This document shows, piece by piece, positions 1 through 64,000 of a stretch of 64,000 bases of DNA. The DNA is from Ramazzottius varieornatus (lineage: Eukaryota > Animalia > Tardigrada), in NCBI GenBank assembly GCA_001949185.1, contig BDGG01000013.1, positions 1,065,226 through 1,129,225 of the forward strand, in the 5' to 3' direction. How positions within the stretch are numbered: the stretch's first letter is position 1; the number at the start of each line of letters is the position of its first letter. A model generated the notes under the pieces. It was not told where the DNA came from, searched no databases, and saw nothing but the letters and a program-made list of their open reading frames with translations. The translations under genes and the position numbers were made by a program.

Positions 1-690
1 CAAGAATGCCTCGCGAACTGTACTCATAACTGCACGCTTAAACACGGCTTTCATAACTGACGAAACATTGAAAATTTTCACATCAACTGCGGGCGTAACT
101 GGAGCTTTGGGAACAAACGAAACTGCAGCATTAGCCTTGGCTTTACAACAGACACTGTATCTTTAACTGCAGCTTTAACCACTTTGGTGATTTCACTTCA
201 CGTTTAACTTTGACTATTGTCACCAAGTAGAATTTGGTTGCTGACCCGATTCAGCTTTCAGAATCAAAACGGAAAATCCCTCATACCTTGGTTTCGGCAG
301 CCGAATTTTCGGTACATTATTGTTCGTACCAAAGGACCCTTTTCTGACATGGAACTTGAGCGAATATTCAGGGGCATCGGATGGTGGCTTTGCTGTACCT
401 CGCCGTGGCTCAAAGTCTCAAAAAACTGTTCGCCCTTTTGAGACGATACTGCAGGAAACTTCAGGGGCGATTAACATCCAAAACACCCCAGCTTGGGGTT
501 TGGTGTCAAAACGATTGTGTGTGTAGTCTTGCGCTGTATGACGTCATTTTGATGTCAAATGTTTTCAAAAAAAATTGGATGTTTTCAAAAAAAATTTTCT
601 GCGCTGCTTAAATATCATATCAACCTCTCTGATAGTACATGCAAAAGAACGATAAGCTATAAAAATTGATGGACAAAATATGAATGAATA

Positions 691-3600
691 CTATATGGGT
701 CTTTCGTCGGCTCTCAAACGCTTGATTTCATGCTCGGCAATCAAAACATCCGCAAGCGCGAGATGGTTTTTCTTGCTGAAAACAAGCAATTCAAATTTTC
801 TTTTCGACACGCACCTTTGACCCGAGACGTCTGGGATACCGGTACCTGTGGTAATAATAAAACGCCGCACACAAGCAGAGAGACGCTGCTGACAAAACGG
901 TTGTTAGCGCGGCAACCTCTGTACTGCTCAGCAAGGAAAGTCCTGGAATGAATGAGGTACCATGTTATTTCCAGCCCGGTGTGGTGAGTAGGCGGGATGA
1001 CTTCCTACGTACCTCCCGCGCAGGGTCCTCGATTACCATGATACCCGCAGATGGGTTCATTCAGCGGAACGGCGTTCGATGAGTTGACCGGTCCTCCCCA
1101 GTCGATCTCGCCCAGCTTTAGCACCGTCTTCGGCCTTGTGAACTGAAGCTGTAATGCGGGCTACAACAACTGACATAGTATAATTTTCGAACCACCCTAA
1201 GACTTAGGAAGCAGAGTTGTACCTTAAATTTTCCAGTTGCTGGATCCATGTCAAATAGCTCCTCTTGGATCAGCCGTTGCCCAAATTCATCTAGAGCCAC
1301 CTCTGCGAAGCCCAGGTCAAACCGGCGATTCAGAAGCTTCTCTGCCAGCTCTCTTCCACCAAAGGATCGGTACGAATCGTTTTCCCGCAGAGTTTCCTCC
1401 AAAACTTGTCCCAGAATCAGGAAAGACTCCATGACGGAAGACAGCTGAGGAATAGGCTGAAAAGACACCACGTTAGCTACAGTAACACGTAAGTCAGGGC
1501 GGAGTCAAGGTGTCTTTATACTGTACACCAACCGGATCTAGTGCTGGAAACGACAGGTTCAGTGCAGTAACGTAGCCTGTTGATAAGTTCTTAATCGAGG
1601 TCCAGCAGGGCAAGGCGTAGACGGAAACATCAGGGCTGACGATCATAGCTGAACGGTATGCTTCCCTGGCTAAAGTATCGTTTTCATCCCCGTACTGCCA
1701 TATAGCGGGATCCCCAAGAGATTTTGTTTTATAGACGGTGAAACCAATGTAGACCTGGAAGCCCAGAAATCCGAGGCTGCAAACAGTGCAATGACAAACA
1801 TATTCCTAGTACGTCAACGTTCTTACATATTCGCCAGTGCATAGTCCAAGAAGCTTTGCCTGGATCTGTAAGAGTTGTAAGGATTAACAGACAGATCCAC
1901 AAATGAGAAGAATGTACTGTTGAAGAAGCATCTTGGTGCGGGAATTACGAAGACCGACGGGCTAATACCCTTTGTCCTGCACCACATTCAACCGCGGAGC
2001 GTACGACAAAGTTTTGCTCACCATGAGTTGTCGAAACGGTTGGGCGTGACTGATGAACAGTAACACTGCAAGAGTTACGAATACTGACATCTCAGAGTAC
2101 AACAGGGTTCGGGCACATCGCCTTGCTATGGTCGATCAAGTTAGAAAAGTAACGGCTTAAGTCTTGTTGTCCTACCTCGACTAATCAATTGAAAACTTTT
2201 CAGTTCTCTTGTGAAGTCCATCGATGTCTTGGACGTCACCCGATACAGAGTCACTTGCCAATTCCGTTCCCTCAGCAAAGGTACCATGGCCGCTACCATA
2301 GCATGGTATCCGCCATTTGAGCTCTGATCAAAAACGATGACGACGTTGGTCCATCCGAAATAAGGAAGGAAGACAGTGTACATGCCAATATTACTGTCGA
2401 ATGGCGCTGGGGAGAGCGTTAGCGCAGTCGGCGTTACTGTTTTGTCGCGCAAAGATGTGTCGTCCACAGCTCTACATGATACGCAAAAAAACGCCAAGAT
2501 AAGTTTCCCTACGTGAGAGCATTACACGTGTACTGAACGTGCACAAAAGTGAGACACTGAGTTTCTTAAAGAACCGCGTGCTGCAGTGAAGGGCTTAAAA
2601 GACCTGTCTACGGTCACTATGCATCAACAGCTGGCAGTACAGCCCGTTACAGCCAAGTTGATCCGTCTGATCAGAGATTTGTTTCTTCGTACCGAAGGGT
2701 GTTACTACCTATTTCTAACATTATCCACGTTAAGTTTGCTTTCTGTCATCGTTTGGGCAGTGCGAAGGTCGAAATTCATTCTGGGTAGAAAAAGATAAGT
2801 CGAAAAACCACATGAACGTGTCTGTCCGGCCAGAAAACATCCGACCCAGTTGATCGAAGTGCCACTCCTTTTCTAGTCACGATTTTACATCTCACAGTGT
2901 TTTGAATTTAAGCCCAAACGTGTATTGTCGAAACACTGAACAAATACTCTTCTTTCAAACTGTACGCACTAAAATGTTATTTTGTTTATCAATCAGGAAA
3001 CAGAAGTTTTAAAATCGTGTTGTAAGCAAAGTGCAGAAGTTTGTCTCGACGAGGAGATTCAAAAGTTGTTTTTTCGGAGCTGCCTGTTTCCTGAGTGTTG
3101 TGAAATTCGGTGTAATAGAGAGTGAGGTGTCAAATATCCCAAATTAGGTTGGAATGGTACAGATAATGACGATTCAACAATTTTAGAATCGAGATGAAGG
3201 TTCAGTGGGATCGACTTGGCTGTGACGGGCTGTACGTGGTCCTTGTGGCGCGCGATGCAGGCATACTTAATCTAAGTAGTCGGATTTCCTATGAAAATCA
3301 GATAAAGCTGGTGAATGGCTGGCCTTGTTTTTTCCGATTACAGACATGCAATGTACAACACTCTCCGCTCTGCCTCTTTTACAGTAATTCACATGTTACG
3401 GGATACCGACGCAATTGGAGACAGAGTGCTGCAATTCCTCGATGACCTCTGCATCAGGCGTGACTTAATTTCAACCCTAGAGCTTTTAGGGTTTTCCACC
3501 TTTCCACCCTAGAAACAGAGGTGCCCTTGACGGGGTGCAAGTGGTACCGGAAATCAGTTCAAAGTGCCTTTCATAAGATTTGCTTCTACAAGATGACTAA

Positions 3601-6254
3601 TTTATAGTGACCTGAGGAAAACTAGAGGCCGGAAAGGCGGACGGAACCGTTACTCGACAGTTCAAAAAATCATTATCCAAGCCGTTAGTGAATGTCCCAC
3701 TAACGTCAACTTGCACACCCGCTCAGACTAAATCACTGTACGTAAAAGTATCAGATCCCGGTCTTGCATTACCGACGATAGTTTTCAATTGAATAATACA
3801 ATGAGAGTACCACGACACGTTTCAAAGATTTATGCGTCTTTTGGTGCACCTGAGCATCCCTGTGAGTTCAAAGAGCTCGAATTGTGTATTGCCAGTTTCA
3901 GTTGAGCTCTGGTAACACGGTACTAGCTAGTGATTCTGACCACTGGGAAGGCCGAGCAGAAACAAAGAAGCACAAGTTTTGCGAGTAAAAACTTTGCTAC
4001 TCGGATCAAGTTGCGGACTTGTTTTCAGTACAGAGGTTGCGATATCTGAAAGCTCGAACAATCTGATCGTCCATTGAAATCTTAACAGACTTGAAAGGGC
4101 CTCGCTTCGCTGGGCCTGAATATTGGAAAGGGGGAAACACGGTATCAATCTGATTTGAGTATAGCCGACCGGCGTACAGCATTTCTGTCCCTTTCGTTCC
4201 GCCGTTGCTTCTGTTGTGGTTGTATCAAGTCAGCGTTGTACGATGGCGTACGTTTCTGTGCCAGCAAGCACGGCGCACAGACAACACGGCCAACAATTTG
4301 GGGAAGTTGCACTGAGAGAAACGCACGGCTGAGCTTGCCAGACTGCTGTATGAGTCAGCAGTTTGCGGCAGTATGGGAAGCTCTTCCGGGCATCAGTTCA
4401 AACATTGCGAGCATGTATCGGTCAGAGCGATCAAACGATCTGTCACGACCTCTTCTACGTCACCCTACACAGCCATCAGGCGTGCTGATACGTCACGATT
4501 TGAACAGCCAGTCAAAAACTGAGCCTAAAACAAGCGCCTACAGATTTTAGGACAGACAAAAAATTGCGACGCCCTCGGACATGCTTCTAAGTGCAAGTAT
4601 GATACGTAGGCAGTTGCCTGTCGCGCTGTATTTTACCATACCATGCTCGCCTGCGGCTCACTCCGTAACTTGGAGGGCTGCAAGCTTTGTGGTGTGTCGT
4701 GATTAATTCATCACCTTCACGTAGGGCACCACAGAGCCACTCTTTTGCGCCAGTACCGTGAACGTGTTTTGAGCGGATAATCATTTGTATAACCTCATCA
4801 ACCAAATTTTTTCAAAGCTGCAATCCACAGCTCTCCCATAGAAAACGGGACTACACTACATTCCAGTCGAAAGCGATGAGAAACCAGTACCTGCGCCCCA
4901 CCTTTCTCCCTTGTTTTACGCAGAGTTGACCTTCTCGAAAAGCCAAATACTGTAGCACGAAGGCCTTGCCAGTTGACAAACAGACTCTCGTTCCTCGGGC
5001 AAACCATTCGTTTGATTTATTCAGATGAACGCAGGAACACTACATACCAGCGTTTTCATAAACTTGCACAATCAATCTTTCTCGAATTTATACTAGTACA
5101 GTCGCTAATTTCAGATGACCTTTGCCTGATCTTGGACGGTTTTCCGAACTTTGTTGCCAACGTTAAAAGCAAGTTTTTACTAGCTTAATTAGAAGCAGAG
5201 GGATGCAGATTGCTATACTGGCAAGCGAGTTTAACACTTTTTCGAAGAAACATAAACTGGTCCCATTCGAGAGTGTCGGGAATATGTTGCTGCGATTTTT
5301 ATTCAAAAATTCCTTCTCGGCCGGTCCATGACCTCTTCAGAAGTTTCTTTCGAGGTTACATCATTACGAGTGTAGGACATAGCTCTACAGGAATGGGCAG
5401 ACGTGCAACCGTCTGATCCATCAGCAACTCTGGAGATCTCTGGTGCGGCACAGCATTGTTAACCTGAGTTTTCTTATAAAACCTGATGCTTTTTTAACCC
5501 TTCGAACAACCAATCTTCCAGACTAGAGCATAACTGACCCTGGTACTGCTGACCGAACATCTGTACCATGACTTACGTGGCAATCATCAGGATATTCCAG
5601 TTTGACAGCAAGCGATTTACTTCGGCAAACTCCAAACATACTACAAATAACGAAATCGCGAGAGTGATAACGGAGCAATCGTTTGGCATGGACAAGTTAA
5701 TACAGACCTGGCGTTTCCAACAATTCTCGCTTAAACGACTAAACAATAATTTTTAAAAAACTAATTTTGGTCGGGAACCTGCATTTTGAAGATGTTAGTA
5801 TTCCCACAATGAAAATTCTTGACCTTGAAAGCTAAGAAAAGGAAACTTTTTGCAAGAAAACCATTTTTTCAACAATCAGTTTGATTATTTGTACAACGCT
5901 TTCGTTGAAAACGCAAGGTCCCTATTAAGTACCAGGAGAAACGAAAGCATATACGTCGGCGCTTGTCCGTCTCTTGTAGTACCACTCGGATAACATGAAA
6001 CTCGCTTGGCTGGCAAGGTCCAGGCAGTTTAATATCTGCGAGTCAACGAGATAATTATGAGTTAGACTGAAGTTCTGGCCGTGGTCCAGTCGAAATTTGG
6101 CTGCTGCAAGATCGAAGGTAGGACCCAAATTCTGCATCGAAATCCCCGTGGCGTTCGTCACAAGTCCCAAAGTAACCACTTCCACCAGCTCCATTCCGTC
6201 GGTTTTCAGATACGTGAGGAACAGTATGAATGTTAGGAAACGGCGATTAGGCAT
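691..6254 (-). CDS. ANF-receptor/natriuretic peptide receptor-like single-pass membrane protein, copy A (multi-exon, short tail, no kinase-homology or cyclase domain)
   Basis: Signal-peptide exon 6254-5930 (MPNRRFLTFILFL...VEVVTLG...MLSEWYYKRR..VYAFVSP); exon ~5640-5577 (VCLEFAEVNRLLSNWNILMIAT); exon ~2470-2176 (DDTSLRDKTVTPTALT..FGWTNVVIVFD); small exons 2065-1530; exon ~1460-1222 (GGRELAEKLLNRRFDLG..DEFGQR); exon to ~1014 (IDWGGP..VPLNEPICGY); TM exon ~942-843 (LLSTEVAALTTVLSAASLCLCAAFYYYH); short last exon ending TAG at ~691. Colinear with copies B and C. Exon edges are approximate. Confidence 0.75.
3923..4122 (-). mobile_element. Helentron-associated/DINE-like non-autonomous element (copy 1, in intron 2 of receptor A)
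   Basis: Reverse complement matches 57985-58218 and 30074-30230: GGCC(C/G)AGCGAAGCGAGGCCCTTTCAAG start, CTCGGCC subterminal inverted repeat, 3' stem-loop, CTAG end. Confidence 0.6.
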
Positions 6255-7191
6255 GACGAAGCACGAACCGGAAGTCGGCCCCATTGTTAATATCAGCTGT
6301 AAACTGCACAAAAAAAGGTTGAGAGTAAAATGGCAGATTCAGACCTATCACACGAAGGAAGTACAGCAAAAACATCCTTCCTGTGTTCAAATGTAGTGCA
6401 TGCTTAAGCAGCAGAGATATCCGACGCTTTTAGCCCGTTCATCACTCGAAGTAACAACTTATTGGATAATGAATGACCTGAGAAGAAGATCGGAACAGAC
6501 TTAACATCCGGTCGCGCCTCGAGCTGGATGCCGCGTCGCGGTAAACGCCGGGATTCAAAGTATCCCCGGCACGTCATTTCTTACTTATACGGACCGACGC
6601 AAAGCGCACACGTGCAATGGTCCAGCGCGGAAGGTGATCAGACAGACTCATTGGGTGGTCCCCTTTGAATGTGCTGACCTTTATTGTGTTCGACAAATTA
6701 CCGTATCGAATGTGGGATGATTTCAGGGGGAAGATTTAAGGGGTCGCCCCACATCAAAATGTGCCCACAAAGCCCACGATGAGACTTTCAGACCATGTCA
6801 AAACGCCGATCATGTTACCGATGCTTTTAAGTAATAGCTATGACACTGGGCTCTCGACAAACTATGAAGAGGAAATGCCGCCCAGCACTTCCGGGAGCTA
6901 GAGAAAGTTGAGGTGAAGGTCCGTTCATCAACTGAATCAGTACGGAGAAACGCCAAGGTTTACCTCAGGAACTCCAGATTACCGACTATTAGGTGCTCAA
7001 AACGAAGTGGGTTGATATTAACTTTTATGATTGACTCTTGTTAATCGGAACTATGGCACGAAGTTATCACAGTTGTAATCGTTAATCAAGGAACAATCAA
7101 CACACAGGCTATCCTTCTATCAAGAGCGCCTCACGAACTGTATTTTGTGCGGTACGCGATGATCACAGTACAGCGCGGTTTTTGGGAAGCA

Positions 7192-7332
7192 AATGATAAA
7201 ATTATTGTTCACGATAATTGTGTTTAATGGTCAGGTGATGGACTAGTTCCCATAGTAATTCTCGATCGCAGACGGACTTCGATGTGCCGAAGAATTCCCT
7301 GTGTCGCTTTATCGCTTTGTGAAACGTCTTGA
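7192..7332 (+). repeat. Ngaro split direct repeat A1 (141 bp, matches A2 11334-11474)
   Basis: AATGATAAAATTATTGTTCACG...GAAACGTCTTGA present at both positions with no difference seen. Confidence 0.95.
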
Positions 7333-7350
7333 AAAATCGTTTTGCGAGAA

Positions 7351-8715
7351 ATGTCCGAGTCCAACCCTCGCAACGCATCCGGCGAACTGCCTAACGAGCA
7401 ATTGCTCTCCGAAAACGAGGAACCCGCCCTACCGGAAGTACCACCTCGCCGACAACTCCGCCCGCGGAAAGAGCAAACTACCAACAAGAAACAAACCCAG
7501 CGTCTTAAACACACCAAACGACTTTCCCGCAAAGCCAAGCCGACAACTACCCCAGCCGCAGCAAACCCTACTACCCCACAGTGCACCCTACCAAGCATCA
7601 CCCTCGCGCAAGTCGTCCAGCAGATGCACGCTCTAACTGCCGCACTTTCCCGATCCAACCTTACCCCTAGTCCAGTCGTCCTCTCACCATCCACCACTCT
7701 CCAACCTGTCTTCAACCAAGCCTCCACCTCTACTCCAAACACACAGTCACCTACCACCAAGAAACCCAAACGTTCCTCACACTACGATATCGATCTCACC
7801 TACTCGTCCGACGAGTCTAGCAGCGAAGAAGCCCAGTCTTCCGAGCCAGACAGCGACATCGGCGATAGGAGACGAGCTAACCACAAACTCAAGTACCACC
7901 ACACCCGACAAGGCCCACTGAAACTTCGTAAGTCTGATTACGATACTTTATGTGACTCGCCCTATCTTCCACCCGTTAAGGAAGGGCTTCTCAAAGCCCT
8001 TTTTGACGAACGCCAGTACGTCAAGATAAGCGACCTGACTGAGGAAAATCGCATACCGGGCGCGGAGAAGACCAAGGGACACAGCACACAAGTCACCACC
8101 GATGCCGAAACCGGACAGCTGGTTCTTAAACCAGCGACTAAAGTCTCCTCCATTACCACTTTCACCGAATACGTCGAGTGCTTCACCGTGCTAATGGCGT
8201 ATCGCGTCACGGTCAACCCGAAGCTGGCACTACCCATGACCAGCTACCTCAACGTCATGGCCGAACTAGCGCACCCCGACCGTGGTTTTCCCTCCGACAA
8301 ATGGCTGGCCTATGACGCTCGCCTGCGCATCACAGCGGCTCGCCACCCCACTGACTTGAGCCTCTGGTCAACAGTGCACGCCGACATCAAGCAGCGCACA
8401 TGTCTGACCAACTCTAACGGCCCCTCCATTTCACGCGAACACGGTCACAAAGTCCAAGTCCGAGTCACCGAAAGCTATAACCAGCCCTTTCGGACCAACC
8501 CCGCCGCAGACGGGGAAATCTGTAAGCGGTACAACCGTGGCCAGTGTCCCGACGAGCCATGCCCCAATGCCTTCTCCCACTCTTGCTCCTACTGCAAAAA
8601 GCCAGGCCATACCCGCTTCTACTGCAACCGCAATCCCGATCGGTACCACAGCAACGACCGGAACCAACAAGGCAGTCGTCATACCGCACAAAGCCTCAAC
8701 TCCACTGAAATCTAA
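7351..8715 (+). CDS. Ngaro Gag-like ORF1 with C-terminal CCCH/CCHC zinc fingers
   Basis: ORF 7342..8715; W..YD..LR motif (KWLAYDARLR) typical of DIRS-order gag; CKRYNRGQC...C..HSCSYCKKPGH. Confidence 0.85.
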   Translation: MSESNPRNASGELPNEQLLSENEEPALPEVPPRRQLRPRKEQTTNKKQTQRLKHTKRLSRKAKPTTTPAAANPTTPQCTLPSITLAQVVQQMHALTAALSRSNLTPSPVVLSPSTTLQPVFNQASTSTPNTQSPTTKKPKRSSHYDIDLTYSSDESSSEEAQSSEPDSDIGDRRRANHKLKYHHTRQGPLKLRKSDYDTLCDSPYLPPVKEGLLKALFDERQYVKISDLTEENRIPGAEKTKGHSTQVTTDAETGQLVLKPATKVSSITTFTEYVECFTVLMAYRVTVNPKLALPMTSYLNVMAELAHPDRGFPSDKWLAYDARLRITAARHPTDLSLWSTVHADIKQRTCLTNSNGPSISREHGHKVQVRVTESYNQPFRTNPAADGEICKRYNRGQCPDEPCPNAFSHSCSYCKKPGHTRFYCNRNPDRYHSNDRNQQGSRHTAQSLNSTEI

Positions 8716-10144
8716 CACCTTCAGACGTTACCTCCGAGATCATCCCGACCGAGGCTTCGTACAAATGGTGCTGGACATTATCGATAACGGCGCGGACATT
8801 GGCTTCAACGGTCCCCGCTACCCTCGTTTCACAAAGAACTCCGCCACAGCAAGAGAGTTTAGCGAGGTTCTTCTTAAGTCTATTACGAAAGAGGTTGCCT
8901 CGGGCCACTCCGTGGGTCCGTTCTTTTCTCCCCCTTTTCCCAATTTCGTGGTCAGCTCCCTGGGCGTCCGCGAGAAGAAAACCGGAGGTCACCGCATCAT
9001 CATGGATCTTTCCCGACCTTTCGGCGACTCTGTTAACGATCACATCAGCCCCGAGGACTACTCCCTTGCTTTCTGTTCCGTCGATGACGCATGCAACATG
9101 CTACAGACCGTTGGCAAAGGCGCACTCATGGCAAAGGAGGACGTAAAGGCAGCCTTCCGCCTAATTCCTGTCCGACCTCTGGACTGGCCTCTTCTCGGCT
9201 ACATGGTAAGCGGCTCTTACTACTTCGACGTAGTTCTACCTTTCGGCTGCCGTTCCTCGCCCTTCCTTTTCTGCCTGTTCTCCTATGCGGTGCACTGGAT
9301 ACTCGAACACCACACGCAGCACCACAATATTCTACACTACGTCGATGACTTCCTAATCATTGGCCGAACCGAGTGCCCTCACGTCGTGAGCGAAATGAGG
9401 CGGCTATGCCACGAACTGGGCGTGCCCCTCGCCACCGAGAAAGCGGAAGGACCCTCGACCAGCTTGACCTTTCTCGGTATTCAGCTAGACTCCGTTGCAC
9501 AAACGCTCAGTCTACCCCAGTCCAAAACCGACGAGATCATGGCTCTGTTGGTCACGTGGTCTGACGCTGACACCATCACCCGTACCGAACTACAAAGCCT
9601 AATCGGNCAGCTGCAGTTTNNNNNNNNNNNNNNNNNNNNNNNNNNNNNNNNNNNNNNNNNNNNNNNNNNCCGGCTCGACATCTTATGGTGGCGAACTTTT
9701 CTCCCTAAATGGAATGGAAAGACTTCCTTCTTGGACATTAACTGGACCTGCAGCTCTGTCCTTCAGCTATACACAGACGCCTCCGCTACCTTAGGCATGG
9801 GCGGTTATTTTAACGGGCAATGGTTTCAGTCACGATGGCCGACATGGGTCATCGAAAAAGCGCCTTGTATTGAATATTTAGAAATGTTACCCATCCTCAT
9901 AGCTCTCCTCGTTTGGGGCAAGTCATTTCACAGGAAACGCCTTGTCTTTCACTGCGATAACCTTGGAGCGGTTTTTGCGTGGGAGAAGTTAGGCTCCAGC
10001 AACAGCGCAGTACTAGACCTCATGCGGCGTATGACTACAATCGCCGCGGAAAATAATTTCACCCTTACCATCAAGCACATTAGCGGCGTCAATAACAATA
10101 TTGCTGACGCTCTTTCGCGTTTTCAGAGAGGTTCCGCCAGATAG
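8537..10144 (+). CDS. Ngaro reverse transcriptase-RNase H (spans an assembly gap)
   Basis: RIIMDLS, EDVKAAFRLIP, LPFGCRSSP, YVDDFL, TFLGIQLDS; RNase H YTDAS, HCDN, ADALSR; N run 9620-9669. Confidence 0.93.
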   Translation: MASVPTSHAPMPSPTLAPTAKSQAIPASTATAIPIGTTATTGTNKAVVIPHKASTPLKSNTFRRYLRDHPDRGFVQMVLDIIDNGADIGFNGPRYPRFTKNSATAREFSEVLLKSITKEVASGHSVGPFFSPPFPNFVVSSLGVREKKTGGHRIIMDLSRPFGDSVNDHISPEDYSLAFCSVDDACNMLQTVGKGALMAKEDVKAAFRLIPVRPLDWPLLGYMVSGSYYFDVVLPFGCRSSPFLFCLFSYAVHWILEHHTQHHNILHYVDDFLIIGRTECPHVVSEMRRLCHELGVPLATEKAEGPSTSLTFLGIQLDSVAQTLSLPQSKTDEIMALLVTWSDADTITRTELQSLIXQLQFXXXXXXXXXXXXXXXXXRLDILWWRTFLPKWNGKTSFLDINWTCSSVLQLYTDASATLGMGGYFNGQWFQSRWPTWVIEKAPCIEYLEMLPILIALLVWGKSFHRKRLVFHCDNLGAVFAWEKLGSSNSAVLDLMRRMTTIAAENNFTLTIKHISGVNNNIADALSRFQRGSAR

Positions 10145-11168
10145 CACCAACGGCCGACACATACCCGGTCCACGTACCGAACGGACTCGAGGAATTGCAG
10201 CAGACCTACGACCGCTGGTATCCCTGAAGTACCAGCGCGAGGTTAACGACCTGCTCCACCATCACATCGGCGCAAGCACGAGAGCCACCTACAGTGCCGC
10301 CGTCAGGCAGTTCACTCTGTTCTGCCAAAGTCATGCCCACGATCATTACCGGTGGTATCCGAACGTCATCCTACAGTACATAGGCTTCCTGCACACTAAA
10401 CAAATTTCCTACTCCACTGCGAAGGTTTACCTGAGTGGAATCAACAACAACTTCGTCGAACAAGGTCAAGAAAGTTTTCTCAAACACCCCGACATTGCGC
10501 GGTCCTTACAAGGCTTCAAACGCCTGCACCCCACGCCGAAAGATAGGAGGCTCCCAATCACTCTTACGACGCTACGTCACATGAAGCAACGTCTGACGTC
10601 AGAACCGTTAATTTCGCCGCTTGACAAAGCCCTATTCTGGTCTGCCTGCACCTTAGCCTACTCTGGCTACCTGCGCGCCAGCGAGTTCACGGCAAGGAGG
10701 GGTCCTGCGTCCCACACACTACAATTTAGGGACGTAAAAGTCAAACAACAGTCGATCTCACTACTACTCCGAACGTCGAAAACTGATCAGTACGCAAAAG
10801 GAAACAAGATACGAATTCCCGCCACCGGTCGCTTCGTGTGTCCAGTAGCGGCGATCCGAGAGTACCTGCAACTACGCCCTGATACCGAGACACAGGACGG
10901 ACCCTTCTTCGTCCGACTCCGGAGTGCGCCACTGACGCGCAGTTTCTTCGCCTCGACTTTGAAGAGCTGCCTAAGCGGATTTCCGAACGCGAGTCGCTAT
11001 TCCACGCACAGTTTCCGCATCGGCGCCGCGACAGAAGCCTCTCGACAAGGACTGAACCCCGATGAGATTCGGCAAGCCGGTCGCTGGAAAAGCACATGCT
11101 ACGCCGGATACATACGGAAGAAGAGCTACGCGACTGAACTAAATATTTACTCTAACCTCTTAAATTAA
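10101..11168 (+). CDS. Ngaro tyrosine recombinase
   Basis: LRASEF (R), SKTDQ (K), HSFRIGAAT (HxxR), GRWKS (W), YIR (Y): full catalytic set. Confidence 0.93.
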   Translation: MLTLFRVFREVPPDSTNGRHIPGPRTERTRGIAADLRPLVSLKYQREVNDLLHHHIGASTRATYSAAVRQFTLFCQSHAHDHYRWYPNVILQYIGFLHTKQISYSTAKVYLSGINNNFVEQGQESFLKHPDIARSLQGFKRLHPTPKDRRLPITLTTLRHMKQRLTSEPLISPLDKALFWSACTLAYSGYLRASEFTARRGPASHTLQFRDVKVKQQSISLLLRTSKTDQYAKGNKIRIPATGRFVCPVAAIREYLQLRPDTETQDGPFFVRLRSAPLTRSFFASTLKSCLSGFPNASRYSTHSFRIGAATEASRQGLNPDEIRQAGRWKSTCYAGYIRKKSYATELNIYSNLLN

Positions 11169-11178
11169 ATGCTTGCTT

Positions 11179-11673
11179 GGGGCCTCTGAGCTTGCTAACG
11201 GGACCGGCGCAGCTCAGAGTTTCTCCACCAACTTTACGACAGCTGCGTCGACGACGCCCATCGATGCGATCAGACGGCCCCACAGGCCAAACTTTGCCTC
11301 GTGTTCGTTTTGCTTCCATCATGTTAGAACATTAATGATAAAATTATTGTTCACGATAATTGTGTTTAATGGTCAGGTGATGGACTAGTTCCCATAGTAA
11401 TTCTCGATCGCAGACGGACTTCGATGTGCCGAAGAATTCCCTGTGTCGCTTTATCGCTTTGTGAAACGTCTTGACCACCATCCCACCCTGCACGCTAATT
11501 AGCCGCGAAAGTTCAATAAAGGGGGCCTCTGAGCTTGCTAACGGGACCGGCGCAGCTCAGAGTTTCTCCACCAACTTTACGACAGCTGCGTCGACGACGC
11601 CCATCGATGCGATCAGACGGCCCCACAGGCTAAACTTTGCCTCGTGTTCGTTTTGCTTCCATCATGTTAGAAC
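11179..11673 (+). repeat. Ngaro 3' B1-A2-B2 repeat block
   Basis: B1 11179-11330 and B2 11522-11673 (152 bp, one mismatch seen: GGCCAAAC vs GGCTAAAC); A2 lies between them; AATAAA at ~11515. Confidence 0.93.
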
Positions 11674-12213
11674 GTTAACTCGTATGAATCGACAAACGCA
11701 TTAGGTCTTTGGTTGGAATAGTACCAATCCTTTTACCACGCGCCCCCACCGCCAGTTGTGGGAGGCGGAGACAGATCGAAAGCACTTAGATACTATTGGT
11801 GCATGGGGTGACACGCACGTGCATCTGTGAGGACTGAAGCGCATCTGACCGGAGCGTAACCATGTGCGACAACATTGAGGTTGTGCAGCGGGTTCGGGCA
11901 TGGTTAATCTCGATTGTGTCTCGTCATACGGCGCCAGAATAGTGACGTCATGTACGCGGACTTTATGGTAACCGATTCGCATGCTGCGCCCCAGCATTTC
12001 ATGCGGTACCACCGTGCGAGTACAAGAGTACGGTGGAACGACATGCAGTTGCGCCTGAGACACGTCTAGAGTCAGCTGTTTTGGCCTATCTGGCTTGCCC
12101 CGTATGTCGGGTGGTAAAAGGATTGGCACTACATTAGAGTATCTGGACTTGAAAGGGCAGTACCTCCACAGATCGGTGTAACGAGGAGAAGTAAGCTGTC
12201 TGAAAATCAACGA

Positions 12214-12377
12214 TTGTAAAATTACAAAAAAAAATCCTCTGCGTCCGCACAGTACGTCCACGGAAGTGACAATGCGACCCCGTGGGGAATTTAACAGACA
12301 GTAAAGCTGGACCGGTGTTGTATTTCATGTGGAGGTTGTACAATTATGAGTTGCGCGGACGCAGCGAATTTGCACAG
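12214..12377. mobile_element. MITE (CTGT..AATTCGCTGCGTCCGCGCAG family), degenerate copy
   Basis: Ends resemble the copies at 26184-26327 and 53569-53713. Confidence 0.55.
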
Positions 12378-13112
12378 TGAACAGTTTTCCCTGCGAAACG
12401 CAGTCAATCACACCCATCAAAACTCTTTTGGAAGACCTCCTGAAGTAGTTGTTTAAGGATTTACCGACGCTATACGTCTAGCCATCTGAGTGGATGCCAC
12501 AAGACAACAGAAACTGGGCGGGCCATTCGCCACGTAAGTGCAAAGGGGAGATCTTTCGATCTTAACACCGGAAACAACTGCTAGTTTAGCACTGCCAAAA
12601 TCTTATCCGCGGGGGCCCATTCTGACGTTACTTACTGGCCCTTGGGGTATGCCAAGGTTCCGTATTCTACTGACAGCCACTCATTTTTCAGTCGTAAAAT
12701 CAAAGCTCTAGTCGAAAATAAATTTAAAGATTCAACGGGCACTAATGCCAGTCTCATCCCCAGTGCAATGTTAGTGCTTTTCCACCATCTCAAATTGAGT
12801 GAATGCGTACAGCCAGTCCAGATCTACACGAAGGTGGTTGAGATCAACAGTCGGTCGGCATCTTCCCTTCCGATATCAATTCGTTAACTGATATCAAGTA
12901 AATCTCCAGCTTGTTCTGGTGGGTTTCGCTAAAAGCCAACGAATCGTCATGGTGCTCGTACGCATTGTCTCGAGACGAGATGAAATCAATGTGTACCTGT
13001 ACTGGCTACAGTAATGGTTACAATTGAGTTCCGAAATGACCATGTAGGCAGAGACGGAGTGGTAGGCTTGTAACAATCCTTCCCCAGGCACATACGTACG
13101 TACCTTGACATC

Positions 13113-14862
13113 TCAAGTATCAGGGTTCATGTCTGACAGTTCCTCTTGAATCAAGCCATTCTCATCAAAGTTGAACTGGACAAAGCCAAGATCGAAACTT
13201 CGGCTGACAAATTTCCCTAACAGCTGACGCCCACCGGTGTAGCCGGATGTGGTATTTTCCCTCCAGATTTCTTGCAGGACTATGCCAAGCAGCAGGAAAG
13301 CTTCCATGGAAGAAGAGACCAATGCGAGTGGCTACAATACAACTTCTCGTGCTGTTATAAGTGACGTCGGATATACGTTACGCAGAAGGAAATTCCTGTG
13401 ACCGCTGCGGACACGGGATAGGTCTTGTTACGGTGTAGCAACGGTTTTCCAACAACGGCTGCACTGCAGTGAAGACACTAAAAGCGATCTTGTTCCACCC
13501 TGATCTCATCTGTTGACCGTGCACCTTTTGTGATGGTGACAGGGCGCCTACTTACAAATTCGCCATCGCACATCCCTAGAAGACTGGCCTGAATCTGGAA
13601 ATAGGATTAACATCCGTTCTGGACCGCTCTTGTTTTACTGACAGTGTCGAGAACATGTTGGCGGATTGGATTCCTGCAGGATGCTTGTACAGTATAGGAA
13701 ATGCTTTCCATCCGGAGGTCACGTGGTCTTAAACCATTCATCAGTGGTAACTGACGTCACGTATTCACCAGAAAGGATGCACCTCCTACACTGTAACTTA
13801 CCACAAGTCGGCGGAAGGGCACAGCTTGCCCAATGAACACCAAAACCGCAAGGACAAAAAAGCTATATCGACGAAGTGGTTTCGCATCACGTGCTACGAG
13901 CGGTGAGTATAACATTGTTAATAGGCTTATCGATGAGAGATGTTGTCGTGCAACTACGCCTGGCACTCCATGAACGAATCATTACAGACATTAAGCTGCC
14001 TCTGTATTAACACACCTCGGCTGATGACTCGGAAGCTCCACAGTTCTCGATTGAAGATCATCGATTTTTTGGAGGTGATGTCATATAGTGGAACATACAT
14101 ATTGTGCTCCCGTAGCAGTGGGACCAGTCGATCGGATATGGTGTGGAATCCGCTGTTAGCACTTAGGTCATGCACTAGGACCACAGTGGACCATTGGTAA
14201 AATTCTAACATCAAGAAGAATGTCCCAAGAGTTGAAACGAAGGAGGTGGGCGTGGTTGTTATTGCTGTCGGGGTTGGGATTTTGTCCCGAAGCGACCCAT
14301 GGTCCACAGATCTAAAGCGGGAAACTTGTCATTAGCTGCTACATGACAAAGCGCGTTCGCGACAAGTGTCTGGCGGAACTGGTCTTACGTGGTGATCATG
14401 AGAACGTTCCAACTGGCAAGCAAAGCGTTCATCTCAGCAAACTCCGAACACACTGCAGAAAACCCTGGTCGTGAACGCTGTCGCGTAAGCCAAAAACAAT
14501 TAGGGGAACTACCATATTCGGGACGATGAAGGCGTAGACATTCGCTTTGGTCCGCGTCTTGTACTGTGGTATCATTCGGACATGACGAAGCTGGTTTGGC
14601 TCGTCAGCGTGGCGCAGTCTGAGCTGAATGACTCGTTGACCTGGTATGTATTGGTCGGGTTAAAATGACGTCTGTGATCTTCCCGAAAGGAAGACGCTGC
14701 AAGGTTGAAGGAAGGGCCAAGATAGTGCAGCGAAATCGTGGTGGGATCTGTGACCACTCCAAAGGTCACTATTTCCACCTGTCGTGGGCCATGGGTGCCA
14801 ACTAAGAAGCTTGAACATACGACGAATAGAAGCCGCAGGGCTCCGGTCAAAGCAACATACAT
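13113..14862 (-). pseudogene. ANF-receptor-like copy B, pseudogene
   Basis: Exons homologous to copy C (VEIVTFGVV..SQTSFVMSE; VCSEFAEMNALLASWNVLMITT; DHGSLRDKIPTPTAITT; VLVFIGQAVPFRRLV; GGRQLLGKFVSRSFDLG). W>TGA stop plus frameshift at ~14574, deleted QR, stop at 13113-13115; no TM exon found. Confidence 0.75.
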
Positions 14863-15432
14863 TGGAGCGTCGGTAATTAAGGTAACACGGACAAAATGTT
14901 CGGAACACCAACTGAGCTCGCGCACAGTACTGGACAGACAGCGTCACTTACTGACATCTGCCAAACGCGGTACCGCAAAAAGTAAGTAATTTCAGTCACT
15001 TGATGCGTACTATGTACGCTTGGTGTTTTCGATCGGTGATTTGTAGGGTGTGGAATAGGATAAACTGATTTGTTTTCAGGCCAATGAGCCTGTGCGGTTA
15101 GTTTAATTGTCCAGGAAAGGAAGAGTTTTTATTGCTAAATAATTTGCAGATGTTGAGATTCCGGTCATGTTATCCCGGGCGGGATGCAAAAATGGCAATC
15201 ACTGCCGACATACAGTAGGCGCCTGGTTCCAACGTAGAGCCTGATACTCAAGACTCAGCATGAGTGACGCCGTAAGAACGCATTTATTACTTTATTTCAT
15301 AACGACTTATTCATTTGCGGCACAATCCCACTCCTGCAGGGGAACTTTCGCGATGGGACAGCACTTGTTTCAGATCAACGTAAAAAAGAAGAAGAAAATT
15401 CACAGCTCATCGACTTCAATCTATCAACAGAA

Positions 15433-18400
15433 TCAGATGAAGTGGCTCGACATGGTGAACAAGGGCTTGTTAACTGAAGAACCTCTTGCTGTTTGAAGCT
15501 CAAAGTTACCCAGGGAAATCCAGTGGTCCGTGAATTTGGGATGTCCGTGGTTACTGGAAAAAACGGCCGAATAACATCTTTCCTCACGCGAAATCTGCTG
15601 ATATTATAGAAAGGCTCCTTGTACCTGTACCAGCAAACAGCGCTCACAAGGCCGACGAACGCTAATCCAAGTAACGTAAGCAGTACTACAATCTCAGACG
15701 CCTTCAGCAAAATACTACCTGTGAACAAAGAAGTGTGGAATAAATACGTGGGTATGGACGAGTACCGACAATACCGTGGCCCAAGCCTAACCAATCGGAC
15801 TCTCGCACAATCAGTGTCCCCAACATACAACGGGTTTCTTTATTGGTGTCTGAAACGCGCTATATCATAACGGATGAAACCTTTGACTGCAATGGATGGA
15901 CAGTGTTAATGGACCTACCTGGAACACATGGGCCACGATTTCCGGCATATCCGCAAACTGGCATGTTGAGTGGGACGGTGTTCGAAGAGTTAGCTGGTCC
16001 ACCCCAGTCGACATCAGCTAGTTTACGAACTGTCTTGGTTCCCTTATATTCCAGTCGCAGCACTGGCTACAGCAAAAGCCATTGTTTTGTAAAGATTTGC
16101 GAACGACAGCATTCGGTGACGATTCTTCCTCAAAACTTACTCTGAACTCTCCGGTAACCGGATCCATATCCGAGAGCTCTTCATGAATCAAACGCTGGCC
16201 GTACTCGTCGAAGTCGAATTGGACGAACCCCAGGTCAAAACTTCGATTGAGAAACTTTTTTGTAAGCTGCCGCCCGCCGACGTATCCTCCTGTTGCGTTA
16301 CCGCTCCACATTTCCTCCAACACCATACCGAGCATCAAAAATGCCGCCATCGATGAAGACACTATTGCCAGTGGCTACAAAGTGGTTAGATATACATGTA
16401 CTCTGACACAACGTTCGAGCGGATAGGCTGTGTGGCTAAAGGATGTCAACCATAACTAACCGCCTCGGAAATAGGATAATATTTTTTGTATGGAGAAACG
16501 TAGCCTGTGTTGATCGCTTTGTTTGACGTGCGATTAGATATCGCGTATACTGAAACATCAGGCTCTAAGAGCAGAACCGAACGAAAAGCTTCCCGAGCTA
16601 TGGTGTCGTTTGAATCGCCGTAGTTCCAAGTGATGTATCCAAGAGCCTTCGCCTTGGACACACTGACAATGATGTACACCTGGAAAGATATTGCATTAAT
16701 TGTACATACGTGTGTACAGTGTACGACAAAATTAACCGTTAAAAATGGGCGTAATTCTGCAGCTGGAGCTCCTTCCAAACTCAGCCAATGAGAATTATAT
16801 TTTGCTGCATGCGCAATTTTCATTGGCTTCATCCATCTTGCTCCCTCCAACACCCATTTTTAACGGCTTATTTTGTCGTACACTGCGCATACGCCCTGTA
16901 ACGATAACGTGTTGCAAAGAATACGTTTAACTCACGTAATCGCCGTTGCACATTCCAAGAAGGCTGGCCTGAATCTGAAAGTATGGATTTGGTCAGTTTC
17001 GGACAATACTGCCTCATACAGTAATCCGTTTTTAGTTAACACCCTGCCGAACTCGCACTTTCATATCCGAATACTACTATGGGGGAAATTAAGATACCAC
17101 ACTTTGTGACTAGTTGGGACAAGAGGTGAGGTCTACAATCGACCAATTACCACTCACGAAGCGGCACATAGGGTACCTTGTGTCTACTCCACCCCTCTAT
17201 ACAGCAAGCTGCGCCACTCACCGAATCGACGCGCCAAACTTTCGGAATTATTTCTGACCACTGGACAGTTGGCAGGCGGAACATAAAATTTGTCATTAGT
17301 CGTAGCGAAGTGTATGGGTTCTGATTCTAATTTTTTTGAGAGCTTTCTGTCCAGCTCAAGCAAAAACTGGCTAAAAAACAAAGACATTTTTTCAGTGATG
17401 CCGAAAGCTGCTAGCCAGCGATCGTTTTCTCCCGGCATTACGTCCGTGTTTACGCAGGCAAAGACAAAAGTTCCACCATCAAGAACATCAGACAGAATTT
17501 TTCATAGCAGTTTTACTGTGCGCTGGGACAGTGGGTATCCCCCTTGGTCTACAGGGTGTTAAACACAGCGTAACAGGCGGAACGTACCACAAGTTGGCGG
17601 AAAGGCAAAGCCTGACCAATGAACACTAAAACTGCAATGAGTAAACATTTCCATACTATTGCAAATAACATACCTACCGTGCACAAAAAGCACCGCTGCA
17701 CGATCTTCCCATTTGGATTTGTTACCCGGTTTGCAGTTGTGAGTCACGGTGTACAAGTAGGTGCTCCCAACTGGAAACCGGAAAAGGATCCCAATGGAAG
17801 ACTTTGCGGGGTTGCATTTGTACACTGTACACAGCGACCACACGCGAATGAAGTGACTACACACCAGTAAAACCGGATATACTTGAGGAACGGAAATACC
17901 GTACCTCGACTAATTAGTCGGAAGCTGCTCAACTCTTGGCCAAAGTTCATCGATTTCTTGGAGGTGATGTCAATTAGCAACACTTGCATGTTGTGTTCAC
18001 GTAGTAATGGGACTAACCGATCGGCTATTGGGTGGTAACCGCTATTGGCACTCAGATCATGAACAACGACCACGGTAGACCATTGGAAAAACTCCAGCAT
18101 TAAGAAGAATGTCCCAAGAGTTGAAACGAAGGAGGTGGGCGTGGTTGTTATTGCTGTCGGTGTTATGGATTTGTCTCGGAGGGATCCATGGTCCAGCACT
18201 CTGGGAAGCCATATATATTCAACAGTACCTTCTGTGCTAATTTCAGCGTTAACCACAATACTGTGATACCGAAATACACTTGGATTGATCTCTGTCTTAA
18301 GTTGCACCCCCGTTTGTCCCATAGGCAAATTTTGCCGTAGAAATTTTGCCTAAGGAAAAGATACTCGAGCTGTGGACCTGACATCACGACTGGAGTCGTC

Positions 18401-19438
18401 AGACCCGGACGGTACAAACGGCTGCTCTCGGTACCTGCACAAAACTCGCCGACAAGTTTTCCACTCGAACATAACAGGGACCAAGCCTGGTGCAGATGGA
18501 GTGACACGTGCCAGACACTAAACTATTAGTCAAGACCATTTGAGCATGTTTCACTATGCTTCGTGGACAAACTTCCAAAACTCAAAGGTTTTCCATCGGC
18601 AAAGTATGGTAAAAAGTGCTCACACGCTCTTAACTAATCGTCTGGTGTCAGTCTGTCTGCGCAAGGCCCGCTCCCTACTACTGTATTTTCGAGTGAAAAC
18701 TTCTTCGGTGCGTTTTACGCAGGCTCCGGGACAAACCGTTTGCACCGACCGGAGCCGACGGTTCGGAAGGTCTACGGTTCGGAAATTTTTTTATTAGGCA
18801 AACTTTTACGACAAAAATTTCCCCATGGGACGCGCTTACATCCCCGTAATCGATTAGCACATAAGTCTGGTGCACGTGCGAGTCACACTCAGGTGTATCC
18901 AGGTTCATGGGTATTTCGTCACACTAACTGGTCTTACGTTGTGATCATGAGAATGTCCCAACTGGCAAGCAAAGCGTTCATCTCCACAAATTCTGAGCAC
19001 ACTGCAACAGTTTTCCGTGAGAAAAACACTATTAACCAATCCTACAACACAGAAAGCGAAAGAATGTGATAAGTATGCCACCGCACGTGGAACAATGAAG
19101 GCGTAGACATCCGCTTTGGTCCGCGTCTTGTAGTACCATTCGGACATCACGAAGCTGGTTTGACTCGTCAGCGTTACGCAATCGTAGCTGAAGGACTCAT
19201 TGACCAGGTACGTATGAGTCAGGTTGAAATGACTTTTATGGTCCTCCCGAAGAAAAGACGCTGCAAGGTCGAAAGATGGACACAGGTAGTGTAAAGAAGT
19301 TGAGGTGGTGTTCGTTACCACGCCAAGGGTCACAATCTCCACCTGCTTCAGTACCGTTGTGTCAGCAGACACGCTCAGAAATGCAAGACATAAGACTTGT
19401 GAGGCCCTGATCATATCAAAATGCATCGAAAGTACCAT
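15433..19438 (-). CDS. ANF-receptor/natriuretic peptide receptor-like single-pass membrane protein, copy C (short tail, no cyclase)
   Basis: Exons ~19438-19089, 19005-18938, 18200-17904, 17633-17587, 16974-16936, 16680-16460, 16375-16141, 16068-15919, TM exon ~15718-15626 (SEIVVLLTLLGLAFVGLVSAVCWY), last exon ~15555-15433; conserved WGGP..VPLN.PVCGY juxtamembrane motif. Confidence 0.78.
16717..16885. mobile_element. Tc1-like MITE (CAGTGTACGACAAAA TIR) in an intron of receptor C
   Basis: ~33-bp TIR CAGTGTACGACAAAATTAACCGTTAAAAATGGG / CCCATTTTTAACGGCTTATTTTGTCGTACACTG; second copy 52459-52626, partial copy 31405-31470. Confidence 0.75.
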
Positions 19439-19750
19439 TTTCGCTGCTAAGAATTTGAGGAGTAACGACGGAGGACGACGCAGTCCTTGGTGTGAATACT
19501 TGTAAGTGAACTGCTTGAAGAGTCGACATATGAAAGCTGTTGAACGCCTAGGTAGCTCGCACAGCATGCGTCGATGTTTCGCTCACCCAGACAAGCTTGA
19601 ACGGCCTTAGGCAGGAAGTGAGCGGGAAAGAGCACCTATGGTACAAGGCGTACTGAATGCGCTAATCTGCGTTTTCGGAACAATTGAGACAGCTTGACTG
19701 GTCATAATCGGTTATAAACTCCGGAAGACCGGAGAGCTCAAAGCTAAGTA

Positions 19751-20072
19751 TTAGGTCTGTTAGTATGACTTTGCGGTTTTCTGAGGGAAGTATTGAAAAT
19801 CATACCTTTGGCCTATGGCGGAATTTCTCGTTTTCTTCTTTTCATAAATAACAGCAGATACCAGTGTTCTGCCCAAGGTATTGGAAACTCTGATTCGTGC
19901 ATTTGTGTGATTCTGTACGAGAACCTGATCTCATTAAATTGACCAGATCTTGCTTTTGATTGATCAGCAAGAGTCTGTTAGACAGATAGAACAGCAGCCA
20001 GGTTTTGGATGCCTCTAAAAATACGTTTGAAAGTGTTCCGCCGAAACCGCAAAGTCACAATAACAGACCTAA
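19751..20072. mobile_element. MITE with ~30-bp TIRs and TA target duplication
   Basis: TTAGGTCTGTTAGTATGACTTTGCGGTTT ... AAACCGCAAAGTCACAATAACAGACCTAA, flanked by TA on both sides. Confidence 0.75.
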
Positions 20073-20149
20073 TACATGAATGTCTGATAATGAAAACGTG
20101 ATGGCTCTTCTCATCACTGACTCCACCGATGGGCTCCTCTCACCACCGG

Positions 20150-20300
20150 CTTTGGCCAAAATTTTGACCAATTTGGCTGTTGGTCAAAAAATTGGCCAAA
20201 GGTCATAAAACTGGCCAAAGAGTTGACCATTGGTCACGTCTTCACTTACCAAATCTGGCCAGAAATTTGACCAGTTGGCTCGAACAGGCTTGGTCAAATC
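20150..20300. repeat. Cluster of short TTG(G/A)CCAA / TTGGTCAA palindromic motifs
   Basis: About ten degenerate copies in 150 bp. Confidence 0.5.
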
Positions 20301-20700
20301 CACTCTATCACAAGACAGAAAAAACAGAAAGTTTCGGGCAGTTAGGCGCTTACCGTCTTCGGATCTCGATACTTCCAATCGGACGCCTTTCCCGAAGCGA
20401 TGGGTATTCGGTTCACAGTACTCGTACGGTGGTTTGATCTCCATGTCGTCCGCGGACTGGTCGTTAGTAGAGCAATGAGGGTTGTCGTGGTGGTCATGTC
20501 TTTGACGGGTACCTTCTGCTTCGTTGCAGCGCACTGTTGCTGTAGGTTTAGGAAGTCATGAAAGTTCCTGAATGTTCGATGTAGGGTTTATCCGAGCCCG
20601 GAAGTGTTCTTCCATAAAGACAGCTACTCCAACACCATCCTGGCCAGTCCGGTAGATGGAGTGGCAATCCAGCTAACGTACATGCTACTACTTAGGCTGT

Positions 20701-20792
20701 ACACGTAGGACGAGAAATTATGGGACGGTAAAAACTGCGGGACAGACGGAAAGGACAGCAAAACGGAAAATGAATCGTAGATAAGCGTCGAA
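20701..20792. mobile_element. Orphan end of the pogo-like CACGCAGGACGAGAAATTATGG TIR family
   Basis: Matches the reverse complement of 49880-49968. Confidence 0.6.
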
Positions 20793-21899
20793 GTCTCCCG
20801 CTGCACGTAATCAAGTGATTCTTGTTCCCTAAGGTGGATCAATCTCTCTCCTCAAGGTCCGAATAGATTTGAGAACGACCAAATGTTTTTGGTCAGAAGA
20901 CACTGTCGGGGGGGGGAGACGGGTCAGTTCAATGTGAAAATCCTAAAGTTGTATCAACAGGTGTACGACGAGAAATCAATCAAGCATTCACAATAGTGCT
21001 TAAGCTTTTTGCATTGACAGATTTATGGTGCGAAAACCTCTATGCCCGAATTATGTTCTGTACAGTTCTACCTGTGAGATGTGACAGTTCGAACGCCCGA
21101 AATCAGTTCCGAACGGTTCATGTGTGCACGGATTTGCTCGCCATGCGGTTCACATGAGACCGATCAGCTGATCAGACACGCGCTTGACCACTTGAGCAAG
21201 TCAAAAGACAACCGGACGTCGATCAGCTGATCGTGCTGCGCAGTGCATGGCTAGCAGTCTCGTGCAGAAACCTGTTCAGGCCTCCTCGTTCTCCCGCTCA
21301 ATGTGCATCTGCTTCCAGATCTTTTGTCAAGTACTCCTGAGTAGCCGGCACTTCCGTTTGCAAAGTTCCATCAATCAAGGCGATGGCTGATACTGTGAAG
21401 GTTCTCCACTATTTTTTATTGGTTTTCGTTTTCGAATATCGAAGAATGTGAAACAAAAACGAACCCTAGCACCAGTTAGACTTCCCGGTTCCGAGTGTCC
21501 AAAATATTCAGGGTAGAAGACCCATACAAGAAATATTTTTTCCCGTTTTCACTCCTAGAGTCTGCGCCGCGTCTCTCTGGCTAACTTTTCCTCCTGATCC
21601 AAAAAAATATAAGGACCATGGTCCTGATTCCCATAGGGAACGAGCTGTAGCTGTCATCTGTTCGAAAAACGTCCCGTACCCAATCACCATCAAAAGTCAT
21701 TCTCAGGGGTAAATTTTCACGGCCAACAACATTTCTGCTGGTGACGTCATCGAAGAACCTTTCTGTCATGTGATACGAGCAAAATCTTTCAGAATATTAA
21801 TTATTCGCATTTCACCGTGCAATGACTGTGCACTGGATTATACCGCAGTTACTCCAGCCTGCGCGGTGTAACAAATAACGTTTCGCTCGTCGAGCAAGG

Positions 21900-22390
21900 A
21901 AACGTAAGGATACGAAAGATTTCTTCAAGACCACGAGAGAGTGGAAAATTCCCAAAACACGGACAGCATTTCCTCTCTGAACGTCTACACCAGAACGCTG
22001 TCTAAGAGATTCTGACGATCTTCTTTCTCCCGTGTGGTCTGCAACTCTCTTCCCAACTTCTCTTATCAGACTAGCCGCCGAAGGACCGAAACATCCGTAG
22101 GTCTCTACACCAACTGGACAGAAAAAGTATCCGATACTTTGTCCGCTTGGGATCTTCGGCTTTGTTGGCTGCATAATCCGCGTTCTCCGCCGATCCATCA
22201 ACATGACTGTCACATGGGGACTGACAAGTGACCAAAGCACGGCGCAGCGATTCGTTCAGAGCCGAGTGCCGGCTGTGCCGACCAGCACTGTACCTACAGC
22301 TTAGTCCGTATCTCCCGTAGACTTCAACCGTTGCTGAACATCTACAGGTGTGCGGTTCACAGAAAGGAGCGCCCCGTCTCAGACCCATTC
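21900..22390 (-). pseudogene. 3' remnant of an RLE-type non-LTR retrotransposon (CRE-like)
   Basis: GLRRGAPFCEPHTCRC...GLSCRYSAGRHSRHSALNESLRRAL (zinc-knuckle region) and FCPVGVETYGCFGPSA...LRQR...VQRGNA (restriction-like endonuclease C-terminus) in different frames, with an internal deletion. Confidence 0.75.
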
Positions 22391-24334
22391 AGACCTTAGG
22401 ATATGACACAACTTCGGCAACGTTTCACACCCTATTCGCACAGCCACGACACTTTCCGCGTCACTTGCTGTCCAGTCTTTCACTGCTTGGGCACCCGTGG
22501 GATTCAGTGCCACCGCTGCAATTGGATTGCATCGGTGACACTGAATATCAAATGTTGATGTAGTAACTGTACTCTGACACCATTGGCTTGAACATTTAAA
22601 GCCATATCTGGGCAGAAATAGTCTGCAGGAAGCTCACCGTTTGGAAAGTCTTGGGGTCTATGGTTGGTGAAGCAGAGCTTAGTTTACGGACAATCAATTT
22701 TCTTCGAAAAATAGATCAATAGCTTTCTGCTATAGGAAACGTGCCAGCTTTTTCAAAAACGCATTGTCGACTGCTACTCTTGCCTTTACAATCCATTCGA
22801 CCAGATGCAGCACTGTTAATGATTTCTTGTATTTTTCGAGGTTGTGGAAGTTGGCTTTGTTTTCGAAGAGCAGAACATGAATGCAACAGCCGCAACAGGC
22901 AGCTTCTGTTGTTGCGTTGGAATGAACAAACGATCAAAACGTCAAGGCGAGCCATTCTGTGCTTATGGTGATTTTCCCGATGTGAAATGGAAGAATAGTA
23001 TGCAGATCACGAACGAATGGACTGTACCTTAGGGAGCAAGGAAAATCAAATCTTCTCTTAGAATCAATTTAGTAATAAGTGTTTTCGCCCATGCGTTTTA
23101 CACTAGACTTCCTTGAGCATTGAGCGCTACAGTCGCGGCAGCGGTACCGTTGCTGACAATCTTGGCTCTACTTGTCCATAGGGTACAATAACAACTGAGA
23201 TTCTATGGATAATGTGCTTCTCGGCGAGCCCTGCATATCGACGATGTCTGGTACAGGTGTTGCGCTCCCCGCTTCCGAACTCTCCTGCGAGCTTTGGTTC
23301 TGGCAGTGCGTTGAAGCCTAGCCGCTTAAACACAACTGACACACGTGACACCGCTTCTTGATTCGACGCGGTAAGAGAAAAGCAAACTTATCTCGAAATT
23401 AAAGACACGAAAAAGCTACCGCTATATCCCTTTCGGTAGGTGCTGTCGCAAGACTTCTGAAGAACGTCAACTGCCGCGGGATCGCAGACAACGCTACTTT
23501 TACTCCGGTTCGCAGGTTTCCCTGTAGATAATCGTTTATGGATGGACGGAGCATTCGCTGAGCGAGCCATCTTTGTCACCCTACCATGTACTGTAGTTTT
23601 ATCGAAAATTTCGCATGCTCCCAGCTTATGCCTGTGCAGCTTATGCCCGGACCGGAGTACTGGAAGTTAGGCTTTTGACCACACCGCTAAAAACTTCACT
23701 CAATGGACGATTGCCGTGTGATCCCCCTTTCTGCCTATAGGTGACGCCACACGCCGAACGGCTCAGTGCCGGAGCGTGGGGCCCAGGCAATGCTCATGGG
23801 TGAGGACTCCGCGAAAACTTCCAGGCATTGAGCACGGTAAAGTTTTGATTTTGCTGGACAAGGACGCTTAGAAAAACCACATAAATGTTTCCATTCAACT
23901 GTCTGAACTCGAGTATTAAACTCATGAGAAGATTTACGGAACGTAAGACGGTGATTAAATTTAGGACAGCTAGGCCAGAGAAAACACGACTGGTCGCTGT
24001 AGAAGTGTTTGTAGGCGATGGCTTCATAGTCTGCCATCTCGTCTTCTTTCACAAGACTTCTTTCCGAGCGATATCCCGAGTGATCCTCCATTCGCGGTTC
24101 TGGGCAATGCGATGCTTTACGCCAAGCGTGGTGTTGTCGGAAGCAAAGCCTTTGACGCAAAGGCAATCCACTTGGCAAGTACAGTAATCAACAACATGTA
24201 GGCCAGCCACTGCACCGACAAGTCCAATCCAGTTTTAGGTTTCGCATGACCAGCCCCTCAACGTCGACGGAGCAAACGTCGAGTCGACGTTTACTAGTCA
24301 GAAAAAGTCCCATGAATCGAAACGGAAACGGAGA

Positions 24335-25996
24335 TATAGGAGGCTCGGCGAAACTAAAATAAGCCGCTTTAGCCGTTCTTGGCCGTGGCTAAAAATATTT
24401 TAGCCGCTGCTAAAGTAGCCAAAATACTTTTAGCCACGGCTAAAATGTATTGTGCGTTTGATTGACTTATTGATGTTGAGTCGGCTAAAATAGTTTTGGC
24501 ATCAATAAATCATTCGAACGCACAATAAATTCTAGCCGTGGCTAAAAGTATTTTAGCTGCTTTAGCCGCGGCTAAAATATTTGAAGAAAGTCATTTCGGA
24601 CTGGGTGATTTGGTCAATGGCCAAAAATGTTCAGAAATTGATTTTTTCATATATGGCAGTTAGGGGCGAGTTGAAACGGCTGACGCAGTCTTGTGTAGCA
24701 CTCATCAGAGTATCTCATGGTGCAAAGCGCATGGGCGGCAGATGAACATCAAGCGAGATATCACTTCGGCAGATAAGGGTACTACAGTGGTCATGATTGA
24801 ACTTTGAACTATCGCGAATGTGTGAACTGAGGCCTTTCTTTCCCTTTATGTTGAGAACCGTCAGGTTGTGATGAAAGCTCGTACAGCACAAAGTCGACAA
24901 CAGTGATTCATACGGGCGTACAAGACGAAGAGTATAGGTGGCCGAGACCAAGATGGGGAGCCTGCAAACGATCTCGGAAGAATCGTTATCTCGAGTGACG
25001 CAGTGTTTATTCCTGTTGGCGGGTAACTTGCGCCACATGAACAACGATCATCCCGAAATTGGTTCCCGGGCACCCCGATAAGCGGTTATTACTGCAATAT
25101 TATAATAACGGTATGGGACAAAGCACAGTCAGTGTGAAGCTAATGATGAACGGATGATCCTACGGTGCGGATAATGACTCCGGATATGGTGGCGGACGCT
25201 GAAACAAAAACAAAACATCAGTCAGTTCTGACTCGAACCCTGTTGGGAATAGGCGACGACCCATACCTCGTTGATACGTTAGAGTTCCAACGACCGAAAA
25301 TCAGCAGTAAGGGTCCAACGTGATGAAAGAAGGGATATGTGTCACCACCACCTAAACATTCTAGTCTTATTTCCACTGCCAACAATGGAGTCATCATGTC
25401 CAGTTGTACGGAGAAGCAATGGCTAATTACAAGTGTAGCTCCGTATTTCAACTAGGATAGAAATTACGCCGTCACTACCACGTTCGCACTCCTGCCCCTC
25501 TGACTTCACGCAGATATCAATAATACGCACCTGACCGCAGCAAAAATTCTGCAACGAAAATTCTTCCCAAAAATACACTATTGTACACACGCCTGGCCTA
25601 ACTGTTGGCATGGACAAAAGAGTTGGCAGCCGGCCGAAAGCGGTAATGGCCACCTTAATTTAATGTACGTTGCCGCTTTCGACCGGCTGCCAGCTGTTTT
25701 TTTTCATGGCATCAGTTAGGCTAGGCGCGTGCACACTCTTGCATTGGAAAACTCTTTCCTTGTACAGGGGCAGGTGGTCAACCAAAGGGCCACCTTTGGT
25801 CAATCGTTACTTGTGGGTGCGCAGAGGTGCGCGTTGGTTATCGAATGCCCCTCATCAAAACTAGCAACTTGATGTTGCTAGATGCGTTTTTGGGCCCATA
25901 GGAGCAAATCACCCAGTTCCAAATGATTTTTTTAACTTTTAGCCACGGCTAAGAACGGCTAAAACGGCTTATTTTATCTTCGCCGAGCCTTCTATA
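24335..25996. mobile_element. Non-autonomous DNA transposon with ~60-bp TIRs and 8-bp TSD AACGGAGA (hAT- or P-like)
   Basis: Left TATAGGAGGCTCGGCGAA..TAAAATAAGCCG; right end is its reverse complement; AACGGAGA at 24327-24334 and 25997-26004; subterminal TTTAGCC(G/A)CGGCTAAA palindromes. Confidence 0.8.
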
Positions 25997-26028
25997 AACG
26001 GAGACACGTTCAGTGTGAAAAAAAATTA

Positions 26029-26181
26029 CTGTAGTGCTACCAAATTATCGCGCACTGAACCACGTGATGAATCATCGTTGCCCAGTGCGATCAGATGACT
26101 CAGTGTCGTCTCTGTGACCATCACCCGGGCATCATTTACTGTTCACGTGGTTGAGTGGGCGATAATTTGGTAGCACTACAG
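26029..26181. mobile_element. Hairpin MITE with TA TSD
   Basis: CTGTAGTGCTACCAAATTATCG ... CGATAATTTGGTAGCACTACAG. Confidence 0.75.
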
Positions 26182-26183
26182 TA

Positions 26184-26327
26184 CTGTGAAAATTCGCTGC
26201 ATCCGCGCAGTACATACAAGTACGTGGCGATGCACTCCCGTAGGGGTTGAGCAATCAGTAAAGCCGGACCATGGCTGTACTTCACGTGTACGATGGCGTA
26301 CTGCGCGGACGCAGCGAATTTTTACAC
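26184..26327. mobile_element. MITE (CTGT..AATTCGCTGCGTCCGCGCAG family)
   Basis: TIR CTGTGAAAATTCGCTGCATCCGCGCAGTAC / GTACTGCGCGGACGCAGCGAATTTTTACAC; abuts the preceding MITE at a shared TA. Confidence 0.75.
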
Positions 26328-26650
26328 TAATGAAAAAATAAAAATTTCCGAAAACTGATTCTCAATGCTTTGCCGCACCGCACCGCAAAGCGACCCGTCA
26401 CCCTGATCTACACCGTATTTTCCGTCTGCACTTCGCTGGCGGATATCCGCCAAAGGCTACAACGGGCTCAGAAAGGAAGCCGGGAAAATATCCAGCCGGT
26501 TTAGCAGATCTTCAGCCTCTCCGTTTCGCAGGAGAATCCTCGAGTGATTATCGCTCCGTCCGCTGTATATACCGTCAAAGGTACTTCGCCTGTCGGCGTT
26601 ACGTCTTGGCCGATTGAATTTCAGTTTAGACTCCAGTGTTGATTTCCGCT

Positions 26651-27740
26651 ATGACTAGTGAGCAGGTCAAAAACTTGACAACGCCGACGTCATTTTACAA
26701 CTCGACCAGCAACCCGAATGCCATCTCATTTTCTCATATCGTCCCATTAACAATTGAGTGGCGCATCATTTGCATCCTTCTTCGAGTCTTCGCCATCTTT
26801 GCAAACCTGTCTCTTGTCATCGCCGTCTACGTTGACCGTACTTCGAAAGCAGGTCCCCGACTTCTCATCGGCAACCTAGCCGGGTGCAGTCTTCTTTTCT
26901 GCGCCTGTATCTTCCCTATACTATCTGCCCAGGAATGGCTACCCCCAAATTCCCTTTCATCGCGCTGTGCCATCGTTTCAGCCAGCTTCTTCTTCATCAC
27001 GGCCATCAGCTGGGCTGACGTCTGCCTGGCCATCAACCGTACTGTGGCCATCTGTTTCCCATACTATTACGATACTTTCCGAGCTCCAAAAGTCAGTTGG
27101 ACGCTGATCGTTTCCAGCTGGTGTCTCAGTATCGTTGCCGGAATTTTGATTGCGACTGAAACCGGAGTGGCTTTCATCGACACCAACGAACGTTTTTGCA
27201 CGCTGAAGGTCACCACCGGATTTGGCGATTTTTACACAGCCTTCTGTGTGGTGTTCCCTTACTTAAGTATTGGCATTGCTTCGTTATGTATATTCATCAC
27301 AGCTTACTTTCGACTGTGCCATCCGCCGGCAAACGCTTTGGACACTGTTCGGATCAAACGTCTGGTGACGCGGAGACTGGTCATCGCGAAAGCCATGTTA
27401 ATATCCCTACTGTGGAGCTTGCTGTGTACTGTTCCCACCCTGGTCGTTGCTTCCGTTTCACCGGACCTTGTGTGGGACAACAAATGGATTCATCTGCTAG
27501 TGACCTTAAGCATGATCCTCCTTTACGCTCTTAATCCCGTGAGTCAGGACTTACTATTGTCCACCTTGATTACTTGCCGGACGAAATTTTTCGTAGGTTA
27601 TCTACCTTTGGATCAGTCCTGCATATCGAAAATGCTTTCTGCGAGCGACACGCTGCCTGACGAACCATAGAAACTACAGGGTTGAGCCAAGCCCTGCGAC
27701 AAGAAACCAGCCATCCCATACTGCCGACACTCGCGTATAG
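26651..27740 (+). CDS. Rhodopsin-class (class A) orphan GPCR, 2 exons
   Basis: Seven hydrophobic segments; AINRTVAICFP (DRY-equivalent NR); N-glycosylated N-terminus; splicing the 27539-27596 intron restores the LNPVIY motif; stop at 27738-27740. Confidence 0.85.
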
Positions 27741-28234
27741 CAATTCGACTGCCTGCTCGATTTGAACCATCTTATCACCTCTCAATTATAATTCGCACTT
27801 GAAAAGTCAAGTACGAGCCTGAGCATCCGATTCTCCTACTTGTTGAAGTCAAGTTAGATGGAAACTTCAAATCAATGAGGACGGGGTTTTTAATATCTTT
27901 GCGATATTAAACCCCGTCCCCAGCGATTGGGAATACCAGCTGTCTTCGAGCAGTGTGGATGTCGATTACCCAGATGTGTGCTTCGAGTGACGGTGGGGAA
28001 AACTAAGCAGACAGCTGCGTTTCCAATCTTATCTGCGCGCTCGCAATACGACTTCGTACTATTGTGTTGAGGCGCAGTCGGCAGATACGACCAACGGCGC
28101 TCCAACGCAGCTACATGTTACGCCATTGATAAATCAAACTACAGGAATTTTTCGACGTTAATTGTTCTTCGTGGTGGTGCATCAACCATATGATAGTGAG
28201 AATACATGTTTTGGCTTGTTCATTTTGTTACAAG

Positions 28235-30019
28235 ATGTCTGTATACCGAGCACAAGCTTCCTTCTCGGTTGTCTTCCTGGCTCTGTTAGTGGGAGTGCGA
28301 TGCAGTGATGGACGGGTGCAGGCTTCAGGGAGAGCTCCGACTACCTTCAGAAACCCTATATCCGTAAGAAACCTTTTGGCTTCTCTAACTCGCTGAAGCG
28401 ACACCGAAATCGCTTTCCCGTAAACGTATCAGCTAGTGTGACACTCTCTGTTTGTTTCGATTAGGACGAAAAAATGGCCGATCCTTGGGTCTTGTTTTGG
28501 AATGGATCGTACCACTTGATTTCGTCAGCGGAAAATGAACAAGGAAGTAAGTATACTGACAAATTCAAGCTCGACTTCCAATAATTATGGTATTATGGTA
28601 CGTCGTCGTGTTCAAGCAAGGTCACTATATTATGTCACAGTTCCTACCCTGCGAGTGTACAAAAGTAACAACCTGGGCGACTTCCGCAATGCTGAGAAGA
28701 AAGTTATCTACACCGCTCCGCAAGGTACCATGTGGAGCAAAGAGCTGTGGGCTCCTGAACTCCACTACATCCACGGTGAATTCTACGTGTACTATGCAGC
28801 CGACGACGGAAATAACATTAACCACAAGATGTACGTTCTCAAAGGCGATGATCCCAACAATCCAATGTCCAGTTACACCTTCATGGGAAAGGTACTTGAT
28901 GGAACAGACCTGATTCAGTCAGTCTGGCCTTCAGAAGTCATAGGCTAATTCTTCTACATCTTATTAGATTTTCGACTCACAAAAAGACTGGTGGGGAATT
29001 GACGGAACGATACTCAAGCATCGCAACGGCAAGAACTATTACATCTATTCGGGTTGGGTAAGTCTTCGTTCAGAAACCCAGCGTAGAAAATTGCTCAGGT
29101 TAACTGCCATACCGCTCAGACAGAGGACTTATGCTCATGAATCATTGACTATAAGGCACCTTGCGTTTTCGACGAAAGCCTTAAACAATTGACCAAACTA
29201 ATTGGTGAAATGGTTCCGGTTGACAAACCTGCGTTCCGAGAGCAAGGATTCTCGATCTAGAAGCTAAGAAAAGATTGATTTTCGGACAATGACCATTTCT
29301 CTACTAATTAGCTTGGTCACTTGTGCAAGGTTTTTGCCGAATACGCAAGGTGCCTATTGTACTGCAAGCGCTGTGAAAACTGACGAAACTCAGCCGTATC
29401 GTCAGATTTGAATATTTTTTTCAGGATGGCGCATATAACTATGACCCGTTGGTCCAGCATCTCTTTATCGCCGAAATGGCCAGCCCCACTTCTCTCGTCC
29501 CCGGCACCGCCACCCTGATCAAGAGCCCCCACTACTCGTGGGAAACCGACGGTCAAGCTGTTGTAGAAGGACCCGCCGTCGTCGAGATGAACGATACCTA
29601 CTACCTGATGTACTCCGCTGGGGCCTCGTGGACCATGTACTACAGTACTAGCGTTATGGGTCTCAACGCACGGTCCGACCCGCTCAAAGCCTCCAGCTGG
29701 TGGCGCTCAGACAAGCCCGTTTTCCCACGCAACGAAGCCGAAGATGTCTACGGTCCCGGTCATGCATCCTTCACGGTGTCACCGGACGGAAAGGAACACT
29801 GGATTGTCTACCACGCTTTGGATGACCCTGTAAGTCAAAATTCCCGTTTTTCGGTACACAACGATATTCCTGATGTTTTTTATGTAGGAAGGACACTGGG
29901 CCAACCGCTCTCCCCGAGCTCAGCAATTCTTCTTCGACGCTACCGGTTTCCCATACTTTCCTCTAGCAGCCGGCTTTCATCGAGACATTCCTCTACCTTC
30001 TGGAACTGATGTCAAGTAA
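28235..30019 (+). CDS. Secreted glycoside hydrolase family 43 (alpha-L-arabinofuranosidase/arabinanase-like), 6 exons
   Basis: Signal peptide; ADPWV (base Asp), LWAPELH, GIDGT (modulator Asp), VVEGP (acid Glu), YGPGHASF, RSPRAQ..F...G.P.F; exons ~28235-28363, 28465-28546, 28641-28891, 28968-29057, 29425-29829, 29888-30019. Confidence 0.88.
29150..29358. mobile_element. MITE in GH43 intron 4
   Basis: AGGCACCTTGCGTTTTCG ... CGAATACGCAAGGTGCCT imperfect TIR extending ~55 bp. Confidence 0.6.
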
Positions 30020-30073
30020 GTTGTGGATTCCCAACCTCCCAAAAAATCCGCTAAATGTATTCCGGGGCTCATC

Positions 30074-30230
30074 AGGCCGAGCGAAGCGAGGTCCTTTTAA
30101 GTCTGTCGAGATTTCAAAGGACGATCAGATTCTTCGAGCTTTCAGATATCGCAAACACAGTACTGAGAAAAGACACGCCACTTGATCGAGGCGATTAAAA
30201 ATTTTACTGGGGAACCGTACTGTGAGTAAA
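30074..30230 (+). mobile_element. Helentron-associated/DINE-like element, 3'-truncated copy 2
   Basis: GGCCGAGCGAAGCGAGG..AAGTCTGTCGAGAT..GGACGATCAGATT homologous to 57990-58130. Confidence 0.6.
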
Positions 30231-30597
30231 AAGTTACGACTTACGATGGCAGTACACGTAACTGGAATAATTATTAGCCTGTTATCAATTATTGGCCACC
30301 CGTTTATTTCGGCGATCAGTGAATGACTCGATTGAATCGACTGAAGATCATCCACATAGCTTATGAACATGAAATGTTCACCAGACGAAGCCAAAACAGT
30401 CGGCCTTCTAGACGGCTCCAAAAGCGGTGACCAATCATTGAGAACCGGCCAACAATTATCCGGGATACGTGTGCTGCACCCATTTTCGCGCCGAAAACGC
30501 ACTGTCACCACGCCAGCAGCAACCCTAATCACGCATCCGTTTTGATGGAGGGCACTGTGGACACTGCAACAACCAACCCAAAAGAACTCAGAACATG

Positions 30598-30815
30598 GTG
30601 GAAGAACGAGCAACGGAGGCGCGAAGCACCGGAGTGCGAGCCGGCAGGGGTTCAGGGGGCGCAGCCCCCTGATGTCAGCAAACCAAAAGTTGACCCCGGG
30701 TGAACTGGCGCGGTAGTGGACAAACGAGCAACGGAGGCGCGAAGCGCCGCAGTGCGAGCCGGCAAAGGCTGCGCCCCCTGTTGTCAGCAATCCAGGGGTT
30801 GACCCCGGGTGAACT
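30598..30815 (+). repeat. Tandem ~118-bp GC-rich units (Helitron-like end repeat); related tandem pair at 34255-34480
   Basis: GAGCAACGGAGGCGCGAAGC..CGGAGTGCGAGCCGGC and GGGGTTCAGGGGGCGCAGCCCC recur at ~30608, 30727, 34295 and 34439. Confidence 0.6.
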
Positions 30816-31009
30816 GACGTTGTGGTGGCAACGATATGGTGCACGGCTGTCCATTCACTGTGTTACTTACCATGCTGGCGACGCATTTCGTGCGTTTCAG
30901 CAACCCTCGAAACGTGTCATGTTCTCATCTTTCGTTACGTGGTTTGTTAATACGGTGCAAGCTGCATCTTTGGTGGTGGTCACGTGGTGTGGCGGTTTTT
31001 TGTCGGCTC

Positions 31010-31380
31010 GTGTTCATAGTTCGTTACGCTTACCGATACGGTCAACTCAGCTGCAGCCACTCAACGGCGAAAGTTTGTGGTAGTTTCAGCGATCTTTCAG
31101 CTGCACAAAGTACCTGGTCTTTGATGAACGCAGTATGATAGGATGCCGTTTGTTTGCGTCTATGGACAAAAGGCTGAGAGAAGCTAAACCTGATGGGCAG
31201 AATGAACCATTCGGTGGACTGACTGTTATATCGGTCGGTGACCTGTACCAGCTACCCTCAGTGCTCGAAAAGTCACTATAAAGCAGGGCAAATGCTACTT
31301 CGGATGTGGCGGACGTGCAGACCGCTTTCTTATTGTACAGAAAGTTCAGCAAGGCAGTTTTTTTGTCCATTCCTCAATGA
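31010..31380 (+). pseudogene. PIF1-family (Helitron Rep/Hel) helicase fragment
   Basis: One frame reads VHSSLRLP..LNGESLW*FQRSFSCTKYLVFDERSMIG..DKRLREAKP..NEPFGGLTVISVGDLYQLPSV..* (PIF1 motifs Ib, II, III) with in-frame stops. Confidence 0.8.
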
Positions 31381-32174
31381 AAAATCGGCGAATATCCTCA
31401 AGCGCAAATTTCATTGGCTTCATCCATCTTACTCCCTCCAGCACCCATTTTTAACGGCTTATTTTGTCACACACAGTAGCTTCGGCCATTTCAAAGCTAC
31501 CATCGACACCCCCGACAAGAAAACTCTTTCTGATCAATTTGAGCACACAGCCGTTCGCTCAATCGGTCGCGGACAGCCTCATTTTACGACGGATTCCGTT
31601 TTTGTTTCAGTTTTTTCCAAGGGTCTGACTACAATCCAGGTTCGTCGAACGACCTCTTTCATCTGCAAACATCCAACCAAACGGTTTGTCGCGAGACTTG
31701 TGAGATGCGTCGAAACTGCGACTTGGTCGTGATGAACACTTGCGGTGATGAATGTTGGGGAAAAAGGTTCACCGGTTACGGAGGCTTCGTCAGCCGAAGC
31801 TGCCGGCAGACTATCAGAGTCGAATTCGATGACCGTCATCACGGAAACCTCTGAAGAACTCACCTCGCAAAATCAGACTCTTTGTTGCTATTATCAGCAT
31901 GAGCTATATAACTATAAGCTTGAGATTCGATAAGGTTCATTCTGTTATGGAGTGTTGTGCTCAAGACGAATCGACATTCACGATTAAGAAAAATAAGTAA
32001 GAAACAACTTTTTCTAGACGAGTAAAAAGACGAAAGTCATGGTCATCAATCCACAGAAAACGTTAACGGTCAAAATAAAACTCTAACAGAAATAAAAACA
32101 TAAAACTCTGATTGCTTCGAAAAACATTGTCGTTATTTGGTTAGCTGTATTCCAGTTTTGTGGCAAAAGAGGCT

Positions 32175-33793
32175 TCAAAGTTTCACTTCAGTTGGAAAGT
32201 TTTCCGAAGGGTGAAATTCGTGCGTGATCGCATCGCCATGAACCTTGACTATCCGCATACCCGCGGGATCGCTGGACATGGCTACTTCGCCATTGGGAAA
32301 GTGATCAAGTGTCATCCCGATGGCTGTGGTAGTGACGACTTCGAGTTCGCCATTCGGTCCAGCCCGGCCCTGAGCATTCTTGTGGTAATGCCCACAGAAA
32401 CATGCTTTGATGCCTACAAGGAAGCTTTTCGGTCAAATGCGGACAAAATTACTTTTGGAGTGCATGTGAGAGTCGGGACAGAGTGCATGATCGTTTTTCC
32501 CTAACAGCGCACGCTCTCAGCCAATAACAACGGAAACGTGCGCCGCTTGGAAGAGCAACATTGTCGAGTGCTCTAAGTAGCGCACGTTGCGAGCGCTATC
32601 GGTTGGTTTGCGTGTGCCACTTGGGATAACGATCTTGACGTTGACCAGATAACCAAAGGACCTGCGTCTATGAGCTTTGGCAAGTACTGCTGCCGGATCT
32701 CGATATCGGCGTTGAAGTACTCCGTCTTCTCATCGGGACTTTGGATGAACCAGGAGATGTGTTGAAAAATGATGGCATGCTGGATAGCTTTGCTCTGCAA
32801 ATCCGCTTTTGCCCTAGCGATCTCGGCCTCAAACCACTTGAAAAAAACAAGCTGAAGAGTGAGAAAAGACGCTGGCGCCTTCGAAGAGAAAAAGGCCATG
32901 TTAAGTAACGAGAAGGCTTCGTGTGAAACGTTTTCGAAGGAAGATACCTCGTCCACAGTTTTCAAAAACTGTGAGTTTATGCATATGCAGCGGACTCCTC
33001 GAGCGTCGAACGTGTAGTAGTCTGGTCCAAAGGTTTCTTTGAAGTGATCTAGATCAGCTTGACCAGGAGTATTTTGGATGTCGTGGTTGCCCGGTACAAG
33101 CACGATGGGAATTTTAGGGTTGACTTCGTTCAGTGTTATGAGGAAGTCTTTCTCTTGCGCCTTCTTCAGCTCGTTGACTGAAACGAAAACAGGTTCGCAC
33201 ACTGGGCGTAAATTCTTCTGGCACTGCTGCTAATGCGCAGCCCTAGAGCTACTTGGCCCCTAGTCACCTACTTCCAAATTCATGGACAAGATCGCCGCAA
33301 ATGACGAAGAACGCCGGAGGAATGGGTGAGATGGATAGTCTGTTGATATCGTCCACTGCCAACCGCATCAACGCCATGTCTTCTTCCCACGTTATCTCTG
33401 TAAAGTCCGTCTTCTTCCTTAGCCATCCGTCAAACATGCCGAACTACGCGTAGAAAGCCAAACGTGTAAAGAACATAATATTACGTTGGACTGATGCTAT
33501 TGATAGCATTGCGTGCAAGCCAAAAACAGAATTATCACGCCAAGTCGCGCATGGCGTCACAAACTTGAACCGCAACCATCAAATCGAATTGTGAGCTCAT
33601 AGGCAGTTGACGATAATTTATGGTGACAAAAATTGCCTACCTGTGGATCGGCGCCCTGAATGAAGTAAAACGGCCCTCTCCATGCGGTATCTGCAACGTG
33701 AACATCACTAAACAAGTCCAGCGCACCTTCAGACCAAGTATTTCGAAAACATACCGTTCTTGAAGGCGTGTAGCGGGCTTCGGAGTCGGACAT
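32175..33793 (-). CDS. CPPED1: Calcineurin-like metallophosphoesterase CPPED1
   Basis: GPFYFIQGADPQ|FGM, FFVICGDLV, VPGNHDI, IIFQHI, CFCGHYHKNA, VVTTTAIG over ~5 exons; stop at 32175-32177. Confidence 0.85.
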
Positions 33794-34686
33794 CCGGTGG
33801 TTGTGCATACTTGGAAGAGAGCTCGATCCCACTTGGGCGACGAGTCCTTGCTGGGCGCGAAAGCCCACTTCCGGTAGCCATCCCGCTCCTCCACAGGTAT
33901 TCACGCTTCCCGAAATAAAAAAGCAGCTGAGTACGAGATAATGTTCGTGTGGGGCGGAAGCACTCGAGACAGGCGAGACTTGACGGAGATAACTGCAAAA
34001 AAATTCTGATCCTTTAATTTATTGCATTAGCGTAAGTACGGAGTATCAAGTCTGCATTCTCTAGCCATACTTTGCTCACACTTAGTTGTACTGTAACAGT
34101 CCTTACCGCGGTTGTATCTTAAGGCTTAATTTAAGGCTTAAGAATGAACGAGGAGAAAACATTTATGCCCTTCTTTGTCCCACGACATTAAATCGGTCAA
34201 TCTTACTCAAAAAATGTGAGCGTGTGAGCTGACAACTCAGTCCGAGGGGGGAAGGTTCTGCACTCATGATGGGCGCTGGAGGCTTCGAGCGACCGAGCAA
34301 CGGAGGGGCGAAGCGCCGGAGTGCGAGCCGGCGGGGGGTTCAGAGGGCGCAGCCTCCGGACGTCGTTCGTGCAAACACTTCAGTCCAAGGGTGGAAGGGT
34401 TCTGCACTCATGGTGGGTGCTGGAAGCTATGAGCGACCGAGCAACGGAAGCGCGAAGTGCCCGAATGCGAGCTGGCAGAGTTTAGGTTTCACCGCGCCGT
34501 GAAGTTAGTGGAAGCAGACTAAATTTGTTGTATGTGATTTTGTGAGTAGATGACATGTTCTGAAGAAGTTTGTTCTGCCAGTTTTGCCTGAAGGATAGTC
34601 TTCAGTCTGCTGTTAGTAGCGATAACGATTCTGAGTAACAGAAGTCTGAATGAGCTTATTTGAAGATGGACGCATTATGAGGCTGT

Positions 34687-35460
34687 TTAGATGCGTTCCA
34701 CGATGTTCGGTCCTCGTTCGTTCGACAGCCAGTGACGGACGGCGTGGACAGTCGACGGGTTCTCGGTGTATGTCACTCCGTCAGGCTGTGGGTACAGTGC
34801 AGCTGAGGGATTGCTGTAGATGATAGGGTTTTTCTTCCTGCCACACTGCATCATCTTCTTCGGGTGGATGCTGATGCAAAGACAATAAGTAGATGCAATC
34901 AAGACCAGAACCACCGAACCGACGATAAAGAACATCTTCTAACCCGTAAAATATTCTTGTACAGCTGTAACGATGCCAGGAATCTTTGATTGGCTATCAC
35001 TCTTACCTCTGTCGGACAGCTCGTTGCCTAGATGCAGACGGCTCACTGCGACTGTTGCCGTCATCGGTACCATTTCGTGCCTTTGTAAGAGTACGCAATT
35101 TGACCAATCTCAATACGGTTGTTGGTAGGTAAGCAAGGAACAAATGTTGGCATAAGCGTATAACCGTCCAAAGAAACCGACCTGTTTTGGACAGCTGGTT
35201 CGTATCCACACTCTGTGTGTTTGACTGCGACCGTGCTGTTGACCACTTCACACTGGTAGGGAGCCGCTGTGTTTTCTTTGGAATCGATGGCTCTGCAGCG
35301 GTCAAAGCCTAGTAGTTGGGCTGCTCGGATAGATGATGATTGGGAATACATGGTCAGCAAAGCAGCGATGTTCTTTCTAGTGCTGCAGTCCATCCGTCGT
35401 AGCTCACAATGGATGACGTTGATTTTCACCATCACATTGTCGGATACGTACTGCTGATGT
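34687..35460 (-). CDS. Hypothetical Cys-containing single-pass membrane protein (partial, possibly disrupted)
   Basis: ORF 35061-35435 (Cys-rich, N-glycosylation sequons) followed by TM-bearing ORF 34687-34935 (FFIVGSVVLVLIASTYCLCI); the join is not resolved. Confidence 0.3.
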
Positions 35461-36504
35461 GAACTTTACCATTGTTGGTTAAGACGACCTACCGAGTAGA
35501 CTGGAGAAGCAGTTGTTTCAGGTTCAAAACGGGAAGTGCGATGTTCCTCCATAGGAGCACTCCACTTCCCGATACTCGCTGGAGTCTACACGCTTGACCT
35601 GATGTGGATGATCATCCCACGTGTTTCATAACATAAAAATATGATATGTTTAGAAACAATACTCTACACCCTGATCGGGCCAACTTGCTACCACTCATCA
35701 CGTCAAGCCTATCTCCGTGTGGTTAGTGCCTAGCTCTGAGATCAATTCATTTCCATTCGACGACCTGTTTGCCAACTTCTGGAAAATACTGACCAGAAAT
35801 CTTTTCTCGGAACGCCGGAACCCAAATTAAGCCAGGGGAGGTGCGAAATGAAAAGTACGACAACTTTCGCAAATTTCGTTTGAAGTTTTGAAAATTTTTG
35901 AAAATTGTTTTTCTCAGTTGACGTCTTGCAGTACTGTCAACGGGCATAATTAGAACATGGACTGAGCTACAAGAAAACATGCTGATATCACGAATTCGCT
36001 GATCTGCAAAAATTTAGAATTTTTTCCACTGAACAAGGTTTCCCGGCAAAATCGAAAAACTGGACGGTTTCAGTTCATTTGCCGAGTCAGTTCAGCGCGT
36101 TTGAAGCCTTCCTCGATCCTTACCGGTTACGCAAAGCAGTAGTGAACTGTTCCAAAGTAACTAGGGTAAGAGACTCAATTCTGGATGTTTTCAGAATACA
36201 TGTCGGTCGGTCTTCCACACCGGAAGTCGTTGCAGTCAAGTTTTCCGAACTGTTTGTAGGTGTAGTGAAATGTGGTATGGCTGAATTATGGGCGGCCGGA
36301 GCGGCAAAAGTGAGGTTGGTAGTCTTCGAGCCTGTTCAGACCTTGCTTATTTTTAGAGTTGGGAATTTCATCAGTGTTACATCGGTAAAATTTGCCAGTC
36401 TGAAAATAAGCAGGCTCTGAATAGGGTCGCAGACAGGCTCCCATACGGAATTTCACTAGTCCATGACTAGGAAAATCCGCCAGTCTCAAAAAAGACAGGA
36501 TCTA

Positions 36505-37794
36505 CAGAGGGTGTTCAAGCCAAGTTGTAACACTTTACTCAGAATTTCCTACACAATCCCATAAAAGGTATTCTAGTTCAGCAGGCGTTCTATCTGAAAG
36601 CCCTTTCTCTCTATCATCAACTCCACACGTCGTTTCCAGGATTGTAAAGCTCTCTCAATTTTTTCCATCGGAAGTTTGACCCAGGCTGTCTTGATTGCGC
36701 GCACTAAACCGGTATCGTCACGCGGCTTCTTGTTGAACAATAATCCCATGAAAATTCCACTTACTGCGAAATCCATCGGTGCCAGGTCCGGGCTGTTCCC
36801 GATCCAATGCTCTCTCGGAATGAACTTCACTTCGGACTGTCGAAGGTATTCCTGAGTTTTTCTGGCCTGGTGCGCGGGAGCGTTGTCCTGGTGGAGAACG
36901 ACTTTGTGAGCTTCCTTGCCGCAAAGCCGTGGGATTTCTTTTTCGATCAGCGGCTTCAGGACATTTTGGATGTACAAGTCGGCATTGATTTTAGCCCCAG
37001 ACGGACTGATGAACATCTTCGTGGGTCCACGGAAAGAAATTCCCGCGCAGCACATGATACCTTTGGGGTGCTTTTGTTGACAATTCTTCTTCCATTCTTT
37101 GCAGTTCTCCCATCCGCGAAACTTGTAGTAGACCTTCCGCTGACCATTCACGTATGTAGGGTAGACCGAGAACTCGTCAATAGTTACAATAAACTTCCAC
37201 TTCTCACCTTTCAAGTACTTGAGAAAATTCGGACCGCGGTCGAGCCGTTGCTGGGCTTGCTTGTTCGACAGAGCGTGCACGGGATAATTTTTCCGACATT
37301 CTGCCTCGCAAACTTTTGTGATATTATGAATCGTGCCCACCGATACCTTCTACTTCTTTGCCATCTGTCGTTGAGAAGGTGGATTCGGTTTATCGATGTC
37401 TTTGAAGACCTTCTTCTCAATGGACTTGATGTGATGTGGACGGGTGTTCTGCGGCGGAATTTCTTTTGGCTTCTTGTGAACTCCTTTCGTGGTATCTTTG
37501 TCCTTCCGTAAAATCCGACGGACTGTCCCATAAGATGCTGGATATCCCATAGCCGTAACTTCTTTGGTTATTTTCCTGAGCGATCCTACTTTTCGAGCGG
37601 TGGCCAAGATGGCCGCGACGGTTTCAGAACTAGTTTCTGAAGGCATTTGTAATCTTGACACCAAACATGAATTGACAAGAGAATCAGCGGTGTTTACTCT
37701 GCTAGAAATCAGCTGAGATGTGGCACAAGACTGTGAGAAAGCGTCACAGGCATTTTTTCTGCCAACTGCTACAACTTGGCTTGAACACCCTCTG
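36505..37794 (-). mobile_element. Tc1/mariner transposon, DD37D (maT) family, full length
   Basis: 25-bp perfect TIR CAGAGGGTGTTCAAGCCAAGTTGTA with TA on both sides; single transposase frame. Confidence 0.93.
36573..37647 (-). pseudogene. DD37D transposase with one in-frame TAG (37350-37352)
   Basis: MPSETSSETV.. HTH region, VTIDE, HQDNAPAH, SPDLAPMDF with 37 residues between the 2nd and 3rd Asp; the two ORFs are in frame across the stop. Confidence 0.88.
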
Positions 37795-37994
37795 TAAACA
37801 GCCTCGACAAGCAGTTCCATAATTTTGACCAAGTTACAAAACTGCATGTCGAAGACTATGCAGAATCGAAGACTACCAACCTCATTCTCGCCGTGCCGGC
37901 GGCCATACTCCAACGAGGCTCTTGATTCAGCCTGGAGTTACCCCAGCCTGCTCTGGTAACACACGTTCCCTCGAGAATCGAAAAAGGAAACGTA

Positions 37995-38586
37995 TACGCA
38001 CGACGAGATATTACGGGCCAGTAAAAATTACGGGCCAGGCCCTTTCGCTACGGCGGCACGGGCGGGTGATTTTTGCTACAAGTAAAAAGTAAAAACCAGC
38101 ATCGAAGGCTGCACTGCTGTACGTGCTGGACATTGGGCTGAGGAGCTAAAACATGTCATATTAATATTTATTGTGTGGTATCTTCGACATAACGTAGGAC
38201 TGTGCTGCGCGGAAGTTTGAAGACTGGAGCTGCTTCGCGTAGTGCCATTCCATTCCCGACTGCAGATAGAGCATCCTTCAGGGCTTCTTCGGTGTATCAT
38301 CGATACCGTTCGGTCTTGAAGGGCTGGGACATTTTCAAAAACGCTCACGGAAAGGGTATCGGGACAAGGAGTCCAGAGCTTCTCCGAGAGAAAGTTAAAT
38401 GGCTATGCACAGTGAAACAGCTGATCAGCTGACGGCCACTGCACATGACAAATTTCTACGGTTGAATTTTACTACATTACGTCATTTATCCGATTTCTGT
38501 TTATGTCTTCCATACAAATTGCAAATTTGCCGTCTTTAACGCCTGGTCCGTAATTTTTACTGGCTCGTAATATCTCATCGTGCGTG
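37995..38586 (-). mobile_element. Non-autonomous pogo-like element carrying a pipsqueak-type HTH remnant
   Basis: ~46-bp TIR (T/C)ACGCACGA.GAGATATTACG.GCCAGTAAAAATTACGG, TA flanks; minus strand 38332-38165 reads MSQPFKTERYR*YTEEALKDALSAVGNGMALREAAPVFKLPRSTV. Confidence 0.75.
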
Positions 38587-39141
38587 TACTGGATATTTGC
38601 CTTTACCTGCTTGACTTTAGTAGAGCAAGACCAGAGTGATACATGTGCAGAATGTACTAAAATTCTGATGGACAATCACGAGGAGAGTTGGATGACGTAG
38701 GATTTCTCCACTGGGATTGGATAATGTAACTCCGCCCAAATAGAGGTAAAGGTGACGTCTAGGTCACGTGCTGTAGTCGCGTATGTTGCACACGTGACTT
38801 GTGACGTTGTACGCAGCATGTGTGAAAATGACAAGATTGAAAAGGAAACCTGTCCGAATAGATGTCTGGTTTGTTCAGTGGAAGTATGCCATATCAGACA
38901 GTGTGTGTAGGATCGTGGTCTTAAGTGTTATTCAAGTACAGGTTGTAACACGCAATCAACTTTACTATTGTATTAATTACTCTCCCGGCTTACAGTGGCC
39001 GCACATGTTTTTTCCTTTGAGCAAAAAGATAGCCCTCAAAATCCAACATTTAAACGGAACAACGGATCCGGCAGAAAGTTGCTTGACAGAGTGGGAAGAA
39101 AAGTCAAAGCTGCGTCAGTTCACTGAGAGCAATGCTGAACA

Positions 39142-42100
39142 TAGCGATGTTCTAATATAGTAATATTATATTAAAGTAGATGATAGTAGATGGTTTGAGC
39201 ATCTACTATATTTAGTAACATTTAGTAAACAGGTTTAGGCTCCGGAACCCGATATTAATATTTTAGTAGCTTGAAAGTAGAAGTGCGATATTTTATTATT
39301 ATTAAGCTGTTCATCATCTGTAGTAAAATATATTTTACTATCCGGTTAACGGCACCGCTGGTTCAAAAAACAGCCTGTGCGCTGGTTGCTCAATGTGCGA
39401 CCACGCCCTATAAAGTGCGCCACACCATACCGATGCCTCTACAGCGGCACAGTAGGGCTACTGCCGTACTGCGAAATTGCGAATGAATACCGTATAATAT
39501 CATGCAGCTGCATACGGTGCGAAACTTTAACCGGCCATGTTAGAGAGTGTAGGTGCAGGATGCAAGCTGTACTACAGGAATTGCTACTGGCCTACTGCCT
39601 TCGACAAATTGTTTGTCTGTCCTCCTCTTATTTGCAAAGAACTGCTAGATTGTCAGAGAGTCATGAGACCACCGTCGCGGACAAAGCCTATAAAAGGCGC
39701 AAAGCAGAAGCTACCACCGGAAAGAGGGAAAGTTCCAGTAGCAGCTGCAATAGCAGCAAGCCCACCAGTAATCGACATTGCGGAAACCGACGACGGTTCA
39801 GACTCCGAAGATGAGTCGTCTCGACCGCCTTCGACATCGTCTTCCAGTCGATTTCCCGAAAGCATAAACTACCCGGTGGTCAAAAGAAAGCTTCTGCAGT
39901 ATGGCAGTACTAGAGGATGCTGAGACGGGTAAGTCAACGTGTAAATCCTGTAACCATGAAGCGAAGCCTGCTGGCAACACCGGAAACGCTGTGTCCCATC
40001 TGAAGAACCGTCATCCCGACGCATTTGCCAAGTATGAAGAGCAGGAAAAGCTTCGTAAAGACCTTAAGAAGAAGAAGCAGGACAAGCCAGCCACAGGCAT
40101 TGCCATGATCCAGTCCAAGCTGAAATTTGAATCATCAAATCCGTACGAGCAGGGAAGTTTGAGGTAAGTCGGCCTTTGCTGTTGCTTGTTGCTGTTTCTT
40201 TCTGCTCTCTCCGTCGATCTACTTCAGGCTAATTATTTGTGCTTTCTGACTGTAGATATCGAACGATCCTGCGCGAACGGGCCTTGTGGGTTTTAAGGAC
40301 AACGGCGACTCCATCCTTATGCGCGAATCCGGCTACCCAACGTGCTTTCGTGAAGCATGATCTTCGTTCCCCTGCTTTAGGAAGGAAAGCCCTGAATACG
40401 GAAATGGATAAGGTCTATGAGCAGAAGCTTGGTAACATGAAGGCAGTGCTTTGTCGTGCCACGAAGATATCTCTCTCTACAGGTGAATCGGAATTAGCAC
40501 GGACGCAAACAAATTTGCAAGACTATTCGTTACGTGGCGCACATTTTCACTGTTATTTGCTGAAAGTCTGCGCCATTATGACGAGCAGACTTAATGACAT
40601 TAACTGTTGTCCCAAGTGGCGCCTGCTCCGGTTTTTTTGGCTGAAAGTGTGCGCCAGCTAGAAAAATGATGTCGTCCGAATTTCTCACTGACATGACAGT
40701 TAATTTTAATCTTGAGCGGTTACTATTTTGACTGAGATTGACGTTTAGTGTTATTTATTTATAGACATCTGGACTAAACGCGGAATGTCTGAGTCGAAGC
40801 TGGCGGTAACGGCACGGATGTCTGATCATCTCACGAAGACGATACGAAGGATGATCCTGGCATGTCGCACTTTTCCGAGTCCACACAGTGCCGCTCGATT
40901 ATTCAAGCTTACGATGGAGATTTTGGCTGGGTGGGAGATTCCTTCGTACAAGATATCCGCCGTATTGACAGACAACGGTTCAAACATGGTGGCCGATTTC
41001 AAAGCCCTCGTTCAGTCGAATAGTCCGGTAAATTCTGACGAGTCAGACGAGGAAGAAGCACAGCTGAGCGTACTTTCAGCTGAAATGGAAGACGCGAACA
41101 CGCAGCAACAGGTCAATGAGTACATGAGGTTCGAGGGTGAATGCGAGACCAAGTTCGACGGAAGGTAATTTTCTCTTACTGCGCTTTGTCCATATATAAT
41201 TCTTAGGCAAACAAAAATTGACAGGATGGATCTTCGAGTGGCGCACGCTTTCAGGCGATAACACTGTCAAACTGCGCGACACAAGAAAACCTTTTTGTCT
41301 AGTTTGTTTGCCGAGCTTCAACATCACGTCCATATGGAATAAACGAATGTTCTGCTTTTCGAGCATTACGGTCAACCGCACATCAGTGTGAATTCTTTTC
41401 TGTTGCAGAATCAAGCGTCACAGTTGTACCATCCATCGACTGCAGACCGCGGTTCGAGCATTCGAGAAGGATGAAAAGCTGAAGCCGATCATCAAGAAAG
41501 CCAGAATTATAGTCAAGACTTTCCGAATGTCTCACGTAGCCACGGGTGAACTTCTCAAAGCTACCGGGCTGACATTAATCGCAGATGTCTCAACCCGATG
41601 GAATTCTACTCTGCTCTTTCTGCGACGACTTGATGAAGTACGAAAACCCGTGAACGAGATCATGGCTCGTCACTTGAAGATCCCTGGTCTAACTCCTGGT
41701 GAATGGTTCATCATAAAATTTATCATACGTCTACTGGAGAAGCTTAATACGGTCAGCAAGTCTTTGAGCTATCCCTTTATGATTTCTGATGAAGTCAGAA
41801 ATTTTTGGTTCGATGTCGTATGTATTGAGTATTCACAGGTTGCGGACAAACTCAGCGCGGATAAGGAAGCGACCGTCCACCGAGTTCACTTTTACATGAA
41901 CGGACTAGTCAGCTCGACTTTTCAAACTTCCATATTGAGAACCCATTCGATGAGGCAATTAGCGCCAACTCAGAAAGATAACAAAATGTGCTGTAGTATG
42001 TCACTTCAAGCTTTAATTTTCTCGCCCTACACTTTCCTACGAGAAATCTTACTAAAAACTACAATCGAAATCTATCTTACTTATGGTGGTGTACGGTGAT

Positions 42101-43088
42101 CATGTTTGTCGTTCAGGTCATTCTTGCCATGGATTCAGAGCTGTCGCGCGTGCTGGGATATGTGATAGATGATTGCAACCCAAAGTTCGATGCTGTATAC
42201 ATTGCGAGCACATTTCTCCATAAGAAACTGAGACTTGCATTGCCACAGCGACTGTCTAGTCTTGCTTCGAGATGGCTGTCATTGAAAAACTTTAAGTGGT
42301 ATGAGGAGCCCACGCAAGGTAAACACATACCGGTCACATGCCATACCTAGTTTCTATGGGGGTCAAAAACGCAGCACCTCGCTTCAGAAACATTGCCAGA
42401 ATCAAAAACGTAGCACCTCGCTTCAGAAACATTGCCAGAATCGACTGCACTGAATGCGAACAGTAATCCAGATGGTATTGACGACTTGGATTTCTTCATC
42501 GATGCAAGTTCAGAAGTCACGCAACAGAAATCTCCATTTGACTTAGAAGTTCAGACCTATGTAAGCCTTCCTGTCGGCTCCGACGACAACGTTGAAGACA
42601 GCCCGGAAGTCTTCTGGATACAGAATGCTGATAAGTTCACTCTGTTGAGTCGTTTCGCTTTGGACATCCTGGCCATTCCCGCTGCTTCGAGTGCGCCCGA
42701 AAGAGTCTTCTCTATCGCATCGGCGGCGACTACGGGGAAGGGAAACAGACTAGCTGGTCACAATCTCGAAAGAAAAATTCTCTGTCTCCGAAATTCAGAG
42801 TACTTGCCCGATCTTGACGATTGAGCACTTTAGACGGTCCGAGCAAATACTGGGGAGCATTCTTGCTGGCCTGATTGATGTGATTCTGATTTTTTAGATC
42901 TTCTGTCGAGCTCTCCGATATTAAAATATATTTTAATAACGAACCTCCAAAGCTTCTACTATAGTAATATTTTAGTAAGTCAGGCAGAGGTTTTACTATA
43001 GTAGTTCGGAGTTAGTATGACTTTAGCAGACGACGGATATTTATTTTTATTATATTAGATGTCATTATCCCATATTAGAACATCACTA
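39142..43088 (+). mobile_element. hAT transposon, full length, with a decayed intron-containing transposase
   Basis: 17-bp TIR TAG(C/T)GATGTTCTAATAT; 8-bp TSD GCTGAACA at 39134-39141 and 43089-43096. Confidence 0.93.
39660..42824 (+). pseudogene. hAT transposase (BED finger, DDE core, dimerization domain), frameshifted
   Basis: SAVWQY*/CKSC..GNTGNAVSHLKNRH BED finger split across frames; DIWT, LTDNGSNMV, CTIHRLQ, DVSTRWNST, LAIPAASSAPERVFS; 39-bp tandem duplication 42363-42440. Confidence 0.85.
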
Positions 43089-43617
43089 GCTGAACACTAG
43101 CCAGAATAAACTTGCTGCTTTCTCCACTGGTAAAAGAACCCCATAGCCTGCCAAACCCAACTCTCCGCGTGATTGTGCCATGCTATCCAATGCTGTAAAG
43201 CCTGGCATGGCAAACAGCTTCGGTACGTGTATCACTCTGGCAAGACTTTGCACTCCGTACTGCTAGGCAGTCAGCTGTCGATTTCAAAAATCGCAACCTT
43301 GCGGATGTTTCGGAAAATTTCTCCGCCAAAATTCTTGGGAATCTGTCCTACTTCTGGCTTGCTTCTCTACAGGGAAATCACGGTTCGAGTTCCTCAGAGC
43401 AGGACAGGCTACGACCATATGCTACCAGGATCGACGGTAATGAAAAGAGCGTCGTCCCTTATCGTAGGATTACATGAAGTCTTCTGTTCTTCCCCACCAT
43501 TGCTATCATTCCATTCTTCTTATCGATTGTGGGTAGAACAGCTTCGCAGTTCGTCATGTTTATTCGTATCTTGAGGTCCAATGGACTGTTTTTCTGTTTG
43601 TTGATGGGTTATCTAGG

Positions 43618-45308
43618 ATGGAGCAGCGATACGTGCGCGGAGCACTCATCGTCTTCGAAGGCTTGGATCGATCGGGCAAAACCACTCAAGTGAATCGACT
43701 GCTTCAGGATCTCGAAGGAACGAAAGAACGATATCCATATCGTGGTATGAGATTCCCAGGTAGGAAAGTAATCAGAATGCCGTGGAACTCTTGAGCAGAC
43801 TTTTGCTTTCGTGCAGGGTGTATAGCTCTTTTTCTACAGACAGAACACCAGCGAATCCGATCAACATTGAGATATGCGACTACCTCTCCAAGAAAAAAGA
43901 GCTTCCTGCCAGAGAAGCGCATCTTCTCTTCACGAAACAACGCCAGAACCAAAAGTAAGATTCATCGTGCAGATATCTGGTTATCTGACATTTTGACGCT
44001 TTTACGGAATCTGTAACTGATAAACCAATAAACTACTTTACAGTTCCAATAATTTCGGACAGAAGTTTAAATTGTGCGTGTAATTGTACCCGAGGTGTAC
44101 GGTTCATAGAATATACGACCCGGGGTACAAATACACTAACATACTAGACTTCTATCGGAAATGAATGGAACTTTGACGTAACCAAAAAACTGCACGGGTA
44201 GGGATGCATTTTCCACACTGAATGATTATGTTGTTCTCTAATCTCGCAATCGTAGGGACGAAATGGAAAGGTTCCTGCAGAACGGTACAACCCTAGTCGT
44301 GGACCGCTATTCTCATTCCGGAGCTGCTTATAGCGCTGCAAAGGTACGCATTTCTTAGTACGGTCTGGGAGTGCTTAAAAGAAACTGGACCCTAGGCTAA
44401 CGAACTTGCCTAGTCGTTCTTCCAAGTGGCGCACGGTCTAGGCCAGTAACACCGGAAATGTACTTCACTTGGGAAAAGTCTTGTCGAGTTTGTCTGGCGA
44501 GTTCCCGGTTAGCGCGCAAAATCGTATTTGCAGGGTCTTCCTCTTGACTGGTGTATGGCTCAAGAAGAAGGTTTACCCAAGCCCGACCTGGTCATTTTTT
44601 TGGACCTATTCGCTGATATCGCGAAAAATCGGTCGGGCTTCGGTGAAGAACGCTTCGAAGAAGAACCCTTCCAGAAGAGAGTGTACGAACAATACATGCA
44701 ACTGCAAGACGAGACCTGGCTGGTAATATTTCTTATCGAACTGGACTGACGTATTCATTTGCAAAATTGGTAAACAAATACGATCAGATCGTTTTCTCAG
44801 GTGGGCACTTTACCAGCCAGTTACACTGAAAACGTGCGTCACTAGGAAATCAATGCTGCTGATTTCTTCAAGTGGCGCACATTTTCTATCGAACTGGCAG
44901 GACGAGTGCGTCACTTGGAGAATCTGACACGATTTTTCAGTCAGGTGGCGCACGATGTCGATGTTGTTGGTGGAATGCGTGCGCCACTTGGGGAAACGAT
45001 CTTCTTGAGTTTGTTTACCGAGCTTTCCTTTCACACGTGAATGTCAAGATGCATTTGTTGTTGGTTACTAGAGGGTGAACGCTTCTAAAACCGAAGAAGA
45101 AATCGCAGCAGAGGTGCGACAAGCGGTGTTGCGTGTCATTGAAGAGTGTCGTGAGAAACCTATCAGCCACTTCGGCGACAAACAGGAAGAAACGAATCAG
45201 CTTCAGTTGGCCGTGCCCCATTTACCGCATCACCAGTGTACTCCCACCAAGTCCCAGCAGTCATCCAAAGAGCCCGGAGCATCATTGGTCGGATGTGAGG
45301 TTAAATAG
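43618..45308 (+). CDS. DTYMK: Thymidylate kinase, 5 exons
   Basis: RGALIVFEGLDRSGKTTQ P-loop, RFP|DR, LVVDRYSHSGAAYS, GLPKPDLVIFLD, GFGEERFE. Confidence 0.92.
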
Positions 45309-46616
45309 CTCGGTTGTTGTCTAGGCGGAAGTGGTTAGCGCTCTTTCCTGGTTGGACAGACCACCTAATTCAGGAAATATGATTAGAAATTCAGACTGTT
45401 CTTCTTTTCCCGAAAAACGGTAGTGAAAATATCTCCTCTCTACTGGTTTTGACAACTACGCGATGTTCTTTTTCCCCAACGGGAAAATTCCAGTTTTTCG
45501 AAGCAGAGATTTGTGGTCTATTTTAGACGTTCGCAATCTTTTACGCTTGTTGTTTTCATTGTTAGACAAGGTGAAATAGATGCCGAGCTTTGTTTGGTTT
45601 TTTTTCATGGACTGATTAAAATGGTAATCTCTGAAGTCATCTTTGCGAATTTTCTTGCGAAAAAATCTTTGCGAAAAGGTTTGTATCAACGCAGATTGCA
45701 TTTGGTAGTTTCTGTCTCTTCATGACGTAAGGTATTGATAATCTTGCCCGTCCGCTTGACCGGCTTGCTCGTAATGGGTTCTCTTGTGAACAAGCGACCG
45801 CTTTTAGCTCAAAGCAAGGATCATGGTTGAAATGATTTCTGCAGTACACAGGGTATTCTCACCATCCACTCATCCCGCCGCAAGGCAGCCGTGAATGCAG
45901 AACGCCAACCAACTTTGTGGCGCTGATTAACCTTAACTTGCCCCAGTACCAGGAAGATCGACGAACCCTACGGGCGCACTTAAACTTTCCAAAATACAAA
46001 CTGCTTTGTTCTCCCTGGTTAACGGTGCGGCACACCCGTACGGTTTCAAAAAGTATGCGTCATCTTTTCTGGGTAGGCGTACTTCCAACTGCAGTAAATT
46101 TTCCCTAAAGGTCCGTCGGCGTCGCTGAACCCGAGATTTATGTAGAAACATAAGCGAAGCCATGAAGTTGTGCGGTCCTGTAGTAATCAGGATCATTTAT
46201 GCTTCGTATCGATAGAGGATAATCCGTTTTTACCTCGAGCTCGTGATTGAACACGTACTCACGCTACCGCTGTATATCGAATTGGAAGTCGGGATCATGG
46301 ACGGCGTGAGCTCGAATTAAGTTAACGTAGAAAGTGCATCTTGACGTTTCAGGTGGTCCAGTTTGTCGCAACGGAAGTGTCATATTTTATTTTTGATATC
46401 CCGTAATAAATCTGCTGACTCTAGTCCGGTCTGCCTATCTCCATCCAAGCGGAAGTTTCAAGAAGCTCGGATTCCCGAAGGACCTTCTGATTCATGTGAC
46501 GACCTTCCCCAATCATCTCGCACAAGATATACAAAGACTTGATTTCTACAATCCTGTTTTGATTGAATTGCTTTTTGCTGAATGCCATATCGGAGGCTTT
46601 CCCTTCTTCTTCAACA

Positions 46617-47573
46617 ATGCGCCCCATCACGGCTTCAACGTTGACGCCCTTTGCTCTATTGTTCCTGACCAGCTTTACTCAAGCGTTTCTGTACCCTACG
46701 CAAATTTCAAATGCCACCAGTGTCGACCCTTATTCGCCCTCAATCGCTTCTGGCGATCGTCGCGATGTACCGATGGTCCAAGTTGTTTTGGTCCAGCAAG
46801 CTAGAATGCTGACGAGAAGAATTGCAGCAAAGAATCCACCCACCACTCCGAAAACCATCTTTCCGTCTGAATCCGCCCTGGACGACCCTGACTTCGTCCC
46901 TACAGAAGACAACGATTATGAACAAACGGTTCAGAACAGTATGAACCATTTCCCGGAAGGAAATTCCGGTCAGAAAATTCAAAGACGCCCACCGCTGGAA
47001 AAGCGACAAGGAGACGGTTCGCCACATCTTTTCGATCAACTTCAACGAAAAGTCAATGTTGACGGTGACGGCAATATTCTCTTCTTATTTCCTTCGGTTG
47101 GTGATCAAATGCTCGAACCAGCTAGTACAGACAGGCCGATTGAACCTCTGGAAGAGTTTCCAATGATGCGGAAGAAGGACACTGCCCTGGAAAACAAATG
47201 GCGGCCATGGCGAGGGTCGAATGTCTACAATTGGAAGAGGCACAAACAGCCGGCGGTGACCAGAGGTAAGTGGAACGTGCGGTACGATGGACGAGTGAAC
47301 GCCTACAAGAAGACCTACGACTGGAAGCATGATAACCAGCCCGAAGTCCGGGTGGAGGCCCGCGCTGTCCAAAAGAGAGACCCTGAGCCGGCAGCGGACC
47401 CGGAACCGATGGCGGACTTGTACTCTGAGACCGGGCTGGCATTGTCCATCACCAGCCCCATCGATGTTCTTCGAGAAAGAATTCGCATGGACAACGAGAG
47501 GAACCAACGTCGACGAGCGCACTTCGGAAGAGGTAACAAAGACCGCCACAAGAACCTGCAGAAACTCGGCTGA
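46617..47573 (+). CDS. Neuropeptide precursor, CRF/DH44/ELH-family diuretic hormone-like, intronless
   Basis: Signal peptide, multiple dibasic sites; C-terminal LALSITSPIDVLRERI...KNLQKLG-stop matches the SLSI..P.DVLR motif and an amidation Gly. Confidence 0.8.
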   Translation: MRPITASTLTPFALLFLTSFTQAFLYPTQISNATSVDPYSPSIASGDRRDVPMVQVVLVQQARMLTRRIAAKNPPTTPKTIFPSESALDDPDFVPTEDNDYEQTVQNSMNHFPEGNSGQKIQRRPPLEKRQGDGSPHLFDQLQRKVNVDGDGNILFLFPSVGDQMLEPASTDRPIEPLEEFPMMRKKDTALENKWRPWRGSNVYNWKRHKQPAVTRGKWNVRYDGRVNAYKKTYDWKHDNQPEVRVEARAVQKRDPEPAADPEPMADLYSETGLALSITSPIDVLRERIRMDNERNQRRRAHFGRGNKDRHKNLQKLG

Positions 47574-48404
47574 CCCCCGAACTCAAGAGCAGAGTGATTC
47601 GACGGCAACACAGACATGCTTTGGATTTTACTTGGTTACGTGTTGCGTGGTTCTTCTGCTTTCTTCTAAATTCATTTATTATTCCGAACGTAGCTTCAGT
47701 GAAGATTACTCGTCCGTGTTTCAATTCCAACTGGTGTGTGGCAAGTATTTGAATTCCAAAAGACACTTTTTGCTTTCATGAACACCTCTGTTCACTGAAG
47801 TGCGCGAACCCATCCGGATTTTATCTGAAGACCTCAACTTCCGATTGAGTACCTCGCGAACCCTAGTGTTCGATACCGTTTTTACGATAGCGCCAGCTGT
47901 AATCTGTCTCAATGTGGCAGTGCGTCGAAGTAAGCTAAAAACAAATGAGTAGGTACCGCTCCCTTAGACCTGAAGACATTGATTTCTTTACTGACAGTTG
48001 TCATGTATTGCTGAGAAAATCTAGACAGAGAGTCAAAACGTGATTTTCGACGATCGTGTTGCAGTGGATAATTATCTATCGCTTCCGCACCTTCTGGCTA
48101 ATATCATGAACTTAATGAGATGACCCGGGGTTGAGAGATTTTTCCTGTAACATGATGATCATAATATAGACTTACCTTGCGTACGTCGCGGGACCGGTGA
48201 CGAAATTTGCTACGCGCCAGCTCATTCTTCTTCTACAGCTAACGAGCGCCGTAGCGGTTGCGATAAAGTCGCATATAATTTTATCTATGGCTGCATTGGC
48301 TTGTCAAGCCTCCTACGACCACAAGGAGCTTCTAACAAATAACAATCGAAGCTTCCGAACCACTGCACCTGGCGAAGAGTAGGCGCTACTCGCTACTTCC
48401 GGTA

Positions 48405-49968
48405 CACGCAGGACGAGAAATTATGGTAAATGCGGCTGACCTAATTATTGACCTGAACAAAATTTCTGGCCGGGCGGGCTGGCGGCAGTTTAACGCAGAG
48501 ATTGTTGTCGTAGCAGAAACTAGCCCCGTGACGTCGGCAAGTAAAATTTCGCAGTGCAATATGCGGAATAGTGTCATTCCAGATTTCGTTTCTTATTTCG
48601 TACTTCTTTTCCCATCTTGAGGAAGGTTAGCCTGGAATATGCCGGAAGGTCTTAAAAGCAAGAGACAGCGAAAGTATACGGAGGATAGCCTGAAAACGGT
48701 AGTTCGTGCGGTTGCCTTCATAAGGTGGACTGCCTACAGGGTGATCCCTATAAGTTGGAACGATTTTGGATGTGAACAAAAACGAGCAGTGCTTTCACTT
48801 CTTCGAAAATTCGTTCTCAGATACGTGTAACCAACAAAAAGATTGTGTAGAAATTTTGTCGGGGTGTCGTGGTCCAGAAGCAGCACAGTGCTGAAGACGT
48901 GAATTAGGTGGAAATCAAAAATTTTTCGCGAAACCAACATGCAATGCACTTCAGGCTGGTTTGCTTGCGTGCGAAACGTTTCAGAATATTTTCGCTGATG
49001 CTATTCTGTTAGAAAACCCTTCTAGTTATAGTAAAAAATTATCATTCACGAGTTCGTGCACATGGTTGGGTCTGTGAGCGACAATATTGCTGTAGCTGAG
49101 GGGGGTAAGCAAAATTTTCCGCGTACTGNNNNNNNNNNNNNNNNNNNNNNNNNNNNNNNNNNNNNNNNNNNNNNNNNNCGAGCCATCTCCGTCCACAGCG
49201 TGTTCGGGCGGTCGGTTTGTTTTGTAACAGTCAATCCGAACATGCTTCAATCATGAAACAATTTTGTGAGGATATGTAATCGTTTTTCCCGTCAGATATA
49301 AATAATTTAACTGGGTTTCCCACTTTTTACCCGTAAAATTCATGTATTCAGTGGCTCACAACAATCAAACGATCAATGTTCTGTTGAGGAGACCTTCACA
49401 AAAATTCAAGATGAAGACATGCTCTATCGAACAAGTTGAAGTTTGGAATTGAATAGCTAGAAGCGACTTTACCACGAATTCTCAAAATCGTTCCAATTTA
49501 CAGCGATCACCCTGTAAGTAAAGGCCTTTCCGGCGAGAAAAGTCTAGTTTCAACGTTGATTTACCATCAGAGCTGCACTTTCCTTGCAAAATAACCAAGA
49601 ATATAGAAGGAAACCAGATCTACGATGATTGAGAAGATCTCTGCAAACGTTTGGTTTTTCGTGTAGGCAAAGCGGTAATGCGTGGTGAAATCAGTTCTGT
49701 TTCAGCCGCAGCCGAATACTGCTGGCGGAGCCGCTGATTCGGAAATCAGTAGCCAGAAATTTTGTCCAGGCCAATAACTAGGTCAGCTCCGTTTACAGTA
49801 AAAATTATGGTGCGGACCTTTTCGCTACGGCGGTACGGGAGCACGTACGTACGCGACCGATTCACGCTGATATATTTTTCGACACTTTTCTACGGTCGAA
49901 TTTCCATTTCACCGTCCTTTCCGCCTGTCCCATAATTTTTACTGTACCATAATTTCTCGTCTTGCGTG
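48405..49968 (+). mobile_element. Non-autonomous pogo-like element (related to 37995-38586), spans an assembly gap
   Basis: TIR CACGCA(G/A)GACGAGAAATTATGGTA with TA flanks; psq-like RKYTEDSLKTVVRAV at ~48669. Confidence 0.7.
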
Positions 49969-50149
49969 TACCCTTTATGAGAATCACGTTTGACATAGAG
50001 CGAGAGAGGGGGACATTACCTCCAATTTTCAATTTTTTTCCATGTTTCCAGCTTCCCTCGTTCAAAGGTGGCCACATTAAGTACGCAGCTCTACTACGAT
50101 CTTCTACAGGTCCAGAAAAAAGCGAACGAAGGAAAAGCACATAGAAATT

Positions 50150-51258
50150 CTATCGGTTAGACTTGGCGACACGTTCGAGTTCGTCTTTTTTCTTGATAGC
50201 ATAGCTATTAGAAGATTGCTGCGAAGAAAGAAGACATCCGTTAGCCTTTTTGTTCTGATACGCATCATCTAGCCCTTCACCAGATCTGAGAAAACAGGAA
50301 GCAACAACAAAACGTACCTTGCTTGCGTTAATAAGTTCGTCAGCCAAGCACTCGGCAATGGTCTTGATGTTCCTGAAGGCCGACTCGCGAGCTCCAGTGC
50401 ATAAAAGCCAGATGGCCTGATTGACTCGTCTCAACGGAGACACGTCCACAGCCTACGACAGAAAAGAAATGACATCAGAGAGAGGAAAAAGAATAAAAAG
50501 AAGTGGATAGCAGTTCAATGAAATCCCAGTTTCATTTCACTCAGTTGCCGGCAAATGAATCTGTACAAGATCGATACCTCAAGTGGCGCACGCTTCAAGC
50601 CAAAAGCGATAAAAATGTGCGCCACTTGAGACCACAATCTCGTCGAGTTAGTCCCAGTGGCGCTCATTTCAGCCAGTAACAGTGAAGACGTGCGCCACTC
50701 GATCTGAAGCGTGATGACTGGATTGACTTACCTGTCGACGGACTGTACCAGCACGACCGATACGGGTAGAATCTTCTCGTGGACCAGAGTTGATGACTGC
50801 GTTCACCAGAATCTGGACTGGATTCTCACCCGTCAGCAGATAAATGATCTCTAAAGTGTGCTTGACGATACGGACAGCCATCAACTTCTTGCCGTTGTTT
50901 CGACCGTGCATCATCAGCGAGTTGGTCAAACGCTCAACGATAGGGCACTGGGCCTTACGGAAACGCTTGGCGGCATACCGACCAGCTGAATGCGGCAGAA
51001 ACTTCGAGTGCTTGTCCTTGACGGCGATGTAATCCTAAAGCAGAATCACACTTTGCCCAAATTCCCCCAGACGAGCTACAAGCGAAAGCTTACGGTCAGA
51101 GCCATGTCGCTGACGTTGATTCCCACTGTAGACCATTTTCCAAACAGCTTGATCTCCTCTCCTGGTGTGTCAGGAACGGTGATGCCAGCTGGCATATCGG
51201 TCTCCTCCACAACAGCTCCTCCAGCGGCATCACCCTCCACACCCCAGTTATCAGCCAT
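50150..51258 (-). CDS. RPS5: 40S ribosomal protein S5 (uS7), 4 coding exons
   Basis: [79 protein letters not shown]. Confidence 0.97.
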
Positions 51259-51843
51259 GCTGAACCGAGAATCCTGGAAGAGAAACGAACAGCTGCAACT
51301 GAAGCCCGAGTAATCAACAATCAGCGCTAGCACCCAACAGCGGCTGGGCGAACGACATCCCGGACAATGCTCGTGCTGCGGTGCTCGGATCCACAAACTA
51401 TACCAATTGATAGTTAACCTGAAGCCGGACTTACCTTTTACGCTCTCAAACGAATCCAAAGAGATGCAGGATATCCGTGAACAATCCTGGAACGAAGAGA
51501 TCTTCTGGAGAAACCAGCCGGAGAGGCAGAGAACTTCGTTACCGTAGCTGAGTGGGCGGGTGCAAGTTCTGGAAATAAACGTGGTTGTTTTGATTAGTCG
51601 AAGCTACAAGGGGGTGGATTTGATTGGTCCTACACTGCACGCCACCTATACAAATATCAGCAACCAAATGGCGAGATGTGCGCTATCGTATTTCTAGTGC
51701 ACAAGTTGAACTAGCACGGCTTGGTCTGTACTACGTGAGGGTCTACAACACTACCCTTCGCACCGAACCGGAATCCCTTGACGGCCACGGTACAAAACTG
51801 AGTACTTAAAAAATTCGGACTGTTTGGTGTTTATTTATATTAA

Positions 51844-52777
51844 GGGCTTACAAAGATAGGTTACACCGCTGGTGGAATTGTAACGCTGGTGTAATTGGCT
51901 CCACCCAGACCGTTACGATTGGCCTATTTATTCCACCAGACATTATACTTTCGGTGTAGTTACGAGTCGCTCCGGAACGACTCGTAATCACACCATATGC
52001 AATCAACATCCCGAGTGCTCCTCTCCGAACCTCCAAATGTCCCTTCCATGACGAAGTTTCTCGCTGCTCGTCCTACTAGTGAGTGTATGGTGGTTTCTCC
52101 GACATCAAATATCTCATAATCCTCCACTCGTACTTACCTGCAGTGCGGGGCTTTCAAAGCAAGCCGTTACTAACTGGTCAAGAAAGTTTTCTGGGCGTAT
52201 CCACCAAAGTAGCTGGTGAAATTACATCACCACGCCAGCTTAGTCTTTGTGAGCCCTTGTTATACGGATTGCGAGCGACAGCGCACTAGCACAATTCGTT
52301 ACGCACAGGAACATTGTGACGTCATATGTAAACATTGTGCGACTCTTTTAACACAGAGCCTACGAGACGAACTAGTTCCTATGGTGTCACGATGTTCCTG
52401 TGCCTATCAAATTGTGCTAGTGCAGATCACTTCGCAATCTGTATATTTCCAGATTTTACAGTGTACGACAATATTAACCGTTGGAAATGGTCGTAATTCT
52501 GCAGCTGGAGCTCCTTCCCAACTCAGCGAATGAGAATTATATTTTGCTGCATGCGCAAATTTCATTGGCTTCATCCATCATGCTCCCTCCAACACCCATT
52601 TTCAACGGCTTATTTTGTCGTACACTAAGGGCCTACAGAGATTAGACTGGCTCGTGGTGTAACTACACCAACTACTTTGGTGGATACGCCTAGAAAATTT
52701 GGGTGAAGGGTGGAGCTTACAAAGATAGATTACACCGCTGATGGAATTACAACGGTGTAATCTATCTTTGTAAGCCC
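51844..52777. mobile_element. PIF/Harbinger-like MITE complex with a nested Tc1-like MITE (52459-52626) between RpS5 and TRNAU1AP
   Basis: GGGCTTACAAAGATAG.TTACACCG ... CGGTGTAATCTATCTTTGTAAGCCC inverted ends with TAA/TTA flanks. Confidence 0.55.
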
Positions 52778-52963
52778 TTACTGTATTTTCCGATTTTTCC
52801 TGCTGTAGACTGTAGTCCTGTTTGGCGCTTAGTCTGTTTCCTTTCTTGAAAGTCGCGGTCGGACTAACGAGGTGAACTAGGTTGTCTTTTTGCAGATAAC
52901 GGGACGGATAACTCGGCTGGCCTAAGGAAGCTTCATAGCTTTGGGACAGACGGTCAAGCAACG

Positions 52964-54995
52964 ATGGCCACCAATGTCCTGTGGGTGGGCGATTTGGACG
53001 TGATGCATGACGAATACTTCCTCCGTGCAGCGTTAGGTACCTTCGGTGAAAGCGTCTTGAGCATCAAGATCATCAAGAACAAGCAGACAGGGTTGTCACA
53101 AGGCTACGGATTCATTGGTATGGTTGGAGAGCAGGGCCGAAAAGAAGACACGTTAGTCGGGTTTGAGCCTGAAGTTATCGCTGGATTTCTCAGCTTGATT
53201 AGTTGAACAACTGTGTTGCTTTTGGCAGAATTTCGCGATGACGGAACTGCGCTGAAATGCCTGCATTCTCTCAACGGGAAACCGATGTCGGGCATCCTGC
53301 CGGTACGTTACACAACGCAGTAACGGATTTTCAGTTACTTGACTTTCTTTTCTCTGCAGATCAAACGATGGAAGCTGAACATGGCCCATCAAGGAAGAGA
53401 CAATCCTCTCGTGCCAGATTTTGCCATCTTCATCGGCGATCTCGAATACAGTGTGGACGATCTGCAACTGTTCAACTTCTTCAGCGCGAGATACTCTTCC
53501 GTTAAATCCGCTAGAGGTATCACAGAAACGATAAATAAAATTGGTCGAGAATGAGAACTTTTCACTTACTGTAAATATTCGCTGCGTCGGCGCAGTACGT
53601 CATCGTACAAGTGAAGTACAGCCCCGGTCCAGTTTCGCGGATTGCGCAACCCCCTACGGGGGTGCCTCGTCATGTAAGTGTACGTGCTGCGCGGACGCAG
53701 CGAATATTTACAGCAGTTCCGGCGGTCAATCAAGGAAATTTGATCGGCAAGCAGACTTGTGGTTTATAGCGGTTGTCTATCAACCAAATTTGACGTTGCT
53801 ACGTTTCGAATTCAGATTTGCAACCGGAAGTTGCACTCCAAATCCCATTTCTATTTCGAATATTAGCATTGTCTTCTTTTTCTAGTCGTTGTTGACGAAC
53901 ACGGAGACAGTCGTGGATACGGATTCGTTCGCTTCGCAGAAGAACTTGACCAACAACGCGCTCTGAATGAGATGCAAGGTGTGACCATCTCCAACAAACC
54001 CATTCGCGTCAGCATCGCCGCACCTAAGAAGTAAGCCTGACCCTTTGTTTCCCATCACTCTTCACGGTAGATTTGCTTCTTCTTAAGCCCTCCCGCATTT
54101 TGCTACCGAAAATCTTGAGAAATAAACGAGCCAAATTCTGCAGCTGGTGAGCAAACTCAACGAGACCAGTTTTCCAAGTGGCGCACTGTTTGAATCGATT
54201 TCACCGAGAACGTGCGCCACTTCAGAAAACAATCTGTTGGACCATTTCCGTAACGCACGTTCTCAGCTAACTTGATAGCACCGAGAACGTCCGCCTCTTG
54301 CCATAACGGTCTTGTGTTAATCTTTCAAGAGATCCACCATTATTTCACAGGTTTTTCTTCCCATAGTAAATTAGGACAAACACCAGAGCAACAAGCCCAG
54401 ATGTCTTCGGAGCAACTGGCCAACTACTACGCGCAGTACGTCCAGTACCAAGCCTACTACCAGCAGTGGCAGCAGCAGATGAGCACCAACTACGAACAGT
54501 ACTACAAGCAATACTACCCCGGCTACTACGGCCAGCCACAAGCCCAACAGCAGGCTGTGCCGCAGCAGCACCTGCACATGCAGGCTCAACAACAGCAACA
54601 ACACTTTCCTGGACAGTATCCAGTCTCGCAGATGCAGCAGCCTCAGGCAGCGCCTGTGATTCAGCAAGCGCAAGCGGGGTTGTTGAGAACACCGGGTGCG
54701 CAGGTGGTCGATGAAGGGAACAAGCTTGTTCGTAAGTGACGGATTTTCAATTTAGCATGGAAAGATGCTTGTTGTATAGCAGCTTTTATCTTTTCACAGC
54801 TCATGATCAAACTAAGGTGGACAGTTCGCTGCAGAGCGCGCGGAAATTCATTGAGAAAAGCTATGTAAGAAAACGAAAGGAAATTAAACGGAAGTACTAA
54901 GATATTGATGACTGGAATGTCTGGTTGGTTTGCAGGCTATAGATAGGAGTTACAGCGACGTCTGGTGGAAAAGACCGGGCGTAGAACTTTTGTAG
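52964..54995 (+). CDS. TRNAU1AP: tRNA selenocysteine 1-associated protein 1 (SECp43): two RRMs plus Tyr/Gln-rich region
   Basis: LWVGDLD, IKIIKNKQTG..QGYGFI, FAIFIGDL, SRGYGFVRF..QQRALNEMQG, KPIRVSIA, YYAQYVQYQAYYQQW. Confidence 0.85.
53569..53713. mobile_element. MITE (CTGT..AATTCGCTGCGTCCGCGCAG family) in a TRNAU1AP intron
   Basis: CTGTAAATATTCGCTGCGTC.GCGCAG / CTGCGCGGACGCAGCGAATATTTACAG. Confidence 0.75.
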
Positions 54996-55214
54996 AAGTG
55001 TCTAGCTAACCAGCTTGATTGTCATTGTTGCGAACATGTTTTTCTCAAAGGAAAGCAATGAGCAGTCTTTTCCTTGGTATGGGCAGTCTGAGAATAAGGC
55101 ACGCTTATTCTCGGACTGCGCTAAACTGTTAACCTTCCCATATTGATGATTCAGTTCGACTTTGCAGAAACTTTGTCACTTGTTACAGATTGAGACTTAT
55201 CAGTGGAGATAGTT

Positions 55215-58200
55215 TTAGAACGATTCTTTGTAGAAGCGAAAGTTGTGTTGATGACTGAGCTGACGCAGCTCGCGGCTCAGCGGATGTGGTCCACAGTAAA
55301 ACACTGAGACCTTTCCTCGACTTTGCTCCTTGATCGTCTCGAATACCTGTACAATAATGGAATCAGATGGCTGAACTGGACGGCTAGCAAATAGTTTAAA
55401 AAAGTTGGTGTTATGACTTACCGTTTGCCACTTTGGTCGTCCATGTCGCGCGCGTGCGGCGATGCCCGTGATAAGGTCGCGCTGGTGGGTTTGATAGAAG
55501 GTCTCCAGGGCGGAAGTCAGGGCGAACGACTGTAGATCGGACATGCTGGTGGCGGAAGTCACGTAAATGTGGATTTCCAGGAAGCGCTGGAAGCGTTCCT
55601 CGCGATGTTGAGCTGCGTCGAGTTGCTGGAGGAGCTCGACGAACCATTCGAGGCTGCGTTGGTCGCGCACTACCCATATGAAATCGACCTACAGCAGAAA
55701 ACGGTACTTGTCATTCACCTGCATACCGGGCTAACGGATTGAAAGCTTGACATTATGCCTGCAGGTCGCTGAAACGAAGGAGATCAGCTCAGATCGCGTA
55801 CCTACATACTCGTTCTTTGCACTAAATCAACGCACTTTGGTATGTAGGTTTGTGAGAAAAGTGGATTTCGAAAGCGTCGCAAACCTGCATGTTTGCTGGC
55901 CACATGAGATCAAGGATAAGGCGTATGCAGGTCTAAGAAATATACTTTCGGGCTGTTTACCTTTTTGAGTAAGACATGTCTGCCAAGCTGGATAGGTTCG
56001 TGCGAGCTGACTTCGGTCTCGACGGTGCTCTGGTGTCGAGTGACGATGCTTTGCAAGATGGACGCGAAAGGTGTCACACCAATACCCGCGCATATCAGCA
56101 CGGCGTGCTCACACTCGAAGACCAAGCCGGTAGGAGTTCCATAAGGACCGTGGATACAGACGGTCACGTCGGTCTCCCGAAGGACCCGCGGCATCATGGA
56201 AGGACGTTTCTTGCTGAGGATAGACAAGTTCCTCCGGCGGTCCATCACACCGGCCCGCTTGGTCGACATCTTGTAGCTTTGTTTGGCAGAAAAGGACAAG
56301 GAAGTTGAGAGGGTGATGCGCTCGTCGAAGAGATCGTAAAGCCGGCGAGTCCAGTCTCCGGCCGAGCGAATGTGCAAGACCAGACGGTCTGTAAAAGAGA
56401 AAGTACTCTCGCTGGCAGCATCAGAGGCGATAGGATTGAAAGATTGTACGACCGACCGAGATCTTCCGGGCAGCTGCTGATGGTGAAAGGGTGCCATTCG
56501 AAGTCCGTCAGGACTGGCACTTTGATGAACACGTAGCTTCCACCGTGGAACCGGAAAGTCAGTGGGCGCTGCAGAGTCAATTCAGTCACCTGGAGAAAAA
56601 AATACAGGATCTTAGCACCTCAGTACCTAACGACGACAACGACATACAGTATTTTTTGTGCGACCATTTTATGCGCGAAACGGCACAAACTGTGTACTTT
56701 TCACCAAGATTACAACAGTGACCCGTCGCTAGGACCACAGCAAGTTTAATACGGGACAATGAATCGAAATCAAGAGCAGACACTCTTTGTTGGACTTACT
56801 CCCGAAGGCCACTGGACCACTTTCCGCACTCTGACTTTGCAGCTCTTCTTCAAATGCACTCGCCATACATTATAGGCTTTCTCAAGGAGGAAGAGTGCTC
56901 CCGGCACCGACGCGAAAACCCAGAAGAAACTGTTTCTGGCATGGACGAACACCGTCACGAAGTACGTGATGTATCCCACGAGATGTGAATAAAAGAATAT
57001 CTGCAACCACACGGACAGAAGTACGGTAAACTGTTCTCAATAATATTAATATCCATAGGTTGAAACTCGAAATTTTTCAGACAACTTTTCGCAAATCATG
57101 TAAAGCAGCGCACCTAAGGGAGTAGTCAATTCACCTCAAAACGGCCGGTTCTACGAACAAAGGGAAGCGCGCCGGCCAAGATAACCAGCAGCGCCAAGAA
57201 TGCCAACCATCCACTAATCATTTCCGCATTTGCCGATAAGGCGATCGCAGCCGGGTTCTCCCATCCATCCGCAGTCAAAACAAGGCTTGTGGTGTTTTCC
57301 GCCATTTCATCCGGTCCAGTACCTGCGTTAGACAACTGGAAGCAGCCTGAAGGAAGGAAACATGACATTGACAAGGTCATGAACCGCTACTTTAAAGGGA
57401 CACTGGTATCAGCCTGGATATTCGACAGGGTGGTTTACCGTAGCAGGCGAAGTGCATGATGACATGTCCAAACGTAGCCATTACTAGTAGATATGCGTTG
57501 ATCTTATGGGCGTACGTTGTCGCGTCGAAAGGAACGTAGTGGTGGAAGATGGTATCGCGCAAATATGTGATGCTTTCCCTGAGCATAAACAGCAAGGACC
57601 ATGTCGAGGTCCACGTCAACAGCTTGCCGAAACCTTTGGCACATCCGTAAAAGACCACACACGGCCATCCAAATTCTTCGCCTGTAAGCCGTAAAACACA
57701 GAAGCCGTAAAACACGTTCAGCAACATTGAGCAGCAACGAAATTAGGTTTCGTACTTTTGGCTTGGTATGCCAGGACGAAGCCAAGGACAAACACACCAA
57801 CAAACGCCAACGCGAACATCCATCCCCAGATGGCTTCGCGCGGGTTCTGTCGCACGTAGCTCCATGACAGAGAATGAGGAACGTTGATTAATGTGGACTT
57901 ATTTTTGGTGGACGAATGCGGCGAACGCTGAGAAGGAGCTAATGTGCGGGAGAACCTGGAGATATACCAGGTGTAATGGACTGTATTATCTGGCCGAGCG
58001 AAGCGAGGCCCTTTCAAGTCTGTCGAGATATCAATGGACGATCAGATTGTTCCAGCTTTCACATATCGCAAACTCTGTACTGAAAACAAATGCGCAACTT
58101 GATCCGGGCAACAGAAATTTTTTACTCGCAACTGCAACGTAACGCAGTAGAAATGTATGGCCTATAATCTTGTGCCTCCTTTGCTCGGCCTTCCCAGTGG

Positions 58201-59425
58201 TCAGAACCACTAGCTAGTTAGTAGAAGGTGTGGTAAAGTGATTGCGAAAGCAGGTCGGAACATAAACATACGAGACTTCCAGAAGCTGCAGGAGGGCAGG
58301 AGATCGATCGAAGAACTCTTTAGGCTCGGTAAAGGAGATCACACCGTTCTTGTCGGTGTCAATGGCTTCAAAGAGGTTCTTTGACAAGTAGGAGACCTGT
58401 TCTGTACTCAGCACGAAAGAGTTCTTGTTGATGGAGCTCTTGATGACGGCGCTGAATTCTTCCTCATCGATCCCACCATTTCCTGAATAAAACAAAACAG
58501 TATGATTGAATTTGTTGTAAACGGTAAAAGGGAACACATCACGTCCTTGTTCCGAAGTTTTCAACCTCTGTAACGACTTTAGCGCGTCGGATAATCAAAT
58601 GTCAAGTCGATGCAGATGCTCAGATTCCACTGCTCAACCATTTTCCTGTCGGTCGCTATTCTGCGTTCATTTTATGATAGTTCTTTTCTCCAAATTTTGT
58701 GATTTGCCTCATTCCAGAACGGCTTCAATTGGACGAGGAAGTCCGTAAGGGAATTCAATTTTGGTTACCGTTTGCGTCGTAGAGATCGAAGAGCAGGCGG
58801 AACTTTTGGCAGAAACATCCGGTGTAAAGTTTCCGTAAACATTCGACCATGTCCGCTCGGCTGACGAACCCTTGCTTGCTGCTGTCCAGAAGAGAGAACA
58901 AGCATTCGGCAACTTGCTCCTGGGAAAAATGAGGATATCGATCAATCCAGCAGCGTTTTACGAAGACACGATCCAGATCACTTACGTTTTCCGGCTTTAG
59001 AATCTTGACGAATGAATCGACCGAAAATCGGTGCAGTGCTTCGTCCTTTTCCATCCTAGCTTTGACTTTGTTGAAGTGAGCCAGATCGTCGTGAGACCTG
59101 CAAATGAAACAAAATTAAATCCAGTCAATCTGTACCCAGAACATTTCGGCCTTTTCGACGGTCGTTTGAAATTGAACGAGGAATTAATCGGCGCAATTTC
59201 TCACCTTTTGGAATTGCGGCAATGGGCAAAAGCACCACCGTACAAGTGACCGGTACATACGACATCTTGTAAACCGGATGGGACTCCCAAAATGACTTCC
59301 TTGTTATTGATACTTGTGGATCCAGGACTGACTAGAGTGAAAGGACCGCTAAAGGATACAAATGAGCCTTCCGCCATAAAAAGGGTGCTCGGTTCCTCAT
59401 CTGGGATCTTCGAAGGTATATCCAT
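55215..59425 (-). CDS. NOX5: EF-hand NADPH oxidase (NOX5-type), multi-exon
   Basis: EF hands (DSSKQGFVSRAD, DANGNGGIDEEE, DTDKNGVISFTE); heme His pairs (HK..GHVIMH; YSHL..FVH); EWHPFTISS, GPYG, AGIGVTPFASIL, VFYCGP, FYKESF C-terminus; no peroxidase domain. Confidence 0.9.
57985..58218 (+). mobile_element. Helentron-associated/DINE-like element, complete copy 3 (NOX5 intron)
   Basis: GGCCGAGC...GCTCGGCC subterminal inverted repeats, AGTGGT-CAGA-ACCACT 3' stem-loop, CTAG end. Confidence 0.65.
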
Positions 59426-59711
59426 TGCAAAACTCTTCGTAGAAAACAGACATATAAACGTTTTTCCGCGAACACAATCATAATCCCTGCAGGTCTAATG
59501 AATTACTAAGCTGATGGTGAACAGTTCCAAACAACGACCACAGCTCGGTCCAGCCATTGTTATTATATTCTTTCAGCGATAAGAAATACACTGCTATGCG
59601 AAAACTTTTCAAGTTTTGTACATGACGCACCCGCTAAGTGAAAACCATCACAGAGAACCGTGAATGGAATAACATTAGTCTTCGCTCCAGACACAGTCTG
59701 AAACAAGACTG

Positions 59712-59743
59712 ATAACAACAATAACAACAATAACAACAACAAC
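59712..59743. repeat. (AAC/AAT)n microsatellite
   Basis: ataacaacaataacaacaataacaacaacaac. Confidence 0.7.
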
Positions 59744-59969
59744 GAAATATTTGAGGAAATGAGCCGCATAAAAAATCATTCCACTCCTTCGGAGAAACAA
59801 GTCGAACATGGCTCGACTAAGTCATAGAAAAATTTCTATAAAAATTTCGGCGGGGAATTAAGTTCAAAATGAGATACTTCAGCGTCATGAAACGACTAAC
59901 AATAAACGATTCAAGAAAAATATAGCAAAAATGTAACACGTCCTACTGCTTTTTGGCTCTCCGATAGGC

Positions 59970-61511
59970 TCAGCTGACGTTTCGCTTCTCCGGTGGAACG
60001 TACTCCATGTCCAGCGCTCTGAAGATATCTTCCTCGCTGTTGATCTTGACCGTACCTTCAGACAAGAAAAAGCAAAGTTTGCCAATCACCCGAAAGATTC
60101 GTCTACTGCTCGTATCAAGTACTCTACCTTCATTTCCGGTGTCGCCTTCGTCGTTCCGACTTTTATGCAGTCCATACTCGTTCAGCTTGTACCCTTTCGC
60201 CTTTGCTTTCGAGTTCAACTCTTGGATGAACAAGTCATTGCCCGTCCATTTCAGAATAGCCGAGTAATACTGGCTTTCAGCGTACAGATACAGCGCCAAG
60301 TAATGATGGTCCTCACCTTTCCCTCCATGGTTTCCATTCTTTGCTTTCTTCTTCGCCGGTCCATCTTCCTCTTCACCATCTTCTTCTTCCCCATCTTTCT
60401 GTCCACCACTGCTGGACGACGACATAATACCTTTCAGCCTGTTCTCGCCTTGAGTCATGACTTCCACCAACGTGCCGTTCTTCTTCAGAGTGTCCACGAC
60501 TTCAGCCATCAGCTCCTTGCTGCTTTCGCGGGACCTGTGGGTGACGACGGCGACAATTTCAAGAATGGTGTCATCTTTGCGGCGGTATGCACCACAGAGT
60601 GTCACTTCGAAGTCCTTGTGGAGTTTTTTCAGTTGACTTTCCATCGATTCCTCAATCTGAAACAGCAATCCACGTTAAAGTCAGCCATCCAACGGGCGAA
60701 AAGCGGCATATCAATACAGGTCCGTGCCGTACTGAGGGCTATGCCGTGTATCTGAACGTACACTGAATAAGCATATGACGTCACTACGCCAATTGAAGAA
60801 CCACCCCGCTCATCACGATGTACACAAGAAAACTGACGTCATGCTTCACAGCCCTGCAGCGGCTAAGCAACGCATGACGTCAATAGACAGCTAAAATCAT
60901 CGTTCGACAACACCAAACTGAACTGAACGCGGTGACTTCACTAATACTCTCAAACGGATTTCGGGGTGCTAAATCGGGCCCGAAATGGATACCTTCTTTG
61001 CTCGCGCTCGGGAAATGGGTTTCTCGATGTCGTCCAAGTACCTCAGCGCGATCTGTTGCGATTCCGTCAGCTTGTCCGAGTGCTTCTTCAGGTCTTCGAT
61101 GGTGTGGATGCCTTGTTTCTTCAGCTCCCTCGCTCGAGCAATCCCGATGCCTGGCACGCGCGATAGCTCACCCACTTCTTGCGCGTCTTCGTCGTGTTCA
61201 GCTTCCTCCTGCTTCTCGGTCTTTCCACGAACGAGGAATTCGTCTATCTGCGCAGCGATGCCTTCACCGATGCCGGGAAACTCTTGGGCTTCTTTGCCAC
61301 TCTTGACGCGATGCTTGTGTTCGGCTAAGATCTGTGCTGCTTTGCGGTAAGCGATGCTCTTGAACATTTCTTTGTCAGCGTTCTTCTCGTGATCAGCTAG
61401 TTCGAGTAATAAATCGCAGATGTCCTTGTTGGGATTGTCTCGAGCAGCTTCAGTCTCGTCGCGCTTGCGCTTGTTGGATTCAGCGGCGGTGGATTCCTTC
61501 TCGTCACTCAT
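59970..61511 (-). CDS. DNA polymerase beta-like (family X) protein lacking catalytic residues, 3 exons
   Basis: Colinear with Pol beta: ELADHEKN, AYRKAA, HhH FPGIG and VPGIG, CGAYRR, WTGN, GYKLNEY, SEEDIFRALDMEYVPPEKR; exons ~61511-60993, 60658-60129, 60058-59970. Confidence 0.9.
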
Positions 61512-62179
61512 TCTTCCCGCAGTTGGTCCACTCTTTTCGATGCAGTCTTGAAGTAGAGTCGTCCTGTGAGCTCCCGACACCTGCAAAGCATTGGAAATAC
61601 CGAATTAGCGGTTGAGAGATCAGCCGGACAGCGAGGACGGTCACGAGAGATGCCGTGTTCCTTAGCCTTTATTTTTCCCAAGCGCGGGCCATGCCGTACT
61701 CTCGTCTCCCACTTCTCTGTCTCAGTGATAGGCTGACAACCGAAATTTTTCAAGGTTTTCTGCAAGGCCGTGCTAAAACCCCAAACCCCTGTCATAATTT
61801 GTAAGAGGGAATCGGAAGACGAGAGTTTAGCACCTCGGCCAGGACCCCCGGCGCCCGCGCTTGTGATTTTCCCCAGTTTTCTACGTTGGGAAAATACTCG
61901 TAGAGACTTCTGGAAGTGATGAAGTGAGCTGTCGAAGTTGATTGATTGTTGATTTGTTTACTTTCTGGGACTGGAATAAATGACTCGAATCAAGAATCAA
62001 TCAAGAACACCGTGGGAAAGTTTTCCACTCCCTGAATCCTGACCCTGAGTTTTCTAAACTTTTCTTGAAGCTCCGGGTAGTTCTCCTCAGTTGCTTTACC
62101 TTCTGCAGAAATCCGTGATCGCATCCTCTGGTAAAATACCCTGACGTTGTGACGGTTGTGCTCCTTGTATTTTCCGATC

Positions 62180-62680
62180 ATGTTCTCCATGTGGAATGGA
62201 GCTCCACCGGGAGGAGGACGAGGCGACCCTCGCAACCAACGCGGTCCATCTCAGCCCAATCCTGCCAACAACATCAACCTTCCTTCTGGCACAGCTCACC
62301 TCCTTTACGAACTGGACAAGAGGTTACTTTTCTGGCTACGAGATGGTCGAACCTTTATCGGGATACTCAAAAGTCTGGACCAGTTCGGCAATGTCGTGGT
62401 AGCCGAGACGATAGAACGCATCTACGTGGACAAAGAGTACGGCGACATCGAACGAGGCATCTGTATCCTACGAGGCGAGAATCTGGTCTTGGTTGGAGAA
62501 TGGGATGGTTTCAGAGAGCAACAGTCGGGTACTAGAAGTCGAGACATTCAGTACATCCTAACAAGGCAGGCGGAGGAGGAAGAGAAGCGGCTGAAAGTTA
62601 AAGAAGGCTTCCAGAAAGCTATGCGCGAACGTGGACTGAATATTCGCGATGATCCTGAGGACGACTTGTTCATCAAGTAA
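62180..62680 (+). CDS. LSM1: Sm-like protein LSm1 (mRNA decapping activator)
   Basis: GTAHLLYELDKRLL..LRDGRTFIGILKSLDQFGN..ETIERIYVDKEYGDIERG..ILRGENLVLVGE plus C-terminal helix. Confidence 0.9.
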   Translation: MFSMWNGAPPGGGRGDPRNQRGPSQPNPANNINLPSGTAHLLYELDKRLLFWLRDGRTFIGILKSLDQFGNVVVAETIERIYVDKEYGDIERGICILRGENLVLVGEWDGFREQQSGTRSRDIQYILTRQAEEEEKRLKVKEGFQKAMRERGLNIRDDPEDDLFIK

Positions 62681-64000
62681 CCAGTAAAACTCCCCTTTTC
62701 TCTGCAAACTTAATTCTTCTGTTTCTCTGCAGGTCATGTACCTGACTACAATACCGGAAGAATTTTCCGAAGGGAAGTTTTTGTTGGAGAATATATAGTC
62801 TGTGATGGAGATGGTTCTGTACTGCTTCGATTGGATGACGCAAAATGGAATTTTTACTGCTTTTATCTTTTCTGTCGTTTTTCCTAGTGACGAAACTGAC
62901 GATTTCGACTTGTCGGTCGCTTACTTCGGTCAGATTGCGAAAGAGCAATTAAGAGACACCCAAGGAGAGATCTTGGATCACAGTTGAGAGGTCGGCGGAA
63001 CAACCTCGGGATGATCGACACCTCACGTGGCGCACATTTCCAGTCAATAACCAAGAAAACTGCGCCACTTGAGATAACGCTATCATCTCGAGATTGTTTG
63101 CTGGCTTGCTTTCTGACCGGAGTTTTGAAAAAGTATATGGAGGATTTGATCATTTTCAAGTTTTACAAAATCGAAGTAATGTTTGTTAAGTTAGGGAACG
63201 CAAAGTGCAGTGAACCTCTTGAGAGGTAAAGTACACCAAATTATCCAAGCAGGAGCCACGTTCTGTTAGTTTTCTTATCGAGGTTTCCGGCTCGTACATA
63301 AATAAGAAAACCTGTCAGAGTAAATGGCAGACGTTTATCAAGTTTGTGTCGGTGAGCAAACACCATGTTCATTGGCGACAAGGGACCAGGAACAATGCTA
63401 GCTAAGGTTTACAAAGTTCTTTCGACATCTCGCGGCATATTTACGGTTGTTTCACCTTCGCAGGCACGAGCCAGCCAGATTCAACAAGACCTGCCTGACA
63501 CGGCAAACATCCGTTGACAGTTATCAGCCAGTGGTCTTATCAGTCGGGTCGTTGTTTTGAGGCTTTCGGCGCATCTTGCCCGTTCATTGATAGCGGGAAA
63601 CGTCAAACCTAACCGCTCCTTTCAACCAATCTTTTGAGAGCGACGGCACCTGATTATCAAGCTTTGTAAACTTCACCGATTAGAAAACCATTGTCAGCGC
63701 CCTAAATTATAGTTTGATAACGGCGGTTTCGAGGAAGAATTTGCATTTGACCCCGTCAATTTTCCACAGGCTTGCATCGTGACTGAATTCGAATTCACTC
63801 AAACACTTTCGTACCTTGTCTAACCCACTGGGACCGCGGCAAACAAGACGAGAGACTTTTTTGCTAGCGACGCAGGCTTCCCGTCAGTAACACGGATAGC
63901 GAAAACAACGTCGGCAAGCCTGTTCAACCCATGTGGCGCACGCTTTCATTGTTCTTGGCTGAAGTATGCGCTGTTCGGAGGAACAATCTTGGCGGGTTTG

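What the first reader, a model, noticed from the sequence alone, without database searches (positions are those of the whole stretch)
32505..63976. Fixed-spacer palindrome AAGTGGCGCAC-N25-GTGCGCCACTT in introns of housekeeping genes
Seen: 13 copies with conserved 11-bp arms and hand-counted spacers of 24-26 nt (mostly 25), although spacer sequence is highly diverged (weak oriented consensus ~TTTCAGCCAATAACA..GAAA). Locations: CPPED1 intron (32505, 32575), hAT transposase introns (40532, 40614, 41236), DTYMK introns (44424, 44870, 44943), RpS5 intron (50581, 50655), TRNAU1AP intron (54176), and downstream of LSM1 (63025, 63931). I found none in the first 32 kb (receptor/TE region) or in NOX5. 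Inference: conserved arms and length with a free spacer look more like selection on a bipartite protein-binding site or RNA hairpin than neutral MITE decay. It may be a mark for broadly or germline-expressed genes, by analogy with MITE-derived motif pairs in nematodes, or a splicing/chromatin element.
Basis: partly seen in the sequence, partly recalled or inferred. Interest (0 to 1): 0.8.

Follow-up and report, generated by a model that had tools for sequence, protein, structure and literature searches.

The report
Tardigrade MITE relics with conserved arms
The palindrome is the centre of an already catalogued 123-base miniature DNA transposon of a tardigrade whose old copies sit in introns; its 11-base arms have aged more slowly than the rest, which likely reflects the needs of the transposon itself but could mean that a host protein has adopted them.

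Summary
The motif is real: all 13 listed copies exist and arm pairs pile up at 24-26 nt spacing. It is not a free-standing bipartite site. It is the inner 11 bp of the ~56-bp inverted repeats of a 123-125-bp non-autonomous DNA transposon (MITE), published as ramVar1-0/-6/-7/-8/-16/-23/-26/-39 in a Ramazzottius varieornatus repeat library (PMC11071193 supplement). The 25-nt spacer is inherited, not free: 70% identical to consensus against 42% for random DNA. The window holds 17 units at 10 loci, six loci as tandem dimers or a trimer, one locus in the first 32 kb, and three units inside a mobile hAT transposon. One residue is unexplained: arms are 86% identical to consensus against 70% for spacer and outer repeat, and an arm-blind scan finds no armless copies. 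Subfamily differences explain part of this; a subfamily-free test leaves 73% versus 64% (p=0.15). The arm alone is also a published upstream motif, MRv-8. Verdict: known MITE; co-option as a host protein-binding site stays open at about 25%.

The parts
24955..25076 (.).
32464..32660 (.). Tandem dimer (units 32502, 32575; period 73; spacers in opposite orientation) in inferred intron 32414-32661 of the CPPED1-like gene (minus strand)
40494..40697 (.). Tandem dimer (40532, 40614; period 82) in inferred intron 40483-40764 of the hAT transposase
41198..41320 (.). Single copy (41236) in inferred intron 41165-41408 of the hAT transposase
44386..44508 (.). Single copy (44424) in the DTYMK-like intron spliced at 44341-44532
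44760..45027 (.). Tandem trimer (44798, 44870, 44943; periods 72, 73) in the DTYMK-like intron spliced at 44721-45071
50543..50738 (.). Tandem dimer (50581, 50655; period 74) in the RpS5 intron spliced at 50451-50731
54138..54333 (.). Tandem dimer (54176 with perfect arms; about 54250 with a decayed left arm) in inferred intron 54031-54366 of the TRNAU1AP-like gene
62987..63109 (.). Single copy (63025) about 0.25 kb downstream of the LSM1 coding end
63830..64000 (.). Tandem dimer (decayed unit about 63858, unit 63931), cut by the window end
39142..43088 (+). Host of three units: complete multi-copy hAT transposon with terminal inverted repeats and 8-bp target-site duplication
   Evidence: its left end resembles library entry ramVar1-394 (compared by eye)

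Best explanation
The palindrome is the core of old copies of a 123-125-bp non-autonomous DNA transposon (MITE) that was likely moved by a cut-and-paste transposase supplied in trans, and whose intronic copies are spliced out (shown for three introns) and are likely decaying without a host function. Anatomy (shown): 38-bp outer inverted repeat, 11-bp arm, 25-nt spacer (8-bp inner stem, 9-nt loop, 8-bp stem), 11-bp arm, 38-bp outer repeat. The spacer length is inherited from the master element (shown). The arms are invariant across the published subfamilies while outer repeat and spacer differ (shown), so they were probably needed for mobility, for example as a transposase-binding site (inferred). 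A mixed-subfamily sample then shows arms as the best-conserved part. Tandem units of period 72-82 probably arose after insertion by slippage at short matches between the two repeats or by fold-back copying (inferred). The superfamily (Sola) is the curators' label for one subfamily, and no autonomous partner was found.
For: Published consensuses carry exactly this arm-25 nt-arm core: 64 occurrences of the arm in 60 rows of the supplement, 58 rows element-related by my reading, 8 of them curated as DNA transposon, 103-125 bp, TIR '56 bp', '40 bp' or 'whole'. A profile built from window copies reproduces the full element. 276 contig records of a 53-Mb DNA run lie at 80% or better on one 60-nt half-copy, and their loose ends give the same spacer in both orientations and an end in CCC followed by A/T-rich letters. 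Spacer and outer repeat are each 70% like consensus, against 42% and 44% at random. Intron length minus element length is about 52-140 nt in 7 of 7 introns measured (boundaries within 3 nt), in the range of neighbouring short introns of 57-111 nt. Orientation to the host transcript is 5 sense to 8 antisense. Tandem forms are in the raw library (ramVar1-10, -25, -48, -50). MITE-to-tandem-array conversion is described for Xenopus Xstir and miDNA4 (PMC12628747, passages). Left-versus-right identity within a locus, which is independent of subfamily, is 64/88 for arms and 153/240 for the outer repeat, p=0.15.
Against: Arms 283/330 (86%) versus spacer 261/375 and outer repeat 356/510. The excess holds per locus: 9 of 10 against spacer (p=0.006), 9 of 9 against outer repeat (p=0.004). 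An arm-blind leave-one-out scan recovers 11 units above the null maximum with arms 208/242 and no new armless copy. The inner stem is only 64/120 complementary against 125/165 for arms. Only the arm, and no spacer or outer-repeat word that I could recognise, appears among 39 upstream motifs of this species (MRv-8). Nine of 10 loci fall in the gene-dense half (p=0.02), unlike other small repeats (about 12 versus 7; Fisher p 0.006-0.017). Target-site duplications are not clearly readable in the window copies.
Confidence: 0.7

Rival explanations
1. MITE origin, then co-option: a host DNA-binding protein (a domesticated transposase domain or a zinc-finger factor) binds the paired arms, and selection keeps arms and spacing in copies near broadly or germline-expressed genes, as with CERP2/CELE2 and HIM-17 in Caenorhabditis. 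Tandem units would add binding sites.
For: Arm excess in every test, significant in three and a trend in the subfamily-free one. Arm positions 2-5 are 93-97% conserved. The arm is upstream motif MRv-8, 312 sites, 3.9% (PMC11609603 Table S1). Six of 10 loci are multimers. A different hAT consensus, RV-B-P39.108, carries a dimer just behind a GT with arms 29/33 kept and spacers much diverged (by eye). Skew to the gene-dense half. Precedent in bioRxiv 2022.01.21.477252 (passages).
Against: No functional data. The subfamily-free test is not significant. Two tandem units have decayed arms. Any abundant repeat will surface as an enriched upstream motif, and the paper's main text never mentions MRv-8. 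Copies here are intronic, whereas the nematode sites are promoters ('intron' 0 times in that paper's main text). No matching motif stands in the H. exemplaris list, and no arm hit fell in other sheets of the repeat supplement. Other MITE families also sit in introns of the same genes. One window, 10 loci, with halves chosen after the fact.
Confidence: 0.25
2. The arms are kept because they pair as an RNA hairpin in the pre-mRNA that affects splicing or editing.
For: Three of 6 copies tested fold better than all 200 shuffles as single-stranded DNA; most copies are intronic.
Against: Of 143 arm pairs on the transcribed strand, 111 are unchanged, 19 broken on one side, 9 kept as G-U, 2 compensated and 2 broken on both sides; 9 of 28 is the chance share (p=0.84). 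Two of the 6 fold no better than chance. No Rfam match in the window. Folding follows from any inverted repeat.
Confidence: 0.03
3. The element creates introns (introner-like) by bringing its own splice sites.
For: In RpS5 and CPPED1 the element's outer end lies at or over the 5' splice site.
Against: In the other five introns the element starts about 10-107 nt from the donor, and 52-140 nt of intron remains after removing it. Three of 10 loci are not shown to be in introns. The RpS5 intron position is, from recall, shared with other animals.
Confidence: 0.02

Closest known systems
ramVar1-0/-6/-7/-8/-16/-23/-26/-39 non-autonomous DNA transposons of Ramazzottius varieornatus (PMC11071193, Tables S1 and S3)
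   Same: Identical 11-bp arms, 25-nt spacer with the same consensus, the same outer inverted repeat, the same length; tandem variants in the raw library.
   Different: Window copies are old (about 15-30% diverged), mostly multimeric, and two (24993, 63025) share an outer-repeat variant that I did not see among the listed consensuses. The paper's results section read here does not discuss this family or its arm conservation.
Sola superfamily (curators' label for ramVar1-7)
   Same: 4-bp target duplication recorded by the curators; G-rich termini; A/T-rich flanks.
   Different: Seven other curated subfamilies are left unassigned with TSD 'Unclear'; no autonomous Sola element with these ends was found in the readable cells.
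CERP2/CELE2 MITEs with m1m2 motif pairs bound by HIM-17 in Caenorhabditis (bioRxiv 2022.01.21.477252)
   Same: Abundant MITE whose inverted repeats hold a spaced motif pair; autonomous parent unknown.
   Different: There the pairs are promoters with ChIP, reporter and cross-species support; here copies are intronic or downstream and no binding or function is shown.
Xenopus Xstir and miDNA4 MITE-derived tandem arrays (reviewed in PMC12628747)
   Same: The internal part of a MITE is amplified into tandem units while the ends stay single.
   Different: Arrays here are only 2-3 units, with variable junctions and some spacer inversions.
Upstream motif MRv-8 (PMC11609603, Table S1)
   Same: Same sequence as the arm.
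   Different: Listed as an untested upstream motif; not linked there to a transposon or to a partner arm.

Membership tests
MITE / non-autonomous DNA transposon | Short and non-coding | tested here: met
   about 123 bp
MITE / non-autonomous DNA transposon | Terminal inverted repeats | tested here: met
   Left-versus-right identity 64% in outer 30 bp against 43% random; both strands hit the profile
MITE / non-autonomous DNA transposon | Many dispersed copies of uniform size | tested here: met
   10 loci in 64 kb; 276 contig records on one half-copy (not a copy number)
MITE / non-autonomous DNA transposon | Target-site duplication | tested here: inconclusive
   Ends too decayed; 3-4-bp near match at 24955 only. 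Curators give 4 bp for ramVar1-7 and 'Unclear' for seven others
ramVar1-0/-7/-23 family | Colinear match to the published consensus over arms, spacer and outer repeat | tested here: met
   Window-derived consensus and genome-wide loose ends agree with the printed consensuses, compared by eye
Sola superfamily | 4-bp target duplication and Sola-type termini (features recalled) | tested here: inconclusive
   Loose ends show CCC then A/T-rich letters; the defining paper was not held and PMC4455052 gave no end features
Sola superfamily | Autonomous element with a Sola DDD transposase and the same ends | not testable with these tools
   No genome held; terminal words hit only short consensuses and one nested copy in cells cut at 400 characters
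Co-opted MITE motif pair (CERP2/HIM-17 type) | Motif pair better conserved than the rest of the MITE | tested here: inconclusive
   86% vs 70% but 73% vs 64%, p=0.15, in the subfamily-free test
Co-opted MITE motif pair (CERP2/HIM-17 type) | Located at promoters or open chromatin | tested here: not met
   7 of 10 loci intronic, 2 downstream of LSM1, 1 apparently intergenic; chromatin state not testable
Co-opted MITE motif pair (CERP2/HIM-17 type) | Bound by a host factor and needed for expression | not testable with these tools
   No ChIP or ATAC data found
Structured non-coding RNA | Covariation or an Rfam match | tested here: not met

The most novel reading that the evidence does not exclude
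A tardigrade MITE has seeded a paired 11-bp protein-binding site, 25 bp apart and often multiplied into 73-82-bp arrays, into introns of broadly expressed genes and of other transposons, and host selection now keeps the arms. This would be an intronic counterpart of the nematode CERP2/HIM-17 system, perhaps a germline-expression licence that hAT transposons exploit, read by a domesticated transposase domain or a zinc-finger protein (the arm resembles, from recall, the 3' half of a CTCF site).
Probability: 0.22. Interest if true: 0.68.

Novelty: already known. Interest (0 to 1): 0.28.

Why it matters
As it stands, it ties a striking palindrome, and the published upstream motif MRv-8, to a catalogued and very common transposon family, which should be masked or modelled in tardigrade motif searches. 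If the arm excess proves to be host selection, it would be a second phylum with large-scale co-option of a MITE motif pair, acting from introns, and it would give tardigrade gene regulation, where few cis-elements are known, a directly testable element.

Tried and rejected
No whole genome is held, so the genome-wide scan was not run. The metagenome scan for the full arm pair with spacers 10-40 gave 33 loci, none with a 24-26-nt spacer (lengths 10-17, 22, 23, 29, 30), so these are unrelated hairpins. Tandem Repeats Finder did not report the arrays. Rfam gave 0 matches. Tc4 membership (CTNAG target, PMC11071193 section 6) was considered from partial flanks and dropped once the published ends showed the element runs about 8 bp further. 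The short lay gave no per-site variant table, so arm-versus-outer divergence could not be measured genome-wide. No listed run is on record as RNA; X4, X6 and X9 are guessed RNA, supported by spliced joints. Searches of earlier findings returned nothing. Paper searches for a described function of the motif found only the library entry and the MRv-8 listing. CTCF binding was not tested; PMC5094011 (passages) only places CTCF in the panarthropod ancestor. Rows left out: the two arm-decayed units are not in the 86% figure; six units (32575, 40614, 44870, 54250, 63858, 63931) fell below the arm-blind null maximum or were not recovered; chance-level pairs at 46982 and 33530-33558 were dropped.
Full report
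Observation. A scan of arm pairs over spacers 5-59 gives 14 pairs at 24-26 nt with at most 5 mismatches in 22, against 7 spread singly over other lengths. Three exact 9-bp pairs compare with none in 100 shuffles. All 13 listed copies exist, but only 50581 and 54176 have two perfect arms. A profile from 15 units finds 17 units at 10 loci: extra ones at 24993, 44798 and two decayed units near 54250 and 63858. Six loci are tandem, with periods 72-74 or 82 where measured (five junctions).

Organism and context. The window's LSm1 is 58% identical to a Paramacrobiotus protein and the DNA runs holding the window are 53-54 Mb. The repeat matches a Ramazzottius varieornatus library, so the window is from that tardigrade or a very close relative (inference). 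Guessed-RNA contigs splice out three element-bearing introns, two in the DTYMK-like gene and one in RpS5. Four more introns are inferred from GT..AG ends and frame. Three units lie in a complete hAT transposon at 39142-43088 with an 8-bp target duplication that has related copies elsewhere.

What it is. Read outward, the arms continue into a shared repeat of about 38 bp on both sides. The spacer has its own consensus in either orientation: 70% identity against 42% for random DNA. On one 60-nt half-copy, 276 contig records of DNA run X1 align at 80% or better, and their loose ends give the same spacer and an end in CCC followed by A/T-rich sequence (the tool warns that this is no copy number, and X1 and X2 are one sample). 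The supplement of PMC11071193 (seen: passages, section 6 and supplement rows; cells over 400 characters cut) lists the element. The arm occurs 64 times in 60 rows, 58 element-related by my reading. Eight rows are curated DNA transposons of 103-125 bp, all with exact arms and a 25-nt spacer. ramVar1-7 is labelled Sola, 123 bp, 4-bp TSD, 56-bp TIR; the other seven have TSD 'Unclear'. Tandem forms appear as ramVar1-10, -25, -48 and -50. The fixed spacing is therefore inherited from the master element.

How it works. The element is non-coding with long inverted repeats, so mobilisation by a cut-and-paste transposase in trans is inferred from established MITE biology; no autonomous partner was found in the readable cells. 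Removing the element leaves about 52-140 nt in 7 of 7 introns, like neighbouring short introns, so it inserted into existing introns and is spliced out. Orientation is 5 sense to 8 antisense. Tandem junctions are 25-35 nt of right outer repeat joined to left outer repeat, which fits slippage at short internal matches or fold-back copying (inferred). Similar conversions are reviewed for Xenopus Xstir and miDNA4 (PMC12628747, passages).

The residue. Arms match a leave-one-locus-out consensus at 283/330, spacer at 261/375 and outer 30 bp at 356/510. The excess holds in 9 of 10 loci against spacer and 9 of 9 against outer repeat. An arm-blind scan recovered 11 units above the highest of 10 null scans, with arms 208/242, and found no new armless copy, so choosing copies by their arms is not the whole cause. 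Subfamily structure is part of it: the published subfamilies differ in outer repeat and spacer but not in arms (by eye). The subfamily-free comparison of left and right halves gives arms 64/88 and outer 153/240, p=0.15, about 14-15% versus 20% per-site divergence by simulation. The inner stem is only 64/120 complementary, though the published stems are themselves imperfect. The arm alone is motif MRv-8, 312 sites in 500-bp upstream regions (PMC11609603; seen: passages and the whole supplement), and the main text does not mention it. Another hAT consensus carries a dimer with arms kept and spacers much diverged (by eye). Nine of 10 loci are in the gene-dense half (p=0.02), while other small repeats split about 12 to 7 (Fisher p 0.006-0.017). 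That rests on one window and a post-hoc split, and insertion preference or faster turnover of the receptor arrays could explain it.

Rivals. RNA hairpin: 2 compensated pairs of 143 and a chance share of G-U changes, no Rfam hit, and 3 of 6 copies folding better than all shuffles, as any inverted repeat would. Introner: the element touches the donor in two introns only. Co-option as a protein-binding pair has the nematode precedent (bioRxiv 2022.01.21.477252, passages), but there the sites are promoters with binding data; here they are mostly intronic and nothing functional was found.

Verdict. Identity as a known MITE family is near certain. Neutral decay with constraint only at the level of the mobile masters: about 0.7. 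Host co-option of the arms in some copies: about 0.25. Novelty: already known. Interest 0.28. Sola end features, the CTCF resemblance and the conserved RpS5 intron position are recalled and come from no call. Two supplement files of PMC11071193 (.aln, .nwk) were unreadable and long cells were cut, which bears on the search for an autonomous partner and for a Hypsibius counterpart. PMC4455052 and PMC5094011 were seen as passages only; other papers only as search listings.

Noticed in passing
window 39142-43088: Complete hAT transposon with terminal inverted repeats, 8-bp target duplication and an intron-containing transposase; related copies 1-6% different exist in the DNA run. Two other hAT consensuses in the published library (RV-B-P39.108, ramVar4-518) also carry nested copies of the MITE.
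   Followed up: partly
window 7192-11474: Element with reverse transcriptase and tyrosine recombinase ORFs and split direct repeats (141 bp and 157 bp): likely a DIRS/Ngaro-type retrotransposon.
   Followed up: no
window 28520-30009: Glycosyl hydrolase family 43 gene pieces, a family typical of bacteria and fungi: possible horizontal transfer (inference).
   Followed up: no
window 46563-47573: 336-codon ORF with a corticotropin-releasing-factor-family domain near its end: likely a neuropeptide precursor.
   Followed up: no
window 36503-37796: Element with matching inverted ends and a transposase-like ORF on the minus strand with no Pfam hit; Tc1/mariner-like by eye.
   Followed up: no
window 24335-26336, 44015-44189, 52457-52626, 53559-53713, 57988-58218: Several other MITE-like families, younger than the one studied, some also in introns of the DTYMK-like and TRNAU1AP-like genes.
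   Followed up: partly
window 24955-25076 and 62987-63109: These two copies share an outer-repeat variant not seen among the printed consensuses: possibly an older subfamily.
   Followed up: partly
window 51568-52782: One guessed-RNA run (X4) has a minus-strand CT..AC joint of 1213 nt linking the RpS5 upstream region to the stretch before TRNAU1AP: possible far upstream RpS5 exon at a head-to-head promoter.
   Followed up: no
window 59970-61604: DNA polymerase beta-like gene between the NOX5-like gene and LSM1, without a copy of the element.
   Followed up: no

Follow-up and report, generated by a model that had tools for sequence, protein, structure and literature searches.

An expressed Pol beta-type protein of the tardigrade Ramazzottius varieornatus that has probably lost its polymerase activity

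Does the gene that stands for DNA polymerase beta (Pol beta, encoded by POLB) in the tardigrade Ramazzottius varieornatus encode a protein that can still polymerize DNA, and if it does not, what has kept it in the genome? The radiation and desiccation tolerance of tardigrades is at present ascribed in large part to DNA repair genes, among which POLB is counted (PMC6652013; bioRxiv 10.1101/2023.09.07.556677). In the lists of Kamilari et al. (2019), R. varieornatus has one POLB, RvY_16412, and H. exemplaris has nHd.2.3.1.t08957, whereas Echiniscoides, Drosophila, and C. elegans have no POLB (PMC6652013 and its supplement). RvY_16412 is recorded as a "hypothetical protein" of 377 aa (database protein P0001). 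Its gene occupies positions 59970-61511, minus strand, of the stretch of DNA that we analyzed, a 64-kb window corresponding to positions 1065226-1129225 of contig 13 within the 55.8-Mb R. varieornatus genome. The original prediction for this locus was that of an intact but catalytically dead Pol beta, its fold preserved and its polymerase and dRP lyase active sites both lost. This would be of note, the prediction added, in a desiccation- or radiation-tolerant tardigrade, and the host is indeed a tardigrade.

A search with the long reading frame of exon 2 recovered P0001, which is piecewise identical to the exon 1 translation, the exon 2 translation, one bridging Gly, and the exon 3 translation (Table 1); it was used for the full-length analyses, and the exons were searched singly. 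In 15 runs from four named studies, the share of words sampled from 59900-61600 that was present was about 0.7, as expected from the exons plus the untranslated regions. One contig per run, from four runs representing four studies, was mapped on 59500-62000, and in each of them both introns were removed exactly as predicted. The contigs span about 59551 to 61581-61859, with no base differences from the window. Because spliced contigs arise solely from RNA, RvY_16412 is transcribed and processed as modeled, and the absence of base differences indicates that its unusual codons are not assembly errors in the window. These contigs show the presence and splicing of the transcript rather than its level. 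The predicted three-exon, spliceable frame was thus borne out, with all 377 codons open.

TABLE 1 Parts of the RvY_16412 gene and the places of key Pol beta residues, in window positions
Feature	Position	Strand	Content and basis
5' untranslated region, longest extent	61512-61859	minus	Run X6 contig reaches 61859; the other three stop at 61581-61710
Exon 1, 173 codons	60993-61511	minus	N-terminal tail with KRKR motif, 8-kDa (lyase) domain, second helix-hairpin-helix subdomain; translation, exon boundary matched by transcript contigs
K68 and K72 places, G84 to Q88	61248-61262	minus	K68 to G at 61260-61262, K72 to Q at 61248-61250; alignment and codons
Intron 1, 336 nt, GT..AG	60657-60992	minus	Skipped by one contig per run, four runs
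Exon 2, 176 codons plus 1 base	60128-60656	minus	Palm with degenerate active site, disordered charged loop (residues 253-289), start of last subdomain; translation
D190-M191-D192 places, E206-I207-V208	60552-60560	minus	E206 at 60558-60560, V208 at 60552-60554; alignment and codons
D256 place, A294	60294-60296	minus	Alignment and codons
Y271, F272, S275, N279, and R283 places, K309 to N321 (nucleotide and template minor-groove contacts)	60213-60251	minus	
Intron 2, 72 nt, GT..AG, in frame, without stop codon	60056-60127	minus	Skipped in four of four contigs, where it is placed at 60053-60124 (the cut can slide by 3)
Exon 3, C-terminal 27 codons plus stop codon (59970-59972)	59970-60055	minus	Translation
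3' untranslated region	59551-59969	minus	Reach of transcript contigs

By its Pfam domains, its sequence, and its predicted fold, RvY_16412 is a Pol beta-type member of the family X polymerases (PolX). Pfam recognized HHH_8 (1.1e-20), DNA_pol_lambd_f (7.1e-14), DNA_pol_B_palm, DNA_pol_B_thumb, and HHH_5. From exon 2 alone the palm was weak at 36 bits and the thumb scored 36.7 bits, a score that reached 68 bits once exon 3 was included. The protein consists of an 8-kDa domain and a fingers, palm, and thumb core without a BRCT domain, the same four-subdomain architecture as animal Pol beta at a similar length, and its identity to the Pol betas of insects, oyster, and annelid is 35 to 41%. In a comparison with solved structures, rat and human Pol beta (3.6e-37) were far better matches to the N-terminal half than Pol mu (4.8e-10) and Pol lambda (4.7e-08), and residues 21 to 169 align to rat Pol beta without a gap. 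The C-terminal half was nearly equal for Pol beta and Pol lambda (2.5e-13 versus 3.9e-13) and does not discriminate between them; a value of about 1e-13 to both is a measure of how far the palm has drifted.

An AlphaFold2 model built from the 40-sequence alignment had a mean pLDDT of 87.6 and a pTM of 0.81, with low confidence in residues 1 to 22, 253 to 289 (a loop with pLDDT of 55 to 69), and about 341 to 350. When this model was searched with Foldseek, the 50 best matches were all human or rat Pol beta, with closed ternary complexes on top, and the TM score to human Pol beta was 0.87 (target normalized, about 355 columns). The Pol beta fold is therefore preserved, as had been proposed. The structures searched include complexes of the Pol beta mutants D256A and D256E (4jwn and 4jwm). 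The low-confidence loop, 37 residues long, charged, and disordered, is inserted between the last strands of the palm and sets the protein apart from animal Pol beta. We asked whether this loop might correspond to loop 1 of TdT and Pol mu and rejected the idea: the canonical Pol betas P0125, P0139, and P0157 also have inserts there, and the hairpin that bears it is not the one that bears loop 1 in TdT.

Within this preserved fold the polymerase active site is extensively altered. The catalytic residues D190, D192, and D256 of Pol beta bind the two catalytic metals. We read the active-site columns in the 40 aligned PolX sequences, of which 35 are from outside the tardigrades, and checked the codons separately. 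In R. varieornatus the three aspartates are replaced by E206, V208, and A294. The first position is E in all four tardigrade sequences that cover the site, the second is V or I in the four, and the third is A, L, A, and E. Among the 35 other PolX homologues, Asp occupies the same positions in 33, 35, and 33 sequences, respectively, and the loss of the triad exceeds chance. Each substitution listed in the original prediction (D190E, D192V, D256A, R254Y, S180A, Y271K, N279I, R283N, R149P, K68G, and K72Q) is present, together with G189L and F272W.

Many of these changes extend across the tardigrade sequences, in which S180 has become A or T, G189 has become L, S, or R, R149 has become P, R254 has become Y, M, or L, and R258 has become Y, C, or H. 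The nucleotide-contacting stretch is affected in the same manner, with Y271 replaced by K or H, F272 by W, S275 by N, N279 by I, M, or V, and R283 by N or S. Among the nucleotide-binding residues S180, R183, G189, R149, Y271, F272, N279, and R283, R183 is the sole survivor in R. varieornatus; the polymerase-site residues retained are R182, R183, T273, G274, and D276. The substitute motif around positions 271 to 283 is conserved among tardigrades, which argues for a new constraint rather than drift. The damage is also unevenly spread over the protein. We counted how many of the positions with 90% or greater conservation among canonical Pol betas are kept in R. varieornatus. The 8-kDa domain retains 23 of 31, the subdomain after it retains 14 of 21, and the last subdomain retains 17 of 26, compared to 11 of 27 for the palm, a pattern in line with the proposal that polymerase chemistry was specifically lost. 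Together, these residues argue strongly that RvY_16412 would have no polymerase activity.

The same losses recur in other tardigrades. The Paramacrobiotus metropolitanus protein XP_055351650.1 (P0270; 395 aa), which is 53% identical to RvY_16412, has the triad E/V/L and keeps K72. One ENA contig (P0002 plus P0283; 72 to 85% identity) has E/V/A and Q at the K72 position, and one Logan contig (P0003 plus P0286; 47 to 54% identity) has E/I/E and K72. A further Logan sequence, P0134, comprises the N-terminal part, leaving the triad outside its coverage; it is 48% identical to the R. varieornatus protein and has K72. The nearest sequence is a 2,505-nt Logan contig (P0006 plus P0004; 92 to 95% identity) with Q at the K72 position. 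In P0004 the last surviving carboxylate position, 206, is G, and a frameshift within a poly-Ser run after residue ∼253 puts the rest out of frame. If this frameshift is real and not an assembly error, the gene would be dispensable in that lineage. Orthologs in related species had been named as a check on the prediction, and P. metropolitanus and two further relatives indeed carry the same polymerase-site losses.

Maximum-likelihood analysis united the seven tardigrade rows in a single clade (support, 100/100) whose stem is 0.99 changes per site long. This clade joins the short Pol beta-type proteins (92/84), apart from a long PolX outgroup (500 to 700 aa), and its position outside the named animal Pol betas is expected from such a long branch. 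Because the losses are shared by Ramazzottius and Paramacrobiotus, the polymerase site was lost before the two diverged. As far as these sequences tell, the loss of the polymerase site is old, and the loss of the lyase lysine is later and limited to the Ramazzottius lineage. A metagenome scan with an alignment of the protein matched 99 stretches, with no relative among them. The H. exemplaris protein (BV898_12491/OQV13285.1) gave no match by that name in the homologue searches or the representative search; P0003 plus P0286, or P0134, may be that protein.

The lyase domain has a different history. K72 of Pol beta is the Schiff-base lysine of the dRP lyase. In R. varieornatus its place is taken by Q88, K68 is replaced by G, and K60 is replaced by Q, so that the 5'-phosphate pocket retains one of its four lysines. 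Both helix-hairpin-helix motifs (G80-I-G82 and G121-I-G123, invariant in the alignment) are retained, as the original prediction had stated, along with K35 and Y39; K84 is kept as well. The change of K72 to Q is seen in P0001, P0006, and P0283, all of the Ramazzottius lineage, and nowhere else among the tardigrade sequences; K is found in P0270, P0286, and P0134, which indicates that the polymerase and lyase chemistries were not lost together. The claim that both active sites are lost therefore stands for the polymerase site, in all tardigrade sequences that cover it, and for the lyase site only within the Ramazzottius lineage.

The charge of the protein bears on what it might bind. The net charge of the 8-kDa domain is −3 in R. 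varieornatus versus +1 to +6 in 14 canonical Pol betas, and that of the next subdomain is −4 versus −1 to +5. The whole protein has a net charge of −14, and about 7 positive charges have gone from its DNA-binding half. Given this acidity and the lost positive charges, a DNA-binding role is not assured. Mammalian Pol beta binds XRCC1 through a hydrophobic loop. The corresponding position is hydrophobic in canonical invertebrate Pol betas, and in tardigrades it is a charged stretch modeled with low confidence. These features of the R. varieornatus sequence partly weaken the suggestions that the protein shields gaps or scaffolds XRCC1. What favors a role on DNA is that the two helix-hairpin-helix motifs persist, as does the cleft as a whole. 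An XRCC1 N-terminal domain, split by introns, is encoded on contig 1 of the R. varieornatus genome at 1945506. Structure matches of the two protein halves include 3k75 and 3lqc, complexes of Pol beta with XRCC1.

Sequence loss of this kind could reflect either a gene in decay or one maintained in a new form, and the distribution of differences between relatives helps to tell these apart. Between R. varieornatus and P. metropolitanus, identity by domain is 0.63, 0.56, 0.40, and 0.58, values that match the means of 0.58, 0.63, 0.38, and 0.59 among 14 canonical Pol betas. The folded parts of these two proteins are 57 to 59% identical with at most 2 gap columns, versus 19% identity and 10 gap columns in the disordered loop (residues 253 to 289). 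The comparison with the P0002/P0283 relative gives the same picture: the folded parts are 80 to 84% identical with no gaps, and the loop has 9 gap columns. Frames are open in tardigrade lineages down to 48 to 53% identity, the frameshift in P0004 being found in one near relative. These protein-level comparisons all lean toward purifying selection, with the P0004 frameshift pointing the other way. A conserved folded core, with nearly all insertions and deletions in one disordered loop, points to an old, probably selected pseudo-polymerase rather than to a decaying gene. RvY_16412 shows three properties of a pseudoenzyme: it is homologous to an active enzyme, has lost the catalytic residues, and is expressed, at the transcript level, as spliced contigs in four studies.

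If RvY_16412 does not polymerize, an intact paralog could do so in its place. Searches of the R. varieornatus genome recovered four palm-domain loci and three 8-kDa-domain loci. The gene on contig 1 (6.92 Mb) is Pol lambda-like, with the DxD motif, the third Asp, and the lyase lysine all intact. The gene on contig 2 (3.11 Mb) is of the Pol lambda type, with an intact triad, a GW motif, and H replacing the lyase lysine, and a locus on contig 13 at 1.546 Mb, which had no 8-kDa match, resembles an incomplete copy of a gene of the contig 1 type. The palm- and 8-kDa-domain searches found no second Pol beta-type gene in this genome, so the paralog check returned intact Pol lambda-type genes on contigs 1 and 2 and no separate intact Pol beta. 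These two genes share their superfamily and the catalytic-core domain set with RvY_16412; unlike it, they have an intact metal-binding triad (DxD plus the third Asp), to which the contig 1 gene adds the lyase lysine. Where PMC13252658 cites Law et al. (2024), it refers to a characterized R. varieornatus PolX, RvPolX, whose residue numbers there (513 and 522) make it longer than the 377-aa RvY_16412.

We consider it likely that RvY_16412 is the form in which Pol beta has come down to tardigrades, that it lost nucleotide transfer in an ancestor common to the parachelan eutardigrades, if not to a wider group, and that selection has since maintained it as a pseudo-polymerase, expressed and folded but nonpolymerizing. 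Gap filling in base excision repair would then pass to the contig 1 Pol lambda-type gene, a candidate because its triad and lyase lysine are kept, or to replicative polymerases. The ancestral dead Pol beta could still have been a dRP lyase, given that K72 is kept outside Ramazzottius. The Ramazzottius protein, with Q in place of K72, would have neither chemistry and might act as a binding subunit for DNA or partner proteins. A related possibility is that the protein is a lyase-only repair enzyme that removes 5'-deoxyribose phosphate, working in Ramazzottius via another 8-kDa lysine such as K84 or K35. In mouse cells, protection from alkylation damage by Pol beta depends on its lyase function and not on polymerization. 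Such an enzyme fits the presence of K72 in P. metropolitanus and two other tardigrade sequences, the retention of K35, Y39, and K84 in all of them, and the standing of the 8-kDa domain as the best conserved part of the protein. A lyase-only role is plausible outside Ramazzottius. As a general account we think it unlikely, since Ramazzottius has other residues in place of K72, K68, and K60, its 8-kDa domain is negatively charged, and the contig 1 gene could provide the activity.

There are two other alternatives. In one, the function that remained after the old loss of polymerization was itself recently lost in the Ramazzottius lineage, and the open frame is a relic. The restriction of the K72-to-Q change to this lineage, the G206 and frameshift of the near relative P0004, and the unusual acidity of the R. 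varieornatus protein are what such decay might look like. Against these stand a frame open over 377 of 377 codons, the correct splicing of both introns in four studies, the confident structural model, and the P0002/P0283 relative, which is open across the same region and differs from RvY_16412 in the gapless, folded parts far less than in the loop; we regard recent decay as quite improbable. In the other, the protein is still an active nucleotidyltransferase whose metals are held by E206 and other acidic residues, for example, the DD of RRKDD. A carboxylate is kept at E206 in four lineages, and five to six residues before it there are other acidic side chains. This upstream pair is not conserved, however, reading KDD, HEA, QDE, and GEE in the four lineages, and E at the upstream place is common in canonical enzymes too. 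At the second carboxylate position every tardigrade has V or I where 35 of 35 other sequences have Asp, the third varies (A, L, or E), the triphosphate and base contacts are replaced as well, and E206 itself has become G in one relative. An active enzyme is thus very hard to reconcile with the alignment, and we give it little credence.

How does this reading fit with what has been reported for tardigrade POLB? Expression of H. exemplaris POLB in E. coli raised survival after 2,180 Gy, and POLB was not named among the radiation-induced base excision repair (BER) genes of H. exemplaris (Clark-Hachtel et al., bioRxiv 10.1101/2023.09.07.556677). Anoud et al. detected the H. exemplaris POLB protein (BV898_12491) with 4 peptides and found it not to be induced (PMC11233135, supplement file 7). 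If tardigrade POLB cannot polymerize, its protection of bacteria calls for a nonenzymatic explanation, and pathway reconstructions need another gap-filling enzyme. To judge from the residues at its active site, what tardigrade repair studies count as "POLB" probably does not function as a polymerase. More speculatively, eutardigrades might repair base damage by excision and single-strand breaks without Pol beta chemistry, and H. exemplaris POLB might be the same inert protein, a new noncatalytic, polymerase-derived protection or adaptor factor; we put this forward as a tentative idea. Our literature search for tardigrades with polymerase beta and for polymerase beta pseudoenzymes found no paper noting the inactivation, and RvY_16412 was not found in the main texts searched or in the supplements of a UV time-series study and an eLife study.

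Dead polymerase modules that are kept for other uses have a precedent. The C-terminal half of Pol epsilon is a dead second polymerase module kept as a structural part. By analogy, RvY_16412 would share with it a polymerase fold that is retained without catalytic carboxylates and put to noncatalytic use. The two differ in that dead modules of the Pol epsilon type are domains within active family B holoenzymes, whereas RvY_16412 is a free-standing family X protein and the sole Pol beta-type gene of its genome. Drosophila melanogaster, Caenorhabditis elegans, and, among heterotardigrades, Echiniscoides have lost POLB completely (PMC6652013), so that ecdysozoans have repeatedly managed without Pol beta gap filling. 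Unlike in those animals, RvY_16412 was retained long after its chemistry was lost, which argues for a second, noncatalytic use. It represents a third ecdysozoan outcome for POLB, beside retention and deletion. If tardigrade POLB indeed cannot polymerize, it would be a natural, long-conserved separation-of-function variant of Pol beta that could reveal noncatalytic roles.

Some smaller features of the gene lie outside its coding exons. We considered whether intron 2 is a decayed duplicate of exon 3 and rejected this, as their DNA similarity score was 13 against a shuffled mean of 13.7. An in-frame read-through of intron 2 resembles the Pol lambda C terminus. An (AAC/AAT) repeat lies within the 3' untranslated region, spanning about 59709-59750.

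Loss of catalytic residues was also seen in two other Pol beta-type proteins. In both P0133 (Euglena longa EP00668_P036933) and P0250 (ENA), the triad is partly degenerate, with D190 replaced by E or S, D256 replaced by N, and D192 retained. Because these triads are partly degenerate too, the sequences suggest that erosion of the Pol beta-type active site may have occurred more than once. A close relative of RvY_16412 is represented by P0004 and P0006, which derive from a single 2505-nt Logan contig and share 92-95% identity with it. At position 206, the place of D190, this relative carries G rather than E, and a poly-Ser run after residue ~253 contains a frameshift. The lesion may be genuine, or these changes may stem from an error in the assembly.

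Intron 2 of RvY_16412 is spliced out of all transcript contigs despite its open frame. The read-through peptide aligns to human Pol lambda in the C-terminal segment of that protein; at the DNA level, the intron resembled exon 3 no more closely than shuffled sequence did.

Features discussed in this section, with their positions in the window or in the genome assembly (G000)
Feature	Coordinates	Strand	Remark
Intron 2 of RvY_16412	window 60056-60127	-	in frame, no stop codons
(AAC/AAT) microsatellite	window 59709-59750		within 3' untranslated region of RvY_16412
L002	G000:C2:3109855-3113061		Pol lambda-type gene
L003	G000:C13:1544843-1547992		partial copy of contig 1 Pol lambda-type gene
L008	G000:C1:1944006-1947302		XRCC1 gene

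Elsewhere in the genome, the contig 2 gene (L002) has an intact catalytic triad and a GW motif, as in Pol mu and TdT, and its lyase lysine is replaced by H. This gene may be the RvPolX for which Law et al. 2024 describe terminal-transferase activity. The partial copy on contig 13 (L003), 420 kb from RvY_16412, comprises only palm and thumb pieces, with no match to the 8-kDa domain. The open frame adjoining this copy is transposase-like in appearance. In the XRCC1 gene, introns divide the N-terminal domain, which is followed by a very long disordered stretch rich in lysine and glutamate. The microsatellite was passed over as a repeat in the read comparison.
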